A stretch of 64,000 bases of DNA from an uncultured Syntrophomonadaceae bacterium (GTDB taxonomy: Bacteria > Bacillota > Dethiobacteria > DTU022), in contig CAZAKI010000006.1 in the NCBI GenBank assembly GCA_964485855.1, positions 3,995-67,994 of the forward strand, written 5' to 3'. Below the pieces are notes generated by a model. That model was not told the origin of the DNA. It searched no databases and worked only from the letters and a program-made list of their open reading frames with translations. Shown piece after piece: positions 1 through 64,000 of the stretch; within the stretch, counting starts at the first letter, position 1, and every line of letters starts with the position of its first letter. Both the position numbers and the translations under genes were made by a program.

Positions 1-204
1 AGCATCATTATCGGTGGGTTGGTTGCTACCGTTTTTCAGTATGGAGCTATCAGGCCTCTTGGCCTCTGGCCGGGAGTTTGGAGCGGTCTCGTTGCGGTTG
101 TGCTTTTTATTGTAGTCAGTCTTTTTACAAAAGCTCCGGAAAAGAAGGCCGAAGAATTTATCGGCTATCTGGCTGCAGAGCTTAATCGGAAAAAAATATT
201 ATAG
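1..204 (+). CDS. C-terminal fragment of a membrane transporter, probably sodium:solute symporter family (5'-truncated by window edge)
   Basis: Frame is open from base 1 (SIIIGGLVATVF...). Two hydrophobic helices end in 'VLFIVVSLFTKAP', typical of SSS-family C-termini. Confidence 0.5.
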   Translation, partial: SIIIGGLVATVFQYGAIRPLGLWPGVWSGLVAVVLFIVVSLFTKAPEKKAEEFIGYLAAELNRKKIL

Positions 205-221
205 GACAAAGGATTTACAAG

Positions 222-1031
222 ATGGAGCAGAACATCATTGCTAAAAAAGAGCGGCGGCTGGAGAAAACACTCGGTTCTTTAAACAAGGTAATGCTTGCCT
301 TTTCCGGGGGAGTAGACAGCACCTACCTTTTATCCAAAACCGTCGATATTTTAGGCGATGCCAACGTAACCACTGTTTTCGCTAAGTTTGAATTTACGAC
401 GGCAGCCACTGTAGCAGACGCCAAAATACTGGCTAAACAGCTTGGGGTGAAGCTGATGATCCTGCCCCTTAGTTTGTTGGGAAGACCGGAAATCGCCTTT
501 AATCCAAGTGAACGCTGTTATTACTGTAAGAAAGCAATATTTGAGGCTTTAAACGACCGGGCTGCAGATCTGGAACTTAAAACTGTTCTTGATGGAACGA
601 ATGCTGATGATTTAGGATTGAATCGGCCGGGTTTAAAGGCCCTGGCGGAGCTTGGTGTTCGTAGTCCTTTGCTTGAAGCCGGTTTAACCAAAGCGGAGAT
701 TAGAATCATGTCCAAACAGGCCAAGTTGCCAACCTGGGACAAACCTGCTGAACCCTGCCTGGCAACTCGCTTCCCCTCTGGTCAAAAGATAACAATTGAT
801 ATGCTTAAAATAATTGAAGAAGGAGAAGCCTACCTGCGAAAAAATATGATTGCGGGAAACTTGCGTTTAAGAGTGCACGACCGGCTGGCCCGGATCGAAG
901 CTGATCCGGATCAGCTGCCGATCCTACTTGAGAAAAGAAAAAAAATTGGTGATTACTTTAGGAAGTTAGGCTTCAAGGCAACCACAATCGACCTTGAGGG
1001 ATACAGGACCGGCAGTATGGATCAATTGTAG
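222..1031 (+). CDS. larE: LarE-family ATP-dependent sulfur transferase (PP-loop)
   Basis: SGGVDS PP-loop, CYYCK, DGTNADD, RPG, WDKPAEPCLATRFP and RLRVH motifs. Confidence 0.88.
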   Translation: MEQNIIAKKERRLEKTLGSLNKVMLAFSGGVDSTYLLSKTVDILGDANVTTVFAKFEFTTAATVADAKILAKQLGVKLMILPLSLLGRPEIAFNPSERCYYCKKAIFEALNDRAADLELKTVLDGTNADDLGLNRPGLKALAELGVRSPLLEAGLTKAEIRIMSKQAKLPTWDKPAEPCLATRFPSGQKITIDMLKIIEEGEAYLRKNMIAGNLRLRVHDRLARIEADPDQLPILLEKRKKIGDYFRKLGFKATTIDLEGYRTGSMDQL

Positions 1032-1048
1032 CCGGTTAAACTTGCCGG

Positions 1049-1360
1049 CTAATCAAGATCCCACCAGCCTTCGTTTTTATCTGTTTCAACTACTCCATCA
1101 ATTTCCATTTTTACAGTGTGTTGAAAACCGCTGCCTGAGGTGGTGCTTTGTTTGCTTGATTTTGTGACTTCTTCCTCTTCTTCCGGTTCTTCTTCCTCCT
1201 CTTCTGTCAGCTCTTCATCTGTCAATGCGGGTTCTTCAGGCGCTTCTGGTTCGTCTGCGGCCGGTTCTTCAGATGTTGTGGGGATTGAACAGCCTAAAAA
1301 AGCGAGACAGAAACAAACAATTGCGGCTGAAAGCAGAGATTTGATTAATTTATTCATCAC
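1049..1360 (-). CDS. Small acidic lipoprotein, hypothetical
   Basis: Basic N-terminus, hydrophobic core and lipobox FLGC; Glu/Pro-rich low-complexity body; GGAGG-like RBS upstream on the minus strand. Confidence 0.7.
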   Translation of the reverse strand: MMNKLIKSLLSAAIVCFCLAFLGCSIPTTSEEPAADEPEAPEEPALTDEELTEEEEEEPEEEEEVTKSSKQSTTSGSGFQHTVKMEIDGVVETDKNEGWWDLD

Positions 1361-1526
1361 TCATACCTCCTGCGGTACTTTCCGAAAACTCTCAATAATA
1401 ATTATAGCATATCACATGGTGTAATGACTCTCTGAATCTCCCTCGATTTTTTCCTGGTCTTAGAAAAAAATTAGAAAAAAATTTTGCTGAAACGTGATTT
1501 TTAGCTGGTTGCAGGGAATATATTTA

Positions 1527-1535
1527 TGATATAAT
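1527..1535 (+). promoter_or_regulatory. Candidate extended -10 promoter (TGaTATAAT) for the corrinoid/methyltransferase operon
   Basis: TGATATAAT in an AT-rich intergenic region about 210 nt upstream of the corrinoid gene; no good -35. Confidence 0.4.
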
Positions 1536-1746
1536 AGTTAAAATTAATTTATGTAATTAATGGTTTAAATTGTAAAAAGCTTTTCCTGTCTTGGTGCTGA
1601 GGTAAACCTATCTAGCTGTTCTGGTTGTTCTGAAGAATGATTGCAACTTTTATCAGAGGCAGGGTTTATGTCGGAATGTCATCAATTCCCTTAAAAAATG
1701 ATTAAATAATGGTCTAATTATTCTATCGAACGTGGAGGATAGTGTT

Positions 1747-2394
1747 TTGAAAGAACTATTGCAAAATCTTGCTGCATCAATCCTCAGTGGGAACCGAAAT
1801 TCAGCTTTAGAATGGGCTGAACGGGGGCTGCAATCCGGTGTCAATCCCCTGGATCTAATTAGTAACGGCTTAACTGTCGGCTTAAATGAAGTCGGTGATA
1901 AGTTTGAATGCGGTGAATATTATCTACCGGATATGATGTTGGCTGCCGAAGCAATGAATGCGGTTTTGGAGATGCTTGCTCCGCACCTGGAAAAAGAGCG
2001 AACCGCTTCTGAACAGGTGGTTAAAGTGGTGATCGGCACGGTAAAAGGTGATCTGCATTCAATCGGCAAAGACATTGTGATCATGATGCTGAAAGCAGCG
2101 GGCATGGAAATCATCGATTTGGGGGTTGATGTCTCCGCTGCTGACTTTGTAAACTCGGTAGTGGAAAAAGAGGCAGCAGTGCTCGGCATATCTGCCCTGA
2201 TGACAACGACTATTCAGGAACAGAAAAAGATTATCGATCTTCTGTCTGAAAAAAACATACGTAACAAGGTAAAGGTAATTGTTGGCGGAGCGCCGCTTTC
2301 CGAGGAGTGGGCCATTAAGATTGGGGCCGATGCTTATGCGGCGGATGCCATAGCGGGAGTAAAAAAAATAAAAGCGCTGTTAAACCTGGCCTAA
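1747..2394 (+). CDS. Methyltransferase cognate corrinoid protein (MttC/MtbC family)
   Basis: B12-binding DLHSIG motif, N-terminal cap 'GDKFECGEYYLPDMMLAAEAM', SALMTTT, VGGAP. Likely start is TTG 1747 after GGAGG (ORF track start 1732). Confidence 0.93.
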   Translation: MKELLQNLAASILSGNRNSALEWAERGLQSGVNPLDLISNGLTVGLNEVGDKFECGEYYLPDMMLAAEAMNAVLEMLAPHLEKERTASEQVVKVVIGTVKGDLHSIGKDIVIMMLKAAGMEIIDLGVDVSAADFVNSVVEKEAAVLGISALMTTTIQEQKKIIDLLSEKNIRNKVKVIVGGAPLSEEWAIKIGADAYAADAIAGVKKIKALLNLA

Positions 2395-2411
2395 GGAAGG
2401 GGTAGAAACTG

Positions 2412-3845
2412 TTGCGCTTTGAACCTTTGTCAGCAAAAGACCTGCAGCTAATCCATGATATGACCCTGAAAGTCTTAAAGGAAACCGGAACATTGGTTGA
2501 GGGTGAAGAGGCCAGAAATATCCTGCTTTCAGCCGGTTGCCAAGAAAAAAGCAAGCGGATTCTTTTCCCACCACAGCTGGTTGAGGATTGTCTTGCTTGT
2601 CGAGTCCCGGTGATTCTTTACGGGGTCGATGAAACCATTGTGATGCCGCTTACTGAAGCAACCCGATCCTATACCCATAATTTTGGCTCAGTTTCTGTTT
2701 TACTGGATCCTCAGGATAACCGGATCCGTGAAGCATTGCTCCAGGATCTAATCGATTTTATTAAGATTAGCGATTCCCTGACCTATCCGGACATGGTTGT
2801 GCCGAGTTTAAGGCCAACCGACCTGCCGGAAGAGATTGCCTCTTTGGCCATGACGGCATATGCTCTGCAGTATACCAGGAAACCGGTTGATATCGGCACA
2901 GCCTCTGACCGGTGGGAGATCGGCTATCTAATTCGGATTGCTGCAGCAGTCAGAGGGGGAATCCAGAATTTAGTGGAGAAGCCGATGGGAACCCTGTCCA
3001 TATCACCACTCAGTCCACTAAACTTCCCGGCTGATATATCGGAGGCTATAGTTGAAGGCGCTCGCTCCGGTTTGCCGGTAACCATGCTACCCTGCCCGAC
3101 CCGCGGTTTAACTGCCCCGATTACCCTAGCCGGAGGCCTGGTGCTGCAGAATGCTGAGCAACTGGCCTTTCTGACCCTGGCTCGCCTGGTCAACCGCACC
3201 ACCCCGCTGGTTTATACCTGTCGCCTGGCCGGTGCCAATATGCGCACCGGTTGTGTGAGCGGCCGGGATCCCGATATCGGTTTTTCCGGGGCCTGCGCCG
3301 CCCAACTGGCTCGTTCTTACGGGCTACCGTCGGGAGTATATGGCCTCGATACCGGCTCAGCCCAACCGGATCTGCAGTCGGGTTACGAACGGGCTATTAA
3401 TGGTCTTTTCCCGGTGTTAGCGGGCGCTACTTTTGTTTCCGGTATGGGTGCCCTGAATGCCGGTTTACTGGCTAGTGCCGAACAGTTGATAATTGACGAT
3501 GAGATCTACGCCATGATCAAACACCGTCAAAATGGGCTTGAGGTAAGCGCCGAGGCTATCGGGGCCGAGGTAATAGACGCAGTTATGTCCGGTGGGCATT
3601 TCCTGGCCCAGGAACACACCCGGGATTACATGCGCCGGGGTGAAATCTATGCCGGACAGCTTGGTAATGAAGCACCTTTCGAGGAATGGCGGGCATCCGG
3701 ATCAATAACGGTCCGGGAGCAGGCTGGTGAGAAGATCAAGCAGCTGCTTGCCGGGCATCCAGGTGTGCTGGTCGAAGAATCAGTATGCCTTGAAATAGAA
3801 GCAATTCTAGAAGAAGCCAGATCTGAAAAAGAGATTCAGGCCTAA
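2412..3845 (+). CDS. Trimethylamine-methyltransferase (MttB) superfamily protein, non-pyrrolysine
   Basis: 477 aa; SPL, AP.TLAG.LV..NAE, PD.QSGYE and EQLIIDDEI motifs; no in-frame TAG. Confidence 0.9.
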   Translation: MRFEPLSAKDLQLIHDMTLKVLKETGTLVEGEEARNILLSAGCQEKSKRILFPPQLVEDCLACRVPVILYGVDETIVMPLTEATRSYTHNFGSVSVLLDPQDNRIREALLQDLIDFIKISDSLTYPDMVVPSLRPTDLPEEIASLAMTAYALQYTRKPVDIGTASDRWEIGYLIRIAAAVRGGIQNLVEKPMGTLSISPLSPLNFPADISEAIVEGARSGLPVTMLPCPTRGLTAPITLAGGLVLQNAEQLAFLTLARLVNRTTPLVYTCRLAGANMRTGCVSGRDPDIGFSGACAAQLARSYGLPSGVYGLDTGSAQPDLQSGYERAINGLFPVLAGATFVSGMGALNAGLLASAEQLIIDDEIYAMIKHRQNGLEVSAEAIGAEVIDAVMSGGHFLAQEHTRDYMRRGEIYAGQLGNEAPFEEWRASGSITVREQAGEKIKQLLAGHPGVLVEESVCLEIEAILEEARSEKEIQA

Positions 3846-3922
3846 ACCGGGGAGGCGATAGCGCGAATAAGGGTTTGTCGAAAGGCAGTACAATTATACT
3901 TTGAGGAGGTCTTTAAAGCATA

Positions 3923-5551
3923 ATGAAACAATTCAAGTGGCTTCCATTGTTGTTAGTTGTTCTGTTGTTCTGCAGTGTAGCTCTTACCGGCTGTGCGGGA
4001 GGGACCCAGGAATCCCAACATGTTTTTAGAAGCGGATACATGCGTGAAATTGAAAGCCTGAACCCGATGGTTATCTGGTCAGTGCAGGCATATGAAGTGA
4101 TGTATCTGACCTACAACTTCCTGATTAGCTGGGATGAAGATTTGAATGTCATTCCCGAACTGGCCAGGGAGTGGGAAGTCGATGAGGATGGCACACTCTG
4201 GACTTTCTACCTGCAGGAAGGGGTTAAATGGCATGATGGGGAACCTTTTACTGCGGATGATGTTAAATTCACATATGAATATATACGCGATAATGAGCTC
4301 GGTTACTTCTATGATTATGTCGCGGCCATGGAAGAAATCGAGGTGCTTGATGACTACACCCTGACCGTTAAAACGGATGAGCCGATCGCCTGGATGCCCC
4401 AGGTCCTGGTACCGATTTTACCGGCTCATATCTGGTCGGAGATTGATCCCGAAGAGGCTGAGGGTGATTTTGCCAACGATAACCCGGTTGGCACCGGACC
4501 GTTTAAAGTGGTCGAACACCGCAAGGGCGAATATACGAGGATGGTTGCCAACGATGATTATTTCAAGGGTCGCCCGGCCCTTGATGAAGTGATCTTTATG
4601 ATCTATGCCAATACCGACGTAATGGTTGAAGCACTAAAGCAGGGGGAACTTGAAATTATTTCCGATGTACCCGGCGCCCAGTTTAAAGCGCTAGAGGATG
4701 CAGCTGATCCTAATATCCTGGCTCTTAATGCTGATTCTCCCTCTTTTACTGAGTTGGCTTTCAATGTCTGGGATGATCCTGGTTCGCTTGGGAATCCTCA
4801 CCTGCTTGATAAAAATGTGCGGGTGGCAATTGAGTATGCTCTCGATCGCCAGGAGCTGATCGATGTAGCCCTGATGGGTTACGGTGAAGTGGCATCAACC
4901 CTGGTACCGCCGCTATTTGAATACTGGCACCTGGATCTGGGTCCTGATTTCCGTAGCTATGATCCTGATCAGGCGGAGGCTATACTTGAGGAGGCCGGTT
5001 ACAGTCGCGGAGGTCATGGGCTTCGAGTTGGTCCTGACGGTGAGCTGATGTCTTATACCCTGTTGATCCGCTCTGAATCGCCTGATAACCAGAAGATGGC
5101 TACCATGATCAAGGATATGCTGTCAGCAGTCGGCATCGGGATAGAGGTTAGCGTGATCGATGAGGGAACCCTGACTGACCGCATTTATGAAGGCGACTTC
5201 GATATGTTTATCTGGGGTTGGTATGTCGATATTGATCCGACATCAATCCTGAAGGTTGCCACAACTGATGAAATCATGTCCTGGAGTGACTGCTTCTATT
5301 CGAACCCTGAATATGATGCCCTGCACCAGTTACAGCAGCGGACGATGGATCGGGAGGAGCGGCGGGACTTGATTTACGAGATGCAGCGGATTTTTTATGA
5401 TGATGCCGCCTACATCATGTTGTCATATGACCCCGAACTGCAGGCTTATCGCACCGATCGCTATACCGGCTGGGTACGTAACCCGCGGACTGGCCCGGTT
5501 ATGTATACCAACGTGATTGACAGCTATGAACAGCTGAAACCCATCGAATAA
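3923..5551 (+). CDS. ABC transporter substrate-binding lipoprotein, family 5 (OppA/DppA-like)
   Basis: Lipobox LTGC; WTFYLQEGVKWHDGEPFTADDVKFT signature; PVGTGPFK. Confidence 0.95.
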   Translation: MKQFKWLPLLLVVLLFCSVALTGCAGGTQESQHVFRSGYMREIESLNPMVIWSVQAYEVMYLTYNFLISWDEDLNVIPELAREWEVDEDGTLWTFYLQEGVKWHDGEPFTADDVKFTYEYIRDNELGYFYDYVAAMEEIEVLDDYTLTVKTDEPIAWMPQVLVPILPAHIWSEIDPEEAEGDFANDNPVGTGPFKVVEHRKGEYTRMVANDDYFKGRPALDEVIFMIYANTDVMVEALKQGELEIISDVPGAQFKALEDAADPNILALNADSPSFTELAFNVWDDPGSLGNPHLLDKNVRVAIEYALDRQELIDVALMGYGEVASTLVPPLFEYWHLDLGPDFRSYDPDQAEAILEEAGYSRGGHGLRVGPDGELMSYTLLIRSESPDNQKMATMIKDMLSAVGIGIEVSVIDEGTLTDRIYEGDFDMFIWGWYVDIDPTSILKVATTDEIMSWSDCFYSNPEYDALHQLQQRTMDREERRDLIYEMQRIFYDDAAYIMLSYDPELQAYRTDRYTGWVRNPRTGPVMYTNVIDSYEQLKPIE

Positions 5552-5586
5552 AGTGGGTTACTAGTTTTAAGTTTTAATGTCAGGAG

Positions 5587-5613
5587 GGGCCGGAGTACCT
5601 TTCCGGCCCTTTT
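5587..5613 (+). terminator. Stem-loop with T-tract between SBP and permease genes (partial terminator or mRNA stabiliser)
   Basis: GGGCCGGA-7nt-TCCGGCCC followed by TTTT. Confidence 0.7.
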
Positions 5614-5644
5614 CAAGGTGCGCCCGGCATGGGAGGAATGTCTG

Positions 5645-6616
5645 ATGAATATGCGCAATTACTTGGTTACAAAATTTATTCAGGCCTTAATCACCGTTTT
5701 TATCGTCATCGGGATGAACTTTTTCCTGTTCCGGATTATGCCAGGCGATCCGATCAGGGTTTTAATCCGCAATCCGAAAATCTCGGCCGACTCCCTGGCC
5801 CGGGTGCGCGAGCAATTCGGTTTGAACGAAGGCCGCCTCGTCCAGTTTTGGATCTATCTGCGTGATCTTTTTACCGGTGATTTTGGCTCTTCTTTTAATT
5901 ATCGGCAGCCGGTGCTCGATATAATCATGGAGCGTGTGCCGGCGACGGTACTGCTGGTTGGCACGGCGACTGTGCTTTCAATTATCATCGGGGTCCTGCT
6001 TGGGGTGATCCTCGCCTGGAAAAGAGGTACCCGCCTTGACGTCATCGGGCTCAGTGTTTCGTTAATTCTTTACTCGATGCCTACTTTTTGGGTGGCGATC
6101 ATCATGGTGATGATTTTTGCGGTCTACTGGCAGATATTTCCTCTAGGCGGGATGGGGCTGCCCGGAGTCTTTTATACTTCCTATTGGGCTGAACTGGCCT
6201 CCAAGGGACGGTATCTTTTTTTGCCGACGATCACCTTTGCCCTCATCCTGGTAGGGGAGTACGTGCTGATCATGCGCAGTTCTCTACTTGAAGTGATGCG
6301 CGAGGATTACATGCTTACAGCGCGGGCCAAGGGGGTCAGTAACCGTAACCTGTTACGACGGCATGCCCTGCCCAACGCTATGTTGCCTGTGGTGACATTG
6401 ATTGCCATCAACTTGGGTTTTATCGTTGGCGGTGCTATTCAGATTGAGACTGTTTTTTCCTGGCCCGGTCTGGGCCGGCTCATGTACACGGCACTGACCA
6501 ATCGTGATTATCCTGTTCTGCAGGGACTTTTCCTCTTTGTCACCATCGCTGTGGTTGGCGCCAACTTCTGCGCCGATATTCTCTACCGCTATCTCGATCC
6601 GCGGGTTAAATCATAA
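5645..6616 (+). CDS. Peptide/nickel ABC transporter permease (OppB/DppB-like)
   Basis: MPGDP, GDFGSSF, EDYMLTARAKG (EAA loop), ETVFSWPGLG, RDYPVLQG. Start ATG 5645 follows GGAGG. Confidence 0.95.
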   Translation: MNMRNYLVTKFIQALITVFIVIGMNFFLFRIMPGDPIRVLIRNPKISADSLARVREQFGLNEGRLVQFWIYLRDLFTGDFGSSFNYRQPVLDIIMERVPATVLLVGTATVLSIIIGVLLGVILAWKRGTRLDVIGLSVSLILYSMPTFWVAIIMVMIFAVYWQIFPLGGMGLPGVFYTSYWAELASKGRYLFLPTITFALILVGEYVLIMRSSLLEVMREDYMLTARAKGVSNRNLLRRHALPNAMLPVVTLIAINLGFIVGGAIQIETVFSWPGLGRLMYTALTNRDYPVLQGLFLFVTIAVVGANFCADILYRYLDPRVKS

Positions 6617-6622
6617 GGGGGC

Positions 6623-7525
6623 ATGCCAATGATCACCAGCGAACAGAAAAAAGATCTTTTCGCCCTCTGGAAAAAGAACCTTGTATCCTTCTGGGGGATC
6701 TACAGCCAGAATAAAATGGGTTTAATTGGACTTGTAATTTTAATAATCTTTACTTTGATGGCGCTTTTTGGTCCGCTGCTGGTGGAAATTACGACCATGG
6801 CTGTAGACGACGTAACCCAGGTGCTTCATCCGCCAACCGGCAATTTCTGGCTTGGCACCGACGATCTCGGCAAGGATATCTTCGCTGGTGTGATCATCGG
6901 CTCCAGAGTTTCCCTGCTGGTCGGGGTTGCTGCCACTGCGATTTCAATGATTATCGGCACCGTGATCGGTATTGTTTCCGGTTTCTACGGCAAGACGATC
7001 GATGCCCTGCTGATGCGGATCACTGATGTCTTCCTGGTTATCCCCTGGCTGCCTCTGATGCTGGTTATGGCTGCTCTGCTCGGCCCCAGCCTGGCTAATA
7101 TTATTTTTGTGATCGGCATTACCAGCTGGGCGGGCACAGCCAGGATTATTCGCTCACAAACTTTAAGTATCAAGGAAAGGCCTTACGTGGAAAGAGCCCG
7201 GGCGATTGGCAGTGGCGACACGCATATCATGTTCTATCACATTTTACCCAACGTATTTCCGCTGATCTTTGCCAATACCGTGCTGGTAGCGGCGATCGCG
7301 ATTCTCTCGGAGACGACACTGAGTTTTCTCGGGATGGGCGATCCGACGCGGGTTACCTGGGGGATGATGTTGCATTTCGCCTTTTCGATGGGGGCTGTAT
7401 CCTTCGGTGCCTGGTGGTGGCTGCTACCGCCTGGTATCTGCGTAGTACTGGTTGTTTTAAGTTTTACCTTCATCGGCTATGCCCTGGACGAAGTGCTCAA
7501 TCCGAAGCTGAGGAGGCGCGATTAG
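6623..7525 (+). CDS. Peptide/nickel ABC transporter permease (OppC/DppC-like)
   Basis: WLGTDDLGKD, RVSLLVG, YVERARAIG, HILPN, LSFLGMG, TWGMML. Confidence 0.95.
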   Translation: MPMITSEQKKDLFALWKKNLVSFWGIYSQNKMGLIGLVILIIFTLMALFGPLLVEITTMAVDDVTQVLHPPTGNFWLGTDDLGKDIFAGVIIGSRVSLLVGVAATAISMIIGTVIGIVSGFYGKTIDALLMRITDVFLVIPWLPLMLVMAALLGPSLANIIFVIGITSWAGTARIIRSQTLSIKERPYVERARAIGSGDTHIMFYHILPNVFPLIFANTVLVAAIAILSETTLSFLGMGDPTRVTWGMMLHFAFSMGAVSFGAWWWLLPPGICVVLVVLSFTFIGYALDEVLNPKLRRRD

Positions 7526-7527
7526 CG

Positions 7528-8493
7528 ATGCTGCTGGAAGTAGAAAACATGACCACTTATTACAAGCTCAAGGATGGTTTCGTACGCGCCTGTGAAAATA
7601 TCAGCTTATCTCTTGAGCAGGGCGAAGCGTTGGGTTTGGTCGGTGAATCAGCCTCGGGAAAAACTACGGCCGCCCTTTCACTGATAAAACTTTTACCCGA
7701 AAATGCAAAAGTGATGTCCGGTAAAATCAGTATTGCGGGGCGTGATATTTCCCAGGCAATGGAGGCTGAGCTTCGCCGCATTCGCTGGAAAGAGATTGCG
7801 ATCATCTTCCAGGGAGCGATGAACGCTTTGAATCCAGTGCGACGGGTCGGTGACCAGATTGTCGAGGTCCTGCGTATTCACGAGAAGATGACTGACAAAG
7901 CGGCTTTGCTCCGGACAATTGATCTATTTGAACAGGTAGAGATTGATCCATCACGGGTTAGGGATTATCCCCATGAATTCAGTGGAGGAATGCGCCAGCG
8001 CGTAATGATCGCCATGGCTATCGCCTGTAATCCGAAAGTAGTGATTGGTGATGAACCGACTACTGCGCTCGATGTGATGGTTCAAGCCCAGGTTTTACAG
8101 CTCCTTGAAAAGCTGCGCAGCAAACGCCGGATGGGGATGATTCTAATCACCCACGATCTTTCTGTCGTTGGTGAAACTTGCGACCGGGTGGCGGTTATGT
8201 ATGCTGGACAGATTGTCGAAAGCGGCCCCACTGAAAGAGTTTTTGAAAATCCGGCTCACCCCTATACCCGAGCTCTAATTGCCGCCTTTCCCAATATTGA
8301 GGGTGAGCGTTACCTGGCCCAGTCGATTCCAGGGAATCCCCCCAATCTGCTTAATCCCCCATCGGGTTGCCGTTTTCATGAACGATGCTCGGAATCCATG
8401 AAACTTTGCAGTTGTCAGGAACCCTTACCGGTCAAACTTGATTCAGGCCATTTTGCTTCCTGTCACCTCCTGGGAAGGAGGGTGTTATCGTGA
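7528..8493 (+). CDS. Oligopeptide ABC ATP-binding protein (OppD-like)
   Basis: Walker [35 protein letters not shown]-terminal GCRFHERC. Start ATG 7528 after GGAGG (ORF track's 7414 overlaps oppC). Confidence 0.95.
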
Positions 8494-9500
8494 GCAACCG
8501 GGATCAAGTTATCTCTAAGAACGAGCTGCTTAGGGTTGAGGGATTGGAGGTTCACTTTGCTGCCCGTACCGGTTTTCTTGCTGCCCTGCTCAGCAGGGAA
8601 AAAGCATTGGTCAGGGCGGTTGACGGAGTTGATTTTTCACTGGGTAAAGGCGAAATACTTTGCCTGGCCGGTGAATCAGGCAGCGGCAAAACTACTACTG
8701 GTAAAGCTGTCCTGCGCCTGATCGAACCGACAGGAGGGAAAATATGGTTTAAGGGCGAAGATTTGCTCAGTTTGACCAGGCAGAAGCTGCGTCTTTTCCG
8801 CCAGGATGCACAGATCATATTTCAAGATCCTTATGAGTCGCTAAATCCGCGGCAGACTGTTTTTGCCACTGTTGCCGAGCCGCTGGAAGTAAACCGGATT
8901 TGCAACAGTAACGCCGAGAAAGAAGAAAGGGTTATCGAGGCTCTCTGCGATGCGGGCTTGAACAACCCACGGGAGCTTTTCTTGCGTTACCCTCATGAAT
9001 TAAGTGGCGGGCAGCGCCAACGCCTGGCCATTGCCGGTGCTCTGGTCCTCAAGCCTGATTTTATTATGGCTGATGAACCGGTATCGATGCTGGATTTGTC
9101 AATCCGGGCAGGCATCCTGAAACTGATGGTTGATTTGCGTGATCTGAAAGGGATTAGCTATCTCTTTATCACCCACGATTTATCCCTGGCTTGGCTGGTT
9201 TCAGACCGGATAGCCGTTATGTATTTGGGAAAAATTGTGGAGCTCGGTTCCGCGGATGCAGTGATCCGTCAACCGCTTCATCCCTATACCCGGGCTCTTG
9301 TTTCAGTAATCCCGGTGCCGAAAAGTATTTCACGAAGGGATAAGAAGTTGCTCAAGGGAGAAACTCCGGATCCGGTAAATATCCCTGTCGGGTGTCGCTT
9401 CCATCCCCGGTGTCCGCAGGTAAAGCCGCGATGCCGTGAAGAAGAACCCTGCTTCAGGGAAATATTGCCCGGCCATTTTGGTGCCTGCCATTACCTTTAA
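8490..9500 (+). CDS. Oligopeptide ABC ATP-binding protein (OppF-like)
   Basis: GESGSGKTT, YPHELSGGQRQR, DEPVSMLD, GCRFHPRC. Confidence 0.95.
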   Translation: MSNRDQVISKNELLRVEGLEVHFAARTGFLAALLSREKALVRAVDGVDFSLGKGEILCLAGESGSGKTTTGKAVLRLIEPTGGKIWFKGEDLLSLTRQKLRLFRQDAQIIFQDPYESLNPRQTVFATVAEPLEVNRICNSNAEKEERVIEALCDAGLNNPRELFLRYPHELSGGQRQRLAIAGALVLKPDFIMADEPVSMLDLSIRAGILKLMVDLRDLKGISYLFITHDLSLAWLVSDRIAVMYLGKIVELGSADAVIRQPLHPYTRALVSVIPVPKSISRRDKKLLKGETPDPVNIPVGCRFHPRCPQVKPRCREEEPCFREILPGHFGACHYL

Positions 9501-9512
9501 GAAAGAGCATAA

Positions 9513-12500
9513 GTGCTGATGAACGAACTGTATTTACTTTCTGTTGATAACTGGCTGCAGAGCCTCGAGCTGGCGGCAGCTGTTTTAGCTGATCGGAAGA
9601 GGGACGCTTTCTTTTTGGATCCGGAAAGCGAAGAAGAGGAGCGAGAAGCGCTTCTCCTGCTGGCCAGCCGTTTGCCGCTTCGGGTTTTCAATTTAACCGA
9701 AAGTGTAAAAGTCGACCGGATTGCGGCTGCCGCAGAGGTGAAAATAGAGGCAGATCCTCTTTCCGGTCACCACACTATTGATGGTTGCGCGGCCTATTTT
9801 GGGAGACCGGCAGGGATCTGCTCTGCAGCTGCTAATGCACCGGCTGATTGCCTGAAGGCAGCAATGCTGGCGGTTCGCCTCGGTTACTATTTTGTAGCCT
9901 TGCCTGTTGAAAACCGGATCGAACTGCTTAACTACGAAGAAATACCCCTGGTTTGGTACGGGTTACTAGAGGCCTTAGCGCCAACAGGGATCAATCCTGA
10001 AAGGAAAAACTTAACTATTATTCAGGATGATTTCCGGCTGCTTCGATTTTTTGAATCTGCCGGCCTCTCCTCGGACTACCTGGTTGTCTATAATTCCGCG
10101 GATCTACTGTATAAAACCTTAAGAGGCGATGCTTTACGCGATCTTTGGGTTCGAGGTTTAAGTCTACATCTTTTATCGCTTGCTTCGTACCGCCCGGTCT
10201 TTCCCTTTGATGTCCAGAGTGAAAAGCCGGATCCGGTAATAATTGAGGACAATCTGCACCGGACAGTTCATCTGGTTGGCCTTAACCCTCGTTTTCAGGT
10301 AGTGCTGGCTTCTCCGGCGGTAGTGCCTTTTTTCTATGAAGAAAAAAAGGCGATTGGTGCTGTTACCGAGGAGATGGTCAGGGATATTCACCTGCGTCTG
10401 AATGCAGATGTTTTTTTTGATCTGGCAGAAGGGCGTTTGATGCAAAACAGCAGTGGAGGAATTTCAGCCCAACTAATCAGCACAAAAAGATATGATCAAA
10501 TCCAAAAGAATTTAAAGCGCGGGGGACGTGACGTTCTAATCGTTGCCACTCCACATGTTGAAACAGGGATTATATTTTCCACCGATGATGCGCTGATTGA
10601 TACACAGCTGGTGCCGCTGTTGGAAGACGCCGGTTTTGCTATCAACCAGCTCCGGGATCGTGACGCCGGTTACCGGCAAGTGGCTGCGGCGCTTAAAGAT
10701 GCCGACTACTTTCTCTACACCGGCCACGGAGGGCCGGAAGGATTGCATACTCACGGCAGGACGCTAAACAGAAGTGATTTACCACTGATGCCGCCCCTGG
10801 TGGCTTACGCTTCGGCTTGTTCCACGGTTGGCCTGGTTCCTCACTGGTTTTCACCTGACGAAGGGTTAACCTGGCAAGGAGTTAAGGTTGATTCGCGCCA
10901 GGTAATCGGGATTTCTTTTGTCGAAAAAGGGGCGATCTGTTTTATTGGCGGGGCCACAATCGAAGATTTACAGTACACAACTTCTACCTATAGCGTATTC
11001 ATGGAAGCTCTGTTGCTAAAGGGCTTAAGCGTAGGCGAAGCGGTCCGGGAGATGCGCCATGTGATCAGTCTTTATGCGGCAACCCTCCTGCAGAAAAATC
11101 CCGAGGCCTACCGCAAATATCGCTGGGGAACAGCCAATGCTATCCACCAGCAGGTTTTACTGGGTGACCCGGCTTTTGCTCCGGCTGTAAAGCAGTATTC
11201 TGATGCTGCCTTGCCTGTAATACTGGCCGGAGAAGCACCTTTGCAAACCCTTACCATTGAGATCCCCGAAGATCGTTGGCAGCGCGGGGCAGCTGCTGTC
11301 CACAAGCTGGAAGCTTCAAAGTACTATTACCGCTGTCGCAATGTTGAGGTTATTACTCCCTACGGTGAAGATATCTTCAGCTGGGGCGACTATTATCGAG
11401 TGGCACCTGATGCCCGTAATATTAGCGAGTGGGCCGTAAAGTCCACCTTTTTACACCTGACCCATCTTCTGCCGCCGGGAATGGTGCCGCAGAAGCTGAC
11501 TTTGATAGCTGTCGAGACCGGGAAGAGTGAATGTTTGCTCTGTGGGGAAGATGTTGACCAGTGCCAACCACCCCTTGAAGCGATGCAGAAATTTAAACTA
11601 CCTTACCTTCTGCAACCCCCTATCGAACTGAATATGAATGAAGGATGGGCTTTTTGCACAGAAGATCTGGGTGGCGCAGTTCGGATGCGCTGGCTGGTAC
11701 CGCTCTTATTAATCGACGATCAGAACCGCAGTGCCTTTCCCCTGAAAAAGTTTGTCTTTCAGATCGAATCTATCCCGGCTGTCAAGCTCAGCGGCAAGAT
11801 TACTAATGCAGAGCTTGCTTCTTCGTACTTGGTGTGTGCCGGGTATCAGGGTGAGAATAGAACTGAGCAAGATTTCCGGGGGCAGCCTTTTAACATGACT
11901 GCTGCTGTCCTCAGCGGTAGGGATGGCTCATTTTCCATCGACTGTGCTCCCGGTTCGGCGCTCACTGTTCGGGGGCAGTTCCCCTTATATCATCTGCTGG
12001 AGAACTATCAACCTTTTGCAACAACATTTTGCCGGCCTGCAGCGGAAAAACCTGTGACGATCGAGTTGAAGGCGTCGCAGCTGATTGACTTCAGGGGTTT
12101 TATCTATGATTCAATTAGTGGAGAGCCGCTGGCCGGTGTATTGATCAGGGTATTTCGTGGTGAACATGACCCGGTAGGGGATCTCCTCATTGAAGCATTT
12201 GCCGGGGAAGCGGTCACTGGCCAAAAAGGCGATTTTATGATCAAGCTGCCGGCAGGCGGCTACCTGGTTTATGCCGCGGCTGCATCCGAAAACAGGTATT
12301 ACAAGTCAGCCGAATGGGTCTTGAAACTGCGTGATGGAGAGAAAGGCAATCGGATTTATGCTCTTGATCAGGCCGGGATCGTTAAGGGCAGGGTCACCTT
12401 CGTCGGGTACCAACCTCCGGATCCGCCACTGGTTGCCCTAAAAAGGTATCCAAAAATAGAAGGTGCAGCTCCTCTGACCAAGGTTCCCGTTGATCGCAAC

Positions 12501-12665
12501 GGTAGTTACCAGTGTTTGGTCAGTTACCAGGATCGCTTCCAAATTGTTCTGGAAGAGGAAGGGTATAAATATATTTATGATGATAATGACGGAAAGGGAT
12601 ACAGGCTGGAACCGCAGCAGATTCTTGAACGCGATTACTGTCTGTTATCGGATGAAGATAGTTAA
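9513..12665 (+). CDS. Large clan-CD cysteine peptidase (C25 gingipain-like) with C-terminal carboxypeptidase-regulatory-like beta domains
   Basis: YTGHGG (His405) and YASACSTVG (Cys436) dyad; later 'GAICFIGG' and 'LLGDPA' motifs; C-terminal 'GFIYDSISGEPLAGVLIRV' repeat type; no signal peptide. Confidence 0.7.
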   Translation: MLMNELYLLSVDNWLQSLELAAAVLADRKRDAFFLDPESEEEEREALLLLASRLPLRVFNLTESVKVDRIAAAAEVKIEADPLSGHHTIDGCAAYFGRPAGICSAAANAPADCLKAAMLAVRLGYYFVALPVENRIELLNYEEIPLVWYGLLEALAPTGINPERKNLTIIQDDFRLLRFFESAGLSSDYLVVYNSADLLYKTLRGDALRDLWVRGLSLHLLSLASYRPVFPFDVQSEKPDPVIIEDNLHRTVHLVGLNPRFQVVLASPAVVPFFYEEKKAIGAVTEEMVRDIHLRLNADVFFDLAEGRLMQNSSGGISAQLISTKRYDQIQKNLKRGGRDVLIVATPHVETGIIFSTDDALIDTQLVPLLEDAGFAINQLRDRDAGYRQVAAALKDADYFLYTGHGGPEGLHTHGRTLNRSDLPLMPPLVAYASACSTVGLVPHWFSPDEGLTWQGVKVDSRQVIGISFVEKGAICFIGGATIEDLQYTTSTYSVFMEALLLKGLSVGEAVREMRHVISLYAATLLQKNPEAYRKYRWGTANAIHQQVLLGDPAFAPAVKQYSDAALPVILAGEAPLQTLTIEIPEDRWQRGAAAVHKLEASKYYYRCRNVEVITPYGEDIFSWGDYYRVAPDARNISEWAVKSTFLHLTHLLPPGMVPQKLTLIAVETGKSECLLCGEDVDQCQPPLEAMQKFKLPYLLQPPIELNMNEGWAFCTEDLGGAVRMRWLVPLLLIDDQNRSAFPLKKFVFQIESIPAVKLSGKITNAELASSYLVCAGYQGENRTEQDFRGQPFNMTAAVLSGRDGSFSIDCAPGSALTVRGQFPLYHLLENYQPFATTFCRPAAEKPVTIELKASQLIDFRGFIYDSISGEPLAGVLIRVFRGEHDPVGDLLIEAFAGEAVTGQKGDFMIKLPAGGYLVYAAAASENRYYKSAEWVLKLRDGEKGNRIYALDQAGIVKGRVTFVGYQPPDPPLVALKRYPKIEGAAPLTKVPVDRNGSYQCLVSYQDRFQIVLEEEGYKYIYDDNDGKGYRLEPQQILERDYCLLSDEDS

Positions 12666-12685
12666 GAGCTGACAGGGGTAATAAT

Positions 12686-13720
12686 ATGCACGAGATTCTG
12701 ATGATCAAAGCAAAGGGCAGCAACTATGATATCGGCTATAAAGTTGGCAGGGCTGCAAGCAGCTTGATCGAAAGATCGATTAGAAGTTACCGGCAGATCC
12801 TTCCCCGGGAAGAAGGATGGAGCGGAAAGTGGGTGGTTCCGGAAGGATGTCTGGAGGCGGCTCGAGAGAAGTTTCCACACCTGCTTGAAGAACTGCAGGG
12901 AATGGCGGAGGGCTCCGGCCAAAGTTTTAGTGATCTATTTTTTCTTAACTCCTTGGAAGAAGTACTCGATCTAAAATCCCCGACAGCCTGCACCTCTCTT
13001 GGTTTGGAAGCTAACGGTGAAGTTTGGCTAGGGCACAATGAGGATTGGTATGCTGAAGATGCCGATACAGTGATCGCTATTTATGGTCAGCCAAATAATC
13101 TACCGTCTTTCATCAGTATAACTGCTGCTCCTTTTCTTGCTGCAGTGGGCATGAATGAGGCCGGTCTGGCCCAGGGAGTAAACTCGGTTACTGCAACTGA
13201 CTATCAAGTGGGAGTGCCACGGATGCTTGCTGCGCGAGCAGTTCTGGAAGCTACGACGATCAGAGAGGCAATTGATAAGGCTACCCCACACAACAGGGCG
13301 GGTGGTTACAATCACCTGCTGGTGAGTACCAAGAAAGAACTTGGCAACTTAGAAACTACAGCTACCGAGTCTGATTATTTGCCGGGTGCAAAGCTAATTT
13401 ACCATACCAATCATTATCTTAGTCCGCGCTTGCAGCGCCTGGCAAAAATGGGATCAAATCATTCTCTGACTCGTTACAGGAGATTGACCGAGCTGGAACG
13501 AATAGATCAGAGAGTTACCAATCGGGTAACCTGCAGGGAAAGGCTGATTAGTTATTTAAGCGATCATGGAAACAGGCCATTATCAATCTGCAAGCACGCT
13601 TGTGAACAAATGGGTAACGAGGGGACTATTTTTTCTGCTATTTTTGAGCCTGGTTCTTTTAATGCATGGATTGCTGTCGGTAATCCCTGTGATAACAAAT
13701 ACAAAGAATTAAAAATATAA
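12686..13720 (+). CDS. Peptidase C45 family autoproteolytic Ntn hydrolase/acyltransferase
   Basis: A|CTS cleavage site (Cys102), GHNEDW, GMNEAGLAQGVNS, HTNHYL. Confidence 0.9.
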   Translation: MHEILMIKAKGSNYDIGYKVGRAASSLIERSIRSYRQILPREEGWSGKWVVPEGCLEAAREKFPHLLEELQGMAEGSGQSFSDLFFLNSLEEVLDLKSPTACTSLGLEANGEVWLGHNEDWYAEDADTVIAIYGQPNNLPSFISITAAPFLAAVGMNEAGLAQGVNSVTATDYQVGVPRMLAARAVLEATTIREAIDKATPHNRAGGYNHLLVSTKKELGNLETTATESDYLPGAKLIYHTNHYLSPRLQRLAKMGSNHSLTRYRRLTELERIDQRVTNRVTCRERLISYLSDHGNRPLSICKHACEQMGNEGTIFSAIFEPGSFNAWIAVGNPCDNKYKELKI

Positions 13721-13738
13721 AGAGTTGGTGATGAAATC

Positions 13739-14902
13739 ATGACAGATTACAGTGTTGTTCACCAAAAAGTCGAAGCGGAAAAAGATAAGCTGGTGGAAAT
13801 TGCCCGCGCAATCCATGGCAGGCCGGAACTTGGAGGTCAGGAATTTTTTGCTGTAGAGCAGATTACTGCTTATCTCGAGGGACAGGGTTTTAAAATCTGG
13901 CGAGGAGTGGGCGGCTTGAAAACAGCATTCATGGCCAGCTATGGTGAAACCGGTTACCATGTCGGATTCTGTTCCGAGTATGATGCTTTACCTGAGATCG
14001 GCCATGGCTGCGGTCATAACCTGATCGGTCTAGCCGGGGTAACTGCCGGGGTGGCGCTGGCTGCTGCCTTACATGATCAGCCCGGTCGGGTCTCGATTAT
14101 TGGTACTCCTGACGAAGAAGATCATGGCGGTAAAGTCGATCTGGTCAGAGCTGGTGTATTCGATGATATCGATGCGGCAATGATGTTTCACCCCGGTTGT
14201 TCGACCAGTTTTCTGATCGAATCGCTGGCCTGCCGGGATTACCGTTTTATTTTTCACGGCCGTAGCGCCCATGCTTCCAGCGAGCCCTGGGAAGGACAGA
14301 ACGCCCTTGATGCCGTAATTCAGACTTTTAATAGCATTAATGCCTTGCGCCAGCATTTGAAAGACGACGTCCGCATTCACGGCATTGTCTCCGAAGGCGG
14401 CCTGGCAGCCAATGTTGTACCGGATCGGGCAGCGGCAGACTTTATCATCAGATCGCGCGACAGTCTTTATCTTGGTGAAGTAATTGAGAAAGTGGTTGCC
14501 TGTGCCCGCGGGGCGGCAATTGCGACCGGTACCAATCTTGAAGTTACTGAATCCGGTTATCCTTATGATGCGATGATCAGTAACCATACACTGGCTGATC
14601 TTTTTGCTGAGAGTTTAGGGCAAACCGGCTATGCCATTGAATCACCGCACGAGGAAGGGCGGGGCTCAATTGATATGGGTAATGTCAGTAGAGTCACCCC
14701 ATCAATTCACCCGATTGTAGCAATTACTAACCAGTGGGTTACAGGTCATACCCGGGAGTTTACTGCACTCTGTGATTCCGATCAAGCTTATGAAGTGATG
14801 CTCCAGGTAGGAGAAGCCATGGCACTGACCGGTCTTAAAGTGATCAAGGATCAGACCCTGCAGCTTAAGATCAGAACTGAATTTGAACAGCAATCAGTCT
14901 AG
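13739..14902 (+). CDS. M20 family amidohydrolase (M20D/ACY1L2-like)
   Basis: PELGGQE, EYDALPEIGHGCGHN, GTPDEE, HGRSAHAS, GSIDMGNVS, HP. Confidence 0.92.
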   Translation: MTDYSVVHQKVEAEKDKLVEIARAIHGRPELGGQEFFAVEQITAYLEGQGFKIWRGVGGLKTAFMASYGETGYHVGFCSEYDALPEIGHGCGHNLIGLAGVTAGVALAAALHDQPGRVSIIGTPDEEDHGGKVDLVRAGVFDDIDAAMMFHPGCSTSFLIESLACRDYRFIFHGRSAHASSEPWEGQNALDAVIQTFNSINALRQHLKDDVRIHGIVSEGGLAANVVPDRAAADFIIRSRDSLYLGEVIEKVVACARGAAIATGTNLEVTESGYPYDAMISNHTLADLFAESLGQTGYAIESPHEEGRGSIDMGNVSRVTPSIHPIVAITNQWVTGHTREFTALCDSDQAYEVMLQVGEAMALTGLKVIKDQTLQLKIRTEFEQQSV

Positions 14903-14919
14903 ACACCAGCTAATCAGCT

Positions 14920-14946
14920 ACACTGTGTATCAAGTTATCAAGTTAT
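14920..14946. repeat. 27-bp element, copy 1 (exact inverted copy at 18781-18807)
   Basis: ACACTGTGTATCAAGTTATCAAGTTAT; contains tandem TATCAAGT units. Confidence 0.9.
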
Positions 14947-14969
14947 AGGTAATTGGAGGAGGTGAGCAG

Positions 14970-15953
14970 ATGCCGGAAACTGTTGTAGAAAAAATTCGTG
15001 ATGATTTATTTCGAGCCGAGATCCCCCTGCCCCGCAACCCCCTGAAGGCAACCAATTCCTATATTATTAAAAGTAATAAGCGCAACCTGGTGATTGACAC
15101 TGGGATGAACAGGGATGAATGTAAAAATGCCCTGATCGATGCATTTCGTCAGCTTGAGATTGATCTTGAACGAACTGATTTTTTTATCACCCACCTTCAT
15201 GCCGATCATGTCGGCCTGGTGGATGTATTTGCTGCCAGGGATGCGGTAATCTATTTTAATGAACCCGATGCTGCAATTCTTAACCGGTCTGATCTCTGGC
15301 AACTGGTTCAATCACTGGCCGGAAAACACGGGTTTCCGGAAAGCCTGGTTAACGCGGCAATTGATTCTCACCCTGGCCAGCGCTACAGCCCGAAAAGTTC
15401 GGTTGAGTTCACGCTAGTCAAAGATGGTGACAGCCTGTTATATGGAGATTATGAGCTGCAATTGGTTGCTACGCCCGGCCATACAAGCGGTCATACCTGT
15501 TTGTATGAACCTTGCCAGAAAATACTTTTTTCCGGTGACCATATCCTTGGTGATATCACCCCCAATATTTCTACCTGGCTTGAAGCCGGTAATCCCTTGC
15601 AGGAATATTTTATCAGCCTTGACCGAATTTATGAAATGGACATAAGCTTGGTGCTTCCGGGCCACCGCAGCATTATTCACAACTGTAGGCAAAGAATAGA
15701 TCAGTTGAAGGAACATCATTGTAAAAGGCTGGAAGAAGTATTGCAGATACTTGGACGGATCGGCGAAGGTTCTGCTTTTGAAGTGGCATCCAGGATGACC
15801 TGGGATATTATTGCTGCAAGCTGGGATGATTTTCCTCTAATGCAAAAATGGTTTGCCACCGGAGAGGCTCTGGCTCATATTCACTATTTGGAACAGCAGA
15901 ACAAGCTAAAACGGAACAAGGCTGGCGAAACACTGCTATTTTCTCTCGCTTAA
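14970..15953 (+). CDS. MBL-fold metallo-hydrolase with C-terminal winged-helix-like extension
   Basis: THLHADH, PGHTSGH, FSGDHIL, LPGH motifs. Confidence 0.92.
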   Translation: MPETVVEKIRDDLFRAEIPLPRNPLKATNSYIIKSNKRNLVIDTGMNRDECKNALIDAFRQLEIDLERTDFFITHLHADHVGLVDVFAARDAVIYFNEPDAAILNRSDLWQLVQSLAGKHGFPESLVNAAIDSHPGQRYSPKSSVEFTLVKDGDSLLYGDYELQLVATPGHTSGHTCLYEPCQKILFSGDHILGDITPNISTWLEAGNPLQEYFISLDRIYEMDISLVLPGHRSIIHNCRQRIDQLKEHHCKRLEEVLQILGRIGEGSAFEVASRMTWDIIAASWDDFPLMQKWFATGEALAHIHYLEQQNKLKRNKAGETLLFSLA

Positions 15954-15990
15954 TATAAAGCATAGCGATTTGTTATCCAAAGAGGAGGTT

Positions 15991-17493
15991 ATGAAAATCG
16001 GCCGCTATATACTTTCAATTGACCAAGGCACAACCGGTACCACCGCTATTCTTTGGAATCAGGATGGTATCGCTGTAGCCCGAATCAACCGGGAACATAA
16101 ACAATTTTACCCTCAGCCAGGTTGGGTAGAGCACGATGCCGAAGAAATTTGGAGAAATGTTCTGCTCTCGGCTTCAGAAGTACTGGTTCAGGCCGGAACC
16201 GGGGCCGGTGATGTTGCGGCAATCGGGATAACCAACCAGCGGGAGACAGTTGTTTTCTGGGACCGGAATACTGGTTTTCCTTTGACTCGAGCCATTGTTT
16301 GGCAATGCCGACGCACTGCTGATTTATGTCGTCAACTAAAGGGTGATGGTTTTGAAGAGCAGGTGCGGCAGAAAACAGGCTTGCTGCTTGATCCTTATTT
16401 TTCCGGGTCGAAAATTCGTTGGGCCCTGGAAAATGTTAGCGCAGTAAGCAAGGCGGCAGCTGACGGCACACTCTGCTGTGGGACGATTGATAGCTATTTG
16501 CTTTTTCGCCTGACCGGAGGACAAGTTTTTGCTACCGATTACAGCAATGCTTCCCGGACCCTGCTTTTTAATATTCATAATCTTAAGTGGGATCAGGATT
16601 TGCTAAATCTTTTTAGTGTTCCACAGGCAGCCTTACCCCGGGTGATGGCTAACAGCACAATCTATGGCAATACAGTTCCGGAACTCTTTTCCGGCATAAA
16701 AATTCCGATTGGCGGCATTGCCGGTGATCAACAGGCAGCGCTCTTCGGACAGGCCTGTTACGAGCCTGGGATGACTAAAAACACTTACGGTACTGGTTGC
16801 TTTCTGCTAATGAATACCGGTGAAAATGTGGTTATCTCGAAACATGGTTTGCTGACCACTATCGCCTGGGGCCTTGGTGATAAAGTTGAATATGCGCTCG
16901 AAGGCAGCATTTTTATTACCGGTGCCGCTGTCCAATGGTTGCGCGATGGCTTAGGTCTGATCAGCCAGGCAGCTGAGCTGGAAGGATTGGCTGCTCAAGT
17001 TGAAGATAGCGGTGGCGTTTACCTGGTACCGGCTTTTGCCGGGCTTGGCGCCCCGCATTGGGATCCCTATGCCCGTGGTTTAATCATCGGGATTACTGGT
17101 GGTACAACCAGGGCCCATATCGGCAGGTCAGTTATTGAGGCCATGGCCTATCAGACCCGTGATGTTCTTGAGATCATGCACCGTGATGCTAAACTACCGG
17201 TTAAAGAGCTACGAGTTGACGGTGGAGCCAGTGTTATGGATCTGCTGCTACAATTCCAGGCGGATATAACCTCGACACCGGTACGCCGTTCGGCAACCTT
17301 TGATACGACGGCCCTCGGAGCTGCTTACCTGGCCGGTCTGGCTTGTGGGCTTTGGAAAGACAAAGAGGAATTAAGTGAAAAATGGCGGGGTAGTGCCTAT
17401 TTCGAACCGCAAATGAGCCAGGAAAAACGGCAGGAACTTTATGCAGGCTGGAGCTCTGCAGTCAAACGTTCCTTAGGCTGGGCTGAAAAATGA
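15991..17493 (+). CDS. glpK: Glycerol kinase
   Basis: IDQGTTGT, GITNQRET, DPYFSGSK, GDQQAALFGQ, KNTYGTGCF, VDGGAS. Start ATG 15991 after GGAGG. Confidence 0.95.
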   Translation: MKIGRYILSIDQGTTGTTAILWNQDGIAVARINREHKQFYPQPGWVEHDAEEIWRNVLLSASEVLVQAGTGAGDVAAIGITNQRETVVFWDRNTGFPLTRAIVWQCRRTADLCRQLKGDGFEEQVRQKTGLLLDPYFSGSKIRWALENVSAVSKAAADGTLCCGTIDSYLLFRLTGGQVFATDYSNASRTLLFNIHNLKWDQDLLNLFSVPQAALPRVMANSTIYGNTVPELFSGIKIPIGGIAGDQQAALFGQACYEPGMTKNTYGTGCFLLMNTGENVVISKHGLLTTIAWGLGDKVEYALEGSIFITGAAVQWLRDGLGLISQAAELEGLAAQVEDSGGVYLVPAFAGLGAPHWDPYARGLIIGITGGTTRAHIGRSVIEAMAYQTRDVLEIMHRDAKLPVKELRVDGGASVMDLLLQFQADITSTPVRRSATFDTTALGAAYLAGLACGLWKDKEELSEKWRGSAYFEPQMSQEKRQELYAGWSSAVKRSLGWAEK

Positions 17494-17498
17494 TAACC

Positions 17499-18134
17499 TT
17501 ATGTTTCCGGGGTAGTCTTAGTTTTCGGCATCAACTGGGTCCCAGCTTCGCCACAACTGCCCGGTGAAAAAAGTCCTCCGGAGATGATCACTTTCATTCC
17601 TTCTTCCACGGTCATTTTAAGTTCGATCACCTCATGCCTTGGAGCTAAAACCAGCATTCCGGATGTTGGATTTGGAGTGGTCGGTACAAAAATATTTAAA
17701 GTTTCTTCTGCGGTTTTTTCCTGGATTTCACCCCGGGACTGCCCGGTAACGAAACCGATTACATAAAGACCATGGCGTGGGTATTCTAAAAGCACTACTT
17801 TTTGAAAAGCATTTTTACCCTGTACCGTGAAAGCATCGATGATTTGCTTTGCGCTTGTATAGATGCTTCGTGATATCGGAACGCGTTGAAATAGGCGGTC
17901 AAAAAAACCAATCAGCCGGTTGCCGATGATATTCGTTGCAATGAAACCAATGAGCATGATCAGGAGCAATCCGGCAACAAAGCCAATTCCTGGTAGGCGG
18001 TAATTAAAGATTGTCTCGATCAAGTCACCAACCAGGTTGTCCAGGAAATTAAAAATAACGTAAAAGAAATAAACAGTTACAGCCAGTGGTAAAATCGTTA
18101 ACAAACCGGTAGTAAAGATCGTTTTTAGTCTCAT
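17499..18134 (-). CDS. DUF502 domain membrane protein
   Basis: F.TGLL.ILPL, Q.VVLLEYPR.G, VPTTPNPTSG, GMK.IISGG. Confidence 0.92.
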   Translation of the reverse strand: MRLKTIFTTGLLTILPLAVTVYFFYVIFNFLDNLVGDLIETIFNYRLPGIGFVAGLLLIMLIGFIATNIIGNRLIGFFDRLFQRVPISRSIYTSAKQIIDAFTVQGKNAFQKVVLLEYPRHGLYVIGFVTGQSRGEIQEKTAEETLNIFVPTTPNPTSGMLVLAPRHEVIELKMTVEEGMKVIISGGLFSPGSCGEAGTQLMPKTKTTPET

Positions 18135-18230
18135 TGATCAACATTCTCCTTCAGCATCAATTTGCTGCAATCAATTAATTTTACCAGCAGGTAATGTGCT
18201 GTCAACCGAGCACAGGTGGAGGTGGTTTTT

Positions 18231-18761
18231 ATGGGCAAGAATCTAAACAGAATCGGCATTATTCTCAGTCCTGTCTTGCTAATTTTGTTCCTAATAATAG
18301 CGGTGACTCTTGAAGGTTGCGGTTTAGACCTGGATTCGGAATCAGGTCTTCCCACCTATCCAGTGTTTATTAAGCAAAAAGAATTTCAACTGGAGCTGGC
18401 TTTAACTCCCGAGCATCGTGCCACCGGGTTGATGGGCAGGACAGAAATTGCTGCAAATGAAGGGATGCTTTTTGTTTTTCCGGGACAGGAGCCTTATCCT
18501 ACTGAACTAAATTTCTGGATGAAAGATTGCTTAGTGCCGATTGATCTTCTGTTTCTCGATCCGGCAGGAAAGATTATAGCAATCCATAAGATGAAACCGC
18601 AACCGCCGGATACCCCTGATCGGGAGCTGATTAGTTATTCGAGCAATGCTCCGGCCCAGTATGCGATTGAACTGCAAGGTGGCCGTGCTGCGGAACTCGG
18701 CTTACAGACAGGCGATGTGATTGAGCTAAATTTTACGGAACTATTGTCCCTGGCAGAGTAG
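18231..18761 (+). CDS. DUF192 domain protein (exported, possible lipoprotein)
   Basis: ELALTPE.RATGLM.R, GMLFVF, FWMKD..PIDLLF, YAIEL.GG. Start ATG 18231 after GGAGG. Confidence 0.9.
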   Translation: MGKNLNRIGIILSPVLLILFLIIAVTLEGCGLDLDSESGLPTYPVFIKQKEFQLELALTPEHRATGLMGRTEIAANEGMLFVFPGQEPYPTELNFWMKDCLVPIDLLFLDPAGKIIAIHKMKPQPPDTPDRELISYSSNAPAQYAIELQGGRAAELGLQTGDVIELNFTELLSLAE

Positions 18762-18780
18762 GGTCTAGCGGGCGAAGAGA

Positions 18781-18807
18781 ATAACTTGATAACTTGATAC
18801 ACAGTGT
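18781..18807. repeat. 27-bp element, copy 2 (reverse complement of 14920-14946)
   Basis: ATAACTTGATAACTTGATACACAGTGT, 24 nt beyond the tRNA-Gln 3' end. Confidence 0.9.
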
Positions 18808-18830
18808 TGGTTTAAAAGGAGGCATAAAAA

Positions 18831-18905
18831 TGGCTGGGGCGGTAGGATTCGAACCTACGCATGCGGGATCCAAAGTCCCGTGCCTTACCGCTTGGCCACA
18901 CCCCA
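18831..18905 (-). tRNA. tRNA-Gln (TTG)
   Basis: Minus strand TGGGGTG...GGGAC-TTTGGAT-CCCG...GGTTCGAATCC...CCA; cloverleaf with encoded CCA. Confidence 0.97.
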
Positions 18906-18951
18906 GCATTGACAAAGTATTTTAACTGAAATTAAATTAATAGTTTAAAGA

Positions 18952-19029
18952 TGGGGTGAGTGATGGGGTTCGAACCCACGGCCTCCAGGGCCACAACCTG
19001 GCGCTCTAACCAGCTGAGCTACACCCACC
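18952..19029 (-). tRNA. tRNA-His (GTG), with encoded G-1 and CCA
   Basis: Minus strand GGTGGGTG TA GCTC...CCAGG-TTGTGGC-CCTGG...GGTTCGAAC...CACTCACC CCA. Confidence 0.97.
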
Positions 19030-19048
19030 ATCTATTTCTGCGTTGTTC

Positions 19049-19077
19049 ATTTTAGCATGACCGACCTTAAAAGTCAA
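19049..19077 (-). promoter_or_regulatory. SigA promoter of the tRNA-His/tRNA-Gln unit
   Basis: Minus strand TTGACT-17nt-TAAAAT with TG extension, about 20 nt upstream of tRNA-His. Confidence 0.8.
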
Positions 19078-19211
19078 CGCAGCCGGGCTTTGACCTTTGC
19101 AATTAAAAGCAAGCGTGAATAATCGCACCAACTGTTTTTTTGAGAGGCAGGATTGTGCTGTCTCAAAACGAAGTAAATCTTATCTTTATACTTAACGAAT
19201 AGAATGAAGGA

Positions 19212-19979
19212 GTGGCTAGAGTGAGATTAATAAGTGGCAGAATAATCTTTGGCTTGGTCGTTGTTGTTGTCGGAGTCTTATTGTTATTGAATAATCTGGA
19301 TCTAGGGGTGCAATTTAGCATCAAAGAGCTGTTCAGGTACTGGCCGGTGATCCCCTTGATTTTAGGTATTAACTGGCTCTTTTTGTCGTTTGGGTCACAA
19401 AAGTCAGAAAGCGGCAGCAAAGTATTTTTTTCGTGGGGACAATTTGTTACTGCCCTAATCTTTATTGCAATTGGTGTAATCTATCTGGGGCGCAATCTTG
19501 GGTTTTTTAATTTTAACACGACTTTATTCTGGAACTTGCTATGGCCCCTGATTCTGATTTTGATCGGCATCAGCTTGCTCCGGGGAAGATCAATCAGTAG
19601 CGGTGGAAGGGGACGGGTATCGATCATGAGCGGTAGTAAGATCGGCAGTAACCAACCCTGGAAGCTGGAAAGCAGCAGCTATTTTGCTTTCATGGGGGGC
19701 ATCGAAATTGACCTGAGCTTTGCCGAGATAGAAACCGGCGAAACAGTGCTTGACCTTACTGCAATTATGGGCGGCATTGAAGTTAAAGTCCCCAAGGACC
19801 TGGCAATTATCTGTGATGGATCGGCAATCTTAGGCGGTGTATCTTTCCTTGGTCAAGAAGATGGCGGAATTGTCGGCGGACGGCGCTTTGAAACAAAGAT
19901 CACAGACAAAGAAGAAAAAGTGGTGCGCATTCAGGCCAGGGCCATCATGGGCGGGATCGACATCAAAGAGGGACGTTAA
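19212..19979 (+). CDS. LiaF/DUF2154-like cell-envelope stress membrane protein
   Basis: Four N-terminal TM helices ('YWPVIPLILG'); C-terminal beta repeats 'AFMGGIEIDL', 'AIMGGIEVKVP', 'AIMGGIDIK'. Confidence 0.85.
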   Translation: MARVRLISGRIIFGLVVVVVGVLLLLNNLDLGVQFSIKELFRYWPVIPLILGINWLFLSFGSQKSESGSKVFFSWGQFVTALIFIAIGVIYLGRNLGFFNFNTTLFWNLLWPLILILIGISLLRGRSISSGGRGRVSIMSGSKIGSNQPWKLESSSYFAFMGGIEIDLSFAEIETGETVLDLTAIMGGIEVKVPKDLAIICDGSAILGGVSFLGQEDGGIVGGRRFETKITDKEEKVVRIQARAIMGGIDIKEGR

Positions 19980-19980
19980 A

Positions 19981-21522
19981 TCAGATGCCGGCAACTCTGT
20001 TTTTGAGGGCTGCGAATACTATTTCATCAGGCAGTTCTGGTTTTAGCTTGCGGATCTGTTCAAGGCAAATCCTGGCCCCATAATCCATTCCCTGGCAGCC
20101 AGCCAGGAGAAGGACATCGCCGAGTCCGGTTTCGGCTAAACCAAGTGCAATAGCCTCAGAAAGAGATTCAAGGATTATTGTCTTCAGGCCGGCTTGATCC
20201 ATTACTGCTTGGAAAGTACTGATTTCTGCTTTTGTAACCGCATCTTTTTTATCCACATGATCGATACTCGTTGTGGCTATGATTCGGTTCAGTCCGAGTT
20301 TGGGAGCCCATCTGGCTATAGCTTCGGCGTTTTCGCGGTTGACAGTAACTCCACGGCTGCCCCTGATCGCATAAATCAGGTGCAGCTTTTTATAGTCCAT
20401 CATGCCTAAAGTTTCTAAGGTGACGTCAATATTGCCGCTGTTGGCAAAATGATCATCGATCACCATAAAATCGTCTTCAAAAATTAATTCAAAACGTCTT
20501 TCCACCCCTTTAAATATTTTCAGGGCTTTTTGAATGGTGGAAGCAGGTATTCCGTGGATCAGGGCAACCAGAACTGCCGCCATCGCATTATAAACACTGT
20601 GCAGCCCTAGAACTGATAATTTGATCATAAAAGTATCCGGCTGCCTGCTAAGGATTTCAGCTGGTACTGTCCGGGTTAAGTTTACTGTAAACTCAGCGCG
20701 GCCACTGCTTAAATCAAGATTCTGGACGAGACAATCTGCTTGCTGATTTTTTAAACCATAAGTCAGGGTCTTTGCCTTTGTTTCACTGATTAAAGCAGCT
20801 GTATAGGGACAATCAAGGTTTAGAACAGCCCACTGATTTTCAGTAGCTTCGCGTACCAGGCGGCTTTTTGCGCGATAATAAGCTTCGAAAGAACCATGCA
20901 GATCAATATGCTCGCGGCTAATATTATTTACCACCACAGTATTGAAATCTACGCAGCCAACCCTGTTCAGTTCAAGGCCGGATGAGGAGACTTCCATTAC
21001 GGCATAGCCAACTTTATTCTTGACCATTTCGCTGAAATAAAAGTGTAAATCCAAAGATTCAGGTGTTGTTAGGGTTGCCGGGCGAACTAGTGCCCCCGTT
21101 TTTATGATTACTGTGCCGATTAAACCGGTATTTAATCCCTGTTCTTCGAAGATAGTATTAATCATATAAGTAGTAGTTGTTTTACCGTTGGTTGCGGTTA
21201 CGCCGGTAACAGTCAGTTTGCTTGAAGGATGGTCATAAAAGCGATCGGCCAGGGCGGCAAGCGCCAATCGGCTGTCTTTCACTTTATACTGGGGGATGGG
21301 GATATTGTCCTGAAAATACTCTACTACAGCGGCTACAGCCCCGTTTTTAGCTGCTTCTGCCAGGTAAAGATGCCCGTCGGTTTGATAACCTCTAATGCAG
21401 ACAAAAAGAGTTCCCGGTTTAACCCGGCTGGAATGATAAGCAAGGCTGGTAATCTTTTTTGTATCGCCCGTCGTGCGGTCAATAATCGGGATTACTTCCA
21501 TCAAATGATCATTAGTTGCCAT
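19981..21522 (-). CDS. MurE-like Mur ligase with divergent amino-acid-binding domain
   Basis: N-terminal SSRVKPGTLFVCIRG.QTDGH, TATNGKTT P-loop, TTPES, MEVSS, GVERRFE; canonical DYAH and DNPR motifs replaced. Confidence 0.85.
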   Translation of the reverse strand: MATNDHLMEVIPIIDRTTGDTKKITSLAYHSSRVKPGTLFVCIRGYQTDGHLYLAEAAKNGAVAAVVEYFQDNIPIPQYKVKDSRLALAALADRFYDHPSSKLTVTGVTATNGKTTTTYMINTIFEEQGLNTGLIGTVIIKTGALVRPATLTTPESLDLHFYFSEMVKNKVGYAVMEVSSSGLELNRVGCVDFNTVVVNNISREHIDLHGSFEAYYRAKSRLVREATENQWAVLNLDCPYTAALISETKAKTLTYGLKNQQADCLVQNLDLSSGRAEFTVNLTRTVPAEILSRQPDTFMIKLSVLGLHSVYNAMAAVLVALIHGIPASTIQKALKIFKGVERRFELIFEDDFMVIDDHFANSGNIDVTLETLGMMDYKKLHLIYAIRGSRGVTVNRENAEAIARWAPKLGLNRIIATTSIDHVDKKDAVTKAEISTFQAVMDQAGLKTIILESLSEAIALGLAETGLGDVLLLAGCQGMDYGARICLEQIRKLKPELPDEIVFAALKNRVAGI

Positions 21523-21622
21523 TATTTTATTCCTTCTTGTCTTTTTCCTACTATATTCGTCGATGATCGAAAAAAACCTTTGTTAACTAGTTATGGCAGA
21601 ACTAAAATGATCAGAAAATCAA

Positions 21623-21646
21623 GAAGCCCGTCGGTAGACGGGCTTC
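21623..21646 (-). terminator. Intrinsic terminator downstream of ferredoxin
   Basis: GAAGCCCGTC-GGTA-GACGGGCTTC perfect 10-bp stem, followed by a T-rich run on the minus strand. Confidence 0.85.
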
Positions 21647-21671
21647 ATTGCGATTTTTGAAAAGTTAAGTC

Positions 21672-21857
21672 TTACTCGCTAACTTCGATCGCTTCGGTTG
21701 GGCATTCCTCGGCCGCCTCACGAACTTTTTCTTCATGTTCAGCCGGTACCGGATTAACTTTTACTTCAGCCTTTTCATCACCCAGCTCAAAAACCTCCGG
21801 GCAGATGTCTTCACAAATACCGCATGCGCTGCAATCGTCGTTTACTTTAACCTCCAT
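21672..21857 (-). CDS. Single-cluster ferredoxin
   Basis: 61 aa acidic; CSACGICEDICPEVF ... CPTEAI. Confidence 0.95.
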   Translation of the reverse strand: MEVKVNDDCSACGICEDICPEVFELGDEKAEVKVNPVPAEHEEKVREAAEECPTEAIEVSE

Positions 21858-22055
21858 GCTAATGCCTCCTCCAAAAAGATAGTGTTTATTTCCACCATAT
21901 TTTATTCGCTAACAATTTCATTTTCCCTTTTTTTATTAATAATATTTATGATGCACCAGAGCTTACCAGGTGAACAATCTACACTATGATCAATTATTAT
22001 GCCAGCTCTTTAAGTGAAGTGGCAGCTAATAATTATGGTGACCGGCTGCTGATTT

Positions 22056-22117
22056 TGTGAATAATGGCTAACAGATAATGGTACCGGGTTTCAGGTTGTG
22101 GATAAGTCTGTGCATAC
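22056..22117. promoter_or_regulatory. Cluster of three co-oriented DnaA boxes
   Basis: TGTGAATAA (22056-64) and TGTGGATAA (22097-105) match TTATNCACA on the minus strand; TGTGCATAC (22109-117) has one mismatch. Confidence 0.6.
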
Positions 22118-22312
22118 TGTTAGTAGAACAGGTATTTGTTTTTTGAAAGCCTTATATCATAGGCCAAAAAAAAATGATCATTAAATTTTGGTTACATAAT
22201 GTTTAAACATAAATAATCACTTCCGTCGGTTGTCAGCTTAAGATTGCTAATAATAGGTAAATATGATATTAATATTATTAATAAGCTTAATAAGCCGAAG
22301 GGTGGTGAGAAA

Positions 22313-22393
22313 GTGCGCATTTCTTTATTACTGCTCGTAACGATGATTATATCTTTATTCCTGGTTTCCGGTTGCAGCAGCGGTGGCTGATAA
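22313..22393 (+). CDS. Unannotated small lipopeptide MRISLLLLVTMIISLFLVSGCSSGG(U), candidate C-terminal selenocysteine
   Basis: GTG start after AAGGGTGGTG RBS; hydrophobic core plus lipobox VSG|C; TGA (22388-90) immediately followed by TAA; SECIS-like hairpin downstream. Confidence 0.7.
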
Positions 22394-22394
22394 A

Positions 22395-22434
22395 CTACAA
22401 CGAGAAACCGGTCTGGTTTCATCCCATGTTGTAG
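22395..22434 (+). promoter_or_regulatory. Candidate bacterial SECIS element
   Basis: Lower stem CTACAAC/GTTGTAG, internal bulge, upper stem GAAACC/GGTTTC, apical loop GGTCT starting 19 nt after the TGA. Confidence 0.65.
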
Positions 22435-22481
22435 AGAATTATTTTTGTTGTTAAAGCAGCAAACTATCTGTAGATATAACT

Positions 22482-22507
22482 AATGGGGCTTTATTCAGCC
22501 CCATTTT
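22482..22507. terminator. Probable bidirectional terminator between the small lipopeptide gene and the M24 peptidase
   Basis: AATGGGGCT-TTATTC-AGCCCCATT, followed by TT, between convergent genes. Confidence 0.7.
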
Positions 22508-22536
22508 ACATTTTAAACATGACTGTTCGGTCGATT

Positions 22537-23724
22537 TCATATCACTTGCAGCTGATCACTAAAAACTGTAATCTGCTCTAAACGTTCCGATCCAACCACA
22601 AAGGTATCTTCAATGCCCACTGTGCCTTCGCCCGGGAAAACAAATTTTGGTTCCAGGGCGAACACCATCCCTTCTTCAAGCGGTATATCCAAACCATGGG
22701 CGATCACCGGAAGTTCATCCAACTCCAGCCCAACTCCATGACCTACAAAGCTCACTTTTTCCAGGCAACCCATAAAATGTTTTTCTAACCCAGCTTTTTT
22801 AACCATTGCTGAGGCTTTTTGATAAAGACTGCTACCGTTTACTCCCGGTTTTCCAAGTTCGGCCAGAGTATTTTTAATACTGACGGCCAGATCATAGGCG
22901 GTTTTTAATTGGGGTGCGGGTCTACCGAGACTGAAGATTCTGGTTTGGTCTACCATGTAGCCTTCAAGCACGGTGACAAAATCAACCAGGATCGGCTCAT
23001 TCTTGTTAATCACATTATGGCCGGCTCCCTGGGGATATGAAGGGTTTAAACCTGATCCTCCTGTTGGTCCGTCAAAAAAACTGGAGATTGAAGCGTTTTT
23101 CCCGCTCATTACATGGCCAAAATAAAGCTCCTGGTTAAAACCCCTCATTCTTACCGCACCTTGATGTCCAAGTTTACGGGCTTTTAATTCAAGCTCGCCG
23201 GCCAACTCTATTTCTCTAAGACCGGGCTTGATAATTTGTGCGGCATAATGAAAAACCTCTTTCCCGACGCTTGCTGCTTTTTTCATTAGGCTAATTTCAT
23301 AATCTGATTTAACGGCTCTGATTAGGCGAATTATTTTGGCTGTATCAATCATCCTGTAGTCATCTAGTAATTTCTGGTAACGGAAATAGAGACTGGCCGG
23401 TAAAACGTCAGTTTCCAGCCCAATAGCTGAGCCCTTGGGTATCAGGTCGGAAATCAATGCTGCCAGTTGATCCAGCCCCTCGTAAGGGATAATTTGTTTT
23501 AAGGAGCTTTCTTCCCGGGCCCTTGCCAGAGATCTTTTGACAATTAGGGTTGAATCCCCCTCTGCCGGGATAAAAAGATAGGCATTCTGTGCGGTGCCGC
23601 TGAAATAAAAGAGATCAACTCTTTGGACAATCAATGCCCCGGCAATTGAATACTGCTGCAGCTGATCCTGTAGTTTTGCAATGCGTCGGCTAATTTCTTT
23701 GGCCGGTGTTGAAAAGGCCATCAA
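22537..23724 (-). CDS. Xaa-Pro aminopeptidase family protein (M24)
   Basis: Creatinase-like N-terminus (RVDLFYFSGT), RAVKSDYEI, VDF..DQTR, GHGVGLELDE, EPK, GIEDT. Confidence 0.92.
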   Translation of the reverse strand: MMAFSTPAKEISRRIAKLQDQLQQYSIAGALIVQRVDLFYFSGTAQNAYLFIPAEGDSTLIVKRSLARAREESSLKQIIPYEGLDQLAALISDLIPKGSAIGLETDVLPASLYFRYQKLLDDYRMIDTAKIIRLIRAVKSDYEISLMKKAASVGKEVFHYAAQIIKPGLREIELAGELELKARKLGHQGAVRMRGFNQELYFGHVMSGKNASISSFFDGPTGGSGLNPSYPQGAGHNVINKNEPILVDFVTVLEGYMVDQTRIFSLGRPAPQLKTAYDLAVSIKNTLAELGKPGVNGSSLYQKASAMVKKAGLEKHFMGCLEKVSFVGHGVGLELDELPVIAHGLDIPLEEGMVFALEPKFVFPGEGTVGIEDTFVVGSERLEQITVFSDQLQVI

Positions 23725-23858
23725 TGATCAACTCCTGTCAATAAAAATAAGCTATAAAAAAGCCTTCTCACTGATCATACCATAAAGAGACGGCAGATTT
23801 GCGAGAAGGCTAGTTGCACCATAGTTGTTAATCGCTATTGATTTATCTAAAAACGTTT

Positions 23859-25037
23859 TTAAGCCATTTCAAATAGCCCGGCAGCACCCATACCGCCTCC
23901 GATACACATTGAAACCACACCGAATTTTAAACCACGGCGTTTCATTTCGTGCAAAAGAGTAGCCGTTAGTTTAGCTCCAGTGCAGCCCAGGGGGTGACCC
24001 AAAGCGATTGCCCCACCGTTAACATTTACTTTAGCCGGGTCAAGGCCCAATTCGTTCAGGCAATAAAGGGCCTGTGAGGCGAAAGCCTCATTTAACTCAA
24101 AGAGTTCAATGTCATCAATCTTCATACCGGTTAACTTCATCAGTTTTGGTATGGCATAAGCCGGACCAACACCCATGATCTCCGGCGGGCAACCGGCAAC
24201 AGCATAACCGCGGAAGATGGCCAATGGCTTTAAGCCGAGTTTAGCTGCTTTTTCAGCAGACATTACCACCGAGGCAGCCGCTCCATCACTAGTTTGTGAT
24301 GAGTTACCAGCTGTTACACTGCCCTTGGCATGGAAAGCCGGACGAAGTTTAGCCAGCGCTTCGATGGTTGTTTCGGGACGGACACCCTCGTCGGTGTCAA
24401 AGATAAATTCTTTTTCAACCACTTTGTTGTCAGGGCCGACATAGCGATCAACTACGGTCAGCGGAACGATTTCTTCCTTAAATCTGCCTTCTTTGATCGC
24501 AGCTGTTGCTTTCATCTGACTTTCGTAGCCAAACTTGTCCTGCATTTCGCGGCTGATTTTAAAGCGCTGGGCAACGTTTTCAGCAGTGATACCCATTGGG
24601 GTATAAGTTTCAATATGTTTTTCAACCAATTCCGGACTGGGGGCAAGTTTATTGCCGCCCATTGGTACCATACTCATGCTTTCTACTCCGCCGCCGATGA
24701 TCACATCAGCAAAACCGCACATGATCCTTTCAGCGGCAAGGGCGATAGCCTGTAGACCGGAGGAACAAAAACGGTTAACCGTTTGTCCCGGAACACTGTC
24801 TGGTAAACCAGCCTGAAGTGCTACGATTCGACCCAGGTTCATGCCCTGTTCAGCTTCCGGAAAGGAGCAGCCAAGAATTACATCGTCGATCTCTGCAAGA
24901 TCAAGACCTTTGGCCCTTTTGATTGCTTCTTTGACAGCTACCGAACCCATATATTCAGGACGGGTTTTTTTTAGTTTGCCCCTGGGTGCTCGGCCTATCG
25001 CTGTTCGTACACTTGATACAATAACAGCTTCTTTCAT
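23859..25037 (-). CDS. fadA: Acetyl-CoA C-acyltransferase (thiolase)
   Basis: [31 protein letters not shown]. Confidence 0.95.
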
Positions 25038-25054
25038 CCTGTTTTCCTCCTCCT

Positions 25055-27463
25055 TTAGTTCCGCAAAGGCTTGCCGGTGGTGAGAATTGCGGTAATCCGC
25101 TCATGGGTCTTCTCTTCATGGCAAAGGCGCAGGAACGCTTCTCTTTCAATGTCTAGCAAATACTGTTCACTGACAAGCGTGTTGGGTTTTACATCGCCGC
25201 CGCAGAGAACAAAGGCAATCTCATTGGCTATTTTCATGTCGTGTTCACTGATATATCCACCCCAAAGCATATTCTGAACCCCTGCTTTAAAGGCAGCAAG
25301 ACCATATTCACCAATTACCTTTATTGGTTTGGGTTGTGGTGGTTCATAACCCTCCATCACCAAGGCCAGGACGGTTTTTTTAGCGTCATGCAACAGGTAA
25401 TCCTGGTTAACAGTTATCTTGTCGGTTTTACGCAGGAAGCCCAATTCCTGAGCATGGCGGGCACTTGTGGAGACGGTGGCCATGGCGATTGCTTCAAATG
25501 CCTTCTGGACATAAGGCAGCAGATCGACCTTGGTATCGTCGCGCAGTCCTTCGGTAAAGCGAATTAATAACTCTTTATTTCCGCCCCACCCGGGGATTAA
25601 ACCAACCCCCATTTCAACCTGGCCCATAAAAGTATCGGCTGCTGCATTAATCCGGTCACAGTGCAGAACGATTTCCATGCCTCCGCCCAGGGTCATCTGG
25701 AACGGAGCTCCTACGACTGGGATACGAGAATATTTAACTTTCATGAGGGCGTCCTGTCCCGACTTGACAGCACTATTAATCATTTCAAACTCGCCGCCTT
25801 GGGCAGCCATCATGATCAGGGCAACATTGGCGCCAACGCAGAAGTTTCCACCCTGATTGCCGATTACCATGCCGACGAAATTCTTTTCTGCTTCCTCAAT
25901 CGCCTGGTGGATCAGTTCTACAAACATGGGGCTGACAGCCTGGCGTGGGCTGTGCATTTCCAGGCAGCAAACTCCGTCACCCATGTCTATTAAGCTGCCG
26001 TCATCGTTGCCAAGCACCAGTTTATTCTGCTTTTTTAAAGCGGGCAAACTGACAATCTCGGCACTGACCGGAACTGGTTTATACTTTTTAGTCGCAAAAT
26101 CATAATACGAAAGGTTGCCCTTTTCGTCTTCCTGGTAGAAACTTTCAAATCCCTTGGCCAGCATTTCTTCTACGTTAGCAGGTATTTTCATGCCTTCGGT
26201 CTTCATTTTTTCAACGCTAGTTTTTAAGCCGATAGAGTCCCAGCTTTCAAATGGCCCAAGCTTCCAGTTGAAGCCCCAGCGCATAGCTCGGTCGACATTA
26301 AATATGTCGTCGGCAATTTCCGGGATTAACGAGGCGCTGTAAATTAGAAAATTCTTGGTTAGTTCCCAGGCAAATTGGCCGGCTTTTTCATCTGCCTCAA
26401 CCAGCATTTTGAAACCTTCAGCCAACTCTGCATGCTTTGTTTTACCCAAAATATCGAAACGAACTTTCTCTTTCGGTCGATACTCCAGTTTTTCATAATC
26501 GAGAGCCATAATTTCCGAACCGCTCTCGCCCTTGATTTTTTTGTAGAAACCCTGTTTTGTTTTATCTCCAAGCAGTTTATGATCCAGCATTTCCTGCAAA
26601 AATGACGGGAGATTAAATACTTCTTTTTCTGAGGGGTCAGTTGCTTTGTCATAAACAGTGCGGGCGACATGGCAAAAAGTATCAAGACCGACCATATCAA
26701 GCGTGCGGAATGAGGCGCTCTTGGGGTGTCCCATCGGTGGACCGGTAATAGCATCCACTTCTTCGATGGTCATTTTCTCTTTTTCCATCAGCTTCAAAGT
26801 ATAAGCCATGGCATAAGTACCGATGCGATTGGCAATAAAGTTGGGTGTATCCTTAGCGAAAACTACCCCTTTACCAAGAACTTTTTCGCAGAAGCGGTGC
26901 ATGTAATTCAGGACTTCATCGTCAGTTTCCTTGCAGGGGATGATCTCCAGTAATTTCATCCAGCGGGGAGGGTTAAAGAAATGAGTTCCCAGAAAGTGCT
27001 TGCGGAATTCGACAGAGTTTTCGGAGACCATTTCATTAATGGAGAGCCCGGATGTATTCGAAGAGACTATGGTCCCGGGGGTCCAGTTTGCTTCTACCTG
27101 TTTAAAAACCTTTTTCTTAATATCCATATTTTCCACAATAACTTCAATAATCCATTCGACATCTTTTAGTTTAGCCATGTCGTCGTCAAAGTTACCAGGA
27201 GTGATCAAGTCAAGGTTTGAATCACGGTAAAGCGGTTTTTGCTTGTTTTTTAGTAGATCCTGTTTGCCCGCGGCCGCTAATCGGTTGCGAACTTCGGGGC
27301 TTTCAAGGGTTAATCCTTTTTTTTCCTCTTCCGGAGTTAATTCACGGGGAACGATATCAAGTAAATAGGTTGGAATTCCCACGTTGGCCAAATGGGCGGC
27401 AATAGTAGCCCCCATAACTCCGGCGCCGAGAACAGCAGCCTTTCGGATTTCTTTTAAGGCCAT
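25055..27463 (-). CDS. fadN: 3-hydroxyacyl-CoA dehydrogenase/enoyl-CoA hydratase (FadN type)
   Basis: GAGVMG Rossmann motif, [21 protein letters not shown]; C-terminal crotonase domain ([18 protein letters not shown]), TGKPLRN end. Start ATG 27463. Confidence 0.93.
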
Positions 27464-27530
27464 GTAAATACCTCCTTGTAACAAATATTTTTACTGCCCT
27501 GGTATTGCGAATAGCCAAAATAATTACAAA

Positions 27531-28112
27531 CTAATGCAGCCCTTCTACCAGCAGGTTAAAAACCGGTTTACTCATTGCTTTTAGGTCGTAAAACTTTCCG
27601 GACATAACCCAGCAGGTAACCACTTCATCAATTGCTCCAAAGACTACTTTTCGTGCTGTTTTAGAATCGATATTCTGCCGGTAAAGGCCCTGATTAATAC
27701 CCTCGCAGATCACCTCCTCAATAATTTTAAAATAAAGCTTGAGCGGTTTAGAAATACCCTGGTTAATGGTTTTATCGATCTGTCTCAGTTCGATTTGGGT
27801 AACCCGGGCCTGTTCCGGCCTGTTAGCCAGAGTTGTTAAGTGGTATGAAATGACGCGGTACAGCTTTTCATTGGCACTCTGGCAAAGACTCAATTCGTTA
27901 TTCAGATCTTCAACAAACCGCTGCATTAAATCCTGGAAAAGGGAAATGAGGATATCCTCTTTGTTTTCAAAATAAATATAAACAGTTCCATCGGCTACGC
28001 CTGCCTCCCGGGCAATATCAGCTACCCTGGTTCGATGATAACCGCTTTGTGAGAAAGTTTTCACCGCTGCATCTAGGATTACCTGATATTTTTCGCCGGT
28101 ACGCTTGGCCAA
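27531..28112 (-). CDS. fadR: TetR-family fatty-acid degradation repressor
   Basis: KYQVILDAAVKTF...IAREAGVADGTVYIYFENKEDIL; C-terminal 'KVVFGAIDEVVTCWV'; adjacent to fadN-fadA. Confidence 0.9.
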   Translation of the reverse strand: MAKRTGEKYQVILDAAVKTFSQSGYHRTRVADIAREAGVADGTVYIYFENKEDILISLFQDLMQRFVEDLNNELSLCQSANEKLYRVISYHLTTLANRPEQARVTQIELRQIDKTINQGISKPLKLYFKIIEEVICEGINQGLYRQNIDSKTARKVVFGAIDEVVTCWVMSGKFYDLKAMSKPVFNLLVEGLH

Positions 28113-28131
28113 GACAGACCTCCTGTTTTAA

Positions 28132-28149
28132 TGAATGAGGGCTCATTCG
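28132..28149. promoter_or_regulatory. FadR (YsiA) operator
   Basis: TGAATGAGGGCTCATTCG resembles the Bacillus FadR box TGAATGAnTAnTCATTCA; about 20 nt upstream of fadR. Confidence 0.8.
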
Positions 28150-28258
28150 TTGCTAGATTATTGTATACTATTTTAAGATAACAATCAAGATTTATCGCAA
28201 TTATTTAGAAACAATAAATTCTGTTTTGACCATTTAGCATTAAAAAAAAGATCTTTAG

Positions 28259-28287
28259 TTGTAACCGTTTTTTTTCTGTGTTAAGAT
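28259..28287 (+). promoter_or_regulatory. SigA promoter of tig
   Basis: TTGTAA-17nt-TAAGAT with TG extension. Confidence 0.6.
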
Positions 28288-28392
28288 ATGTTTGCTAGAC
28301 AACGCCTCGATTAAAAGGCGTTTTTGTTGTTAATCAGAAAATTACGCTTTTATTTATTGCTTAAGGTTAATTGATAGTTAAGGAGAGAAGAA

Positions 28393-29826
28393 ATGCTAAA
28401 AGATGTAGAAAGATTGGAAAATAACAAAGTTAAATTGGCAATAGAAGTTGCTGCTCCCGACGTAGATACAGCCCTGGCTAAAGCATACCGTAAAGTGGTT
28501 GGCAAGATTAACCTGCCAGGTTTTCGCAAGGGTAAAGTGCCCCGCCGTATTCTCGAGTCTCGTTTCGGTCCGGAAATACTTCACGAAGAGGCGCTTGAGC
28601 TTTTGGTCCCCGGTGCCTACGAAGCTGCCCTGGAAGAAGCAGAGGTTGAGCCGATTGGCAACCCGGAGTTTGAGTTGATCCAAATCGAAGAAGGCAAACC
28701 CTTATTTTTTAATACGGTTATCGAGGTTTTACCACCAGTTGAACTTGGTGAATATCTTGGTATTGAAGGTGATCAGGAAGAAGCTGAAATAGATGATCTC
28801 CAGCTAGATCATCACCTTTACATGCTTCGCGAGCAAAATGCCAGGCTGGTTCCCCGGGAAGAAGGAACGGTCAAAAAGGGAGATATTGTTCTACTAGATT
28901 TCAAAGGGTACGTAGACGGTGAGCTTTTCGAGGGGGGAGAAGCTGAGGATTATTCACTTGAAATCGGTTCTAATTCTTTTATTCCTGGTTTTGAAGACCA
29001 GTTGATTGGTGCTTCTTTAGACGAAGAAAAAGATATTAATATTAAATTCCCCGATAATTATCGAAAAGAAGATATCGCCGGTAAAGATGCTGTATTTAAA
29101 ATCAAGGTCAAGCAGATTAAGGAAAAACAACTGCCGGAATTAGACGATGAATTTGTCAAAGAGGTTAGTGAGTTTGATACGTTGGACGAGATGAAAGAAG
29201 ATTTAAAGATTAAACTGCTAAAAAATGCTGAAGATAACAGCCTGGCAAAATTGGAGGAAGCTTTGATCGAAAAGATCACTGCTACGGCAAAAGTTGAACC
29301 ACCGAAAATTTTGGTTGATCGCCAGATAGATAGAATGATTGGTGATCTGGAAAATTATCTTCGCTACCAGGGTTTGGGCCTGGATAAATTTCTTGAACTA
29401 TCAGGAAAGAAAATTGACGAGGTTCGCGAAGAGCGACGGGAGGAAGCGGAGAAAAGAACCAAGGCAAACCTGGTTCTTGATGCAATAGCCAAGAAAGAAG
29501 GAATTGTTGCCGGTGAAAGCGAACTAAAGGTAAAAATAGAAGAAATTGCTACCAGTTATAATGATGATCCTGAAAGAATCAGAGATATTCTAGAAAAGCA
29601 GGGTCGTATCCCGGTAATACAGGAAGAAATCCGCATCCGTAAAGTAATTGATCTGATTGTTGAAAAAGCGAACATTAAGAGAGTTAAGCCTAAAAAGAAA
29701 GAAACACCGCAACAGGAAAAATCCGACGCTAAAGTTAAAAAAGCTGGTGGGGTTGATCCGGCCGCGGAAGCGAAAAACAAAAAAGATCGAGCAGGCGAAG
29801 CCTCTGCAGCAAAAGAAAAAGAGTAG
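28393..29826 (+). CDS. tig: Trigger factor
   Basis: GFRKGKVP ribosome-binding motif; FKBP domain (DFKGYVDGELFEGG...FIPGFEDQLIG). Confidence 0.97.
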   Translation: MLKDVERLENNKVKLAIEVAAPDVDTALAKAYRKVVGKINLPGFRKGKVPRRILESRFGPEILHEEALELLVPGAYEAALEEAEVEPIGNPEFELIQIEEGKPLFFNTVIEVLPPVELGEYLGIEGDQEEAEIDDLQLDHHLYMLREQNARLVPREEGTVKKGDIVLLDFKGYVDGELFEGGEAEDYSLEIGSNSFIPGFEDQLIGASLDEEKDINIKFPDNYRKEDIAGKDAVFKIKVKQIKEKQLPELDDEFVKEVSEFDTLDEMKEDLKIKLLKNAEDNSLAKLEEALIEKITATAKVEPPKILVDRQIDRMIGDLENYLRYQGLGLDKFLELSGKKIDEVREERREEAEKRTKANLVLDAIAKKEGIVAGESELKVKIEEIATSYNDDPERIRDILEKQGRIPVIQEEIRIRKVIDLIVEKANIKRVKPKKKETPQQEKSDAKVKKAGGVDPAAEAKNKKDRAGEASAAKEKE

Positions 29827-29891
29827 TATAATAGCGTTATAAAGTAGTAAGTAAAACTGACTAACAGTTGATCGTTTGAGGAGGTTTTATC

Positions 29892-30479
29892 ATGAGTATT
29901 TTAGTGCCGATGGTTGTTGAACAAACCAGTCGAGGCGAAAGAGCATATGACATCTATTCACGTCTGCTTAAAGATAGGATCGTTTTTATCGGCAGTCCGA
30001 TTGATGATAATGTTGCCAATCTGATTGTAGCCCAGATGCTTTTTCTCGAATCTGAGGATCCGAAAAAAGATATCAACCTTTATATTAATTCTCCCGGTGG
30101 ATCAGTTTATGCCGGAATGGCCATTTTTGATACAATGCGCTATGTAAAACCGGCTATTTCCACTATCTGTGTAGGTTTGGCAGCCAGTTTTGGCGCAGTG
30201 CTTCTATCAGCAGGGGAAAAGGGAAAACGTTATGCCCTGCCTAATTCCAGGATCATGCTTCATCAACCACTTGGTGGAGCCCAGGGACAAGCAGTAGATA
30301 TCGAAATTCATGCCCGTGAAATATTAAAGATCAGGGAAAGTCTAAATCAGATTTTATCCGATAATACGGGGCAACCAGTTGAGACGATCGCTAAAGATAC
30401 TGACAGAGATTTCTTTATGTCGGCTGAAGACGCGAAAAAGTACGGCCTGGTAGACGATATTCTTATCCACAGGACTTAA
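29892..30479 (+). CDS. clpP: ATP-dependent Clp protease proteolytic subunit
   Basis: [36 protein letters not shown]. Confidence 0.98.
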
Positions 30480-30504
30480 AGTGGAGATGGGGTGAAAACG
30501 CCAA

Positions 30505-31764
30505 ATGATTAAATTTAACGATGAAAAAGGCCAGTTAAAATGTTCGTTCTGCGGCAAAAATCAGGAGCAGGTACGCAAACTTGTAGCTGGACCAGGAGTT
30601 TATATCTGTGACGAGTGCATCGAGCTCTGTAATGAGATTATTGAGGAAGAAATTGGTGATGAGCCCGATCTTGGTCGATTAGAACTGCCAAAACCTCAGG
30701 AAATAAAAGAAGTACTCGATCAGTATGTTATCGGTCAGGAAGAGGCTAAAAAAAGTCTTTCGGTGGCTGTTTATAATCATTATAAACGGGTTAATGCCGG
30801 ATTAAAGGATGACGAAGTTGAACTACAGAAAAGTAATATCGCCCTGATCGGTCCAACAGGGGTTGGTAAAACCCTGCTGGCCCAGACCTTGGCCCGAATT
30901 CTAAATGTTCCTTTTGCCATCGCTGATGCAACATCTTTAACCGAAGCCGGTTATGTTGGTGAAGATGTTGAAAATATTTTGCTAAAATTGATCCAGGCAG
31001 CTGACTACGATCTTGAAAAAGCGGAAAAAGGCATCGTCTATATTGATGAAATCGATAAGATTGCCCGCAAAACTGATAATCCTTCAATAACCCGTGATGT
31101 ATCCGGTGAAGGAGTGCAGCAGGCGCTCTTGAAAATTCTAGAGGGAACCGTGGCAAGCGTTCCACCGCAGGGTGGTCGCAAGCACCCGCACCAGGAATTT
31201 ATGCAGATTGATACTACCGATATTTTATTCATCTGCGGGGGAGCATTCGATGGTTTGGAGAAAATAATCCAAAGCCGGATTGGAAGCAAGGGAATCGGTT
31301 TCGGTGCTGAAGTAGTTTCCCGTGATGACGGCAACATTGGGGCGATATTAAAACAGGTTCTGCCTCAGGATCTTCTCAAATTCGGGCTCATTCCTGAATT
31401 TGTTGGCCGCATTCCCGTGATTGCAACACTTGATCCACTGGACAGTGAAGCATTTGTCCGGATATTAAAAGAACCGCGCAATGCACTGATTAAACAGTAC
31501 CAGAAAATTTTCGAACTTGACGGTGTCTCCCTGGAATTTAAAGAGAACTGCCTCCAGGCAATCGCCGAAGAAGCAATGAAACGCAATACCGGTGCCAGGG
31601 GATTACGGGCAATCCTTGAGGAAACACTGCTTGATGTGATGTTTGATCTCCCATCGCGAGAGGATATTGAACGTTGTGTAATTACCCGTGAAACAGTGTT
31701 GAATAAGGATACACCGATGCTGGCAACTAGAAACAAACCTAAAAAGAAAGAAGAAACGGCCTGA
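30505..31764 (+). CDS. clpX: Clp protease ATP-binding subunit ClpX
   Basis: C4 zinc-binding domain, [21 protein letters not shown] loop, GARGLR. Confidence 0.98.
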
Positions 31765-31825
31765 TCCCGGTTCAATTATTCGGAATCCTTTGGGTTAGAA
31801 GGTTATTAGTTTAAAAGGATAAAAT

Positions 31826-31869
31826 AAGCGGGAAGCGAATAATAATAATATTGCTTCTCGCTTTAGTTT
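31826..31869 (+). terminator. Terminator-like hairpin between clpX and lon
   Basis: AAGCGGGAAGCGAATA...TATTGCTTCTCGCTTT followed by AGTTTT. Confidence 0.55.
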
Positions 31870-31895
31870 TACCGATGAAAGGTGGTATTGATTCA

Positions 31896-34304
31896 GTGGT
31901 CGAAAAAAAACGATTACCGGTTCTACCCTTGAGAGGTGTCCTGGTATTTCCTAATATGGTCCTGCACTTAGATGTTGGGCGGGAACGTTCCATTGCTGCT
32001 CTCGAGCAGGCAATGATGAAAGACAATCTGATCTTGCTGGTTACTCAAAAAGACGCCAAAATAGACGATCCAACCAAGGATGATCTTTATCAGATTGGTT
32101 CAATAGCCAGGATTAAGCAGATGATCAAGCTCCCCGGAGGGACAATCAGGGTTTTGGTCGAGGGTCTTAACAGGGCAAAGCTGTTAGATCTTATTACCGA
32201 CGAAAAAATTCTTGAAGCAGACCTGGAAATGATTGAAGATCCGGTTGAAAAAACAGCTGAGATCGAAGCGATCATGCGCACTGTGCTTCACCAGTTTGAG
32301 CAGTATATAAAAATTAGCCGTAAAGTGCCTCCGGAAACTTTATCAACTGTTGCTGATATTGAAGAAGCGGGAAGGTTTGCTGATATTGTTGCTTCCCATC
32401 TAAGTATGAAGACTCAGCAAAAACAGGAGATCCTGGAGTCAGTAAACATCAAAGATCGATTGGAAAAGTTGAACGAAGTGCTGAGAAGGGAAATGGAGAT
32501 TCTCGATATTGAACGGAAAATAAATTTGCGGGTACGCAAACAAATGGAAAAAACCCAGAAAGAATATTATTTGCGGGAACAGATGAAGGCAATTCAAAAA
32601 GAACTGGGTGAAAGAGATGAACGGATGGCAGAGGCTGAAGAGTACAGGGATAAAATTGCTGAGGCTAAGCTGCCTGAAGAAGTTGAAGAAAAAGCTTTGA
32701 AAGAAGTTGAGAGACTCGAAAAGATGCCTCCGGCAGCAGCTGAAGGAATCGTAATCAGGACTTATCTTGATTGGCTCTTGGAGTTGCCCTGGTCGTTGGA
32801 GACTACCGATCGGCTTGATCTGCAACTGGCTGAACAAATTCTCGATGAAGATCACTACGGGCTGCAAAAAGTTAAAGAACGCATTGTTGAATATCTAGCA
32901 GTGCGGCAGTTGGCTGAAAAACTGAAAGGGCCGATTTTGTGTCTGGTCGGACCTCCCGGAGTTGGCAAAACTTCCCTGGCCAAATCAGTTGCCCGGGCTC
33001 TCGAACGAAAGTTTGTCCGTATTTCGCTCGGTGGGGTTCGTGATGAAGCTGAGGTCAGGGGACATCGACGTACCTATATTGGTGCTCTACCGGGTCGGAT
33101 CATTCAAGGCATGCGTCAGGCTAAATCGAAAAACCCTGTCTTCTTAATGGATGAAATCGATAAGATGTCTACCGATTTCAGGGGAGACCCTTCTTCGGCC
33201 CTGCTTGAAGTGCTTGATCCCGAGCAGAATATTGCATTCAGCGATCACTATATCGAAATTCCTTTTGACCTGTCACAGGTTATGTTTATTACCACTGGAA
33301 ACACAACATATAATATTCCCCAACCACTGCTTGACCGGATGGAACTGATTCACATCCCCGGTTATACTGAAGAAGATAAGGTCGAAATTGCCCGTCAATA
33401 TCTTGTCCCAAAACAGCTCCAAGAGCATGGCTTGTCTGCAAAAAATCTGGAACTATCAGAGGGAACATTGAGACGGATTATTCGTGAGTATACCCGTGAA
33501 GCTGGGGTGCGCAACCTGGAAAGAAGCATTTCGGCTATCTGTCGTAAAGTAGCCAGGGAAGTAGTCAAAGACAGGGATAAACATATCCGGTTAACCAGGC
33601 AAAATTTGCATAAGTACCTGGGGATCCCTCGTTATCGCTATGGAGCTGCGGAAAAAGAAGATGAAATTGGTGTTGCCACCGGTTTGGCTTGGACTGAAGC
33701 AGGAGGAGATCTTCTATCTATTGAGGTTACTCTAATGAAAGGTAAGGGCAAGATGACTCTTACCGGAAAATTGGGTGATGTGATGCAGGAATCGGCCAAG
33801 GCGGCGATCAGTTACATTCGTTCTCGGGGTGAATCTTTAGGGTTAGAAAAAAATTTCTATGAGGATATTGATATCCACATTCATGTTCCTGAAGGGGCTA
33901 TTCCCAAGGATGGACCATCGGCAGGGATTGCCATTGCCACTGCCCTGGCTTCAGCGCTTACTAAAATACCGATTCGTAAAGATGTAACAATGACCGGGGA
34001 AATAACTTTGCGTGGCAGGGTTTTACCCGTTGGTGGCGTTAAGGAAAAGATGCTGGCCGCTCACCGTGCCGGAATTCGCTATATGGTGATGCCGGCTGAA
34101 AACCGTCGAGATCTCAGTGATATTCCCCAAAATGTGCGCCGTAAGATCGAGGTTAAACTGGTTGAACATATGGATGAGGTTTTAGCCCTTGCTTTATCAG
34201 GTCCGATCGATAAAAATGATTCTACCGCAGATCAAAAAGGAGCGATCAGGGAAAATGACTTAGGGCTGCCGACAGACAGCCAGGATCCATCTTTTCCTCA
34301 TTAG
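31896..34304 (+). CDS. lon: Lon protease (endopeptidase La)
   Basis: LPVLPLRG N-domain, [25 protein letters not shown] catalytic Ser. Likely start GTG 31896. Confidence 0.97.
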
Positions 34305-34335
34305 TAAGTGCACTACCATAAACGGGAGATTAATC

Positions 34336-34917
34336 ATGCGTATTAATAAAACTGAATTGAAGGCGGCAGCTTATAACCTCAAAGATTTTCCTACCTGGGA
34401 AATCCCTGAGGTTTCTTTTATCGGCCGTTCGAATGTCGGAAAATCTTCACTCCTTAATAGTCTCATTGGCCGCAAGAACCTGGCCCGGATCAGCTCGACT
34501 CCCGGTAAAACCAGGGGGCTTTATTTTTATCTAATCAACGAAGCTTTTTGTTTTGTTGACCTACCCGGGTATGGTTACGCAAAAGTTTCCAAAAAAGAGC
34601 GGGAGCGCTGGGCTCCGATCATCGAACAGTATTTAGCTGATCGCTGCACCCTCAGGGGCTGTTTGCACCTGGTCGATTGTCGCCATGAACCTACTGCTGA
34701 CGATCAGCTTATGGCCGAGTGGCTGCGGGCTCACACTATACCAACGATTACGGTGGCGACCAAGGCGGATAAACTTTCCCGAAACGCTTTAAACAAACAA
34801 TTGAAGACCATCAGAACAGCTCTCGGTTTGTTCGAAGAAGACTCCTTGATTGCCTTCTCTGCAAAAACCGCGGTTGGCAAAGATCTTTTATGGCAGGTAA
34901 TCATGAAATTGCTTTGA
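34336..34917 (+). CDS. engB: Ribosome biogenesis GTPase YsxC/EngB
   Basis: GRSNVGKSS, STPGKT, DLPGYG, TKADK. Confidence 0.97.
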   Translation: MRINKTELKAAAYNLKDFPTWEIPEVSFIGRSNVGKSSLLNSLIGRKNLARISSTPGKTRGLYFYLINEAFCFVDLPGYGYAKVSKKERERWAPIIEQYLADRCTLRGCLHLVDCRHEPTADDQLMAEWLRAHTIPTITVATKADKLSRNALNKQLKTIRTALGLFEEDSLIAFSAKTAVGKDLLWQVIMKLL

Positions 34918-34960
34918 TCTGAGCGATGATTAGAGTGTCTATTTTTACAGGAGGTTATCG

Positions 34961-35728
34961 ATGGCTGTTGCAGGAATTGACATCGGTTCACTTACAGCTG
35001 AAGTGGTGATTATGGAACAGGATAAAATGATCAGTTATGTCATTCGGCCCACTGGATTCAACAGTAAGCAGGCTGCTGAGAAAGCAATCAAAGAGGCCTT
35101 GATGAAGGCGGGTCTAAACATGGCAGATCTTAGCAGTATTGTAGCAACCGGGTATGGTCGAATCAGCATCGATTTTGCCGATAAAATTGTGACAGAAATA
35201 ACCTGCCACGGTCGGGGTGCTTTTTTTTGGGACCCGACGATCAGAACGGTAATTGATATCGGCGGACAGGACAGCAAGGTGATTCGTCTTTCAAAAGAGG
35301 GACGGGTTACCGATTTTGCAATGAATGATAAATGTTCTGCCGGTACAGGACGTTTTCTTGAAGTAATGGCGCATGCTTTGGAAGTAGATATTGATCAACT
35401 CTCTTCCTTAAGCGACCGGGCTAAAAAAACCGTTTCAATTAGCAGTATGTGTACTGTTTTTGCTGAATCAGAAGTGGTTTCCCTGATCGCCCAGGGTTTA
35501 CCGCGAGAGGATATTGCCTGCGGTTTGCATCAGTCAATTGCCGACCGGACAGCCGGCCTGGTTCACCGGGTAGGACTGGAAGAAAGAGTAATGATGACGG
35601 GCGGAGTAGCCAGAAATAAAGCAGTAGTTAAGGCTTTGAATCAAAAATTTAATACACAGATAGTAGTTCCTCCGGAGCCGCAAATCGCCGGGGCCTTAGG
35701 TGCAGCGTTGTTAGCTGCCGAAGCTTAA
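34961..35728 (+). CDS. 2-hydroxyacyl-CoA dehydratase activase (HgdC/BadF-family ATPase)
   Basis: GIDIGS, ATGYGR, EITCHGRG, DIGGQDSK, MNDKCSAGTGRF, CTVFAESE. Confidence 0.93.
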   Translation: MAVAGIDIGSLTAEVVIMEQDKMISYVIRPTGFNSKQAAEKAIKEALMKAGLNMADLSSIVATGYGRISIDFADKIVTEITCHGRGAFFWDPTIRTVIDIGGQDSKVIRLSKEGRVTDFAMNDKCSAGTGRFLEVMAHALEVDIDQLSSLSDRAKKTVSISSMCTVFAESEVVSLIAQGLPREDIACGLHQSIADRTAGLVHRVGLEERVMMTGGVARNKAVVKALNQKFNTQIVVPPEPQIAGALGAALLAAEA

Positions 35729-35732
35729 GCGG

Positions 35733-36305
35733 TTAGTGAAATCTGGAGTCATGGTCAGGCTTGTTTTCTCTTAGTCTACTTTTTATCTGTAGACTTAGAA
35801 AAGCAGCAATTGCAACCTTTAACAGGTCAAAGGGAATAAAAGGGAGCACCCCGACTAAAAGTGCCTGGTTGATGCTGTAATGCATCAGAAAGGCAAGCTG
35901 AGAAGCGCCCAGTGCGTAGATCAGGATCAGCGCTGGGAGCATGGCCATTGTCAGATTAATTAAAGATGGTTTTTTTATTTTCTCCAGGACGAATGAAATG
36001 ATTAGAACGGCAGGAATGAATGCGAGAAGATAACCTCCGGTTGGTCCGATCAGCATGGATATCCCGCCTCTGGCCATGGAAAAAACCGGAGCACCGGCCG
36101 CCCCGATTAGAAGATAAGAAAATACAGCCAGACCGGCGGGTTTTTTTTCAAGTAGAGCTCCGGTCATCATGACCCCAACTGTTTGGCCGGTAAAGGGAAC
36201 TGGACTGAAGGGCATCGGAATAGCCACCTGGGCCATAATGGCAATCAGGGCAGTGAATAGCGCTGAAAGTGTCAGTTGCGATAGAGGAAGAGAATTTTTA
36301 GTCAT
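35733..36305 (-). CDS. bioY: Biotin ECF transporter S component
   Basis: PVPFTGQT, YLLIGAAGAPVF, GPTGGYL, PFIPFD. Confidence 0.95.
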   Translation of the reverse strand: MTKNSLPLSQLTLSALFTALIAIMAQVAIPMPFSPVPFTGQTVGVMMTGALLEKKPAGLAVFSYLLIGAAGAPVFSMARGGISMLIGPTGGYLLAFIPAVLIISFVLEKIKKPSLINLTMAMLPALILIYALGASQLAFLMHYSINQALLVGVLPFIPFDLLKVAIAAFLSLQIKSRLRENKPDHDSRFH

Positions 36306-37256
36306 CTAAATCAATTCACCATAATTAACCTGATGGATCTTGTTTTGCTGATCCCTGATCAAAAGGTTTCCTGTAACCGAAAGGTCGATGGCGATGCCGG
36401 TTAATGAGCCGCCGGCCCATTTGACTGTTACTTTTCGGCCAAGGGTTTCATTATATTTAATCCAGCTTTTCCTGAATGGGGTGAAACCCTCTGTTTCAAA
36501 TAGCCGGTAGGCTTTAATCAATCTTTCACGAATATCTAAAAAAAACTCAGTTCGGTCTATAACCATCCCCGTTTCGATCTTAATCGAGGTCGCCTTGTTT
36601 CGTAGCTCCCGGGGAAAATCGATTGACTCCTGGCTGATATTCAAACCAATGCCAATTAGTAAGTAATCGATTTGATCTAAATCGGTTTTGATTTCAGTTA
36701 AAATACCAGCCAGCTTTTTCTCATGTAATATTAGATCGTTTGGCCATTTAATCCTGGCCGGTAGATCGCAGACAGTATTCAAGTAATCAGTGATTACCGC
36801 TGCTGTGACCAGGGTTATAGGATTTGCATCAGCAGGACTCATCAGCTTTGGTCTCAGCATGATTGTAAACCAGAGACCTTTTCCCTGTGGGGAAAACCAG
36901 CTGCGCCCCAAACGTCCTTTCCCAGCCTGCTGTTCTTCGGCAACAACCGTCGTTTCAGAAGGGGCATTTTCAACTGCCAGTTGGCGGGCATCAAGATTGG
37001 TTGAATCTACTGATTGTAAATAGATGATTTTCTGATCCACGAGCCTGCTCTGATCAAGAAGATCAGGGCTGCTGTAAAGACAGTAGCCGCAATGAGAGTG
37101 TGCTTTAATTTGATAACCGTCTTTTCTCAATTTTTCGATCTGCTTCCAGACAGCAGATCGACTGATTCCTAAGGTTTTGCCGATCAAGGTCCCGGAAAGA
37201 TATTGTTTTTCATTGATTTTCAGCAAATTAAGAACTGCCACCAGTTTTTGATCCAA
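36306..37256 (-). CDS. birA: Bifunctional biotin ligase/repressor
   Basis: N-terminal HTH (LGISRSAVWKQI), DSTN, QAGKGRLGRSW, KWPND, KLAGIL. Confidence 0.96.
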   Translation of the reverse strand: MDQKLVAVLNLLKINEKQYLSGTLIGKTLGISRSAVWKQIEKLRKDGYQIKAHSHCGYCLYSSPDLLDQSRLVDQKIIYLQSVDSTNLDARQLAVENAPSETTVVAEEQQAGKGRLGRSWFSPQGKGLWFTIMLRPKLMSPADANPITLVTAAVITDYLNTVCDLPARIKWPNDLILHEKKLAGILTEIKTDLDQIDYLLIGIGLNISQESIDFPRELRNKATSIKIETGMVIDRTEFFLDIRERLIKAYRLFETEGFTPFRKSWIKYNETLGRKVTVKWAGGSLTGIAIDLSVTGNLLIRDQQNKIHQVNYGELI

Positions 37257-37306
37257 GCTACCACCCTGTGCGATATTTTGATAGAATAATAATGAATAAA
37301 AAAAAC

Positions 37307-37341
37307 ATTGTCAACCCAACACAAGATAATTGGTTGACAAT
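37307..37341. promoter_or_regulatory. BirA operator
   Basis: ATTGTCAACC-N15-GGTTGACAAT inverted repeat upstream of birA-bioY. Confidence 0.82.
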
Positions 37342-37385
37342 TGATCGAAACGAAATTCCAGTGTTAACCCTTAATTACAGGAAAA

Positions 37386-37410
37386 AGGCGCAGTTCCAAA
37401 AACTGCGCCT
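37386..37410 (-). terminator. Hairpin in the birA/activator intergenic region
   Basis: AGGCGCAGTT/AACTGCGCCT 10-bp stem with a T-run on the minus strand. Confidence 0.55.
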
Positions 37411-37535
37411 AACAAATGTATATAAAAAGAGGGGGTCAACTTGATCCCATTATAAACGACTAAGATTACAGGAATATTACAGTCAGGTTGCTTTTGTATT
37501 ACATTTAAATATTAATTGGGCGGGAGTAAAGAGCT

Positions 37536-39320
37536 ATGCTTCGGGCAAAAGATTTGATGATCAAACCACAACATTGCCTAAACTGCCGGGTTTCTGCTTC
37601 TGAGGCGATCAAGATTTTCTTTAATCACGGGACGCAAGTGCTTGCTGTTTATGATGAGCATCATTTTATAGGTTTAATCACTGCAGAATCAATTAGTCTT
37701 TGTTTATACAGTGCTGGCAACCTGGAAATCAAAGCAGCTGCTGATTTAATTGTTAAGGATTGCCCTTCGGTATCGACCGAGAGCAGCTTGGAACAGATCA
37801 GATCCTCTTTACCTGGTCACAATTATTTGCTGGTCAGAAACAGGCAGGGAGGGCTGGAAGGGATTATTACCGGAACTGATCTCGCTCAACAGTTGGCAGC
37901 AAGCGCCACTGAATTAGAAAAAGAGCTGGACGCAGTAATCAATTTTTCATCTGATGAGATCCTGGTGGCCGATCAGCAGGGCAAGGTTTTAAGAGTCAAT
38001 CACATTTTTGAGGAAAATTTCGGCGTAAAACTGACTTCAGTCCTGGGTAAAACAGTTGACGAGCTGGAGAAAAAGAAAATATTCTTTCCTTCCGTTACCA
38101 GGTTGGTCCTTGACAAAAAAGAGGTACAGACGGTTATACAGTCGCGCCGTGATGGCCGTAAGCTTTTAGCCACCGGCACCCCTGTATTTAATGAAGATGG
38201 TTCTATCTTCAGGGTTGTAGTAAATACCAGGGATATTACCAGGCTAAACAACCTGAAAAACCAGTTAGAAGAATCAGAGCTGTTAAAAAACCGTTATCAG
38301 CAAGAGCTAATCGAGTTGCGACAGGGTTATCTTGGTGGTGTCAGACTAGTTGCCAAAAGCAAAGCGATGGTAGATTTAATTAGCATCGTCCGCAAAATTG
38401 CTGCCGTGGATTCTACTGTCTTGCTGACCGGAGAATCGGGAGTAGGTAAGGGTTTGATTGCTCGCTACATTCATTATAGTAGTCCCCGGTCGGTTAAGCC
38501 TTTCACGGTAGTAAATTGTGGTGCGATTCCTGAAAATTTGCTCGAAAGCGAACTATTTGGCTATGCGGGGGGAGCATTTACAGGGGCGCTCAGGGAAGGT
38601 AAGATTGGCAAGTTGGAGTTAGCTAATGATGGCACTCTTTTTCTAGACGAAATATCAGATCTACCGCTTAATCTACAAGTCAAATTGCTCCATGTGATCC
38701 AGGAAGGGATCATTACCAGGATTGGTGGAACCAAAGAAATTAAGTTGAATTTGCGGTTCATCGCTGCCACGAATCGGGATATTGCCAGGCTGGTTGAAGA
38801 AGGTAAATTCCGGGAAGATCTTTATTTTCGTTTAGATGTTATTCCCCTGATGGTTCCTCCACTTAGAGAGCGCCGGGAAGATATCAAGATCCTGGTTGCA
38901 CAGTTTCTCGATAAGCTTAATCGGCGATACCAAAAGCAAAAAACCTTCACTCCCGAAGCGATGAAATATCTTGAAGCCTACCTGTGGCCCGGAAACGTGC
39001 GTGAATTGGAAAATTTAATCGAAAGAATGATGATTGTGATGGATCAGGATCAAATCGGCCCGGAAAAACTGCCCCGACATCTTTTGGGAGAAGTTGGTTT
39101 ACATAAAACGAATAAGCAGGCTCCTATCTATTCTGCATCCGGTGAACTTCCGCCCCTCAAAGAGACGCTTCAGAAAATGGAAAAAGAAATACTAACCGAA
39201 GCACTGAAACGCTACAAAACTACTTACCAAATTGCCGAAGCTTTAGATATTAATCAATCGACTGTTGTTCGCAAATTAAGTAAATATAATCTAGTCGAAC
39301 GGCAAACCAGGTATAAATAA
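37536..39320 (+). CDS. Sigma-54-dependent activator (CBS pair-PAS-AAA+-HTH), GabR/RocR-like
   Basis: GESGVGK, ESELFGY, GAFTGA, FLDEI, WPGNVRELEN; N-terminal CBS repeats and PAS; C-terminal 'IAEALDINQSTVVRK'. Confidence 0.95.
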   Translation: MLRAKDLMIKPQHCLNCRVSASEAIKIFFNHGTQVLAVYDEHHFIGLITAESISLCLYSAGNLEIKAAADLIVKDCPSVSTESSLEQIRSSLPGHNYLLVRNRQGGLEGIITGTDLAQQLAASATELEKELDAVINFSSDEILVADQQGKVLRVNHIFEENFGVKLTSVLGKTVDELEKKKIFFPSVTRLVLDKKEVQTVIQSRRDGRKLLATGTPVFNEDGSIFRVVVNTRDITRLNNLKNQLEESELLKNRYQQELIELRQGYLGGVRLVAKSKAMVDLISIVRKIAAVDSTVLLTGESGVGKGLIARYIHYSSPRSVKPFTVVNCGAIPENLLESELFGYAGGAFTGALREGKIGKLELANDGTLFLDEISDLPLNLQVKLLHVIQEGIITRIGGTKEIKLNLRFIAATNRDIARLVEEGKFREDLYFRLDVIPLMVPPLRERREDIKILVAQFLDKLNRRYQKQKTFTPEAMKYLEAYLWPGNVRELENLIERMMIVMDQDQIGPEKLPRHLLGEVGLHKTNKQAPIYSASGELPPLKETLQKMEKEILTEALKRYKTTYQIAEALDINQSTVVRKLSKYNLVERQTRYK

Positions 39321-39330
39321 AAACGTTATT

Positions 39331-39367
39331 TAATGCCGGAATGCATTATTAATGCAATAGCGCATTA
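39331..39367. promoter_or_regulatory. Tandem palindromic upstream activating sequences
   Basis: TAATGC-N6-GCATTA twice (39331-48 and 39350-67), about 115 bp upstream of the sigma-54 promoter. Confidence 0.75.
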
Positions 39368-39481
39368 CTAATAATGTTTCTGCAGTTTTTGTCCGGATTC
39401 CCACAGCTGGAAAACCTCAGTAATTTCTTCTATGCTAAGCAATGATGATCAGGATACCGTTTTCCTTTGATTATTTGCTGT

Positions 39482-39497
39482 TGGCATTACTTTTGCT
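39482..39497 (+). promoter_or_regulatory. Sigma-54 (-24/-12) promoter of gabT-aor-stn
   Basis: TGGCATTACTTTTGCT; GG-N10-GC spacing. Confidence 0.88.
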
Positions 39498-39549
39498 ATT
39501 TAATTATAACAGCATAAAAATATTAAAAACCAGAAAGGGGTTTTAGCTA

Positions 39550-40896
39550 ATGAGCGGTAACAATGGCAAGAGTCCTGCGTTTGGGCCTGGTCCCAAATCT
39601 CAAGATTTACTGAAAATGCGCGATGAACATGTTGCCAGGGGGATATCCTATGTTTTACCCGTTTTTATTGAAGAAGCAAATGGAGCTTTGCTCAAAGATG
39701 TTGATGGTAATGAGTATCTCGATTTCACAACCGGGATTGGGGTTCTTAACATTGGACACAATCATCCGGCTGTAATTGAGGCGATTAAAAAGCAGGCTGA
39801 TCAGTATTTACACACTTGTTTCATGGTAACCATGTATGAACCCTATGTCAGGCTAGCTGCCGGTCTAAATAAACTGGCTCCGGGTAATTTTCCCAAAAAA
39901 ACGGCATTATTTAACAGCGGTGCCGAGGCGGTTGAAAATGCTGTTAAGCTGGCCCGGCGATACACTAAAAAAACAGCCCTTGTTTCCCTTGAGTGCGCTT
40001 TTCATGGTCGAACCTTAATGACGATGACCTTAACCTCCAAAGTCAGGCCTTATAAATACGGATTCGGTCCTTTTGCTCCCGATGTCTATAAGATCCCTTC
40101 TCCCTATTGCTATCGCTGCCGTTTTGGCTTAAATTATCCGGATTGTAATCTAAAATGCGCTCGCTACCTGGAACAATTTTTTGCGGTAGAATGCACTGCT
40201 GATCATGTTGCAGCGGTGATTGCCGAACCGATCCAGGGTGAAGGCGGCTTTATTGTCCCCCCTGCTGATTACTTTAAAGTTCTGCATGAAATTTGTCGCA
40301 ATAATGATGTTCTGTTAATCATTGATGAAATTCAGGCTGGTTTTTACAGGACGGGAGAACCCTTGGCCAGCTTCCATTTCGGGGTTGATCCTGATCTAAT
40401 TACAATGGCAAAATCGCTGGGTGGCGGAGTGCCGATTAGCGCGGTCACCGGCAGAGCCGAAATTATGGATGCAGCAGGTCCAGGTGAAATTGGTGGTACC
40501 TATGGGGGCAACCCACTTGCCTGTTCCGCTGCTCTTGCTGTACTCGAAGCGACAGAAAAAGAAAATATTGCCGAGCGGGCTAAAGAAACCGGTCGTCTTG
40601 CCGCCGCCAGGCTGGACCAGATGGCTGAAAAATACAAGCTCATCGGGGAACATCGCGGTCTGGGGGCGATGAGAGCGCTTGAACTGGTTAAAGATCGCCA
40701 GACAAAAGAACCTGCTCCGGAAGCGGCCAAAAAGATTATCAAGCGTTGCCATGAAAACGGTTTAGTGATTATCACTTCAGGGATATTCAGCAATGTGATT
40801 CGCCTGCTGATGCCGGTTAACATTCCGGTAGAACAGCTTAATAAAGGGATGGATATTCTTGAAAGGGCACTGGCTGCCGAAGAGGGAGGTAACTAA
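39550..40896 (+). CDS. gabT: 4-aminobutyrate/5-aminovalerate aminotransferase (class III PLP)
   Basis: DVDGNEYLDF, NSGAEAVENA, AFHGRT, EPIQGEGG, DEIQAG, MAKSLGGG. Confidence 0.92.
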   Translation: MSGNNGKSPAFGPGPKSQDLLKMRDEHVARGISYVLPVFIEEANGALLKDVDGNEYLDFTTGIGVLNIGHNHPAVIEAIKKQADQYLHTCFMVTMYEPYVRLAAGLNKLAPGNFPKKTALFNSGAEAVENAVKLARRYTKKTALVSLECAFHGRTLMTMTLTSKVRPYKYGFGPFAPDVYKIPSPYCYRCRFGLNYPDCNLKCARYLEQFFAVECTADHVAAVIAEPIQGEGGFIVPPADYFKVLHEICRNNDVLLIIDEIQAGFYRTGEPLASFHFGVDPDLITMAKSLGGGVPISAVTGRAEIMDAAGPGEIGGTYGGNPLACSAALAVLEATEKENIAERAKETGRLAAARLDQMAEKYKLIGEHRGLGAMRALELVKDRQTKEPAPEAAKKIIKRCHENGLVIITSGIFSNVIRLLMPVNIPVEQLNKGMDILERALAAEEGGN

Positions 40897-40899
40897 TAT

Positions 40900-42663
40900 T
40901 TGTATTCAACATTCGGAAAGCTCCTGCTAATTGATTTAACTAAAGCTGACATTGTTGAGAAAGAGCTGGAGGAAGATATATTTCAAAAGTACCTTGGCGG
41001 TAAAGGTCTTGGCAGTTACCTGCTGATGAAAATGTTGCCCCCGGGTACTGATCCACTGGCGCCGGAGAATGTCTTGATTTTTACAACAGGTCCGGCAGCT
41101 GATACCACTCTGGCTCCTGCTTCCCGTTTTGGGGTTTTTAGTAAGTCACCGGCTACCGGTTTCTATTCGGAATCGTACAGCGGCGGACACCTGCCTCCTG
41201 TCATGAAAAGAACCGGCTATGATGCCATTGTTATTACCGGTGCAGCTGAACATCCCTGTTATATCTCTATATCTGAAGAGGGCGTTAATTTTTATGATGC
41301 CAATGGAATCTGGGGTCAAGAATCATATCCCGCAGAAGAAGAGATCATCAAGGCCGTAGGGATTAAAGGTGCACAGGCCCTGGTAATTGGGCCGGCCGGG
41401 GAAAAGAAATTGCCTTTTGCCTGCATCAAGAATAATCGCTGGCGCAGCGCCGGAAGGACCGGCCTGGGTGCAGTTATGGGTTCGAAGCATCTTAAGGGAA
41501 TAGTATTCAGCGGCAGTGCTAAAGTAGCGCCTTTTGACGAAGAAGCGTTAAATACCTGGAGCCGTAATTTTTTCCAGCGCTATAAAGATTCACCCGAAGC
41601 AAGACTTTATCAAGAGAAGGGCACCCCTGCCCTGGTTGCCGTAACAAATAGCAGCGGTTGTTTTCCAACCCGTTACTGGTCTGCCGGTAAGCTTGAAGGT
41701 TGGGAGAAGATCAGCGCAGATTATATGCAGGAAAAAATGGCTGTAAAATCGAGGGGCTGCTACCGGTGTTTCTTTGCCTGTGGTAAACTGACTACGGTTA
41801 AGGAAGGCAGGCACCTGGGGCTTAAGGTTGAAGGTCCTGAGTTTGAAACCATTTATGCTTTTGGCGGACTCTGCTGTTTGCCGCAAATGGAAGAGATCCT
41901 TTACTTAAATGATCTCTGTGACCGTTGGGGTATCGATACAATAAGTGCCGGTAATATATCTGCTTTTGCGATCGAAGCTGGCTTGCGCGGCAAACTTGAC
42001 AATCCGCCCAGATACGGAGACGCTGACTCTATAGCAGGTTTTTTGGAACAGGTAGTTGAAGGTAAGGGTGACGGTAAACTTTTTGCCGGTGGCCTTAAAG
42101 AGGCAGCCAGACTCCTTGAGATGGAAGATTTTGCAATTCACGTCAAGGGGCTTGAACCTGCCGGTTATGACCCCAGGGTTTTAAAAGGGATGGGACTTGC
42201 TTATGCCACATCGGATCGGGGTGCCTGTCACCTAAGAGCTACCTTTTATAAACCGGAATTGAGCGGGATGATTGATCCGGGGCAGATAAAAGGTAAAGCC
42301 AGGATGTTTATTGATTATGAAGATCGCTTAAATATCTATGACTGTTTAATATTTTGCCGATTTTATCGCGATCTTATCCATTGGGAGCAGTTGATAGAAA
42401 TTCTTTACCTGCTTACCGGCAATCGATACAGCTTAGCTGATTTACACAGCTTTGCATCAAGAATTCAAACCCTGACCAGGCTATTTAACTATCGCGAAGG
42501 AGCTACGAGGGCTGATGATCTTTTACCGCGTAGACTGGTGACGGAAGCCATTAATGATGGTGAAAATCTAATCAGCCAGGAAGAACTGGAGCATATGTTG
42601 CAAGATTATTACCTGCTGCATGGTTGGGATCAAAATGGTGTTCCGCCATTGAAGCAGTTCTGA
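40900..42663 (+). CDS. aor: Aldehyde:ferredoxin oxidoreductase (W/Mo-pterin AOR family)
   Basis: YLGGKG, KSPATG, IGPAGE, GRTGLGAVMGSK, C..C..AC, EGPEFET, DRGACHL. Confidence 0.93.
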   Translation: MYSTFGKLLLIDLTKADIVEKELEEDIFQKYLGGKGLGSYLLMKMLPPGTDPLAPENVLIFTTGPAADTTLAPASRFGVFSKSPATGFYSESYSGGHLPPVMKRTGYDAIVITGAAEHPCYISISEEGVNFYDANGIWGQESYPAEEEIIKAVGIKGAQALVIGPAGEKKLPFACIKNNRWRSAGRTGLGAVMGSKHLKGIVFSGSAKVAPFDEEALNTWSRNFFQRYKDSPEARLYQEKGTPALVAVTNSSGCFPTRYWSAGKLEGWEKISADYMQEKMAVKSRGCYRCFFACGKLTTVKEGRHLGLKVEGPEFETIYAFGGLCCLPQMEEILYLNDLCDRWGIDTISAGNISAFAIEAGLRGKLDNPPRYGDADSIAGFLEQVVEGKGDGKLFAGGLKEAARLLEMEDFAIHVKGLEPAGYDPRVLKGMGLAYATSDRGACHLRATFYKPELSGMIDPGQIKGKARMFIDYEDRLNIYDCLIFCRFYRDLIHWEQLIEILYLLTGNRYSLADLHSFASRIQTLTRLFNYREGATRADDLLPRRLVTEAINDGENLISQEELEHMLQDYYLLHGWDQNGVPPLKQF

Positions 42664-42714
42664 TCAATGATTTACTGTTTATGAATCTAAGCTTGAAATA
42701 AGGAGAATTGTTCT

Positions 42715-43263
42715 ATGAAACAGGCTACAGCTACTGATTTAAAAGTGTTAGCGCAGGAACACCCGGTTTTTGCCGTCAAAGAAATTGTTGAAAAGCATAT
42801 TAAAAGCAAAGGGGCGGCAATACCGATTCTGCAGGAGATTCAAAATGTTTTCGGCTATATTTCACCGGAACTGCTGCAGAGAGCCGGAGAATTTTCTGGT
42901 ATTCCGGTAAACGAACTTTACAGTATCGTTACATTTTATGCCCAGTTCAGGTTGGAACCGATTGGAGAGCATCTGATCCAAGTTTGCCATGGGACAGCCT
43001 GCCACTTAGCCGGTGCGGAACGAATCACTGAGTCAATTCAGTTCGAAACGAAAGCCGGTCCGGGGAAAACCAGCGATGACGGTCTGTTTACAATGGAAAA
43101 GGTAGCCTGCCTCGGCTGCTGCAGTCTGGCACCGGTACTGACCATTGACGAGGAAACTTATGGACAGCTTTCTCCCGAGAAAGTTCGTAAAATTATCAAG
43201 GATGTGCGACGGAAAAACCCTGAGCAATCTGCTTCAAAGGGGGATAATGAAAGTGCAGGATAA
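42715..43263 (+). CDS. NuoE/HydC-like 2Fe-2S subunit (StnA-like)
   Basis: IPILQEIQ, TFYAQF, VCHGTACH, ACLGCCSLAP. Confidence 0.9.
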   Translation: MKQATATDLKVLAQEHPVFAVKEIVEKHIKSKGAAIPILQEIQNVFGYISPELLQRAGEFSGIPVNELYSIVTFYAQFRLEPIGEHLIQVCHGTACHLAGAERITESIQFETKAGPGKTSDDGLFTMEKVACLGCCSLAPVLTIDEETYGQLSPEKVRKIIKDVRRKNPEQSASKGDNESAG

Positions 43264-45049
43264 ACAGTATAGGGTCAAAGTTGGCCTTGCAACCTGCGGG
43301 ATTGCCGGCGGAGCAGCTAAAGTTTATCAAATTTTAAAAGATCGCCTGCAAGACAGCGGGATTGAAGTGGAACGAACCGGTTGTATCGGGATGTGCTACA
43401 ATGAACCGCTGGTCGAGGTAATTGAAGCTGACGGCCAAAGTTATCTTTATGGAAATTTAGAGCCGGAAGACAGCTTGCGTATTGTCGATGAGCATATCGA
43501 AAAAGGCAAACCGGTAAGAGATTTGCTTGTGCTTGGTCGAAGTGCTGAAACCGATGATCAGACTTTTTTAGAGAAACAACATCGAATTTTGCTTAAAAAT
43601 TGCGGCCATATCGATCCAGAAGAAATTCAAAGTTACATCGATGCCGATGGTTACAAAGGTTTAAGAAGAGCCCTGGAGCAAATGACTCCGGAAGCAGTAA
43701 TCGAAGAAATAAAGCAATCCGGGTTAAGAGGCAGAGGTGGTGCAGGTTTCCCAACGCATCTGAAATGGAGCCTGACCCGTCAAGCCGAGGGGACCCAGAA
43801 GTACATTGTTTGCAATGCAGACGAGGGTGACCCTGGTGCTTTTATGGATCGCAGTGTTCTTGAAGGTGATACACACAGCGTGTTGGAGGGAATGCTAATT
43901 GCCGGGTACGCCATCGGTGCCTCGGTCGGCTATGTATATATCAGGGCCGAATATCCGCTGGCCATTCGCCGCTTAAAGATTGCCATCGGGCAGGCTGAAG
44001 AAAGAGGCTTACTTGGTAAAAATATTCTTGGTTCCAACTATAATTTTGAAATATTTATCCGGGAAGGAGCCGGAGCTTTTGTTTGTGGCGAGGAAACAGC
44101 TCTTTTAATGTCGATTGAGGGGAAAAGAGGGATGCCTCGCTTTCGGCCGCCGTTTCCGGCTCAAAAAGGTCTTTTTGGTTGTCCCACATCGATCAATAAT
44201 GTTGAAACATTTGCCAATGTGCCCCGCATACTGCATCTGGGGGCTTCGGCCTACAATCAGCTTGGGACCGAGGAGAGCAAGGGGACCAAGGTTTTTGCCC
44301 TGGCGGGAAAAATCAGGCGGGGTGGTTTAATCGAGATTCCAATGGGCACAACCATCAATGAAATAGTATTCGATATTGGAGGAGGAATTTCAACCGGAAA
44401 ACCGTTTAAGGCAATCCAAACCGGTGGTCCTTCCGGTGGCTGTATCCCAGCGGAGTTGGGCGATACTCCCGTTGATTACGAATCGCTTAAAAAGATTGGG
44501 GCGATCATGGGTTCCGGTGGTCTGCTGGTGATGGATGAAGAAACCTGTATGGTTGATGTTGCCAGGTATTTTCTCTCATTCACCAGGGAAGAATCTTGTG
44601 GCAAGTGTACCTTTTGCCGGGCCGGTACAAACCAGATGTTAAAGATTTTAGAGCGCATCTCAGAGGGTAAGGGACGGGAAGAAGATGTCGATTTGTTGAT
44701 CGAATTGGCTGAAAAGATTAAAGCCGGCTCTCTTTGTGGTCTTGGACAGACAGCGCCAAACCCGGTTCTGACCACTATTAAATATTTTCGAAATGAATAT
44801 GATGCCCATGTTAAGGAAAAGTACTGCCCAGCCAAAAAATGTAAGGCTCTGATTACCTATGAAATTAATCCGGAAGCCTGCACCGGTTGTACTCTATGCG
44901 CCAGAAATTGTCCGGTTGATGCTATTTCTGGCATCAAAAAGGAAGCACACGTTATTGATCAGACAATCTGTATACGTTGCGGTCTTTGCATCAACAGTTG
45001 TAAATTTGATGCTGTAAATGTAAATTCGAAACCGAAGCAGCCTGTATAA
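43247..45049 (+). CDS. NuoF/HydB-like FMN/NADH-binding subunit (StnB-like)
   Basis: N-terminal thioredoxin-like 2Fe-2S; GRGGAGFP; NADEGDPGAFMDR; ESCGKCTFCR; C-terminal 2x[4Fe-4S]. Start ATG 43247. Confidence 0.92.
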   Translation: MKVQDKQYRVKVGLATCGIAGGAAKVYQILKDRLQDSGIEVERTGCIGMCYNEPLVEVIEADGQSYLYGNLEPEDSLRIVDEHIEKGKPVRDLLVLGRSAETDDQTFLEKQHRILLKNCGHIDPEEIQSYIDADGYKGLRRALEQMTPEAVIEEIKQSGLRGRGGAGFPTHLKWSLTRQAEGTQKYIVCNADEGDPGAFMDRSVLEGDTHSVLEGMLIAGYAIGASVGYVYIRAEYPLAIRRLKIAIGQAEERGLLGKNILGSNYNFEIFIREGAGAFVCGEETALLMSIEGKRGMPRFRPPFPAQKGLFGCPTSINNVETFANVPRILHLGASAYNQLGTEESKGTKVFALAGKIRRGGLIEIPMGTTINEIVFDIGGGISTGKPFKAIQTGGPSGGCIPAELGDTPVDYESLKKIGAIMGSGGLLVMDEETCMVDVARYFLSFTREESCGKCTFCRAGTNQMLKILERISEGKGREEDVDLLIELAEKIKAGSLCGLGQTAPNPVLTTIKYFRNEYDAHVKEKYCPAKKCKALITYEINPEACTGCTLCARNCPVDAISGIKKEAHVIDQTICIRCGLCINSCKFDAVNVNSKPKQPV

Positions 45050-45096
45050 GCGCCAGTGGGTCCTTGCTTCTTGATTATTAATATGGAGGATTAAAT

Positions 45097-48000
45097 ATGC
45101 CCAAGGTAGAGATCACCATTAACGGGAAAAAAATAATGGCTGAAAAAGGCAGTAACCTGCTTGAAACAGCCTTGCAGAATGGAATTGATATTCCCCACCT
45201 TTGTTATGATCCGCGGATTAAACCGTTTGGATCTTGCCGCCTCTGTTTTGTTGACACTGGTGGACCAAGAGGACCGGTTGCTGCTTGCGGAACCGTGGTG
45301 GAAGAAGGTATGAATGTAGTAACTGATAACGAATCATTGTATGAACTGCGTAAAACTGCTCTGGAACTTTTACTTTCAGAACATTGCGGTGATTGTATTG
45401 CTCCCTGTCAAGAAGCCTGTCCTGCCCATATCGATATCCAGGGTTACATTGCCCTGCTCGACAGGAAAGAATATAAGAAGGCAGCCGATTTAATCAAAGA
45501 AAAGATGCCTTTACCTTCAATCTGCGGTCGTGTTTGTCCGCGATTTTGCGAAGATCAATGCAGGAGAAACATGATTGATGATCCGGTTAACATCTGCGAC
45601 CTGAAAAGATTTGCCGGAGATTATGACTTGGAAATGATTGATTCCTACAAAACAGATGCTGCTGCTGATAGTGGTAAAAAAGTAGCAGTGGTTGGTGGTG
45701 GGCCGGCGGGTTTGACTGCTGCGTACTACCTGGCTTTGAAAGGCCACCAGGTGACCTTATATGATCGTGGTCCAAAGCTTGGCGGAATGTTGCGCTATGG
45801 TATCCCTGAATACCGCCTGCCGAAAGCGCTGCTTGACCGGGAGATTAACCTGATAGCCGGACTCTGCCGGGAGGTCCGCTTGGGAGAAGTATTTGGAAAA
45901 GATTTTACCATTGATGATCTAACTGATCAATACGATGCCGTCTTCCTTGGTTTAGGCTGTCAGTCAGCCCAGGGGATGGGTCTCGAAGGAGAAGATCGGC
46001 CTGGTATCCTCAAAGGGATTGATTTTTTACGCTGTGTGGCCGAAGGTAATCCTCCGGTCCTGGGCAAAAAAGTGGCGGTTGTCGGTGGCGGCAATACGGC
46101 AATGGATGCCGCCAGAACAGCGCTTCGTTTAGGGGCAGAAGAAGTTCATTTAATCTACAGGCGCAGCCGCAATGAAATGCCGGCAGCCCTCATAGAAATC
46201 GAAGAAGCAGAAGAAGAAGGTATTAAATTTGATTACCTGACCAACCCGGTCTCGGTTTTGGGCACCGACTGTGTTATGGGTGTAGAATGTGTGCAGATGG
46301 AGTTGGGTGAACCCGATGAAAGTGGTCGTTGTCGTCCCTTGGCAGTTGAAGGATCAGAGTTCAAACTTGAAGTCGATAATGTGATCATGGCGATCGGACA
46401 AACACTGGATCAGGAAAGTACCTGTTCATGCAATCTCGAGCTAAAAGGAAAAACGATGGCCGCCTGCTCTGATACCGGTCAAACTTCTGTTGAAAAAGTA
46501 TTTGCCGCCGGGGATGCTGTAACCGGTCCGGCTACAGTTGTTGAAGCCGTTGGGGCAGCAAGGAAAACTGCACTGGCCATGGACCGATACCTTCAGGGTC
46601 AAATGGTTGAATCTGAACCGCACATCTACAATTGCTCGATGGGCCGGCTTGACCAGCTTGATCCCGATGATTTTTCTGAATATCCGAAAGAAGAGCGTTT
46701 GCCGGTGCACCATCTAGCCCCGGAAGAGCGCAAGAAAAGTTTTGCAGAATATAACCAGGGGTTGAGTGAAGAAGATGTTGTCAAAGAAACAAAGCGCTGC
46801 CTTTCCTGCGGTTGTCAGGATGTTTTTGAGTGTTCCTTACGCCGATTGGCTACTGATCTCAACCTCGATAACGAACGGTTGGGGACAGAAAAGAAAAGAT
46901 ATCCCATCAGGAAAGATCACCCCTTTATTGTGCATGATCCCAACAAATGCGTGCTTTGTGCGAACTGTGTCCGTATTTGCCATGAAGTTCAGGGGGCTAA
47001 TGCACTCTGCTTGGTTAATCGCGGTTATGATACGCTAGTCAGTCCAACTTTACAGCTGCCTCTAAATGAGACTACCTGTGAATCTTGTGGACAGTGTGTA
47101 TCGGCTTGTCCTACCGGGGCTCTTACCGCAAAAGGCTATTTCTCCAAACCCGGTCCCTGGTTTCCCGATCGAGTGGTTGAAAGTACCTGCACACGTTGTG
47201 GGATCGGCTGCCGCATCGAGTTGAATGTAGTGGCGAACAGGGTAACAGCGATAAATTCTCCTTTGCGTCAGGATCTAAATGATGGCAATTTGTGTCTTAG
47301 AGGTCGATATGAGTCGCTTTTTGCTCAAGACACCGATCGGATCCTGAAACCATTTGTCAATTTTGACGGACAAAAAAAACAAGAAATAAAATGGCCGGAA
47401 GCATTAGAAAGGGCCGCTTCCGGATTGTTACAGGTTAAAAAAGAATCTGGTCCGGAAAATATTGCTGTTGTTATCTCATCATCCCTGTGTAACGAAGAGA
47501 TGATCCTGGCCCAGAAATTAGCTACAGAGCTTATTGGGACAGATCAGTTTTACGCAACGGGGTTACCTTTGTCAGCAGCAAATAAAAGCATTAAATCTTT
47601 GTCTTACAAAAATATTGCTGAAAGCGATTTTATCCTGGTAATTGATGCCGACCTGCCTGAAGATTATCCGATTGTGGCTCAAAAAATACGTAAGGCCCTG
47701 AGTCAAGATGCAAAACTTGCTTTTATTGGGACGGAAGTAAATCGTTTGTTTAAAGATGCAGATGTTTCTGTGCTTTACAGCCCGGGGAAACTTAAGGCAA
47801 TATTAAAAGTGTTGCTGTACTATGAAAGTGGCAAAGAAAAAGTCCTTTCACTCAGTGATGCTGAGATTACTGCAGCTTTAGCCTCTTTGCCCCAGGATCT
47901 TTCTGATAATCCGGCTGTTTTGGTGCAGATAGCCTCTTTATTCTTAAATTCAAACAAGCCGGTAATCGTTGTTGATGGAGATAAAACCGGCAGCGAAACA

Positions 48001-48525
48001 TATGACCTTTTAGCAGAACTTTACAGACAGGCCGGAAATGATCTTAACCCCGGCATTCTTGCTCTGCACAGGGGTGGAAATACTGCAGGTCTGATTGAAC
48101 TGGGTTTTGCCACAGGACTGGTGGATGAAAATGTTTTAGCTCCTGGTTGCATTAATGATCAGGTAATGGTGGCAGACCTGTTTAAGCAGATGAAAGGTTT
48201 ACTGCTGATTGGCGATGAGCCGGCAGCACTGATTGATCTCGCAGCACCAGATAGTTTCATTGTGACGTTAGCTGCTTATCATCAATCCAAACTGCTCGCT
48301 TCCGATCTGGTTTTACCATTGGCCGGCTATTTTGAAACAACCGGAACGGTAGTTAACGCTGAAAGAAGGCTTTGTGAACTAAGGCCAGCCTATGCGCCGC
48401 TTGCGGGGAAAAGCAATTCAACGTTGCTGATTGACTTCGCGACAGCTCTAGGCGGCACCTTGGAACCAGTAACAAAAGCTCAGGTTGTCGAAAGAATGAG
48501 TCGGCATTTATTTTTTGAAGCCTAA
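45097..48525 (+). CDS. NuoG-like/GltD(NfnB)-like fusion with cofactor-less molybdopterin-oxidoreductase fold (StnC-like)
   Basis: N-terminal 2Fe-2S; CQEACPAH...CGRVCPRFCE; GGGPAG and GGGNTAMD FAD/NADP motifs; two further 4Fe-4S motifs; C-terminal Mo-bisPGD-like region lacking the FDH ligand motif. Confidence 0.8.
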   Translation: MPKVEITINGKKIMAEKGSNLLETALQNGIDIPHLCYDPRIKPFGSCRLCFVDTGGPRGPVAACGTVVEEGMNVVTDNESLYELRKTALELLLSEHCGDCIAPCQEACPAHIDIQGYIALLDRKEYKKAADLIKEKMPLPSICGRVCPRFCEDQCRRNMIDDPVNICDLKRFAGDYDLEMIDSYKTDAAADSGKKVAVVGGGPAGLTAAYYLALKGHQVTLYDRGPKLGGMLRYGIPEYRLPKALLDREINLIAGLCREVRLGEVFGKDFTIDDLTDQYDAVFLGLGCQSAQGMGLEGEDRPGILKGIDFLRCVAEGNPPVLGKKVAVVGGGNTAMDAARTALRLGAEEVHLIYRRSRNEMPAALIEIEEAEEEGIKFDYLTNPVSVLGTDCVMGVECVQMELGEPDESGRCRPLAVEGSEFKLEVDNVIMAIGQTLDQESTCSCNLELKGKTMAACSDTGQTSVEKVFAAGDAVTGPATVVEAVGAARKTALAMDRYLQGQMVESEPHIYNCSMGRLDQLDPDDFSEYPKEERLPVHHLAPEERKKSFAEYNQGLSEEDVVKETKRCLSCGCQDVFECSLRRLATDLNLDNERLGTEKKRYPIRKDHPFIVHDPNKCVLCANCVRICHEVQGANALCLVNRGYDTLVSPTLQLPLNETTCESCGQCVSACPTGALTAKGYFSKPGPWFPDRVVESTCTRCGIGCRIELNVVANRVTAINSPLRQDLNDGNLCLRGRYESLFAQDTDRILKPFVNFDGQKKQEIKWPEALERAASGLLQVKKESGPENIAVVISSSLCNEEMILAQKLATELIGTDQFYATGLPLSAANKSIKSLSYKNIAESDFILVIDADLPEDYPIVAQKIRKALSQDAKLAFIGTEVNRLFKDADVSVLYSPGKLKAILKVLLYYESGKEKVLSLSDAEITAALASLPQDLSDNPAVLVQIASLFLNSNKPVIVVDGDKTGSETYDLLAELYRQAGNDLNPGILALHRGGNTAGLIELGFATGLVDENVLAPGCINDQVMVADLFKQMKGLLLIGDEPAALIDLAAPDSFIVTLAAYHQSKLLASDLVLPLAGYFETTGTVVNAERRLCELRPAYAPLAGKSNSTLLIDFATALGGTLEPVTKAQVVERMSRHLFFEA

Positions 48526-48685
48526 TGGTTTGTGTTGTTCTTTTTCAACATTACTTACCGGGAATCAATACTAGTCAGCCGGGGAGGTGTGTTCCAAGGC
48601 TAGTCTCATCATAAAAAAGGGGATTTAAAAGTAAGAATAATAAAAGTATCATGAAATCTGAAAAACTGAATGCGGGAGGATTATT

Positions 48686-50026
48686 ATGTCCACGAAAATC
48701 AAAGAGTTTATGAATACTGTGATTGCTAAAAATCCTGGTGAAGTTGAATTTCACCAGGCAGTTGAGGAAGTTGTTGAAACGATTTATCCCTATATTGAAG
48801 ATAACCCTAAATACCTGAAGGCAAAAATATTGGAACGTTTGGTAGAACCGGAAAGGATTGTCATGTTTAGGGTTCCCTGGCTCGACGATAAAGGAGATGT
48901 GCAAATTAACCGTGGTTACCGCATTGAGTGGAATAGCGCCATTGGTCCCTATAAAGGTGGTATTCGTTTTCATCCCAGCGTTAATTTGAGCATTCTCAAA
49001 TTTTTAGCTTTTGAACAGGTTTTCAAAAACGCCTTGACAACCTTGCCGATGGGTGGCGGTAAAGGCGGATCTGATTTTGATCCCAAGGGCAAATCAGACA
49101 ATGAGATTATGAAATTCTGTCAGAGTTTCATGACAGAACTGAGCAGGCACATTGGTCCGAACACTGATGTCCCGGCTGGCGATATCGGGGTAGGCGGGCG
49201 TGAAATTGGTTACATGTTTGGTCAGTACAAAAGGTTGCGCAATGAGTTTACCGGTGTTTTAACCGGTAAAGGCCTTAATTGGGGTGGCAGCCTGATCCGG
49301 CCTGAAGCAACAGGATATGGATGCGTATATTTTGTAGAAGAGATGTTGAAGACCAAGGGTGACTCTTTACGCGGTAAAATTTGTGCTGTTTCGGGTGCCG
49401 GTAACGTGGCCCAGTATACTATTGAAAAACTACTTGAAATGGGCGCTAAAGTTGTTACCTGCTCCGATTCAAATGGCTATATCCGGGCGGAGCAAGGTCT
49501 GGAAAGAAAAGATCTGGAAAGCGTTTTGAAACTTAAAAATATCAAGCGTGGGCGAGTGAAAGAACTGGTTGATGAATTTGCCTGCGAATACTACGAGGAT
49601 CAAAAACCATGGTCGGTTAAATGCGACATCGCTTTCCCCTGTGCCACACAGAATGAAATTGATGAAAAAGATGCCAAGATGCTTGTTGAAAATGGCTGTA
49701 TTGCCGTTGGCGAAGGAGCGAACATGCCTACGACGCCGGCCGGTGTTGAAGTATTTCAGACAGCGAAAATTCTGTATGCTCCGGGTAAAGCCTCCAATGC
49801 AGGTGGGGTTTCGACTTCCGGCCTGGAGATGACCCAGAATAATATGCGCTTGGCCTGGTCTAGAGAAGAAGTTGATCAGAAGCTACGTTCTATTATGGTA
49901 AGTATACATAACCAGTGTGTTAAATATGGGACACAGGATGACGGCTACGTCGATTATGTCAAGGGAGCTAATATCGCCGGTTTTGTGAAAGTAGCCGATG
50001 CGATGATTGACCAGGGAATTGTTTAA
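48686..50026 (+). CDS. gdhA: NADP-specific glutamate dehydrogenase
   Basis: GPYKGGIRF, GGGKGG, DVPAGDIG, RPEATGYG, GAGNVA, NAGGV. Confidence 0.97.
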   Translation: MSTKIKEFMNTVIAKNPGEVEFHQAVEEVVETIYPYIEDNPKYLKAKILERLVEPERIVMFRVPWLDDKGDVQINRGYRIEWNSAIGPYKGGIRFHPSVNLSILKFLAFEQVFKNALTTLPMGGGKGGSDFDPKGKSDNEIMKFCQSFMTELSRHIGPNTDVPAGDIGVGGREIGYMFGQYKRLRNEFTGVLTGKGLNWGGSLIRPEATGYGCVYFVEEMLKTKGDSLRGKICAVSGAGNVAQYTIEKLLEMGAKVVTCSDSNGYIRAEQGLERKDLESVLKLKNIKRGRVKELVDEFACEYYEDQKPWSVKCDIAFPCATQNEIDEKDAKMLVENGCIAVGEGANMPTTPAGVEVFQTAKILYAPGKASNAGGVSTSGLEMTQNNMRLAWSREEVDQKLRSIMVSIHNQCVKYGTQDDGYVDYVKGANIAGFVKVADAMIDQGIV

Positions 50027-50051
50027 GTCGATGCCTGTATAGAAAGCAAGT

Positions 50052-50083
50052 AAGGCGCTCTCTTTAATCAGGGAGCGCCTTTT
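50052..50083 (+). terminator. Intrinsic terminator after gdhA
   Basis: AAGGCGCTC...GAGCGCCTT followed by TT. Confidence 0.8.
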
Positions 50084-50230
50084 GTCGTCTTATCCCTGGT
50101 TAACAATGTTTTTTCAAACCTCAAGGTTTGACCTTCTGTTTGCTATTATGTTAATCTAAAGCCGTTGGAAAAGCGGTTTTCGGATTGATGGCGATTTACG
50201 CTAAATTAATTATTTTTCTGGTGGGCTAAC

Positions 50231-53197
50231 ATGGATTTAGAACGCTTGAATTATTACTACACAAAATTTAAATTTGGCGAAGATAATTTCCACGATCTGA
50301 TGCAATTCAGAGTTCGGGAAATTTTGCTGATCTCCACCCTCTATGATGCCTATACCTTTGAACAGGAGTCAAGGTTAAGTCAACAGTTAGTCGGCGAATA
50401 TCATGAATTAAAATTGACGACTATACCGCGGATCACCAATGTACCCACTGCTGAAGAAGCTCTGGATAAATTAAAAGAGCAGCGTTATGATTTGATCATT
50501 ACTACCATGCGCATTGCCGGTTTGACTGCTTTCGAACTGGGTCGGAAGATCAAAGAACAATACAGTGACATCCCGATTTTGCTTTTACTGACTAATAAAG
50601 CCGATCTAAGTATTGTATCGGGCAAACAGGGTGAAATGGCTTATTTTGATAATGTTTTTCTCTGGAATGGCGATTCCAAGCTGATCCTGGCGATGATCAA
50701 ATACATCGAGGATAAGCAGAATGTCGAATACGATACCCGCAATGGTCTGGTCAGAGTGATCCTGCTGGTGGAAGACTCGGTTGATTTTTATTCCCTTTAT
50801 CTGCCGGCACTTTACAAAGAGATTATGTTACAGACCCAAAGGCTAATTTCCGAGGAATTAAATGATGCCCAAAAGTATTACCGGATGCGAGCCAGACCGA
50901 AAGTCCTCTATGCCAGAAATTATGAAGAAGCGATTGCTCTTTACGAGCAATATAAAGAATTTATTCTTTGCCTGATCTCTGATATTAGCTTTGAAAAAGA
51001 TGGTGAAATAAATCGGGAGGCCGGAATAGAGCTAATCAAGACAGTCCAGAAGGATAAATGGGAAATACCGGTTCTCTTACAGTCTTCTGAACCGGCTAAC
51101 AAAAAAGTAGCTGAATCTTTGCAAGCTAGTTTTATCTGCAAATACTCCCCGAATCTTTTATACGAAGTGAAAAATTTTATCTGTACGAATTTAGGTTTTG
51201 GCGATTTTATTTTTCGTAATGCAGACGGAGAAGAAATTGATCGCGCAACCTCTTTGGCAGACCTGGAAAAGAAGATTATGTTAGTTCCAAAGGAAACCTT
51301 GCTTTATCATAGCAAGAAGAATCATTTTTCGGCCTGGCTGATTGCCCATGGTGAAATCCAGGTGGCGAGAAAAATACGTCCGGTTAAGAACACTGATTTT
51401 GCCGATACTGATCAGCATCGGCAATTTTTGGTTAATGTCTTTAACCAGACCAGGAACCAGCGGCGAAAAGGCAAGGTAATCGCATTTGAGAAAAATTCAC
51501 TGGCCACGGAAAATCAGATTATTAAGTTAACCGAAGGTTCGCTTGGGGGTAAAGGTCGGGGAATCGCTTTTTTTAACAGTTTATTTTCAATTATAAATAC
51601 AGAACGGGAAGACGATGAAACTGCGATAAAAATCCCGAGGACTTTTATTATTGGCACGGATGAGTACGATTCTTTTATCGAAGTTAACAAACTACGCAAA
51701 TTAATGACCTGTGAAAACGATCAATTGATCAAGGAGCAGTTCATTAAAGGAAAACTCACCTCTGAACTAACCGCAAAGCTTACCGAACTGCTGCAGGTTA
51801 TTACCAAACCCCTGGCAGTGAGATCCTCCGGCCTGCTGGAAGATTCGCAGTCCCAGCCTTTTGCCGGGATTTATGAAACCTACATGCTGCCCAATAATGC
51901 GGAGCAATTATCAGCTCGTCTTGAACAGCTAACGCGTGCGATTAAGTTGGTCTATGCATCAGTATATTTACAGAACGCTAAAAGCTACATCGAAAGCCTT
52001 CGGTATCGGTTGGAAGAAGAAAAAATGGCGGTTGTGATGCAGGAAGTAGTAGGGAAGGAAACGGCGGGGTTTTATTATCCTCACTTTTCAGGTGTGGCCC
52101 AATCGTATAACTTTTATCCCACTTCTTATCTTAAGCATCACGATGGCGTAGCGATGCTTGTTGCCGGCCTCGGCCATTCAATAGTTGAAGGCGGTAGAAC
52201 CCACCGGTTTTGCCCCCGTTATCCCGAGATGAACTTTTTTTCGCTTGAAGATCAGATCCGTTACACCCAAACAGAAATATTTGCCCTGGATATGCAAAAA
52301 GGCAACACCGAGAACGATAAAGTTGAACTTACTACCCTGGCTATGCTGCCAATTGAAACTGTTGAAGAACACAAGAATTTGAAACATCTGGCCTCTGCCT
52401 GGGATGCAGCAAACAATCGGATCGAAAGCGGACTTGCTACCGAAGGACCGCGGGTAGTTAATTTTGCCAACATTTTACAGTACGAAACTTTCCCCCTGGC
52501 AAAGCTTTTGGTTGATATTCTTGGTATCTCTGAAGTTGCCTTTGGAGTACCGGTTGAAATCGAATTTGCAGTTGATCTGACAAGTAATCAAGCTAGTGGC
52601 GAAATGCCTGCGTTTTACTTTTTGCAGGTTCGTCCACTTACGGTTAATACTGGTGAACTTAATATCGATCTTGATACACTTGGGGCTGAAGCCCTAATCC
52701 TATATACAAATGAAGGGATGGGACACGGTGTAGTTGATAACCTTTATGACCTGGTAGTGGTTAATCCTGAGCACTTTAATAAAACCGAGACCATTAAGAT
52801 TCAGCAGGAGATAGAATATTTTAATCAAAAACTAAAAAATGAAAACAGACGTTATATTTTGATTGGTCCCGGGCGTTGGGGTTCCCGCGATCGTAGCTTG
52901 GGTGTTCCGGTTAGCTGGGGGCAAATTTCGCAGGCCCAGGTTATTGTGGAAGCCGGTATTAAGGATTTTGATATTGAACCATCCCAGGGCACCCATTTTT
53001 TCCATAACCTTGTTGCTATGAATATCGGTTATTTTAACATTAATTATCATTCAAAAACCGATTTCATCGACTGGGACTGGATCAAGATTCAGAATCGGGA
53101 TGAAGAAAAGAGCTATACTTTTCACCTCAAAAGTGAACGGCCCTTTGTCGTTAAAATGGATGGTAAAAAAGGAACTTCAGTGATCATGAAGCCCTGA
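50231..53197 (+). CDS. Receiver-like domains fused to a PEP synthase/PPDK N-terminal ATP-grasp domain (function unknown)
   Basis: N-terminal 'ILLISTLYDAY..E' and 'ILLVEDS..FYS' receiver-like folds; GSLGGKGRG, LAVRSSGLLEDS..QPFAG.Y.T; no phospho-His swivel or pyruvate barrel. Confidence 0.85.
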   Translation: MDLERLNYYYTKFKFGEDNFHDLMQFRVREILLISTLYDAYTFEQESRLSQQLVGEYHELKLTTIPRITNVPTAEEALDKLKEQRYDLIITTMRIAGLTAFELGRKIKEQYSDIPILLLLTNKADLSIVSGKQGEMAYFDNVFLWNGDSKLILAMIKYIEDKQNVEYDTRNGLVRVILLVEDSVDFYSLYLPALYKEIMLQTQRLISEELNDAQKYYRMRARPKVLYARNYEEAIALYEQYKEFILCLISDISFEKDGEINREAGIELIKTVQKDKWEIPVLLQSSEPANKKVAESLQASFICKYSPNLLYEVKNFICTNLGFGDFIFRNADGEEIDRATSLADLEKKIMLVPKETLLYHSKKNHFSAWLIAHGEIQVARKIRPVKNTDFADTDQHRQFLVNVFNQTRNQRRKGKVIAFEKNSLATENQIIKLTEGSLGGKGRGIAFFNSLFSIINTEREDDETAIKIPRTFIIGTDEYDSFIEVNKLRKLMTCENDQLIKEQFIKGKLTSELTAKLTELLQVITKPLAVRSSGLLEDSQSQPFAGIYETYMLPNNAEQLSARLEQLTRAIKLVYASVYLQNAKSYIESLRYRLEEEKMAVVMQEVVGKETAGFYYPHFSGVAQSYNFYPTSYLKHHDGVAMLVAGLGHSIVEGGRTHRFCPRYPEMNFFSLEDQIRYTQTEIFALDMQKGNTENDKVELTTLAMLPIETVEEHKNLKHLASAWDAANNRIESGLATEGPRVVNFANILQYETFPLAKLLVDILGISEVAFGVPVEIEFAVDLTSNQASGEMPAFYFLQVRPLTVNTGELNIDLDTLGAEALILYTNEGMGHGVVDNLYDLVVVNPEHFNKTETIKIQQEIEYFNQKLKNENRRYILIGPGRWGSRDRSLGVPVSWGQISQAQVIVEAGIKDFDIEPSQGTHFFHNLVAMNIGYFNINYHSKTDFIDWDWIKIQNRDEEKSYTFHLKSERPFVVKMDGKKGTSVIMKP

Positions 53198-53346
53198 TCG
53201 ATGGAGTTATTTTGATTATAATAATGATAAGATCGATCATTATAATAATTATATTTAAATATCCGGTAGCTTTTTGTCACTTTCTGTCGGCCGCTGATTA
53301 GAATTTAATTTAGTAGTCTTATTGTCCGAGGGAGGGGATTTGACTT

Positions 53347-53607
53347 TTGACCCGAACCAAAGCAAAAGAATCCGACGCACTCTTAAACATTAATCACCAG
53401 TGGTGTAAAGGGTGCGGCATCTGTATGGCTTTCTGTCCGCGGGAAGCTCTTTTTTTGAATGACAGAGGAAAAGCGGAAGTAATCAGCGACAAGTGCACGG
53501 CCTGCGGTGTGTGTGAGCTGTTCTGCCCGGATTTTGCACTTTCTTTGATTAAGAGGAGGAGTTCAGCAAATGCCGGAAACGAAACCGCTTTTAATGCAGG
53601 GCAATGA
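53347..53607 (+). CDS. korD: 2-oxoacid:ferredoxin oxidoreductase delta subunit (2x[4Fe-4S])
   Basis: WCKGCGICMAFCP and CTACGVCELFCPDFA. Confidence 0.88.
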   Translation: MTRTKAKESDALLNINHQWCKGCGICMAFCPREALFLNDRGKAEVISDKCTACGVCELFCPDFALSLIKRRSSANAGNETAFNAGQ

Positions 53608-54700
53608 AGCCTGTGCCGTAGGAGCAATAGATGCCGGAGTTCGTTTTTATGCCGGTTATCCGATCACTCCTTCTACTGAAATAGCCGAAATAATGGCTGC
53701 ACGGTTGCCGGAAATTGGCGGTGTTTTTATTCAGATGGAAGATGAGATTGCCAGTATGGCAGCCGTCATTGGGGCCTCGATTGGTGGGATGCGAACCTTG
53801 ACGGCAACCAGCGGACCCGGATTTTCCCTGAAACAGGAAAACCTTGGTTATGCAATCATGGCCGAGATTCCTACCGTGGTTGTCGATGTACAGCGGATGG
53901 GCCCCAGCACCGGTGTGCCGACCGCACCATCCCAGGGTGATGTGATGCAGTCACGTTGGGGCACTCACGGAGATCATCCGATTATCGTTTTTTCACCGGC
54001 TTCAGTTTACGAAACATACTATCTAACTATTGCTGCGGTTAACCTGAGCCAAAAACTGCGGCAGCCGGTTATTATGCTTCTTGACGAGGTTATCGGTCAT
54101 ATGCGGGAGAAAGTTATGATTCCCGAAAGTGGCAAACTTTTAGTTGAAAAATCAAGCAATGAAGTGCCTGCCGATTGGAAACCTTATGATGAGAAGGGGC
54201 TGACGCCCCTGGTTCCCTTTGGTTTTGGTCATTATTATCATGTAACCGGTTTGTATCATGATCAGTATGGTTTCCCAACCGGTGATCCGCTCCAGGTTGA
54301 GCGGGCTCTTGACCGGTTGCATGATAAACTCGATAAATATCGCGATGAGATTATCCTCACCAATTACATTGGTCATAAGGAGCCACGGGTCGCTTTAGTT
54401 ACTTACGGCTGTACTGTTCGTTCTGCTCGGGCGGTAGTGAAAAAAGCATACTGGCAGAATCGCCTGCCGGTCGGCTTGCTTAGCTTACAAACCATTTGGC
54501 CTTTTCCGGCCCGTGAAATTGAAGCCCTGGCCAAGCAGGTTGATGTCATTATTGTTCCGGAGCTTAACAGGGGACAGTTAGTTGGTGAAGTTGAAAGATA
54601 TGCTGCCGGTCAGGCTAAGGTAGTACCGTTTAATCGCTATGATGGTGAAATGATCTTACCGGATCAAATATCTGATTTAATTGGGAGGTGGCTGTCATAG
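53570..54700 (+). CDS. korA: 2-oxoacid:ferredoxin oxidoreductase alpha subunit (2-oxoglutarate type likely)
   Basis: GNEA, AGYPITPSTE, QMEDEIAS, TATSGPG, QRMGPSTG. Confidence 0.9.
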   Translation: MPETKPLLMQGNEACAVGAIDAGVRFYAGYPITPSTEIAEIMAARLPEIGGVFIQMEDEIASMAAVIGASIGGMRTLTATSGPGFSLKQENLGYAIMAEIPTVVVDVQRMGPSTGVPTAPSQGDVMQSRWGTHGDHPIIVFSPASVYETYYLTIAAVNLSQKLRQPVIMLLDEVIGHMREKVMIPESGKLLVEKSSNEVPADWKPYDEKGLTPLVPFGFGHYYHVTGLYHDQYGFPTGDPLQVERALDRLHDKLDKYRDEIILTNYIGHKEPRVALVTYGCTVRSARAVVKKAYWQNRLPVGLLSLQTIWPFPAREIEALAKQVDVIIVPELNRGQLVGEVERYAAGQAKVVPFNRYDGEMILPDQISDLIGRWLS

Positions 54701-55503
54701 AACAGCTGACCCAGGATTTTTTACGAACCAGGAAATTGCCTCATATCTGGTGCCCAGGATGCGGAAACGGCATTGTTACGGCTGCACTGGTTAGGGCCAT
54801 TGAAAGAGCGGGTTACGATCAGCGTGATGTGGTTATTGTATCGGGTATTGGCTGTTCTTCCCGTGCTGCAGGTTATCTCAATTTTAATACCCTGCATACT
54901 ACTCATGGCCGGGCATTGGCTTTTGCCACCGGATTGAAAATGGCCAGGCCGGAACTGATTCTTTTTGTCATTATGGGAGATGGCGATGCCAGTGCCATCG
55001 GTGGTAACCATTTAATTCATGCAGCCAGAAGGAATATAGATCTGAATGCCGTAATAGTAAACAATCATATTTACGGGATGACAGGTGGTCAGCATTCACC
55101 TTTAACTCCGACCGGCAAAAAAGCTACTACGGCACCTCATGGAACCCTTGAAAGGCCGTTTGACCTTTTGGAACTGGCCCGGGGTGCGGGTGCAACTTTC
55201 GGAGCCAGGGGCAATGCCGCACAACCCCGCCAGTTGGAGCAGTTAATCGCCAGGGCATCCAGACATAAGGGATTCTCAGTAGTTGAAGCACTTTCTCCCT
55301 GCCCAATTTCCTACGGGCGCCGCAATAAGCTGGGCGGGGCAGTTGATATGCTGCGAGACATGAAAGAAAAGAGTATCGCCGTTGAGCGTGCTGCTGAAAT
55401 GAAAGAGGAAGAGCTCGAAGGGAAGACGCTGAACGGTGTCCTCTTTGAAATCGATCTTCCCGAGTTTTCAGAAGAGTATCACCGAATGATCAAAAATGCT
55501 TAG
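54688..55503 (+). CDS. korB: 2-oxoacid:ferredoxin oxidoreductase beta subunit (TPP-binding)
   Basis: WCPGCG, SGIGCSSR, HTTHGRA, GDGD...IGGNH, NNHIYGMTGGQ. Confidence 0.9.
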   Translation: MAVIEQLTQDFLRTRKLPHIWCPGCGNGIVTAALVRAIERAGYDQRDVVIVSGIGCSSRAAGYLNFNTLHTTHGRALAFATGLKMARPELILFVIMGDGDASAIGGNHLIHAARRNIDLNAVIVNNHIYGMTGGQHSPLTPTGKKATTAPHGTLERPFDLLELARGAGATFGARGNAAQPRQLEQLIARASRHKGFSVVEALSPCPISYGRRNKLGGAVDMLRDMKEKSIAVERAAEMKEEELEGKTLNGVLFEIDLPEFSEEYHRMIKNA

Positions 55504-55526
55504 ATTTGATTACGGGGGGATTATTG

Positions 55527-56105
55527 TTGAGTAAAAGACAGGAGATATTGCTGACTGGAGCCGGTGGGCAGGGATTGATCTTGGCATCTATCGTCCTGGC
55601 TGAAGCAGCTGTTAATGATAATAAAAATGTTGTTCAAACCCAGTCTTACGGGCCTGAGGCGCGCGGTGGGGCCAGTATGGCTGGAGTGATTATTGATGTT
55701 GACACAATCGAATATCCCAAGGTAACCAGCCCAACGGTTTTGCTCTGTATGAATCAGGCTTCATATAACAAGTATTTACCGAAAGTAGAACCTGGCTGTG
55801 TTATTATAACCGATTCAACTTTTGTCAGCGGCCCATACAAGGAAGAATATAAAGTTCGGTCTTTCCCCATAACCAAGATGGCCAAAGAAATACTAAAACG
55901 CGAAGTAGTTGCTAATATGCTGGCACTAGGGGTGATCAATGCTGCTACCGGGCTGGTTGATCGAGAAATCTTCAGGGAAAGCATATTCAAGATGGCTCCC
56001 AAGGGAAGTGGTGAGCTTAATCAGCAGGCGTATGATCTTGGTTACAGCATTTTTGAGGCGGGCCCTGGACAGGTTAACGGCGTATCTGCTCAAAACCCTC
56101 AATAA
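55527..56105 (+). CDS. korC: 2-oxoacid:ferredoxin oxidoreductase gamma subunit
   Basis: GAGGQG, QSYGPEARGG, NMLALG; likely TTG start after GGGGGA. Confidence 0.88.
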   Translation: MSKRQEILLTGAGGQGLILASIVLAEAAVNDNKNVVQTQSYGPEARGGASMAGVIIDVDTIEYPKVTSPTVLLCMNQASYNKYLPKVEPGCVIITDSTFVSGPYKEEYKVRSFPITKMAKEILKREVVANMLALGVINAATGLVDREIFRESIFKMAPKGSGELNQQAYDLGYSIFEAGPGQVNGVSAQNPQ

Positions 56106-57360
56106 AAAGGTGATCCTGGTAGTAACCGTTACTGCTATTGTAACGGAGCTTTTTGCCGCAACCGAAATTGGTCCCTTTCGTTTCTCGGTTGGAGCGATTG
56201 TTTTTATTTGCGCCATCTTAAGCTTTCACCAGTTGCCAATAATTACCACTGCAGTTCTGGTCGTCATTTCCTCATTTTTATTGCGTGTCGGTTTGGTCTT
56301 TTTCATCTCTTCTCACCATGTTCAATTTTCGCTTACTCTTGATAATTATTATTCTAACTTGGTATTTTTCATCTCGCTTTCCATTCTGCTTTCTTTGGTC
56401 AATATCAGAAAAATTCCTCGCCGGATTACCCTGCTGATGTGCCTATATCTCTGGTTTGCTCTTACTATCGCGAACCTGGCTGAAGCGCTGATCAGATTAC
56501 CCGGCCAGGAATTAATGATTATTGATGATATTTGCATCCTATTCCTGATGGCAGCGGTCCAGGTATTCCTGATTATTAGCCTGCTTAAGATCAGCCATCT
56601 TCAGAGAACGTTGATTTTGGATGAAGAGCAGAAAGCCAACTATGAACGGATGCTCATTGTAGCTTCAGATTTGTATGATGAACAATTTTTTATGCAAAAA
56701 TCAATGGAAAACATCGAAAATATTATGGCTAAAAGTTATATTCTGCATAAACGGTTAAAAGAGATGAAACTGACTGATTCCTTACCGGAAAACTCTGCCC
56801 TTGAAATTGCTGAAGAGGTCCATGAGGTGAAGAAAGATACGATGCGTGTTTTAGCCGGGATTGGCGAGGTAATTAAAATACGCAGGGAAAAACCTTCGAT
56901 GAATCTAGCTGAGATCATTGATCTTGTCGTTAAGACCAATAGCAGCTATGCGCAGAGCCTCACCAAAGATATTCGGTTTAGTTTTACTGTGGAAAAAGCA
57001 TTAACCACTAAACAGATCTATCCGCTTTTATCAATCTTAAATAATCTTGTTTCCAACGCAGTAGAAGCGATATCCGGAGCAGGATTGATTCGCCTTCAGG
57101 CTAGGGCGAAAGGTCCGATTTTACGTATCACTGTCAGTGACAATGGTGAATTGATCAGGACCGATAACCAACCGCTGATCTTTGAAGCCGGTTTTACGAC
57201 GAAGTATAATGATGATGGTGTTCCTTCAACCGGTATAGGTTTGGCTTATGTCCGGGGTTTGGTTGAAAAATTCAGGGGCCGGGTTCTTTTTCGCCAAGTT
57301 GATCAGGAGAAGTGTTTTATTATTCTGATTCCCCTTAGTGCCATCATGGAGGATCAATAA
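56053..57360 (+). CDS. Membrane sensor histidine kinase, GlnK (YcbA)-like
   Basis: N-terminal TM region (GPFRFSVG); EEVHEVKKD H-box; LNNLVSNAVEA; FEAGFTTK...STGIGL. Start uncertain (about 56053-56110; longest ORF starts 55939). Confidence 0.82.
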   Translation: MRRALDRLTAYLLKTLNKKVILVVTVTAIVTELFAATEIGPFRFSVGAIVFICAILSFHQLPIITTAVLVVISSFLLRVGLVFFISSHHVQFSLTLDNYYSNLVFFISLSILLSLVNIRKIPRRITLLMCLYLWFALTIANLAEALIRLPGQELMIIDDICILFLMAAVQVFLIISLLKISHLQRTLILDEEQKANYERMLIVASDLYDEQFFMQKSMENIENIMAKSYILHKRLKEMKLTDSLPENSALEIAEEVHEVKKDTMRVLAGIGEVIKIRREKPSMNLAEIIDLVVKTNSSYAQSLTKDIRFSFTVEKALTTKQIYPLLSILNNLVSNAVEAISGAGLIRLQARAKGPILRITVSDNGELIRTDNQPLIFEAGFTTKYNDDGVPSTGIGLAYVRGLVEKFRGRVLFRQVDQEKCFIILIPLSAIMEDQ

Positions 57361-58289
57361 TGGATTTTACATTTTTTATTATCGATGATGATCTAGCCTG
57401 CCGAAAAATATTAGCGCAGATTATTGAAGATGAAAATTTAGGCGAAATAGTCGGTGAGCTTCCGGACGGTCACGGTAATATTATTGGCACAATTGCCTAT
57501 CACCAACCTGATGTTTTACTGGTTGATCTTCTCATGCCTGGGAAAGACGGCATAGAAGTTGCTGAACAGCTCAGAGCAAGAAATTATCGGGGCAAGATTG
57601 TGATGATTTCTCAGGTTGAAAATAAAGAGATGGTAGCCCAGGCTTATGCCGCAGGAATAGAATTTTATATCAATAAACCGATAAATAAGATCGAAGTAAT
57701 TTCTGTAATCAGAAATGTAACTGAAAGAATAAGGATGGAAGAATCTTTTGAGCAAATGCGCGAATCTTTGGCTAACCTTGACCGGATCGGCAGTTTGCGC
57801 CGTACGTATAGACAAATGCAGTCCAGGCAGCTTGATCGTGATACCATTATTGAAAGAACCAGTGAATTGCTAGCCGATCTGGGCTTGATAGGAGAACCTG
57901 GCAGTCATGATTTGATCCAAATTGTGATTTTCCTTTTTGGTGTTCCTGATATTGAAAAATATCTTGGTGAGTACCGTCGTTTAAAGGATCTATACCTGGC
58001 GATCCAGAAAACCTATTTGCGTGAAGAAGATAAGCAAAGTGACATGCGCGCTATTGAACAGCGGGTGAGGCGGGCGATTAGACACTCAATGGAACATGTT
58101 GCTGCACTTGGCCTTGAGGATTATAACAACCCAATTTTTGAGCGTTATGGATCCAAATTTTTTGATTTTAATGAATTACGGCTGCGGATGAAAGAGCTGG
58201 AACAAGGCCCGGAACCTGCTTCTAAAACCAGGGTTAATATTAGGCAATTTATCAATGCCCTCTATGGTGAGATCAAAAAAACCTCATAG
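57360..58289 (+). CDS. Response regulator with YcbB domain, GlnL-like
   Basis: IIDDD, VDLLMP, YINKP; C-terminal 'AIEQRVRRAI...DYNNPIFERYGSKFFDF'. Confidence 0.88.
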   Translation: MDFTFFIIDDDLACRKILAQIIEDENLGEIVGELPDGHGNIIGTIAYHQPDVLLVDLLMPGKDGIEVAEQLRARNYRGKIVMISQVENKEMVAQAYAAGIEFYINKPINKIEVISVIRNVTERIRMEESFEQMRESLANLDRIGSLRRTYRQMQSRQLDRDTIIERTSELLADLGLIGEPGSHDLIQIVIFLFGVPDIEKYLGEYRRLKDLYLAIQKTYLREEDKQSDMRAIEQRVRRAIRHSMEHVAALGLEDYNNPIFERYGSKFFDFNELRLRMKELEQGPEPASKTRVNIRQFINALYGEIKKTS

Positions 58290-58318
58290 GCGAAAAGATT
58301 AGAACAGCAAGGGAGGAT

Positions 58319-59638
58319 ATGAAACAGCGAATGGAAAAAAATATTTGTTTGGAAGCGCAACTTGCAAAGGAATGGGTTGGAGAATCAGAACTGGCTGAGT
58401 TTGAACCGGCTTTAAGAAAAGCTCATCACGCTCTTCATGACCAGAGCGGAATGGGTTCTGAGTTTACCGGCTGGGTTAACTGGCCACGCAACTATGATCA
58501 TCAAGAACTGGATCGTTTGCAGGAAACTGCTGCTCTAATCAGGGAGAAAGCAGACGTCTTTATTGTCATCGGTATTGGCGGTTCTTATCTAGGTGCACGC
58601 TCGGCAATCGATTTGATGAAGCCAAATTTCTTTAATCAACTATCACCTCGGGAACGCGGCGGTCCGGAAATTTATTTTGCCGGTAATAATTTATCTCCCG
58701 CTTACCTTGCAGATTTAATACGAATAATTGAAGATAAGGAAGTTTTTATCAATGTGATCTCCAAATCCGGGACAACCTTGGAGCCGGCCATTGCCTTCAG
58801 GGTGCTGAGAAAAATGCTCGAAGATCGATATGGCCAAAAAGAAGCTGGTAAGCGGATTATTGCTACGACCGATCGCAATAAAGGTGCCCTGCGACAACTG
58901 GCGGCCGTTGAAGGGTATCAGACCTTTAGTGTGCCCGACGATATTGGTGGTCGTTATTCGGTTCTGACGGCCGTTGGGTTGTTGCCGATTGCTGTATCAG
59001 GACTAGACCCTGATCAGATGATGAAAGGAGCATTTGCAGCCAGCCGGATTTATGGTTTATGCAATTTAGACTCAAACGATGCTTACCGGTATGCTGTGAT
59101 TAGGAATATCCTTTATCGGCAGGGGAAGACCATGGAAATTTTAGCTGCCTATGATCCCGCTTTTAATCAGTTTATTGAATGGTGGAAACAGCTATTTGGT
59201 GAAAGTGAAGGGAAAGATGCAAAAGGAATATTTCCAGCCGGAGTAAATTTCACTACTGATCTTCATTCGATGGGGCAATATATTCAGGAAGGCTTGCGCA
59301 ACTTCTTTATGACTACCCTTTGGGTGAATAAATCCCGATCATCAATTGATGTTCCCATTCTCGATGATAACGCTGATGGACTTGGCATCCTTGAAGGCAC
59401 AACCCTGCATCAGATTAATGATCAAGCCTGTCTTGGCACCATGCTGGCACATACTGAAGGAGGGGTGCCCAATTTGAAAATTGTGATTTCAGAAATAACG
59501 CCCTATCACTATGGCATGCTAGTCTATTTCTTTGAACTAGCTTGCGCCATCAGCGGGTATCTGCTCGGGGTCAATCCCTTTAATCAACCGGGAGTTGAGG
59601 CTTATAAGAAAAAGGTCTTCTCGCTTCTGGGAATCTGA
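58319..59638 (+). CDS. pgi: Glucose-6-phosphate isomerase
   Basis: IGIGGSYLG, SKSGTTLE, GGRYSVLT, WWKQLFGESEGK, PFNQPGVEAYK. Confidence 0.97.
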   Translation: MKQRMEKNICLEAQLAKEWVGESELAEFEPALRKAHHALHDQSGMGSEFTGWVNWPRNYDHQELDRLQETAALIREKADVFIVIGIGGSYLGARSAIDLMKPNFFNQLSPRERGGPEIYFAGNNLSPAYLADLIRIIEDKEVFINVISKSGTTLEPAIAFRVLRKMLEDRYGQKEAGKRIIATTDRNKGALRQLAAVEGYQTFSVPDDIGGRYSVLTAVGLLPIAVSGLDPDQMMKGAFAASRIYGLCNLDSNDAYRYAVIRNILYRQGKTMEILAAYDPAFNQFIEWWKQLFGESEGKDAKGIFPAGVNFTTDLHSMGQYIQEGLRNFFMTTLWVNKSRSSIDVPILDDNADGLGILEGTTLHQINDQACLGTMLAHTEGGVPNLKIVISEITPYHYGMLVYFFELACAISGYLLGVNPFNQPGVEAYKKKVFSLLGI

Positions 59639-59737
59639 ATCGATCTTTGCCCGGAGTGTTGATCACTGATGGGGGGCATTTCCTGGCAATCAATAAAGTA
59701 ACGGCAAGGCATCAGGTCACGAATAACGCGGTTACAA

Positions 59738-59766
59738 TTGACTTTGCAGTTTGGAAGTAATAAGAT
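59738..59766 (+). promoter_or_regulatory. SigA promoter of valS-folC
   Basis: TTGACT-17nt-TAAGAT about 45 nt upstream of the valS start. Confidence 0.7.
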
Positions 59767-59809
59767 TATGGAGAAATTTATCTTCCAGATCACGATCCGA
59801 GGTGACCAG

Positions 59810-62485
59810 ATGTCTGAACTGAAACTATCCCCTGTATACGATCCAGCTCTAGTTGAGAAGGATCGTTATCAGTTCTGGCTAGAAGGAAATTATTTCAAAG
59901 CCAAACGCGATCCTGACCTTAATCCCTTTACCATAGTGATCCCACCGCCAAATGTAACCGGGTCGTTGCATATGGGTCATGCCCTAAACAATACAATTCA
60001 GGATATATTAATTCGCTGGCGTCGGATGCAGGGTTTCGATACTCTGTGGCTGCCTGGATGTGATCACGCCGGGATTGCCACTCAGAATGTAGTTGAAAAA
60101 CACCTTGCTGAAGAAGGGATTGTTAAAAAGGATCTTGGCCGTGAAGGTTTTCTGGAAAAAGTCTGGCAGTGGAAGGAAACATATCATGCCAGGATTACCA
60201 AACAGCTTTATCGGCTAGGTGTATCCTGTGACTGGTCGCGGGAACGCTTCACCATGGATGAAGGTTGTTCAAAGGCTGTGCGCAAGGTTTTTGTTGATCT
60301 TTACAGACGGGGATTAATCTACCGGGGAGATTACCTGATCAATTGGTGTCCCCGTTGCCATACTGCCCTTTCAGATATCGAAGTTGAACATGAAGAAGAA
60401 ACATCGACGCTTACTCATATTCGCTATCCGTTAGAAGACGGTAGCGGCTCAATCACTGTGGCTACAACCCGCCCGGAAACAATGCTCGGTGATACTGCTG
60501 TGGCGGTTCATCCAGAAGATAGACGCTATCGAAAGCTGGTTGGTAAAAAGGTTGTCTTGCCTCTTTTAGACCGGTTGATACCGATCGTGGCTGATGACTA
60601 TGTAAACCCTGAGTTTGGTAGCGGAGCAGTTAAAGTTACTCCTGGCCACGACCCAAATGATTTTGCGATCGGACAGCGCCACAATCTTGAAGTAATTAAT
60701 ATCATTGATGAAGATGCTAAGATGACTGCCTCTGCCGGTCCGTACGCCGGACTGAACCGCAATCAGTGTCGCAAACAGGTTGTAGAAGACCTGAAAGCTC
60801 TCAAACTGCTTGATAAAATTGAAGACTATGATCATGCTGTCGGACGTTGTCAGCGGTGCAGTACAGCTGTTGAACCACTTGTTTCACGCCAGTGGTTCGT
60901 CAGGATGAAACCGCTGGCTGAACCGGCCCTGGAAGCGGTTGCTGATGAAAGAACATCGTTTGTTCCACCGCGGTTTACCCGCATTTATCAAAACTGGGTT
61001 GAGAACATTCGTGATTGGTGCATATCGAGGCAAATCTGGTGGGGTCATCGTATCCCAGCTTGGTACTGTCAATGTGGCGAAGTGATCGTCGATTATGATC
61101 AGCCGGAAAAATGTCCCTCCTGCGGCGGAAATCTGGAACAGGATTCCGATGTGCTTGATACTTGGTTCAGCTCTGCTCTTTGGCCGTTTTCCACTCTCGG
61201 CTGGCCTGAGGAAACCGCAGATCTTGAACATTTTTATCCGACAAGTGTTTTGGTGACTGCTTACGATATTATTTATTTCTGGGTAGCCAGGATGATGTTT
61301 ATGGGATTGGCTTTTATGAATAGAGAGCCTTTCCATACTGTCTATATTACCGGTTTGGTTCGTGATTCCCAGGGTAGGAAGATGAGCAAATCACTTGGCA
61401 ATGGGATAGACCCGCTTGAAGTTATCGAAAACTACGGAGCTGATACTTTACGGTTCACCCTGGTTACCGGTCAAGCTCCCGGTAATGATCAACGCTTCCG
61501 TCAGGAAAGCGTTGAAGCCGGACGTAATTTCGCCAATAAAATCTGGAATGCTTCCCGCTTTGTTCTTATGAATTTGATGGAGCAAGACCAAAGTGATTTT
61601 GCCTATGAACCTTATGACCCTCTTCAAATGATAACCGGTTTAAAAAGAATTGATAAATGGATTTTACACCGCTATAACGAGACCATACGTGAAGTTGACC
61701 GGCTGCTTGAGGAATATGAACTGGGAGAAGCAGCACGTATGGTTTACGATTTTATTTGGAATGATTTTTGTGATTGGTACGTAGAACTAAGTAAATATTA
61801 TTTATATGGTAAAGAAGAAAAAGTTACTGATCAGGATCGCCAACGGACCAGAAGTTTATTGGTATTGATCATTGATGGAATGATGCGTTTGCTGCATCCG
61901 TTTATGCCGTTTATTTCCGAGGAAATATGGCAACACCTACCCAATCGCGAAGAAGAAGCACTGGTTGTTGCCAAATGGCCGGAATTTAATGCTAATCACC
62001 ATTTCCCAGGTGAAGCTGAAGATCTGTACTTGCTACAGGAAGTTACCCGGGCGATTAGAAATTTACGCAGTCAGGTAAACTTGCCGCCGGGCAAGAAAGC
62101 GGCTGTAATCATCAGGGCGGAAGGGCAAGCAAAAATTTGTCTAGAAGCGGAAAAACATCATCTGTCCAGGTTGGCTTTTGCCGATCCGGTAACCATTGAT
62201 TCGGCTGCAGAAAAACCAAGTCAGGCTTTAACCGAGATAATCGGAGATAGTATTGAAGTATTCTTACCGCTGGAAGGGGTTATTGATCTTGACGCCGAGT
62301 TTGCCCGCCTGGAAAAAGAGAGAGTTCAACTCCAGTCAGAAATGAAAAAAACAGTGGGTAAGCTAAACAGCAATGGTTTTATCAGCAAAGCTCCACCAGA
62401 AGTTGTTGCCACAGAAAAAGCGCGTTACGAGGAACAGAAAGTAAAGATGGTCAAGCTTGAGCAACGACTTCAGGAGCTGAAATAG
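59810..62485 (+). CDS. valS: Valine--tRNA ligase
   Basis: PPPNVTGSLHMGH, WCISRQIWWGH, KMSKS, C-terminal coiled coil. Start ATG 59810 after GAGGTG. Confidence 0.98.
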   Translation: MSELKLSPVYDPALVEKDRYQFWLEGNYFKAKRDPDLNPFTIVIPPPNVTGSLHMGHALNNTIQDILIRWRRMQGFDTLWLPGCDHAGIATQNVVEKHLAEEGIVKKDLGREGFLEKVWQWKETYHARITKQLYRLGVSCDWSRERFTMDEGCSKAVRKVFVDLYRRGLIYRGDYLINWCPRCHTALSDIEVEHEEETSTLTHIRYPLEDGSGSITVATTRPETMLGDTAVAVHPEDRRYRKLVGKKVVLPLLDRLIPIVADDYVNPEFGSGAVKVTPGHDPNDFAIGQRHNLEVINIIDEDAKMTASAGPYAGLNRNQCRKQVVEDLKALKLLDKIEDYDHAVGRCQRCSTAVEPLVSRQWFVRMKPLAEPALEAVADERTSFVPPRFTRIYQNWVENIRDWCISRQIWWGHRIPAWYCQCGEVIVDYDQPEKCPSCGGNLEQDSDVLDTWFSSALWPFSTLGWPEETADLEHFYPTSVLVTAYDIIYFWVARMMFMGLAFMNREPFHTVYITGLVRDSQGRKMSKSLGNGIDPLEVIENYGADTLRFTLVTGQAPGNDQRFRQESVEAGRNFANKIWNASRFVLMNLMEQDQSDFAYEPYDPLQMITGLKRIDKWILHRYNETIREVDRLLEEYELGEAARMVYDFIWNDFCDWYVELSKYYLYGKEEKVTDQDRQRTRSLLVLIIDGMMRLLHPFMPFISEEIWQHLPNREEEALVVAKWPEFNANHHFPGEAEDLYLLQEVTRAIRNLRSQVNLPPGKKAAVIIRAEGQAKICLEAEKHHLSRLAFADPVTIDSAAEKPSQALTEIIGDSIEVFLPLEGVIDLDAEFARLEKERVQLQSEMKKTVGKLNSNGFISKAPPEVVATEKARYEEQKVKMVKLEQRLQELK

Positions 62486-62488
62486 AGA

Positions 62489-63874
62489 ATGGAAATGAAC
62501 TTAACATATCAAGAAGCCCTGGCATGGATCCACAGCCTGGGACGGTTTGGCATCAAACCGGGTCTTGAAAGAATGACCGCGCTACTTGAGATGCTTGATC
62601 ATCCCCAGCACAAAGTACCTTTTGTTCATATTGCCGGCACGAATGGCAAAGGATCAACTGCCGCGATGCTTGCTTCGATGCTGCGTTCTTCCGGTTATCG
62701 TATTGGCCTCTATACTTCACCTTACCTGTTATCATTTACCAACAGGATGGCTGTCAACGGTTCAGACATCCAGGAAGAAGAACTAGTTGAGTTGGTTGCT
62801 ATAGTAAAACCGCTGGTTGAAAAGATCCAATCCGATCCTGCCCTGGGTCATCCTACTGAATTTGAAGTGGTTACAGGGCTGGCGCTTACCTATTTTGCGT
62901 CAGTTGGTGTTGATCTTGTCGTCCTGGAGGTCGGTTTGGGAGGAAGGCTGGATGCCACTAACGTTGTTGATCCACTTTTAAGCATCATTACCAACATCAG
63001 CTTAGAACATACTGCTGTCCTTGGTGATACCATCGAAAAGATAGCTTTCGAGAAGGCCGGGATTATCAAACAGGGCAAGCCTTTACTGACTGCAGCTGAA
63101 GATCAGCAAGCCCTAAATGTTTTTGCACAGCGGTGTGCGGAACTTAACTGTGAAATGTACCGTGTTTATCCACCGCTTGAAAAAATTGAGGCGATCTTAC
63201 CGCATAGGCCTCTGGCAGTATTAAAAGAAATTTCCACCGGAGGTCAGTATTTTGATTATTTTGGGTTTAAGCAGCAATTGCAGGATCTCTTCATTGGTTT
63301 GCGCGGTAGGTACCAAATCATCAATGCAACCACGGCGCTTGCCGCCCTGGAATTGTTGATTGCTCAAGGTTTTACGATAGATCTTAAAGAAGCCAAAAAA
63401 GGTCTGGCCAAAACTGTTTGGCCAGGGAGACTTGAGTTGTTACAAAGTGAGCCGCTGGTAATTATGGACGGGGCTCATAATCCGGCGGCCATTGAGAAGC
63501 TTTCAGAAGCGATCCCCGATTATTTTCATTTTACACGGCTGATTTTGGTTATCGGTATCCTGGCCGATAAAGATGTTGAAGCGATGCTCGTTAAGATTTT
63601 ACCGTTGGCTGATCTAATCATTTTTACTAAGCCAACCATATCGCGCGCTGCGGAACCGGGTAATGTGGCTGATTTTGCCCGAACCAGGCTAGGTTTGCGC
63701 AAAGAACATCTGGTCGTCAGGGATTATCGGGCTGCCCTGGACAGGGCTTTGGATTTAGCTGGACCGGAAGATGCAGTTCTGGTAACCGGTTCATTGTATA
63801 CGGTCAGCGATATTCGTGCTTACTATTGTGAACGTTATCAACTACCATCCGGATCTTCCGATTATCAGCAATAA
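62489..63874 (+). CDS. folC: Folylpolyglutamate synthase/dihydrofolate synthase
   Basis: GTNGKGS, YTSPYL, EVGLGGRLDATN, WPGRLE, DGAHN, GSLY. Confidence 0.97.
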   Translation: MEMNLTYQEALAWIHSLGRFGIKPGLERMTALLEMLDHPQHKVPFVHIAGTNGKGSTAAMLASMLRSSGYRIGLYTSPYLLSFTNRMAVNGSDIQEEELVELVAIVKPLVEKIQSDPALGHPTEFEVVTGLALTYFASVGVDLVVLEVGLGGRLDATNVVDPLLSIITNISLEHTAVLGDTIEKIAFEKAGIIKQGKPLLTAAEDQQALNVFAQRCAELNCEMYRVYPPLEKIEAILPHRPLAVLKEISTGGQYFDYFGFKQQLQDLFIGLRGRYQIINATTALAALELLIAQGFTIDLKEAKKGLAKTVWPGRLELLQSEPLVIMDGAHNPAAIEKLSEAIPDYFHFTRLILVIGILADKDVEAMLVKILPLADLIIFTKPTISRAAEPGNVADFARTRLGLRKEHLVVRDYRAALDRALDLAGPEDAVLVTGSLYTVSDIRAYYCERYQLPSGSSDYQQ

Positions 63875-64000
63875 AAATCAGAAATTCAGGCAGGAATTAT
63901 GATAATTATCACGAAAGCTATTAAGTGTTTTTTATTTAGTTGGATTAACCATTTTTGACCTCGCTCTCAGAAGCTTGGTTGCAACTGGGTTGTTATTAAT

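Follow-up and report, generated by a model that had tools for sequence, protein, structure and literature searches.

The window, i.e., the whole 64,000-nt stretch of DNA analysed here, comes from an uncultured anaerobic Firmicute and carries twelve genes at positions 1747–17493, all on the + strand and tightly spaced (intergenic gaps of −4 to 77 nt), in an operon-like organisation. The first-pass annotation had listed twelve co-oriented, closely spaced genes of named families in this interval, and all twelve were present. A putative extended −10 promoter element (TGATATAAT, 1527–1535, + strand) lies ~210 nt upstream of the first gene, which encodes a corrinoid protein. When seven upstream regions from the window's lineage (type A loci) were aligned, this extended −10 (TG[A/G]TATAAT) was the sole invariant element; the leader was otherwise not conserved and had no Rfam match. 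Beyond a divergent ORF and a promoter lies a gene for LarE (nickel-pincer cofactor), which is missing from a second group of related loci (type B). After the last gene, GlpK, comes a convergent DUF502 gene (17499–18134).

The corrinoid protein (1747–2394, + strand) is the cognate methyl carrier, with B12-binding and B12-binding_2 domains (PF02310, 95.2 bits; PF02607, 71.3 bits), a DxHxxG motif that reads DLHSIG, and scores of 214, 209 and 196 bits against the family models TIGR02370, MtbC and MtgC. Its gene starts with TTG at 1747, and a GGAGGA ribosome-binding site is found 7 nt before. The gene that follows (2412–3845, + strand; PF06253, 222.7 bits) encodes a non-Pyl methyltransferase of the MttB superfamily (MT1, substrate:corrinoid), 477 aa long and without an in-frame stop. 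It belongs to a distinct "Asp clade" of ~56 proteins at ≥54% identity, the next relatives being at ≤38%, and is about equidistant from Pyl-MttB (Methanosarcina barkeri, 7xcl, 179 bits, by a little its best PDB score) and MtgB (9yce/2qne, 170 bits, ~30% identity over the full length).

Of the four residues with which MtgB binds its substrate, the window MttB lacks three. An Arg of the R312 type is common to all characterised non-Pyl members (MtgB, where it is essential, MtcB, MtyB, MtpB and MthB), whereas the window's clade has Gly, Ala or Asp at that position and Gly in place of both H348 and F356. The active site is thus unlike the glycine-betaine type, and judged by these residues the protein is not a glycine-betaine enzyme, which removes an objection that the first-pass annotation had foreseen, namely action on free glycine betaine. 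Replacement of R312, H348 and F356 likewise suggests that its substrate is not an acidic quaternary amine. Pyl-MttB shares the two Gly positions and an F-G-[T/S] loop with the window MttB, but the latter has no UAG/Pyl and carries Ser for Tyr364, Cys for Met249 and Asp for Pyl334 (invariant in the clade apart from one Glu). It appears to be a new, uncharacterised type of B12-dependent demethylase.

Next come the five components of an ABC importer: a family-5 substrate-binding lipoprotein (SBP5; 3923–5551; PF00496, 324.7 bits; lipobox LTGC), OppB-like (5618–6616; BPD_transp_1 with BPD_transp_1_N) and OppC-like (6623–7525; BPD_transp_1 with OppC_N) permeases, and OppD-like (7528–8493) and OppF-like (8490–9500) ATPases, all on the + strand. 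Permeases are 70–91% identical between loci, and both ATPases combine ABC_tran with the oligopeptide-type C-terminal domain oligo_HPY; the OppD start was placed at 7528 on the basis of its translation and of orthologues 320–325 aa long. This set resembles the Opp/App/Dpp importers of Firmicutes, and the best solved relative of the SBP is the oligopeptide-binding protein AppA of Bacillus subtilis (1xoc, 160 bits), NikA relatives in the PDB scoring ~121 bits. Unlike those importers, it serves a corrinoid methyltransferase pair specifically and is inherited together with it. Ligands of SBP5 proteins are not limited to peptides but also include, e.g., nickel, opines and sugars.

The largest gene (9513–12665, + strand) encodes a 1050-aa, cytoplasmic, gingipain-fold cysteine peptidase-like protein, here called C25L. 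Residues 298–555 match PF01364 (C25) at 28.6 bits, above the Pfam gathering score, between N-terminal alpha/beta and C-terminal Ig/CnaB-like domains. Against solved gingipains it gives no detectable sequence match, and the S1 pocket is not alignable at sequence level, but its AF2 model (pLDDT 89.3, pTM 0.92) hits RgpB in Foldseek (1cvr/4ief, probability 1.0, target TM 0.52–0.55). As modelled, C25L would share with gingipain R (RgpB, family C25, clan CD) a catalytic-domain fold followed by an Ig-like domain, and it has the same His-Gly and Ala-Cys dyad motifs: the dyad is intact, and GHG and AC are invariant in 43 homologues. Unlike gingipain R, it has no detected signal peptide and no secretion domain, and it is extended by alpha/beta domains at its N terminus and by several CnaB/pilin-like domains at its C terminus. 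The family is tiny (just a dozen or so full-length representatives at 50% identity in 1.84 billion proteins) and confined to the MttB-Opp operon.

Three further hydrolases follow on the + strand. The first (12686–13720; NF040521, 211.6 bits; PF03417, 112.6 bits; best solved relative 2x1d, 80 bits) is an accessory C45-family Ntn (autoproteolytic) amide hydrolase/acyltransferase whose Cys102 is invariant in 13 orthologues. The second (13739–14902) is an M20D amidohydrolase/dipeptidase of the HmrA/PM20D2 subgroup, which meets the TIGR01891 (M20D) cut-off at 178.5 bits, keeps invariant Cys/His/Glu residues of metal-ligand type, and shows full-length homology to Staphylococcus aureus HmrA (3ram, 263 bits) and PM20D2 (7yh4/8xzc, 215 bits). 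PM20D2, deposited as "Xaa-Arg dipeptidase", is a beta-alanyl-lysine dipeptidase that acts on beta-alanyl and gamma-aminobutyryl dipeptides; unlike these relatives, the window M20 is encoded within a methyltransferase-importer operon. The third is an accessory MBL-fold metallohydrolase (14970–15953; PF00753, 78.4 bits) with an HLHADH motif and further invariant His/Asp residues, the nearest solved structure to which, 2zo4, is itself uncharacterised. Catalytic residues are invariant in all four hydrolases, so the cluster's enzymes look active. Glycerol kinase GlpK (15970–17493, + strand; NF000756, 738 bits; TIGR01311, 706 bits) ends the cluster, and with a gap of 16 nt and no terminator after the MBL gene, it is probably co-transcribed.

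We compared these genes across 29 non-redundant public loci of the window's MttB clade, all from MAGs or metagenomes. The corrinoid gene (Corr) is directly upstream of MttB in 25/26 loci, SBP5 adjoins MttB in all 20 with room for it (19 downstream, one upstream), Opp genes (OppF) accompany MttB in 19/19, and C25L follows OppF in 16/17. A single locus, L008, accounts for every exception: its SBP gene lies between Corr and MttB, its MttB gene is embedded in the Opp operon, and C25L is replaced by an amidase. In L008 and L030 the SBP has been swapped for one only 27% identical, with the link between MttB and Opp still kept. The linkage holds over 54–100% MttB identity and in type A and type B loci, which have different flanks, and the same module, and no other cluster, is recovered when the search begins at C25L instead of MttB. 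It is therefore far beyond chance, and near-universal synteny upholds the first-pass proposal that couples the methyltransferase pair to the importer and hydrolases, against the opposite case in which the two blocks would never be syntenic elsewhere.

The conserved core comprises Corr, MttB, SBP5, OppBCDF, C25L and M20. The battery of four hydrolases in the first-pass annotation thus holds for C25L and M20, the latter being found in type A and type B loci alike, but not for C45 and MBL, which along with GlpK are confined to type A within this clade (sister-clade MttBs in L009 and L031 also have a C45 gene nearby). Type A loci also share their downstream chromosomal flank (DUF502, DUF192, LiaF, Mur ligase), and GlpK may be inherited context rather than part of the pathway. 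Instead of C45, MBL and GlpK, the alternative architecture has a second C25L and an agmatinase-type gene, which adjoins Corr and MttB and scores above the TIGR01230 cut-off. In type B variants MttB, SBP and C25L are each duplicated, sometimes together, while permeases, ATPases and M20 remain single-copy, as expected if the three duplicated proteins recognise the substrate. Sister MttB clades are likewise found beside Opp importers and peptidases, and genes for an AblA-type lysine 2,3-aminomutase and for the saccharopine-dehydrogenase family lie near related loci.

Described systems resemble parts of this arrangement. MtgB/MtgC(/MtgA) of Desulfitobacterium hafniense and Methanolobus vulcani also has a non-Pyl MT1 whose gene adjoins those for a cognate DxHxxG corrinoid protein and for an importer of its own, but that importer is OpuD/BCCT: a characterised mtgB adjoins opuD, in line with the first-pass remark that MttB loci usually pair with betaine transporters. 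Domain profile searches found no BCCT or OpuA-type transporter in the cluster, which, unlike the MtgB system, has peptidases in the operon and no MT2 gene. MtpB, MtcB and MtyB of Eubacterium limosum (sharing MtqC, MtqA and RamQ) are substrate-specific MttB homologues with MFS-type transporters. In the MthBCAK phosphocholine system, a cluster-encoded kinase, MthK, prepares the true substrate, the same logic as the cluster-encoded hydrolases here. Unlike the window MttB, the E. limosum enzymes and MthB keep the R312 equivalent, use acidic quaternary amines and are tied neither to peptidases nor to an ABC peptide importer.

On balance, we lean towards reading the cluster as one operon that breaks down a peptide-like compound with an N-methylated cationic (non-acidic) group. 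SBP5 and the OppBCDF-type system would bring the compound in, and C25L and the PM20D2/HmrA-type M20 dipeptidase would trim it in the cytoplasm, helped by lineage-specific enzymes: C45 and MBL in type A, the agmatinase-type ureohydrolase and second C25L elsewhere. MttB would then hand the compound's N-methyl group to its neighbouring corrinoid protein in the Co(I) state. A corrinoid:THF methyltransferase encoded elsewhere would send the methyl into C1 metabolism, and a reductive activase, also encoded elsewhere, would maintain corrinoid activity. As the first-pass annotation had noted, no corrinoid:THF/CoM methyltransferase or RamA-type activase was found in the rest of the window, nor was an MT2 or RamA-type gene present in any annotated related locus, so the methyl group's fate is assumed; its proposal of supply in trans has a precedent in E. 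limosum, where the MT2 and activase genes lie apart from those for the MttB proteins.

By analogy, the most likely substrates are peptides or dipeptides with a post-translationally methylated basic residue. Nε-trimethyllysine heads our list, since quaternary amines are the substrates of all known non-Pyl MttB proteins; methyl-arginine and methyl-histidine conjugates are alternatives. Several lines point to a basic residue: the modelled fold of C25L is that of the Arg-specific gingipain RgpB, the closest solved relatives of M20 are HmrA and PM20D2, and agmatinase-, AblA- and saccharopine-dehydrogenase-type genes occur in or near related loci. Against the proposal, an agmatinase is mismatched to a lysine-based substrate, GlpK is mismatched to every candidate, and the SBP5 family is not restricted to peptides.

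An unlikely alternative is that the importer takes up not a ribosomal-type peptide but another amide conjugate of a methylated amine (e.g., acyl-/aminoacyl-agmatine or polyamine conjugates, anserine-like beta-/gamma-linked pseudodipeptides, or non-ribosomal cyanopeptide fragments), from which the hydrolases free the amine for MttB. C45 and M20D families typically cut N-acyl or unusual amide bonds, and the PM20D2 substrates, the agmatinase-type gene and the range of SBP5 ligands would fit. Among the enzymes encoded at sister-clade loci are S58, beta-lactamase-fold and DUF2817 types, which typically act on D- or beta-peptide bonds. However, C25L, which among the core enzymes is both the largest and the most specific, has the fold of an endopeptidase, and the oligo_HPY domains and AppA relationship point to oligopeptides.

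It is quite improbable that the MttB homologue is not an amine demethylase at all, acting instead on an S-/O-methyl group of the imported peptide or methylating an acceptor on it. Throughout both Opp-linked clades, His89-Asn90, Glu169, Cys228, Arg271 and Tyr310 do not vary, and they are missing from Pyl-MttB and MtgB. Cys228 takes the place of the Met249 gate, and Asp313, found in the window's clade only, that of Pyl334. On this reading, the His, Cys, Asp and Glu residues peculiar to the superclade would form a metal or acid site. Other corrinoid methyltransferases, e.g., MtaB, activate their substrates with zinc sites of like composition. However, we know of no MttB-family member that uses a metal, and all characterised members are N-methyl transferases.

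We give still less credence to a general peptide-uptake/peptidase operon that merely neighbours an ordinary MttB pair for a small quaternary amine, e.g., glycine betaine, and shares no substrate with it. Each half does resemble a self-sufficient known system, and the conserved type A flanks mean that some synteny reflects shared ancestry, but linkage across genomic contexts, the interleaved MttB gene of L008, the restriction of C25L to these operons, the missing glycine-betaine and acidic-amine binding residues and the lack of a BCCT or OpuA-type transporter largely refute it. Least credible is NikA/CntA-like import of a metal (nickel or cobalt) or a metallophore to serve the corrinoid protein, with unrelated hydrolases: the SBP scores 196 bits with the NikA model (its second-best NCBIfam name) and 157 bits with CntA, NikA structures are among its PDB matches and LarE lies upstream, but those scores are far under the curated cut-offs (393 and 800), its top PDB matches are peptide binders, both ATPases have oligo_HPY, LarE is split off by the divergent ORF and promoter and absent from type B, and strict co-occurrence with C25L and M20 would go unexplained.

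We found no published description of such a cluster in the literature. Our reading of the operon as one that couples peptide-type import and hydrolysis to B12-dependent demethylation points to a so far undescribed means of living on peptide-like compounds that carry methyl groups.

Twelve genes occupy positions 1747 to 17493 on the forward strand of the window, and ORF listing together with profile scans upholds the gene list and coordinates of the first-pass annotation. The first gene encodes a corrinoid protein (Corr, 1747–2394) with B12-binding domains and the DxHxxG motif as DLHSIG, and its TTG start lies 7 nt after GGAGGA. The MttB gene (2412–3845) is an uninterrupted ORF, 17 nt downstream of this cognate corrinoid gene. 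A complete Opp/Dpp-type (PepT family) importer comes next: a family-5 substrate-binding lipoprotein, SBP5 (3923–5551; SBP_bac_5, lipobox LTGC), two BPD_transp_1 permeases (5618–6616 and 6623–7525, one with OppC_N) and two ATPases with ABC_tran and oligo_HPY domains (7528–8493 and 8490–9500). The remaining genes encode the C25-like protein C25L (9513–12665), a C45-family protein (12686–13720), an M20D amidohydrolase (13739–14902), an MBL hydrolase (14970–15953) and GlpK (15970–17493). Nearest relatives of SBP5 are peptide binders (AppA, 160 bits), with NikA-like proteins matched too, and the best-supported reading of these sequence matches is that the importer takes up a peptide-like compound.

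Intergenic spacing within the cluster is −4 to 77 nt, and the gene after GlpK is convergent. The sole terminator-like hairpin in any intergenic gap lies 3′ of the SBP5 gene, a common position for hairpins that raise expression of the binding protein relative to the genes downstream. Ahead of the cluster, an extended −10 box (TG[A/G]TATAAT, 1527–1535) is the only upstream element kept in seven related loci. A riboswitch or other regulatory RNA in the ~210-nt leader was rejected, as the leader has no Rfam match at gathering or E-value thresholds and is unconserved apart from the promoter. Divergent from the cluster, a 103-aa ORF (1049–1360, reverse strand) begins like a lipoprotein (…AFLGCS) and is very acidic in its middle, which is rich in Glu and Pro; two related loci, L001 and L003, have a similar-sized ORF with no Pfam match at this place.

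The other 46 kb of the window hold housekeeping and fermentation genes. One co-oriented block (37536–50026) encodes a sigma-54 activator (CBS and PAS domains), a class-III aminotransferase, an aldehyde:ferredoxin oxidoreductase, NuoE-like and NuoF-like subunits, glutamate dehydrogenase and a 1142-aa GltD-like/molybdopterin (formate-dehydrogenase-like) fusion. Its content resembles a module for oxidising amines or omega-amino acids, together with partners for electron confurcation. After it (50231–53197) comes a 988-aa protein with an unusual fusion of response-regulator receiver and PPDK_N (PEP-utilising, ATP-binding) domains. On the reverse strand at 23859–28112, genes for a thiolase, a YsiA-type TetR regulator and an 809-aa fusion of 3-hydroxyacyl-CoA dehydrogenase with enoyl-CoA hydratase make up a module of beta-oxidation or butyrate type, which fits a relative that degrades fatty acids syntrophically.

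Homology searching with the window's MttB returned a compact clade of ~56 protein clusters that share at least 54% identity with it, after which identity drops to 38% or lower. We collected gene neighbourhoods by three routes: exact-protein look-up, a scan of species-representative genomes with a C25-like protein alignment, and a scan of metagenome contigs that used an MttB alignment specific to the clade. The window's proteins were mapped to every locus by tblastn, loci with MttB more than 97% identical were collapsed to leave 29 non-redundant loci, and each feature was counted only in loci whose contig leaves room for it. Corr is directly 5′ of MttB in 25 of 26 such loci and SBP5 directly 3′ in 19 of 20; the full Opp set is present in all 19 that could show it, and C25L follows OppF in 16 of 17. 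Scanning with C25L agrees: it gave 19 genomic matches, all in uncultured Bacillota MAGs, and every match with upstream context carries Corr-MttB-Opp. The proposed coupling of the MttB pair to the Opp–hydrolase block is therefore strongly supported.

A single locus, L008, is the exception to the placement of Corr, SBP5 and C25L. Its order is Corr-SBP5-MttB-OppB-OppC-regulator-Corr-OppD-OppF, with an amidase instead of C25L, which puts the methyltransferase gene inside the transporter operon. L008 is the most divergent member of the clade; a PocR-AraC regulator and the second corrinoid gene lie between its OppC and OppD genes (L008:13353–15319), and genes in the vicinity encode an aldehyde:ferredoxin oxidoreductase along with an M29-like peptidase and an amidase. 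Records of the closest loci bear the names 'uncultured Syntrophomonadaceae', 'Bacillota bacterium', 'Firmicutes bacterium UBA993' or 'Dethiobacteria bacterium'. GCA_964436815.1 and UBA993 are examples of MAGs with the cluster, and in one JGI contig (L045) MttB is 100% identical to the window's and the other cluster proteins covered are 99–100% identical. Sample origins, judged by record names only, include anaerobic digesters, a deep anoxic lake and soda-lake sediment.

Two cluster architectures can be distinguished. Type A, to which the window belongs, has the order Corr-MttB-SBP-OppBCDF-C25L-C45-M20-MBL-GlpK, and its flanks are conserved as well, with LarE upstream and DUF502, DUF192, LiaF and a Mur ligase downstream. 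In type B the flanks are unlike those of type A and an agmatinase-type ureohydrolase (TIGR01230, ~200 bits against a cut-off of 174) adjoins the corrinoid gene; M20 is present, while C45, MBL and GlpK are all missing. Comparing the two types identifies Corr, MttB, SBP5, OppBCDF, C25L and M20 as the evolutionary core. The 'hydrolase battery' proposed in the first-pass annotation thus stands in part: C25L and M20 belong to the core, and C45 and MBL occur only in type A loci. The position of C45, MBL and especially GlpK may partly reflect shared ancestry within one lineage.

In type B loci MttB, SBP or C25L is often present in two copies, the duplications occurring together in some loci, and the permeases, ATPases and M20 remain single. 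Because duplication is limited to these three proteins, we infer that MttB, SBP and C25L recognise the distinguishing part of the substrate. One type B locus has GcvT, GcvPA and GcvPB after its M20 gene (L019:15380–19690), which may be coincidence or a hint at glycine as a pathway product.

In the window, the LarE gene of the type A flank (222–1031) encodes an ATP-dependent sacrificial sulfur transferase (TIGR00268, 294 bits) of nickel-pincer cofactor synthesis; it is conserved 5′ of type A clusters and outside the operon, and in L001 and L003 an SSF-family symporter lies further upstream. Downstream, between the DUF192 and LiaF-like genes, two tRNA genes (18834–18905 and 18955–19028, reverse strand; Rfam, 66 bits each) are each preceded by a strong promoter-like site.

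The window's MttB belongs to the MttB superfamily (PF06253/COG5598; PF06253 222.7 bits over residues 3–449) and is about equally distant from Pyl-MttB and MtgB, matching 7xcl (Pyl-MttB) with 179 bits and 9yce/2qne (MtgB) with 170 bits over residues 5–469. With its cognate corrinoid gene alongside, its best-supported reading is as a predicted substrate:Co(I)-corrinoid methyltransferase. The Pyl-dependent features of MttB are absent, as the gene has no in-frame UAG and no equivalent of Tyr364, and its score against the Pyl-MttB model TIGR02369 (330.9 bits) is under the cut-off of 525. In Pyl-MttB the active-site residues are Gly110-Thr111, Met249, Pyl334 and Tyr364 (PMC9842639). Their equivalents in the window's MttB are G92-S93, Cys228 (at the Met249 'gate' position), Asp313 and Ser343, and Asp313 is invariant in the clade but for one Glu.

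Comparison with the glycine betaine enzyme MtgB speaks against free glycine betaine as the substrate. A 2026 study found that MtgB holds the quaternary ammonium with Y97 and F356 and the carboxylate with R312 and H348, and that R312 is common to MtgB, MtcB, MtyB, MtpB and MthB, enzymes whose substrates are all acidic quaternary amines (PMC13080624). Choline obeys this rule too, because it is used only once phosphorylated by the cluster-encoded kinase MthK (PMC12155760). Of the cation-pi pair and the carboxylate ligand H348, the window's enzyme retains only an aromatic near Y97: F91, invariant in the clade, which HMMER aligns with Y97 and MAFFT places one residue off. H348 and F356 are replaced by G344 and G351, both invariant Gly in the clade, and R312 by G308, at which clade members have G, A or D, so there is no MtgB-type Arg312 equivalent anywhere in the clade. 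With these binding residues missing and an Asp at the Pyl position, free glycine betaine, or another small acidic quaternary amine bound in the same way, is an unlikely substrate. The change of three bulky pocket residues to Gly, combined with an acidic residue, instead suggests a ligand that is larger and cationic or neutral.

C25L, a protein of 1050 residues, has the caspase/gingipain fold of peptidase family C25 (clan CD). Its AF2 model (pLDDT 89.3, pTM 0.92) matches RgpB (1cvr/4ief) in Foldseek with probability 1.0 and target TM 0.52–0.55, with pilin-like Ig/CnaB domains after the gingipain-like part, and PF01364 scores 28.6 bits, above the 23-bit gathering score. PDB profile searches with C25L matched no gingipain and no solved protein at the sequence level (E≤1 and E≤10). 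The His-Gly/Ala-Cys dyad is invariant in 43 sequences (H405 and C436 in the ORF; H403 and C434 in the alternative numbering P0104). An Asp that precedes the catalytic His by 47 residues (D356 in P0104) is invariant too, and the Cys follows that His by 31 residues; judged by spacing, this resembles Asp163-His211-Cys244 of RgpB and makes the Asp a candidate for the acidic S1-pocket residue behind Arg/Lys specificity. In contrast to secreted or surface-located gingipains, no orthologue has an N-terminal signal sequence, and the ORF is not extendable upstream. Searched exhaustively with a profile, 1.84 billion representatives yielded only about a dozen full-length relatives. Together, the gingipain fold, the missing signal peptide and the few relatives indicate a rare cytoplasmic gingipain-fold family, seen so far only in this operon. 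Known gingipains are Arg/Lys-specific.

The other hydrolases also have intact catalytic motifs. The C45 protein, an autoproteolytic Ntn hydrolase/acyltransferase by family, scores 211.6 bits against NF040521 (cut-off 85) and aligns with 2x1d over residues 5–336; its nucleophile Cys102, invariant in 13 orthologues, is in what we take to be the position of Cys103 of isopenicillin-N acyltransferase. MBL has the HxHxDH site as HLHADH, and GlpK (738 bits) exceeds the TIGR01311 equivalog cut-off of 590 with 705.8 bits. The M20D protein, of the HmrA/PM20D2 subgroup, scores 178.5 bits against TIGR01891 (cut-off 153.75), and its closest solved relatives, homologous over the full length, are HmrA (3ram, 263 bits) and human PM20D2 (7yh4, 215 bits), the latter deposited as 'Xaa-Arg dipeptidase' and identified, as relayed via PMC5714238, as a beta-alanyl-lysine dipeptidase. 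By analogy, the gingipain fold, this C-terminal-basic dipeptidase and the type B agmatinase-type gene point to a basic-residue theme.

Combining these results, we infer a catabolic pathway. The importer would bring in a peptide-like compound with an N-methylated cationic group, which C25L and M20, with lineage-specific helpers, would trim in the cytoplasm before MttB moved a methyl group to its corrinoid protein. Of a complete corrinoid system, the corrinoid:THF/CoM methyltransferase (MT2; MtqA/MtgA/MtbA-like) and the RamA-type reductive activase are absent from the whole 64-kb window, as the first-pass annotation had stated, and from the annotated related loci. An MT2 and an activase encoded elsewhere would pass the methyl group on, for which E. 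limosum is a precedent.

Trimethyllysine-containing peptides rank first as the candidate substrate, since quaternary amines are what every known non-Pyl member acts on, but the agmatinase is at odds with a lysine-based substrate. Conjugates of methyl-arginine or methyl-histidine, and non-ribosomal amide conjugates, are the alternatives; GlpK fits no candidate. We dropped as main model one in which the MBL protein, as a phosphodiesterase, and GlpK act on a glycerophospho-amine: the structures nearest to MBL are of uncharacterised proteins, type B loci lack both genes, and the Arg with which MthB-type enzymes bind phosphate is absent. Cyanophycin (beta-Asp-Arg) catabolism suits Arg-type peptidases, yet offers no methyl group for MttB, and was rejected.

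The pairing of MttB with peptide importers extends beyond the window's clade. In a rough NJ tree this clade and a sister 'Ser clade' (35–38% identical, with Ser at the Pyl position) form one superclade, apart from MtgB-like proteins and Pyl-MttB. His89-Asn90, Glu169, Cys228, Arg271 and Tyr310 are invariant in both clades and absent from Pyl-MttB and MtgB, while D313 and C295 are specific to the window's clade. From sequence conservation, the superclade's polar residues could be a candidate metal or proton-relay site.

Sister-clade loci have up to three MttB paralogues in a row, often with no adjacent Corr (L009, L031, L032 and L057). L009 and L031 have MttB-C45-DUF2817, divergent from a beta-lactamase-fold gene, SBP5-OppBCDF, S58 and S9, and L032 has MttB-MttB-SBP5-OppBCDF-M20-M29-amidohydrolase near which lie Corr, a third copy of MttB and a gene of the saccharopine dehydrogenase family. 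In L057 three MttB genes precede SBP5-OppBC-OppDF; L056 lacks the transporter link. Sister-clade peptidases (S58/DmpA-like, S9, beta-lactamase fold, C45, DUF2817, M20, M29 and M19) differ as a set from those of the window's cluster. The sampled loci therefore make MttB homologues, PepT-type importers and peptidases a recurrent pairing, and the literature we found mentions neither this pairing nor an MttB-Opp-peptidase link.

More distantly, a paralogue with 27% identity (L029:1–3018, reverse strand) adjoins an AblA-type lysine 2,3-aminomutase (591 bits) and a GNAT acetyltransferase, the gene pair of N-epsilon-acetyl-beta-lysine synthesis. These neighbours hint at a beta-lysine-related methylated solute. 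We discarded an arginine-pathway reading of L029, as its two 'OTCase-family' genes are weak evidence: one encodes an ordinary ornithine carbamoyltransferase, the other resembles aspartate carbamoyltransferase.

Read jointly, these observations might make the superclade an unrecognised class of corrinoid methyltransferases that takes methyl groups from post-translationally modified residues (methyl-Lys, methyl-Arg or methyl-His) or other N-methylated peptide-derived amines, possibly non-quaternary, with acid or metal activation replacing pyrrolysine. We consider this joint reading improbable. If it were true, the methylated protein residues of necromass would be a methylotrophic substrate for anaerobes, and no cytoplasmic peptidase of gingipain type specialised to cut beside methylated residues would have been known before C25L.

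The cluster is a variant within the corrinoid-dependent MttB-family methyltransferases, with a new accessory peptidase family. To our knowledge, non-Pyl MttB homologues that lack an assigned substrate number in the thousands, and in all five solved cases the substrate is a small acidic quaternary amine that enters through a carrier of betaine or MFS type. The distinct active-site signature and the constant link to a peptide importer and peptidases therefore suggest a substrate class outside this paradigm. If confirmed, anaerobic methylotrophy in digesters, anoxic lakes and soda-lake sediments would come to include methylated compounds derived from peptides. The rare family of cytoplasmic gingipain-fold proteins would then have a function, and the cluster would provide a natural test of methyl-ammonium activation without pyrrolysine or the conserved Arg.

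Follow-up and report, generated by a model that had tools for sequence, protein, structure and literature searches.

The DNA analysed here, referred to as the window, is a 64,000-nucleotide stretch of a contig from an uncultured Syntrophomonadaceae bacterium. From position 1732 to 17493 it carries a gene cluster that lies on one strand throughout (the + strand, as do all features given below), with intergenic gaps of at most 77 bp. The cluster's first gene encodes a corrinoid (B12-binding) protein (1732..2394), which is followed by an MttB-family methyltransferase (2412..3845), a family-5 solute-binding lipoprotein with the lipobox LTGC (3923..5551), two Opp/Dpp-type permease genes (5618..7525), and two Opp/Dpp-type ABC ATPase genes whose products have an oligo_HPY C-terminal region (7414..9500). 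The C25-like (C25L) ORF (9513..12665) starts 12 bp downstream of the ATPase genes of this peptide-type importer. Further downstream are genes for a C45-family Ntn (autoproteolytic) acyltransferase/hydrolase (12686..13720) and an M20-family amidohydrolase of the TIGR01891 type (13739..14902), as well as two accessory genes, which encode an MBL-fold hydrolase (14970..15953) and the glycerol kinase GlpK (15970..17493). A first-pass annotation of this DNA had placed C25L inside a catabolic operon, which agrees with the adjoining importer ATPases and with the downstream hydrolases, which lack signal peptides.

The binding protein is closest to the oligopeptide-binding AppA, its best solved relative, and to DppA. 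Since nickel, opines, haem, and sugars are other cargoes of family-5 binding proteins, a peptide remains the putative ligand here. The genes annotated between 222 and 21522 of the window include neither an identified methyl-corrinoid:THF methyltransferase (MtgA type) nor a RamA-type activase. An Rfam search yielded two tRNAs only and no riboswitch upstream of the cluster, and a scan for promoters and terminators gave counts no different from those in shuffled sequence. A search for RNA-seq runs returned none.

The C25L ORF encodes 1050 aa from GTG 9513 or 1048 aa from ATG 9519. An extension further upstream is excluded by an in-frame stop, after which 9513 is the first start codon, and the previous gene ends at 9500. 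ATG 9519 (codon 3) is the probable start, because AAGAAAGAG precedes this ATG and the database orthologues (1048 aa) start there; the residue numbers used below, which count from the GTG, would then shift by -2. The 1050-aa ORF with GHG (His405), SAC (Cys436), and LLGDPA, as it had first been read, was confirmed and, by the evidence given below, goes well beyond chance.

Fold, active site, and location of C25L

The C25 (gingipain-type, clan CD) catalytic domain was delimited by profile, Foldseek, and conservation analyses to aa ~187-556 (10071..11180). Pfam PF01364 (Peptidase_C25) matches C25L with 28.6 bits, a modest margin above the gathering score of 23 (E 1.1e-6), and the alignment spans residues 298-555 and profile positions 119-372 of 374. 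The same match is precomputed for many homologues, in P0064 the match covers profile positions 44-372, and several orthologues bear the NCBI label 'C25 family cysteine peptidase', so that the family assignment itself is not new. No NCBIfam model matches C25L. Single-sequence and profile searches of PDB sequences yielded no gingipain chain or protease, only chance immunoglobulin and weak beta-sandwich matches; hence, at residue level the connection to gingipains depends on Pfam, Foldseek, and intermediate C25 proteins.

AlphaFold models were obtained for the full-length protein (pLDDT 90) and for residues 1-570 (pLDDT 87.9), with a pTM of 0.92. Because pilin/CnaB-type sandwiches dominate the Foldseek results of the full-length model and rank at the top, the separate model was needed to reveal the neighbours of the catalytic domain. 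The top five PDB neighbours of model 1-570 are all gingipains (1cvr, 4rbm, 6i9a, and chains D and B of 4ief; E 2e-7 to 3e-6, probability 1.00, target-normalised TM 0.49-0.55), and these RgpB and Kgp structures are followed by separase, CHAT proteases (SAVED-CHAT and Craspase CHAT), and caspases. The proposal of a gingipain-like clan CD protease, for which comparison with RgpB and caspase folds had been suggested as the check, is thus borne out by the Pfam match, by a caspase-hemoglobinase fold with gingipains closest, and by the invariance of the dyad.

With regard to the active site, the His405 codon (10725..10727, in GHG 404-406) and the Cys436 codon (10818..10820, in SAC 434-436) are 31 residues apart, and all 42 homologues (40-81% identity) share G404, H405, G406, A435, and C436 without exception; His405 and Cys436 are also kept in the tandem paralogues. 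In the model, each lies right behind a hydrophobic strand (YFLYT-GHG, strand 399-402; LVAYA-SAC, strand 430-433). Their spatial adjacency can be inferred from this strand topology and the Foldseek matches. The family profile places the two residues on YHG/NAC in P0093, HHG/YTC in P0097, and GHG/KAC in P0095, proteins with Pfam C25 scores of 106, 146, and 41 bits, respectively. The catalytic domain is the best-conserved part of C25L, with 54 invariant residues within 266-560, and its terminal GDP motif, LLGDPA (aa 549-554; 11157..11174), falls on the GDP of established C25 proteins in the alignment. In gingipains, an acidic residue of the S1 pocket (Asp163 in RgpB and Asp516 in Kgp) determines P1 specificity. 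The acidic residues D358 (invariant), E350, and E471 of C25L lie near the expected positions and are candidates for this role. C25L is best explained as a catalytically competent, cytoplasmic member of the C25 family (clan CD, gingipain-type), with His405 and Cys436 as the predicted catalytic dyad.

With regard to location, C25L appears to stay inside the cell, as judged from its sequence and those of its relatives. Signal peptide, Tat motif, lipobox, and transmembrane helix are absent from all 42 homologues and from a sister group described below, and the maximal 19-residue Kyte-Doolittle mean is below 1.8 in all 42. The N-terminus of C25L is already structured in the model, residues 4-10 forming a core beta-strand. 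Among the linked gene products, by contrast, the adjacent solute-binding protein has a clear lipoprotein signal, while the C45, M20, and MBL partners and the M14 partner of the other gene order have none. Neither a T9SS tail (Por_Secre_tail) nor any further Pfam or NCBIfam domain was found in C25L at E<=10. The absence of a signal peptide and of a T9SS tail, both noted in the first-pass annotation, is thus confirmed.

Outside the catalytic domain, the N-terminal alpha/beta region (aa 1-185; 9513..10067) contains Rossmann-like beta-alpha repeats. The profile matches to established C25 proteins, like the Pfam match in P0064, start at residues ~188-234, and the Foldseek alignment to gingipain covers ~410-435 columns within the first 570 residues; hence, only ~185 N-terminal residues are extra, and the earlier figure of about 400 aa of unrecognised N-terminal sequence was overstated. 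Residues ~91-207 show a weak similarity to the CWB2 region found in secreted C25 proteins (domain E 1.7e-4 and 9.2e-4 in a seven-sequence search), and CWB2 was undetected in the Pfam scan of C25L. The model is entirely beta from 561 to 1050 (~490 residues). This part comprises a beta-sandwich region (aa 561-855; 11193..12077) with invariant YY (605-606), WGD (624-626), and a CxxC motif, CLLC (aa 674-677; 11532..11543), whose Cys674 and Cys677 are both invariant, tandem paralogues included, followed by two prealbumin/CarboxypepD_reg-like beta-sandwich domains (aa 856-944 and 945-1050; 12078..12662). The latter had been recognised from the start, and they are supported by the all-beta model, the CnaB-type Foldseek matches, and the Pfam CarboxypepD_reg match precomputed for several homologues.

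Relationship to other C25 proteins

The nearest structures to C25L 1-570 are the Porphyromonas gingivalis gingipains RgpB and Kgp (MEROPS family C25, clan CD; 1CVR, 4RBM, 6I9A, and 4IEF). In both groups His precedes Cys, each after a hydrophobic beta-strand (the spacing of 31 residues compares with ~33 in RgpB), and the catalytic domain ends in a GDP motif and is followed by a beta-sandwich domain. However, sequence similarity is remote, below direct detection of gingipain chains, and C25L has ~185 extra N-terminal alpha/beta residues and ~490 C-terminal beta residues. Unlike gingipains, which are secreted virulence factors of Bacteroidota, C25L lacks a signal peptide, a prodomain, and a T9SS C-terminal domain, is encoded in an importer/methyltransferase operon of a Bacillota anaerobe, and is not a gingipain in the strict sense.

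Outside the family, the proteins that are recognisably closest in sequence are P0093, P0097, and P0091, secreted multidomain Pfam C25 proteins with CWB2 and glycosyl-hydrolase-like domains and an identity of only 24-26%. Their profile alignments span the whole catalytic domain, with the His, Cys, DD-F-D-GR, and GDP motifs in register. P0093 and P0097 differ from C25L in their hydrophobic, signal-like N-termini, larger size (1468-1526 aa), and accessory domains, and P0091 (684 aa) begins within the protein and looks truncated. In addition, a sister group (P0077 and P0094; ~985 aa) shares the C25L architecture, without a signal peptide and with CarboxypepD_reg-like C-terminal domains, and retains His (in GNHG) and Cys (in FSC), although its identity is only 20-24% and its C25 domain is unrecognised by Pfam. 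The genomic context of this group contains neither an MttB gene nor an Opp-type importer.

As far as we know, every C25 protease characterised to date is either secreted or located on the cell surface and comes from Bacteroidota, and a literature search returned no paper on a cytoplasmic C25 protease. A cytoplasmic branch that is conserved and keeps its active site intact would widen the known uses of the fold and raises the question of how a cell keeps a gingipain-type protease harmless inside.

Linkage with MttB and the peptide-type importer

The C25L family is very small (45 matches among 1.84 billion representatives), and its members come from metagenome-assembled genomes of Syntrophomonadaceae/Bacillota and from Candidatus Formimonas. 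An Opp/App-type importer, C25L, and MttB occur together in 17 of the 17 loci with sufficient flanking sequence, among them that of Candidatus Formimonas warabiya DCMF, while C25L identity in these loci falls from 81% to 34%; the contigs of the distant P0064, P0066, and P0077 are too short for context. Two gene orders were found, with MttB subfamilies that are only 35% identical to each other. In type B operons the order is C25L-MttB-M14, MttB lying directly between C25L and a cytoplasmic M14 carboxypeptidase. One locus consists of Corr-MttB-Opp-C25L alone, which makes C25L the sole hydrolase that is always present. The linkage with MttB, which the first-pass annotation had not mentioned, is the most informative feature of the locus.

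Other genes are less constant. The MBL and GlpK genes are syntenic where C25L identity is at least ~50% but are absent from divergent type A and from all type B loci. A glycerophosphocholine-type substrate, suggested by these two genes, was set aside as the core explanation because both occur in closer relatives only. An MtgA-like S-methyl_trans gene follows the cluster in Candidatus Formimonas, the only cluster where such a gene was seen.

The MttB ORF of the window is uninterrupted, with no in-frame amber codon (PF06253, 222.7 bits). PF02310 and PF02607 are present in the MttB/corrinoid pair, TIGR02370 reaches 214 bits, below its cut-off of 215.3, and the operon thus pairs a non-pyrrolysine MttB homologue with an adjoining B12-binding corrinoid protein. 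The same pairing in an anaerobic Firmicute is found in the MtgB, MtpB, MtcB, MtyB, and MthB systems. The transporters of known MttB-superfamily systems are, to our knowledge, of the BCCT/Opu type, not the Opp type. In the C25L cluster, on the other hand, MttB is partnered with a peptide-type importer and a C25 protease. The known systems use free small betaines or phosphocholine (PMC13080624, PMC12155760), and non-pyrrolysine MttB homologues number in the thousands, most of them with no known substrate (PMC13080624).

In MtgB, glycine betaine is bound by Y97, R312, H348, and F356, and an Arg at the R312 position was reported to be conserved in all characterised members (PMC13080624). This motif is missing from the MttB of the window, in which R312 corresponds to G308, H348 to G344, and F356 to G351, while Y97 is conservatively replaced by Phe. 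Type B MttBs have Asn at the R312 position, so that this Arg is Gly or Asn in the C25L-linked MttBs. The lack of the glycine-betaine-binding Arg, His, and Phe implies a different substrate, and the two MttB subfamilies, through their linkage to a protease gene and a peptide importer, offer a lead to a new substrate class.

Literature searches combining MttB with C25, oligopeptide, or peptidase gave unrelated matches, and MttB with trimethyllysine gave nothing. In the published Formimonas metaproteome, the terms 'C25' and 'gingipain' are absent from the main text and two supplementary files, as are 'peptidase' and 'oligopeptide' from the main text.

Proposed pathway and alternative explanations

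The linkage with the importer and MttB points to a so far undescribed anaerobic pathway in which methyl groups on peptide-like compounds would be used. We consider it reasonably probable that C25L acts as an intracellular C25 hydrolase that cleaves an imported peptide-like substrate and thereby supplies a methylated amine to the MttB/corrinoid system. Briefly, a peptide-like compound would be bound by the family-5 lipoprotein and imported via the Opp/App-type ABC transporter, whose components are all encoded in the cluster. Cytoplasmic C25L would then cut an amide bond of this compound by means of His405 and Cys436, and accessory hydrolases may trim the products, namely the C45 Ntn enzyme and the M20 amidohydrolase/carboxypeptidase here and the cytoplasmic M14 carboxypeptidase in the other type. 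The methylated amine so released would serve MttB for methylation of the co-encoded corrinoid protein, as the invariant gene linkage suggests. A probable role of the N-terminal alpha/beta region and of the four to five beta-sandwich domains is to limit entry to the active site or to promote oligomerisation, either of which could make a gingipain-type protease tolerable in the cytoplasm.

Several other explanations have to be weighed against this pathway. C25L could be a general intracellular oligopeptidase for amino-acid nutrition, with MttB and the corrinoid protein forming an independent methylotrophy module that is adjacent by chance. The importer is indeed of the generic Opp/App/Dpp type, and M20, M14, and C45 enzymes are common peptide/amide hydrolases; however, MttB is linked in every informative locus over the full range of identity and in both gene orders, in one of which it directly separates C25L from the M14 gene, and the rarity of the family is unlike that of a housekeeping oligopeptidase, which makes this explanation unlikely. 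Digestion of proteins outside the cell, by a C25L that reaches the surface or cell wall through non-classical export and feeds the importer, is quite improbable. It would fit the signal-like N-termini of P0093 and P0097, the CWB2 cell-wall-binding domain of P0097 to which residues ~91-207 bear some resemblance, and the beta-sandwich tails, which are typical of surface proteins, but that resemblance is weak and undetected by Pfam, export features are missing from all 42 homologues and the sister group, residues 4-10 form a structured core strand, and the gene sits among those of cytoplasmic hydrolases.

Two further possibilities concern the function of C25L. PorU (C25) and the C13 enzymes GPI8 and butelase perform transfer via a Cys-acyl intermediate. 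C25L, which has the fold and dyad of such transpeptidating enzymes and a multidomain architecture that could hold an acceptor, might likewise be a transpeptidase, ligase, or transamidase that passes on peptide or acyl groups; yet the context of importer, exopeptidase-type partners, and demethylase is catabolic, and neither biosynthetic or secretion genes nor a conserved acceptor-related partner accompany it, so that this role is considered very improbable. The matches to separase and to the SAVED-CHAT and Craspase CHAT domains would also allow a regulatory or defence protease acting on a specific cellular protein, or a dead scaffold. Such an assignment is extremely improbable, given that gingipains rank best in Foldseek, that the context is one of transport and catabolism with no nucleotide-sensor, CRISPR, or toxin partners, and that the invariant dyad argues against a dead scaffold. 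A defence role was also rejected after PADLOC gave no match.

A narrower version of the proposed pathway is modelled on the recognition of Lys/Arg at P1 by gingipains. C25L would recognise a methylated cationic residue, for example N-epsilon-trimethyllysine, methylarginine, or an N-terminal betaine, C25L and a carboxypeptidase would together free this residue, and a new MttB subfamily without the betaine-carboxylate Arg would demethylate it. This version is speculative and rather unlikely. P. gingivalis pairs gingipain with the M14 carboxypeptidase CPG70, both of them extracellular and Lys/Arg-specific. The C25L cluster similarly combines a C25 endopeptidase with an M14 (here M20) carboxypeptidase that could remove a newly exposed C-terminal residue, although its enzymes have no signal peptides and would release a methylated amine. 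If correct, the narrower version would make the operon the first anaerobic methylotrophy pathway on protein- or peptide-bound methyl groups and C25L the first gingipain-family protease with an intracellular, catabolic role.

Since the Candidatus Formimonas warabiya DCMF member is kept in enrichment culture, experiments on the proposed pathway are feasible. The window sequence itself occurs in marine, seawater, and sediment metagenomes, settings in which methylated amines are thought to fuel methylotrophy.

Fold, active site and location of the C25-like protein

The C25-like gene (9513..12665, forward strand) is open throughout and encodes 1050 aa from a GTG start; an upstream extension is impossible, as the gene before it runs to 9500. 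The third codon is an ATG (9519) with a purine-rich stretch upstream, and the database orthologues begin at this position (1048 aa); the ATG at 9519 is probably the true start. Counted from the GTG, the motifs reported in the first-pass annotation were all found in the translated ORF: GHG at 404-406 (His405), SAC at 434-436 (Cys436, +31 residues), and LLGDPA at 549-554.

In Pfam, the protein matches Peptidase_C25 over residues 298-555 (28.6 bits, E 1.1e-6; gathering score 23), and the sole other match, to separase family C50, is sub-threshold. None of the NCBIfam models fits. The relationship to gingipains is remote, since gingipain chains in the PDB are matched neither by the protein alone nor by a profile of 42 sequences. 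Sixty full-length homologues (40-81% identity) were collected, almost all of them from MAGs of Bacillota, Syntrophomonadaceae or Dethiobacteria, and some already bear the NCBI name "C25 family cysteine peptidase". Throughout the alignment of 42 homologues, G404, H405, G406, A435, and C436 are unchanged, and conservation peaks in the segment 266-560 (54 invariant positions). The family profile places His405 and Cys436 opposite the His and Cys of the strong Pfam C25 members P0093, P0097, and P0095 (106, 146, and 41 bits, respectively), with an upstream DD-F-D-GR motif and the terminal GDP motif in register in the same alignment.

AlphaFold2, run on the homologue alignment, gave a confident full-length model (pLDDT 90.0, pTM 0.92). 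Its top Foldseek matches are pilin/CnaB-type sandwiches, which correspond to the C-terminal half, and RgpB and Kgp are also among the matches. For a model of residues 1-570 (pLDDT 87.9), the best five PDB neighbours are all gingipains (1cvr, 4rbm, 6i9a, and 4ief chains D and B; E 2e-7 to 3e-6, probability 1.00, TM 0.49-0.55 per target, 407-436 aligned columns), followed by the anti-sigma factor DdvA, separases, SAVED-CHAT, Craspase CHAT, and caspases. As modelled, His405 comes directly after a strand at 399-402 and Cys436 after a strand at 430-433, which is the clan CD arrangement. D358, E350, W454, E471, and F355 are candidate residues of a putative S1 pocket. The comparison with RgpB and caspase folds that had been proposed earlier thus puts gingipains first for residues 1-570 and caspases further down the list; together with the Pfam match and the invariant His405/Cys436, it supports the original C25/clan CD reading.

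The N-terminal region, previously described as about 400 unrecognised residues, proved to be shorter. Profile matches to other C25 proteins, as well as the Pfam match in the homologue P0064, set in at about residue 188-234, and the C25 domain probably opens at the conserved DYLVVYNSADL strand (187-198); therefore, only about 185 N-terminal residues are extra. In the AlphaFold model these form Rossmann-like beta-alpha units. A weak similarity of residues ~91-207 to the CWB2 region found in secreted C25 proteins hints that the protein descends from a wall-associated protease. In the model, the whole of 561-1050 is beta structure and comprises several sandwiches, including CarboxypepD_reg-like domains, in agreement with the carboxypeptidase-regulatory/prealbumin-like domains recognised at first; a CxxC at 674/677 in this region is invariant.

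The lack of a signal peptide, also noted at first, extends well beyond the window: signal peptide, lipobox, and transmembrane helix are absent from 42 of 42 homologues, from distant full-length members, and from the sister group. Residues 4-10 form a core strand with high pLDDT. None of the C45, M20, MBL, and M14 partner proteins has a signal peptide, and the adjacent binding protein carries a textbook lipoprotein signal (MKQFKWLPLLLVVLLFCSVALTGC). The straightforward reading is that the C25-like protein is cytoplasmic.

Gene cluster and its conservation

The window genes from 1732 to 17493 all lie on the forward strand with gaps of at most 77 bp. In order, they encode a corrinoid protein (1732..2394), a non-Pyl homologue of the corrinoid-dependent methyltransferase MttB (2412..3845), a family-5 binding lipoprotein (3923..5551), two permeases, two ATPases with oligo_HPY tails, the C25-like protein, a C45 Ntn hydrolase, an M20 amidohydrolase, and, at 14970..17493, an MBL-fold hydrolase followed by GlpK. 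This order (type A) was found again in about 20 genomes. A second arrangement (type B), in which oligopeptide-type importer (Opp) genes are followed by the C25-like gene, MttB, and a cytoplasmic M14 carboxypeptidase of ~780-800 aa, occurs in three places (L024, L030, and L036); on one of these contigs the C25-like protein is only 34% identical. One of the three is Candidatus Formimonas warabiya DCMF (L024, CP017634.1 2398320-2421436), where an MtgA-like S-methyltransferase lies after the cluster and an Amidohydro_2 protein before it.

MttB and the C25-like gene occur together in all 17 loci with enough flank, and an Opp-type importer is found wherever upstream DNA is present. C45, M20, M14, MBL, and GlpK vary; one minimal locus consists of the corrinoid, MttB, Opp, and C25-like genes and no further cluster genes. 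MttB identity is 55-74% within a type and only 35% between the two arrangements, and thus the association persisted, or arose twice, across MttB subfamilies. Some genomes have a tandem second C25-like gene (L001 13377-16403; L018, L020, L021, L022, and L035); the tandem genes are ~42-46% identical to the window protein, and both keep GHG, SAC, and CLLC. MBL and GlpK are syntenic with the cluster in closer relatives only. The kinase gene of the window encodes a genuine glycerol kinase (738 bits to GlpK), and the 16 bp gap between MBL and GlpK suggests co-transcription; a glycerol-containing side product is conceivable.

Several minor features surround the cluster. As listed, the first ATPase ORF (7414..8493) shares 112 bp with the permease gene before it and exceeds its orthologues (324-325 aa) by ~35 aa; the true start probably lies further downstream. 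At 222..1031, a 269-aa PP-loop ATPase-like protein with an SGGVDS motif and a weak NAD_synthase match is encoded, and many related loci likewise have this gene ahead of the cluster (42-50% identity). A possible gene is the reverse-strand ORF of 103 aa (1049..1360) in the 700-bp gap before the corrinoid gene, with a lipoprotein-like signal (LAFLGCS) and then a very Glu-rich tract. In the distant type A locus L001, an arginase-family ureohydrolase gene and an extra MttB gene (771-1724 and 1-664) lie directly upstream of the corrinoid gene; this arrangement may hint at guanidino-type substrates.

The MttB partner and a proposed catabolic route

Among solved structures, the window MttB is most similar to the Pyl-containing TMA methyltransferase (179 bits) and to the glycine-betaine enzyme MtgB (170 bits). 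In MtgB, the carboxylate is bound by R312 and H348, and cation-pi contacts come from Y97 and F356; R312 is reported to be conserved in all characterised non-Pyl members (PMC13080624). In the window protein, Y97 is replaced by Phe, R312 by Gly308, H348 by Gly344, and F356 by Gly351, and Asp313 occupies the pyrrolysine position; at the three lost MtgB positions, type B MttBs carry Asn, Gly, and Gly/Ala. Judged from these residues, the window and type B MttBs are very probably inactive on glycine betaine and other known acidic betaines, and a new substrate specificity of the window MttB is likely. The binding protein is closest to the oligopeptide-binding protein AppA and DppA-type proteins.

In the proposed route, a peptide-like compound would be imported, and the C25-like enzyme would cut it once it is in the cytoplasm. 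The products would subsequently be trimmed by the exopeptidase-type partners, and a methylated amine would thereby reach the MttB/corrinoid pair. The fold, the invariant dyad, the missing export signals, and the gene linkage are demonstrated here; the hydrolytic activity, the kind of substrate, and the sequence of the steps are inferred. The C25-like protein might instead act as a generic oligopeptidase, a transpeptidase, a wall protease exported by a non-classical route, or a regulatory or defence CHAT-like protease. These possibilities agree less well with the gene linkage, the missing export signals, the lack of a PADLOC match, and the catabolic neighbour genes.

Distribution, novelty and other genes of the window

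A remote sister family (P0094, L032 10001-12970; P0077, L028 262-3216) shares the architecture of the C25-like protein at 984-989 aa and 20-24% identity, keeps the His and Cys, and has no signal peptide. Neither MttB nor Opp was found near these sister genes, whose neighbours are Ser/Thr kinases and an SLH protein. An exhaustive phmmer search of 1.84 billion representative proteins returned only 45 matches at E<=1e-3, including ~13 full-length clusters. The exact sequence is present in seawater, sediment, and marine-sediment metagenomes. In the literature searched, MttB systems had not been tied to a C25 protease, an Opp-type peptide importer, or peptidases, MttB had not been paired with trimethyllysine, and no cytoplasmic C25 enzyme was described. 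The C25 label is already known from NCBI annotations; what is new is, above all, the conserved coupling to an importer and MttB, along with the cytoplasmic location and the architecture.

Elsewhere in the window, two tRNA genes (Rfam) lie at 18834..19028 on the reverse strand. On the same strand, at 22537..27484, an M24 creatinase/prolidase-like peptidase adjoins a thiolase and a fused 3-hydroxyacyl-CoA dehydrogenase/enoyl-CoA hydratase. The region 37536..48525 encodes a sigma-54 activator (CBS-PAS-AAA), then a class-III aminotransferase, an aldehyde:ferredoxin oxidoreductase, and a NuoF-like flavoprotein, as well as a 1142-aa fusion of GltD-like and molybdopterin-oxidoreductase domains; it resembles a separate module for amine or aldehyde catabolism. 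A housekeeping tig-clpP-clpX-lon cluster is located at 28393..34304, and its presence indicates that the window is chromosomal.

Follow-up and report, generated by a model that had tools for sequence, protein, structure and literature searches.

Can a gene of only 25 sense codons encode a membrane lipopeptide whose last residue is selenocysteine (Sec)? This question is raised by a small open reading frame (ORF) on the forward strand of a 64,000-nucleotide stretch of DNA (hereafter the window), a mini-gene shorter than the length limits of gene callers. Read directly, positions 22313–22393 (+) code for MRISLLLLVTMIISLFLVSGC-SSGG, then TGA, then TAA; the GTG start at 22313 and the 24 sense codons that follow it specify MRISLLLLVTMIISLFLVSGCSSGG. 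The first-pass annotation of this DNA had described the GTG-initiated ORF, a ribosome-binding site, the TGA–TAA pair, a hairpin and a terminator, and our reading of the sequence located each of them at its reported position. We favor, with moderate confidence, the interpretation that the mini-gene gives rise to a lipid-anchored peptide of 5–6 residues ending in Sec, with UGA recoded by means of a hairpin in the 3′ untranslated region.

Gene anatomy and genomic setting

The window is Firmicute DNA. Its closest named relatives are soda-lake MAGs labeled Syntrophomonadaceae, and homologs of its ferredoxin are labeled Dethiobacteria. The mini-ORF (+) is flanked by two genes on the (−) strand, a 61-aa [4Fe-4S] ferredoxin (21672–21857) and an M24 aminopeptidase (22537–23724). 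Because both neighbors lie on the (−) strand the mini-ORF stands alone, divergent from the ferredoxin gene, convergent on the aminopeptidase gene, and co-directional with neither. No gene is called in the gap between ferredoxin and aminopeptidase in assemblies with an identical aminopeptidase, and the two gene neighbors provided no functional clue. A role as leader peptide or attenuator was considered and rejected, as there is no downstream gene on the same strand.

The anatomy of the gene, as observed in the window, includes signals for both transcription and translation. Upstream, a promoter-like element spans 22244–22273 (+), with a −35 element TTGCTA (22244–22249), a 17-nt spacer, and an extended −10 element TGATATTAAT (22264–22273). 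Alignment of 15 loci showed that TTGCNA and TGnTATTAAT are kept at equal spacing just upstream of the ribosome-binding site; the promoter role of this element is inferred from its sequence. A TGG-N9-TGC motif upstream was also considered as a sigma-54 promoter, and tandem DnaA boxes proved to be the better reading. The ribosome-binding site GGGTGGTGAG occupies 22300–22309 (+), its last base 3 nt before the GTG start, and relatives carry AAGGGGGTG or GAGGAGGTG at an equal distance from an ATG, GTG or TTG start.

Downstream, an intrinsic terminator at 22482–22512 (+) consists of a 9-bp stem, AATGGGGCT/AGCCCCATT, in a hairpin at 22482–22505 followed by a T-rich tail, which bears out the earlier claim of a separate terminator at this site. 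These features imply a mini-gene transcript of ~230 nt ending at the terminator, an inference for which no expression data are available. The convergent aminopeptidase gene may share this terminator. In relatives, a stable hairpin with a T-rich stretch behind it is found ~50–110 nt past the stop, and no copy of the gene lacks a ribosome-binding site, a promoter-like element, or a terminator of its own downstream.

Conservation among soda-lake relatives

Related loci were collected from one-genome-per-species and metagenome collections with the aminopeptidase as the anchor. A small ORF was detected in the same place and orientation at 14 distinct loci, and a covariance model built from 13 hairpins led to a 15th member outside the training set (L045/L046, E = 2e-4). 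The 15 distinct syntenic copies come from independent assemblies of soda-lake Dethiobacteria/‘Syntrophomonadaceae’ metagenomes, and all of them sit between the 61-aa ferredoxin and the M24 aminopeptidase. Pairwise DNA identity among the 15 ORFs has a median of 61%.

This conservation, which is directly observed, addresses two outcomes that the first-pass annotation had named as refuting. The first was that homologs would continue as long lipoproteins; none does, as every homolog stops at the identical place after 25–27 sense codons (26–28 residues with Sec). The second was that TGA and hairpin would not be conserved, and the opposite was seen: TGA, second stop, and, at a constant distance, a covarying hairpin are present in 15/15 copies.

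We encountered the family only at loci with an aminopeptidase at least 61% identical to that of the window and with intact ferredoxin–aminopeptidase synteny. At loci with an aminopeptidase no more than 60% identical the synteny is lost, asparagine synthase or other genes occupy the site, and neither mini-ORF nor hairpin was found. Likewise, the five ferredoxin homologs of at most 84% identity whose contigs we inspected have asparagine synthase, SpoIID or other genes upstream and no mini-ORF or hairpin. All carriers originate from soda-lake or similar assemblies. The carriers are anaerobes of sulfidic, highly alkaline brines.

A search of 870 kb of related loci turned up no homolog with Cys at the UGA position, so the support usually gained from Sec/Cys pairing is lost. 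A missing Cys form is common among Sec-only families.

An invariant TGA and an obligatory second stop

The proposed Sec codon, TGA at 22388–22390 (+), would be the last sense codon of the mini-gene, and the TAA at 22391–22393 (+) would be its true stop. Both features are constant in the family: TGA occupies this position in 15/15 homologs and is followed directly by an in-frame stop in 15/15. The identity of the second stop varies (TAA in eight copies, TAG in six, TGA in one). Stops are thus free to change on this tree, since the adjacent one drifts while the first stays TGA. Of 46 ordinary genes in the window, 9 end in TGA, fewer than in either other stop, and a second in-frame stop directly after the first occurs in only 2/46. 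The combination of invariant TGA and obligatory stop, judged from the sequence, is the expectation if TGA is read through and the protein ends one residue later. Haft proposed at least ten examples and 100% TGA as criteria for a new selenoprotein family (bioRxiv 10.1101/2022.07.06.499078); both are satisfied here, with 15/15.

A simpler possibility is that UGA is an ordinary stop and only a Cys-Ser-Ser-Gly-Gly lipopeptide is made, with the second stop acting as a fail-safe and the hairpin doing something else, for example stabilizing the 3′ end of the mRNA or binding a regulatory protein or RNA. The lack of any Cys-containing homolog is in keeping with this explanation. However, it offers no reason for the fixation of the rarest stop codon in all 15 copies when the adjacent stop drifts, nor for an immediate second stop in every copy against a background of 2/46, and we regard it as unlikely.

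A covarying hairpin beyond the stop codons

The proposed SECIS core in the window (22404–22420, +) is a 6-bp stem, GAAACC (22404–22409) paired with GGTTTC (22415–22420), enclosing the loop GGTCT (22410–22414), with the first loop G at +23 when the T of TGA is counted as +1. Including a lower stem, CTACAAC (22395–22401) paired with GTTGTAG (22428–22434), the whole hairpin spans 22395–22434 (+) and is the minimum-free-energy fold (−14.5 kcal/mol, z = −2.5 relative to shuffles). The two-stem hairpin proposed earlier therefore survives in part: both stems are present and fold in the window, and the upper stem and loop are conserved, but the lower stem is specific to the window and missing from the consensus of 14 relatives.

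A 6-bp stem (7 bp when the outermost loop bases are also counted as a pair) was found in 15/15 copies, with a loop of GGUNN in 14 and AGUUC in one (L047). With the U of UGA counted as +1, the loop starts between +22 and +26 (for L038 and L045 this was read off the sequences), and the alignment shows that the spacer between UGA and hairpin is unconserved in sequence. Stem variants include GAAACC/GGTTTC, GGGGCC/GGCTCC, GGAGTC/GACTCC, GGAACC/GGTTCC, and GGAGCC/GGTTCC; 98.7% of stem cells are paired, and compensatory changes on both sides were observed in 3/6 pairs. None of 500 shuffles reached the observed paired fraction or covariation score, and slid controls pair at 32–58%. RNAalifold applied to the 50 nt from TGA recovered this hairpin and no other consensus structure. 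A covariance model built from the relatives’ hairpins identified this site as the only significant match in the 64-kb window (26.5 bits, E = 1.3e-5) and found nothing comparable in ~390 kb of unrelated loci, indicating that the hairpin is beyond chance. Two other identities for the hairpin were rejected: a tRNA T-arm fragment, for which GGTTCGA is present and the T-stem partner is missing, and a stem that masks the Shine-Dalgarno sequence of a downstream ORF, for which there is no conserved start codon 3′ of the stem.

The observed geometry agrees with that of known recoding elements. Bacterial SECIS elements have been described as a 6–8-bp stem with a conserved loop G ~20 nt past the UGA (PMC4605307), and the family hairpin fits this description in stem length, loop G, and distance. 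The E. coli fdhF element has UGA, 18 nt, and then GGUC, which places its GGU at +22 to +24. When applied to the fdhF SECIS, our clade covariance model scored 2.1 bits and did not recognize it; the model is clade-specific and not a general SECIS detector. It gave no other match in the window, where we also found no credible split ORF with an in-frame TGA, leaving no second selenoprotein gene with which SECIS types could be compared.

The hairpin had no match in Rfam, either at the gathering threshold across the whole window or at E ≤ 10 over 21500–22800, and the lack of a match to a SECIS family is a further point in favor of UGA acting only as a terminator. A role in mRNA stability or regulation would, however, leave unexplained why the GGU loop is held at +22 to +26 despite the free spacer sequence. 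Each copy also has a separate terminator downstream of the hairpin, which counts against the same alternative.

Search for selenocysteine machinery

A genome without Sec machinery was the third refuting outcome named in the first-pass annotation. We found no selA, selB, selC or selD in the window and its ~14 kb of flanks, together ~78 kb of a genome that is probably 2–3 Mb, a share too small for this absence to count as a negative result. The tRNA scan returned Gln and His only, Pfam searches of the 46 window ORFs detected no Sec-machinery family, and motif searches for translational GTPases and SelD across 870 kb of loci found nothing. Extension of the window ends by up to 10 kb each revealed an Rnf complex, a Mrp antiporter, and a solute symporter. 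The literature and supplements that we consulted contained no usable report on Sec use in Dethiobacter or soda-lake Syntrophomonadaceae.

Since Sec machinery is not demonstrated, these results leave room for an ordinary stop, and termination at UGA certainly competes with recoding in any case, with a recoding efficiency of 30–40% given for E. coli (PMC4513850). That UGA is read as Sec by SelB with Sec-tRNA(Sec), recruited by the downstream hairpin, is consequently an inference, made without demonstrated machinery, although one that we consider quite likely to be correct.

Signal peptide and predicted mature product

Residues 1–20 of the product (22313–22372, +; MRISLLLLVTMIISLFLVSG) form a type II (lipoprotein) signal peptide with the lipobox L-V-S-G before Cys21. 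The mature codons Cys21-Ser-Ser-Gly-Gly follow at 22373–22387 (+), with Cys21 (TGC, 22373–22375) as the predicted lipidation site. The lipoprotein signal with a lipobox Cys noted in the first-pass annotation is upheld across the family. All 15 homologs have a K/R n-region, an uncharged hydrophobic core, and a lipobox ending in G-C; there are 1–2 K/R in the first seven residues and no D/E, and the Cys is at position 21–23. In 14/15 copies the lipobox is canonical: position −1 is Gly and position −3 is L, I, M, V or F. The same number passed a rule of the PROSITE PS51257 type ([LVI..][ASTVI..][GAS]-C, Cys at ~15–35, positive n-region, uncharged core), and the exception, L045, carries a Pro at position −2 of its lipobox.

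The tail C-x(1-2)-G-G(-V) is kept in all copies, with an N-G-G-V variant in two. The predicted mature forms are CSSGGU, CTSGGU, CNGGU, CTTGGU, CSTGGU, CTPGGU, CNGGVU, CNTGGU, CATGGU, and CGGGGU. Across homologs the Gly before the Cys is encoded by GGT, GGC, GGA or GGG and the Cys by TGC or TGT. Such use of all four Gly codons and both Cys codons suggests that selection acts on the protein and not on the DNA.

Neither lgt nor lspA is in the window; both genes are nearly universal in bacteria. Lgt reportedly modifies a synthetic 24-mer of the Lpp precursor with only three residues past the Cys, and the very short tail of the mini-gene product is on that account a plausible Lgt substrate. We know of no lipoprotein precursor as short as 25 residues. 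Export of such a precursor would need to be post-translational because its synthesis is finished while it is still inside the ribosomal tunnel. Given translation, we infer that lipidation by Lgt and cleavage by signal peptidase II are likely.

It remains conceivable that Sec is inserted without lipidation or cleavage, in which case the product would be a single-pass membrane micro-protein of 26–28 residues with an exofacial C-x(3-4)-U end cycling between selenol/thiol and selenenylsulfide, comparable to the C-terminal GCUG of animal thioredoxin reductase. Several features suit an unlipidated protein: neither Cys nor Sec varies, and the two are 4–5 residues apart with a flexible Gly-Gly between them; for export that depends on Sec or SRP the precursor is unusually short; and L045 breaks the lipobox rule. 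CxxU and UxxC pairs also dominate known prokaryotic selenoproteins (PMC13188914). A plain membrane anchor, however, would have no need of the canonical lipobox in 14/15 copies or of the K/R n-region and absence of acidic residues in all, and the Cys–Sec gap varies (three or four residues between), which is unusual for a fixed redox motif. We therefore view this alternative as improbable.

The remaining explanation, that the locus is non-coding and is either what decay has left of a lipoprotein gene, namely its 5′ end, or a small RNA with an accidental reading frame, could appeal to the CSSGG-like start of many mature lipoproteins (which a truncated lipoprotein gene would share), to the absence of the ORF from the output of any gene caller, and to the failure of an exact look-up of 10 mini-gene peptides in a 15-billion-protein collection (0/10 present), but it is very hard to reconcile with the retention of frame, length, start and ribosome-binding site, lipobox, and G-G tail at ~61% DNA identity with synonymous substitutions, with the lack of any homolog that runs on as a longer ORF, with a promoter-like element and terminator of its own, or with a frame kept across 15 lineages as no pseudogene would keep it. 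Even without expression or protein evidence, we are nearly certain that the mini-gene is a real, translated gene.

Comparison with known systems

The closest parallel in layout is SaoC (NF040734) of the SAO system, for which a C-terminal Sec was proposed in three species on the basis of UGA followed by UAG and a hairpin with a GGU loop after the stop; that terminal Sec is a prediction only (Haft 2022, bioRxiv 10.1101/2022.07.06.499078). Like the mini-gene family, SaoC proteins mostly have lipoprotein-type signal peptides, a UGA-stop pair, and a GGU-loop hairpin past the stop, and for both the Sec is so far only predicted. SaoC differs in having a mean length of 158 residues, a CC or CU end, and a nine-gene SAO transporter neighborhood, and it is mostly a Cys protein. 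The mini-gene, in contrast, stands alone and encodes 5–6 mature residues with a G-G-U or G-G-V-U end and no Cys form. The NF040734 HMM did not match the mini-gene peptides, whose neighbors are a ferredoxin and an M24 peptidase and not SAO genes.

KCU-star (NF033934; Campylobacter, Helicobacter) was cited by Haft as another Sec-ending family (bioRxiv 10.1101/2022.07.06.499078). It shares with the mini-gene family a Sec that is last before the stop and a SECIS necessarily beyond the coding region. It is, however, kin to the small E. coli DUF466 proteins YbdD and YjiX and ends in K-C-U; neither signal peptide nor lipobox has been reported for it, and its HMM gave no match to the mini-gene peptides.

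Canonical SECIS elements, such as those of E. coli fdhF and Moorella thermoacetica fdhA, likewise have a short stem and a GGU-containing loop ~20 nt past the UGA. They are part of the reading frame and become translated once the UGA has been recoded, whereas the mini-gene hairpin is wholly untranslated. The RNA in a co-crystal with Moorella SelB is said to have a GGUCU loop on a C-G closing pair, and the window hairpin has the same loop and closing pair. An arrangement with Sec at or next to the C-terminus, a stop, and an untranslated bacterial SECIS has reportedly been built in E. coli for the Sel-tag and recombinant thioredoxin reductase (Arner), where it works with SelB. The layout of the Sel-tag is man-made, and the mini-gene would be its natural counterpart.

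Kinship with SbtA (TIGR04081), to which the first-pass annotation had likened the product, could not be sustained. SbtA resembles the mini-gene product in its small size, its hydrophobic N-terminal part, and its Sec near the C-terminus. It is encoded beside a radical SAM maturase. As the annotation had also observed, no such maturase is in the window, where none of the 46 scanned ORFs matched a radical SAM family. The mini-gene peptides had no match to the TIGR04081 HMM at E ≤ 10, and they differ from SbtA in having a single, terminal Sec and a lipobox; SbtA is listed with the motif SGUG and two Sec in a recent review table (PMC13188914).

The only NCBIfam matches were weak and confined to signal-peptide parts (YgdI/YgdR, Lpp/OprI, and LptM; E 0.06–1.6). 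The entericidins EcnA/EcnB, LptM, and Lpp share a signal peptide and lipobox with the mini-gene product. Their mature parts comprise at least 20 residues and contain no Sec, compared with 5–6 residues in the mini-gene family.

The family is not in NCBIfam release 20, nor is it among the 119 prokaryotic selenoprotein families in the table of a 2026 review (PMC13188914). Its proposed recoding mechanism is a known one; no counterpart was found for a lipidated oligopeptide ending in Sec or for the size of the gene. Selenoprotein finders that need an ORF past the UGA or a Cys homolog are blind to such a gene (PMC12013277; PMC13188914), and PGAP cannot annotate a C-terminal Sec (bioRxiv 10.1101/2022.07.06.499078). 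Further mini-genes with a UGA-stop-hairpin arrangement may exist, because gene callers and selenoprotein finders alike miss this type.

Proposed biosynthesis and significance

According to the scheme we propose, translation would begin with a product of 25–27 residues carrying a lipoprotein signal peptide. SelB, with Sec-tRNA(Sec), would decode UGA as the last sense codon, and the next codon would be the true stop. The presumed recruiter of SelB is the 6-bp stem with a GGU-initiated loop, ~20 nt downstream and entirely in the 3′ untranslated region. Lgt would then place diacylglycerol on the Cys thiol and signal peptidase II would cut before the Cys, leaving lipid-Cys-x(1-2)-Gly-Gly(-Val)-Sec-COOH anchored at the external surface of the cytoplasmic membrane, predicted here to be Cys-Ser-Ser-Gly-Gly-Sec. 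Ribosomes that terminate at the UGA would yield the same lipopeptide without Sec.

Any role for this molecule is purely inferred. On its Gly-Gly spacer, a selenol that is free and strongly nucleophilic might be exposed at the membrane surface. We can imagine an exofacial redox or chalcogen carrier that attacks, for example, polysulfide, disulfide or peroxide bonds, or alternatively a binder of soft metals, and no one of these roles rises above a doubtful suggestion.

If Sec insertion and lipidation are true, the mini-gene would encode the shortest known selenoprotein, with 5–6 mature residues. Its hairpin would be a natural bacterial SECIS that acts wholly from the 3′ untranslated region, which bears on the relation of the bacterial to the archaeal and eukaryotic arrangements, and the gene would offer a compact natural cassette for C-terminal Sec tagging. 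The product would be the first lipid-anchored oligopeptide with a selenol as its only evident functional group, a new kind of membrane molecule as opposed to a redox enzyme. We tentatively speculate, with more doubt than conviction, that diacylglyceryl-Cys-x(1-2)-Gly-Gly(-Val)-Sec may be the smallest selenoprotein made on ribosomes and, in effect, a genetically encoded ‘selenolipid’, a mobile catalytic selenol diffusing in the outer leaflet; on the surface of these haloalkaliphilic anaerobes it could carry sulfur or electrons back and forth, or render peroxides or soft metals harmless.

Conserved elements between the ferredoxin and the mini-gene

The gap between the gene for the 61-aa [4Fe-4S] ferredoxin and the mini-ORF, a 26-codon lipopeptide gene with a proposed C-terminal Sec, spans 21858-22243 and contains several sequence blocks that are kept in all 15 syntenic mini-ORF loci of the soda-lake relatives (the window included). 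Two DnaA-box-like 9-mers stand in tandem within this gap: the first, TGTGGATAA (22097-22105), matches the consensus exactly, and the second, TGTGCATAC, follows 3 nt after it; a third 9-mer at 22056-22064 carries one mismatch. Further blocks kept in 15/15 loci are TTTATGGTTACTA, TCAATTnnCATGCCA, GTAGAACAGGTATTTG, and GTTAACATAA, together with TATTCGCTAA..TTTTCCCTTTTTT, which adjoins the ferredoxin start. The corresponding intergenic region lies at 2640-3010 in the related locus L127 and at 1890-2510 in L139. The DnaA-box pair is still present in relatives without the mini-ORF and is therefore assigned to the ferredoxin side, where it may represent a DnaA-controlled promoter. DnaA boxes showed no enrichment across the window as a whole.

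The relative L139/L140 has no mini-ORF; within the 600 nt that precede its ferredoxin gene there is a G+C-rich segment of structured appearance (..GGATTGCAAATACCCTGAACGATAAGGGCAACCCTTCCGAAAGGAAGGTGCGCAAAGC.., ~1900-2200, on the strand opposite the ferredoxin).

Reading frames at the mini-gene

A 76-aa antisense ORF (22192-22422, minus strand) overlaps the mini-gene. Antisense ORFs occur at the same place in the related loci L001 and L002, and because these differ in both length and sequence, the antisense ORF is probably accidental. In L045/L046, the fifteenth family member, found by the hairpin covariance model, the proposed Sec codon is followed by another TGA (TGA-TGA, 4215-4220, minus strand) and then by GTT TAG. 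This second TGA may simply terminate translation, although a further Sec codon is also possible in principle.

Metabolic gene content

Downstream in the window, a plus-strand gene (45097-48525) encodes a 1142-aa fusion of 2Fe-2S, GltD-like flavoprotein, and molybdopterin-oxidoreductase (formate-dehydrogenase-like) domains, with no Molydop_binding family among its Pfam matches. The gene lacks an in-frame TGA, and the fusion is thus not a Sec enzyme here. Genes ahead of it (42715-45049 and 40900-42663) encode NuoE-like and NuoF-like proteins and an aldehyde:ferredoxin oxidoreductase.

Near the window start (1732-3845, plus strand), a corrinoid-binding protein gene precedes one for an MTTB-family methyltransferase, a single unbroken 477-aa ORF, which points to a non-pyrrolysine type, e.g., a glycine-betaine methyltransferase. 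Next come genes for an oligopeptide-type ABC transporter and several peptidases.

Directly past the window end (63875-64000 onward; 11549-21386 in the flanking locus L120/L121) are the genes of a full Rnf complex (rnfCDGEAB-like) and of an Mrp-type multisubunit cation/proton antiporter, a combination that fits an anaerobic haloalkaliphile.

Follow-up and report, generated by a model that had tools for sequence, protein, structure and literature searches.

Analysis of a 64,000-nt stretch from an uncultured Syntrophomonadaceae bacterium (in the following called the window) revealed a sigma-54-switched operon that probably converts GABA, or as second choice 5-aminovalerate, via its semialdehyde to the dicarboxylate, with a ferredoxin-linked aldehyde:ferredoxin oxidoreductase (AOR) in the place of GabD. 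On our best reading, the novelty would thus lie in a known omega-amino-acid pathway in which a ferredoxin-type AOR instead of an NAD(P)-dependent dehydrogenase carries out the semialdehyde step. Ferredoxin-linked omega-amino-acid catabolism had already been proposed by a sequence-only reading of this DNA and was supported here, on genomic grounds, by an intact AOR, the GabT residues, the lack of GabD, the conserved linkage of both genes, and the presence of Rnf without a hydrogenase.

A search for literature linking AOR or tungsten enzymes to GABA, succinic semialdehyde, gabT, or putrescine found nothing relevant, and a 2026 classification of the WOR family, which gives a defined physiological role for only 5 of 92 WOR clades, does not mention aminotransferases or semialdehydes (PMC13328260). 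The conserved gabT-aor(-gdh) operon would suggest, for a widespread clade of bacterial AORs, a concrete substrate and pathway that can be tested and, due to its occurrence in the cultured Desulfofundulus kuznetsovii, be examined in a living organism. If the proposal is true, strict anaerobes would retain, from the aldehyde oxidation in GABA and polyamine breakdown, low-potential electrons that are lost with an NAD(P)-dependent GabD, and the use of nitrogen-rich GABA and polyamines in sediments would be tungsten-dependent. The sequencing runs containing the stretch are DNA metagenomes, with no RNA run among them, and their labels read sediment, marine sediment, or seawater, or just metagenome.

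Organization of the operon and its promoter region

Table 1. Genes and sequence elements of the gabT-aor operon (positions within the window)
Feature	Position	Strand	Remarks
Sigma-54 enhancer-binding activator gene	37536..39320	+	CBS, PAS, AAA+, HTH; directly 5' of the promoter region
Two abutting palindromes TAATGC-N6-GCATTA	39331..39367		Read from sequence; probable UAS
Sigma-54 -24/-12 promoter TGGCATTACTTTTGC	39482..39496	+	Pattern TGGCAT-N5-TTGC
gabT, class-III omega-aminotransferase, GABA:2-oxoglutarate type	39550..40896	+	448 aa; TIGR00700, PF00202
aor, WorL-only tungsten AOR/WOR family	40900..42663	+	587 aa, intact; PF02730 and PF01314
stnB/nfnC-like, NuoE-type [2Fe-2S] subunit	42715..43263	+	PF01257, 162 bits; trio matches 8oh5 and 9bov
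stnC/nfnB-like, NuoF-type FMN/NAD subunit	43247..45049	+	850 bits to 9bov_B, 837 bits to 8oh5_B
stnA/nfnA-like, GltD-type FAD/NADPH module fused to NuoG/Fdh-like Fe-S module	45097..48525	+	Structure matches
gdhA, NADP-type glutamate dehydrogenase	48686..50026	+	NF006929, 771 bits (cut-off 536)

In regard to gene order (Table 1), gabT ends with a TAA stop (40894–40896) and aor begins with a TTG at 40900, preceded by a GGAGG about 10 nt upstream and leading to an N-terminus typical of AORs. The ORF boundaries at 40896 and 40900 confirmed that aor follows gabT after a gap of 3 nt, as stated before. The previously given span from 39550 to 42663 correctly comprised gabT and aor, but the operon does not end there and extends via stnB, stnC, and stnA to gdhA, i.e., up to position 50026. 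A pattern scan of the + strand revealed no convincing intrinsic terminator between the operon genes, and the ATG of stnC at 43247, as read from the sequence, overlaps the end of stnB. Neither a transporter gene nor a gene for an aldehyde dehydrogenase (PF00171) was found in the operon, while Rfam gave no match within positions 30000–60000, including none to a Moco/Wco riboswitch.

The product of the activator gene matched PF00158 with 221 bits and additionally revealed PAS, CBS, and HTH_50 domains. Its architecture is PrdR-like, yet the score of 454 bits against the PrdR model NF041552 was below the cut-off of 795. Orthologues of the gene are located 5' of gabT in relatives as well. The abutting palindromes following it are a probable activator-binding site, and repeats of the type ATGC-N6-GCAT recur 5' of gabT or gdh in the related loci L014, L017, L019, and L059. 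The -24/-12 element lies 55 nt before the ATG of gabT; its pattern by itself is not rarer than chance, as six matches were detected in the window versus 4.25 expected. It was accepted as promoter based on its right position, the conservation of the motif across 13 related clusters, where it precedes the first gene (by 63–180 nt in most), the adjoining activator gene, and the presence of rpoN in the genome. With this promoter, an activator harboring a sigma-54 interaction domain, rpoN, and the conservation in relatives, the earlier assignment to sigma-54 held.

Gene products and distribution of the gabT-aor linkage

The gabT product scored 415 bits against PF00202 and 548 bits against the GABA transaminase model TIGR00700 (cut-off 506.65), for which the aor-linked homologs of D. 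kuznetsovii and Desulfocapsaceae reached 586 and 566 bits, respectively. Its closest solved relatives are bacterial GabT/PuuE enzymes (E values of 1e-128 to 1e-105), and identity to E. coli GabT amounted to 40%. All eight checked PLP-lysine and substrate-binding positions of the E. coli enzyme (I50, R141, E211, D239, Q242, K268, T297, and R398) are conserved in the alignment as I63, R154, E231, D259, Q262, K288, T317, and R418, with the roles of these residues presumed from GabT structures. Based on GabT and GABA-AT structures, we take R141 (here R154) to be the binder of the omega-carboxylate; the PatA-like aminotransferases of the same genome carry a Lys at this position. These data support the prediction of a GABA-type omega-aminotransferase, for which GABA is the most likely substrate and 5-aminovalerate the second, with a sequence that would fit GABA, 5-aminovalerate, or beta-alanine alike.

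The aor product matched PF02730 (AFOR_N) with 234 bits (cut-off 29.8) and PF01314 (AFOR_C) with 368 bits (cut-off 27), and comparison with solved structures resulted in 359 bits for 9mqx_D, 348 bits for 1aor, and 303 bits for formaldehyde ferredoxin oxidoreductase (FOR). Its residues C287, C290, C294, and C486 align with the [4Fe-4S] ligands C288, C291, C295, and C494 of PfAOR, and T242, E316, Y423, and H444 with the second-shell residues T243, E313, Y427, and H448, following the list of catalytic residues in PMC13328260. Judged by these residues, the enzyme is catalytically intact. The gene neighbors gabT and stnB, and no gene with four [4Fe-4S] motifs (WorS polyferredoxin) lies next to it, which places it in class I (WorL-only). 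We propose a succinate-semialdehyde:ferredoxin oxidoreductase, with a tungsten-bis-pyranopterin cofactor (the sequence would suit Mo as well) and ferredoxin as acceptor predicted from the family. The genome harbors seven further AOR paralogues, from which a tree separates the window AOR as a member of a different, bacterial clade. Within this clade, 31 positions are invariant yet different in the paralogues; R342, K451, R476, and R490 among them are candidate residues of the substrate channel and a lead only.

A GabD-like succinate-semialdehyde dehydrogenase (SSADH) was not found with TIGR01780 in the genome, which is 98.4% complete. Its only aldehyde dehydrogenase in total, located on contig C61 and MdlD/class-3-like, scored 183 bits against this model (cut-off 646), so that the lack of a gabD-like gene noted before applies to the operon and to the whole genome. 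Likewise, four other genomes with gabT-aor revealed no SSADH above the cut-off (best score of 546 bits in G404). The canonical pairing of gabT with gabD is thus missing its NAD(P)-dependent partner.

Following aor, region 42715–48525 encodes a predicted Stn/NfnABC (Bfu-type) transhydrogenase, since it comprises NuoE-like, NuoF-like, and GltD-NuoG fusion subunits and matches chains of 8oh5 and 9bov at 751–850 bits; StnA reached 801 bits with 9bov_A, 751 bits with 8oh5_C from the Stn of S. ovata, and 692 bits with NfnA of 9n5u. As relatives with AORs 71–84% identical possess activator-gabT-aor-gdh at the same chromosomal site, the trio is a local insertion, and it was missing in all examined relatives keeping gabT-aor-gdh. 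Related clusters fill the same operon slot with two unrelated types of GDH, which speaks for a GDH being required there.

In detail, the core at the same site was detected in relatives with AOR identities of 84, 73, and 71%, and gdh lies directly 3' of aor in L014, L016, and L017 with nothing in between. A gabT gene was part of the cluster in 10 of the 19 sampled Bacillota genomes carrying this AOR clade, while cultured D. kuznetsovii displays the order activator-gdh-amino-acid permease-gabT-aor. Published proteomics of the latter (PMC5770442 and supplement) cover an AOR adjoining an alcohol dehydrogenase (Desku_2951) and Desku_2946, which was flat across conditions; neither tag could be assigned to the gabT-linked aor, so these data do not enter the evidence. 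The gabT-aor pair also occurs in a few Desulfobacterota, including Desulfocapsaceae MAGs; in this phylum, 65 of 301 sampled genomes possess a member of the AOR clade, and gabT adjoins it in just 2 of the best 30 loci. On the AOR tree, gabT linkage needs at least five changes. Since the clade is thus not gabT-specific, the AOR may be a broad-range enzyme recruited to the operon rather than one dedicated to semialdehydes.

Gaps between gabT and aor were read in six clusters and measured 0–36 nt. One genome carried gabT-aor-patA-aor2 behind a sigma-54 promoter. In addition, 25 natural fusion proteins of a PatA-like aminotransferase and an AOR were identified, which show that a class-III aminotransferase and an AOR work one after the other. 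With AOR as query, no GabT::AOR fusion was found, every fusion being PatA-like. Overall, the survey of gabT-aor synteny, recommended earlier as a check, revealed linkage across families and phyla, usually together with gdh and a sigma-54 activator.

Beyond the operon, Rnf genes lie 3 kb outside the window and the genome yielded neither an [FeFe] nor an [NiFe] hydrogenase, so that reduced ferredoxin can feed ion pumping. Furthermore, the genome encodes two PatA-like aminotransferases, one of them beside another AOR, and korDABC (2-oxoacid:ferredoxin oxidoreductase) downstream of the operon. A search for GrdB/PrdB was uninformative, as the control genomes gave no match either.

Proposed pathway and alternative explanations

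For the pathway we infer, with its substrate, direction, metal, and energy yield, GabT would transfer the amino group to 2-oxoglutarate, yielding glutamate and succinate (or glutarate) semialdehyde. The single-subunit AOR would oxidize the semialdehyde to the dicarboxylate under reduction of ferredoxin, thereby filling the role of GabD, while GdhA would deaminate glutamate, regenerating 2-oxoglutarate, forming NADPH, and releasing ammonium. In the oxidative direction, the GDH reaction is thermodynamically uphill, so flux would depend on product removal. The inserted Stn/NfnABC, in this genome only, may join the NADPH derived from GdhA to the NAD and ferredoxin pools, and Rnf would oxidize reduced ferredoxin, whereby low-potential electrons from aldehyde oxidation could drive ion translocation.

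Among the substrates suggested before, GABA and 5-aminovalerate were kept, but a diamine is better assigned to separate pairs of PatA-like aminotransferase and AOR elsewhere in the genome. A speculative extension, to which we give limited credence, would combine these pairs with the operon to a tungsten-dependent route that leads from putrescine via GABA to succinate and is linked to ferredoxin throughout, with both aldehyde oxidations reducing ferredoxin and Stn additionally using part of the NADPH from GDH for the same purpose. If true, an organism lacking a hydrogenase and any substrate-level step in this branch could conserve the energy of amine oxidation via Rnf alone, and a large bacterial WorL-only clade would gain a defined physiological role.

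The proximity of gdh and korDABC to aor in the window and in close relatives would also suit a Pyrococcus-style peptide fermentation, in which alpha-amino acids are the substrates of the class-III enzyme, 2-oxoglutarate is restored by GDH, acyl-CoA is made by korDABC, and a generalist AOR clears aldehydes from side decarboxylation of 2-oxoacids. PfAOR is thought to work as such an aldehyde remover (PMC13328260), members of the AOR clade are widely distributed in the absence of gabT, and the one from the window is, according to the bit scores above, nearer to the broad-range AORs than to FOR. We nevertheless consider this unlikely, since the aminotransferase scores above the cut-off of the GabT equivalog model and retains the GabT residues, linkage of kor is confined to the family of the window and was not seen in D. 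kuznetsovii, the Desulfocapsaceae MAGs, or 14 of 15 extended Bacillota loci, gabT and aor are so closely spaced, and the fused PatA::AOR proteins as well as the cluster gabT-aor-patA-aor2 indicate omega-amine chemistry. Still less probable is a pathway for basic amino acids, in which the side-chain amine of ornithine or lysine is transaminated and the AOR replaces a RocA-type semialdehyde/P5C dehydrogenase, leading to glutamate (or 2-aminoadipate) for degradation by GDH and Kor. Sigma-54 PAS activator, class-III aminotransferase, aldehyde-oxidizing enzyme, and catabolic gdh do resemble the RocR-rocD-rocA-rocG layout of Bacillus subtilis, and gdh and kor would then sit on the main carbon path. 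However, the ornithine aminotransferase model TIGR01885 gave 281 bits (cut-off 378) for the orthologue from L010 and was not among the top 25 profile matches of the window aminotransferase, the archaeal ornithine-type relative 7vno scored far lower than bacterial GabTs, and position 63 is Ile as in GabT and not the Tyr that we assume for ornithine aminotransferase from OAT and GABA-AT structures.

The BfuC/B/A-type genes beginning 51 nt 3' of aor, as well as the WorL of Acetomicrobium mobile WorABCSL as best solved relative of the AOR, would be compatible with an AOR docking on the Stn-like trio to form a bifurcating aldehyde:NAD(P)/ferredoxin oxidoreductase of that kind. This is very improbable, as WorL depends on the polyferredoxin WorS for its electronic connection to WorA (PMC12318220) and a gene for WorS is missing here, StnA has its own GltD FAD/NADPH module with a Stn/NfnABC match of 750–800 bits, and the trio is absent from all relatives keeping gabT-aor-gdh. 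We also see hardly any likelihood of a reverse module, in which the AOR uses reduced ferredoxin to reduce a dicarboxylate to the semialdehyde, GabT aminates it, GDH and Stn provide glutamate plus NADPH, and the cell forms the omega-amino acid as a product or to dispose of electrons. Acid reduction by AORs is known from acetogens and P. furiosus (PMC12096430), the usual directions are NADPH-consuming for NADP-type GdhA and NADPH-forming for Stn, and with no hydrogenase found, an electron sink would be needed. Against this stand the linkage of the D. kuznetsovii genes to an amino-acid permease and relatives harboring a catabolic-looking small GDH type without Stn. Moreover, we are not aware of any purpose that GABA or 5-aminovalerate in bulk would serve. 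Finally, the sigma-54/PAS activator of gabT is a substrate-induced catabolic switch in the sole case studied (PMC4279683).

Comparison with known systems

Regarding the proposed GABA pathway, the regulatory part is reminiscent of Bacillus thuringiensis, where GABA and succinic semialdehyde are the inducers for the PAS/sigma-54 activator GabR of gabT, a PAS-AAA-HTH protein binding repeats 5' of a -24/-12 gabT promoter (PMC4279683). The gab genes of this species and gabDTP of E. coli share the GabT-type first step with our operon, with the likeness of the activator being one of domain architecture; they rely on an NAD(P)-dependent GabD, whereas here gabT is followed by a gene for an AOR/WOR enzyme and the operon includes gdh. 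For the aldehyde step, P. furiosus FOR (1B25/1B4N) has been proposed to oxidize glutaric semialdehyde; its Km is lowest for glutaric dialdehyde, and the crystal contains bound glutarate (PMC12096430). Second-shell residues and cluster cysteines are common to FOR and the window AOR, but FOR is archaeal, tetrameric, and without genetic pathway context, while the window AOR, a member of a bacterial clade, is nearer to AOR sensu stricto than to FOR. A. mobile WorABCSL (9MQX; PMC12318220) provides the best solved match through its WorL and also has adjacent Bfu-type NuoE/NuoF-like genes, yet it includes WorS, which is missing here, where the trio represents a self-contained Stn/NfnABC. The putrescine route of E. 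coli (PatA/YgjG, PatD/YdcW, GabT or PuuE, GabD or Sad) likewise comprises two rounds of transamination and aldehyde oxidation, but its two aldehyde dehydrogenase steps are apparently performed by ferredoxin-type AORs here. Clostridium aminobutyricum starts anaerobic GABA degradation in the same way, with GABA:2-oxoglutarate transamination and glutamate dehydrogenase; there, the semialdehyde is reduced to 4-hydroxybutyrate and dehydrated via its CoA ester, whereas in the operon described here it is apparently oxidized to the acid with ferredoxin.

Organisation of the gabT-aor operon

The 2.38 Mb genome of this uncultured Bacillota bacterium (98% complete) carries gabT and a gene of the tungsten aldehyde oxidoreductase (AOR/WOR) family within the window (contig C6, 3995–67994), in a region that has the conserved block tig-clpP-clpX-lon-engB at one end and valS-folC at the other. 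The AOR gene begins with a TTG, preceded by GGAGG, 3 nt past the gabT stop codon. The spacer from the activator gene to gabT contains two TAATGC-N6-GCATTA palindromes, and in it a TGGCAT-N5-TTGC element lies 55 nt before the gabT ATG. The genome encodes rpoN, and in 13 of the related AOR-carrying clusters the first gene has a TGGCAY-N5-TTGC element upstream of it. Open reading frames, promoter element, activator and rpoN thus confirmed the sequence-only reading of one sigma-54 operon, apart from its extent, as the operon reaches gdhA.

The three genes after aor scored 750–850 bits against two Stn/NfnABC transhydrogenases, 8oh5 and 9bov, and the trio is self-contained because its large subunit carries its own FAD/NADPH module. 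Relatives with AORs 84, 73, and 71% identical lack the trio and show activator-gabT-aor-gdh at this chromosomal position, which marks the trio as an insertion in the window's lineage. The gdh slot is occupied by two unrelated types, an E. coli-like NADP-type GdhA (window and L017) and a small archaeal/RocG-like GDH (L014, L016, and Desulfofundulus kuznetsovii). Such non-orthologous replacement argues that the operon would require a GDH as such.

Downstream of gdhA, a 988-aa protein pairs a receiver-like domain with the nucleotide-binding part, and no other, of PEP synthase/PPDK and is conserved at the corresponding position in L017 and L018. It is followed by a korDABC-type 2-oxoacid:ferredoxin oxidoreductase (alpha subunit NF006412, 505 bits; cut-off 411), linked to the operon only in the window's own family, and by a GlnK/GlnL-like two-component pair.

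Positions of the operon genes and of related loci (C24 and C46, other contigs of the window's genome; L-numbers, related loci)
Location	Feature	Position	Strand
Window	Sigma-54 activator (CBS, PAS, AAA+, HTH)	37536–39320	+
Window	gabT	39550–40896	+
Window	AOR/WOR-family gene	40900–42663	+
Window	NuoE-like gene	42715–43263	+
Window	NuoF-like gene (true ATG at 43247)	43247–45049	+
Window	GltD-NuoG fusion, 1142 aa	45097–48525	+
Window	gdhA, NADP-type	48686–50026	+
Window	988-aa protein	50231–53197	
Window	korDABC	53347–56105	
L014	RocG-like gdh	11793–13088	
L016	RocG-like gdh	11853–13115	
L019	RocG-like gdh	2386–3681	
L058	gabT-aor-patA-aor2	5562–12478	-
C46	Whole cluster (L042)	8475–13449	
C46	AOR	8475–10262	-
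C46	AsnC-type regulator	10364–10882	
C46	PatA-like putrescine aminotransferase	11120–12472	
C24	AOR and ligase genes	17581–21121	
L061 (CP002770)	AOR paralogue region	3240411–3254168	

Encoded enzymes and proposed pathway

With 548 bits, the aminotransferase exceeds the equivalog cut-off for GabT (506.65 bits); it has bacterial GabT and PuuE as its closest solved structures and shares 40% identity with the E. coli enzyme GabT. In the alignment, I50, R141, E211, D239, Q242, K268, T297, and R398 of the E. coli enzyme are all kept, with roles that we take from GabT and GABA-AT structures, while the genome's own PatA-like aminotransferases have Lys at 141 and Tyr at 50. This pattern fits a substrate with a distal carboxylate.

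The AOR scored 359 bits against WorL of A. mobile WorABCSL, 348 bits against P. furiosus AOR, and 303 bits against FOR, and has the complete set of four cluster cysteines as well as the T/E/Y/H second shell (residue list of PMC13328260). Bifurcating enzymes of the WorABCSL type require the polyferredoxin WorS (PMC12318220), for which no gene was found at the window operon.

As had been noted, the operon holds no gabD-like dehydrogenase; the only PF00171 protein of the genome, which faces eight AOR paralogues, is class-3/MdlD-like and far under the SSADH cut-offs. Four other genomes with the pair revealed no SSADH above cut-off either, with one near miss (546 bits). Overall, the genome encodes eight members each of the AOR family and the class-III aminotransferases, but one aldehyde dehydrogenase and no detected hydrogenase. 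Its aldehyde metabolism appears unusually reliant on tungsten-family enzymes.

GabT would form a semialdehyde and glutamate, the AOR would oxidise the semialdehyde with reduction of ferredoxin, and GDH would regenerate 2-oxoglutarate; in the window genome, Stn may connect the NAD and ferredoxin pools with the NADPH that GDH releases. Genes for Rnf are located 3 kb outside the window, and neither [FeFe] or [NiFe] hydrogenase nor acetyl-CoA synthase was found in the genome, which makes Rnf the likely outlet for reduced ferredoxin. The suggested ferredoxin-linked catabolism of omega-amino acids is supported at the genomic level. Two methylmalonyl-CoA-mutase-family genes could carry succinate onward.

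Distribution and related gene associations

In a sample of 400 Bacillota genomes, a close AOR homolog occurred in 19, the window's own not counted. With extended flanks, gabT was present in the AOR cluster of 10. It lies directly upstream of aor in seven; in the other three, a permease gene or gdh and then the activator gene stand between gabT and aor. The pairing recurs in cultured D. kuznetsovii DSM 6115 (activator-gdh-amino-acid permease-gabT-aor) and, with an AOR of 49% identity, in three MAGs of Desulfobacterota that carry the labels Desulfocapsaceae or delta proteobacterium.

The window AOR groups with 28 relatives in a well-supported clade that excludes the genome's seven other paralogues; within this clade, gabT linkage is scattered, needing at least five changes on the tree. 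The clade is frequent in Desulfobacterota, where 65 of 301 genomes have a member, but gabT adjoins its AOR in only two of the best 30 loci. We read it as a general bacterial WorL-only AOR group, repeatedly recruited or kept beside gabT, mainly in Bacillota, and not as one dedicated to a single substrate. A D. kuznetsovii paralogue 92% identical to the gabT-linked AOR (L061) neighbors TctA, a PrpD-family gene, a Na+/dicarboxylate symporter, a NadB-like flavoprotein, and nadA-nadB-nadC, another carboxylate-rich setting.

The four-gene cluster gabT-aor-patA-aor2 of L058, from one Bacillota genome (G200), lies behind a TGGCAT-N5-TTGC sigma-54 element and has the appearance of a full route from putrescine to succinate that uses two AORs. 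The window's genome has a second aminotransferase/AOR association on C46, where an AOR lies divergent to an adjoining AsnC regulator; the regulator is followed by the PatA-like aminotransferase (NF008570, 587 bits, below the cut-off of 612) and a putrescine/ornithine carbamoyltransferase, past which the contig ends. Furthermore, 25 natural fusions of about 1054–1060 aa (P0121–P0140, P0142–P0145, P0147) have a PatA-like class-III aminotransferase, which shares 57% identity with the C46 protein, at the N-terminus and an AOR at the C-terminus; those with a source name come from Thermodesulfobacteriota or Deltaproteobacteria MAGs. Together, these arrangements suggest a route from putrescine via 4-aminobutanal, GABA, and succinate-semialdehyde to succinate, in which AORs would perform both aldehyde steps.

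In P0141 and P0146, an AOR is fused to an AMP-dependent ligase (PF00501), and homologs (55% and 50% identical, respectively) are adjacent separate genes on C24, which suggests an aldehyde-acid-acyl-CoA channel.

Comparison with known systems

In the literature on AORs and GABA/putrescine catabolism, we found no paper tying an AOR to GabT, and the 2026 WOR classification (PMC13328260) is silent on such a link. The chemical precedent, though one without pathway context, is P. furiosus FOR, which has long been suspected of oxidising glutaric semialdehyde (PMC12096430). The closest regulatory and pathway layouts are gabR-gabT-gabD of B. thuringiensis (PMC4279683) and gabDTP of E. coli, whereas GabD is replaced here. 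The gabT-aor operon is a new variant of this known pathway, with substrate, metal, direction, and energy gain predicted from the genes.
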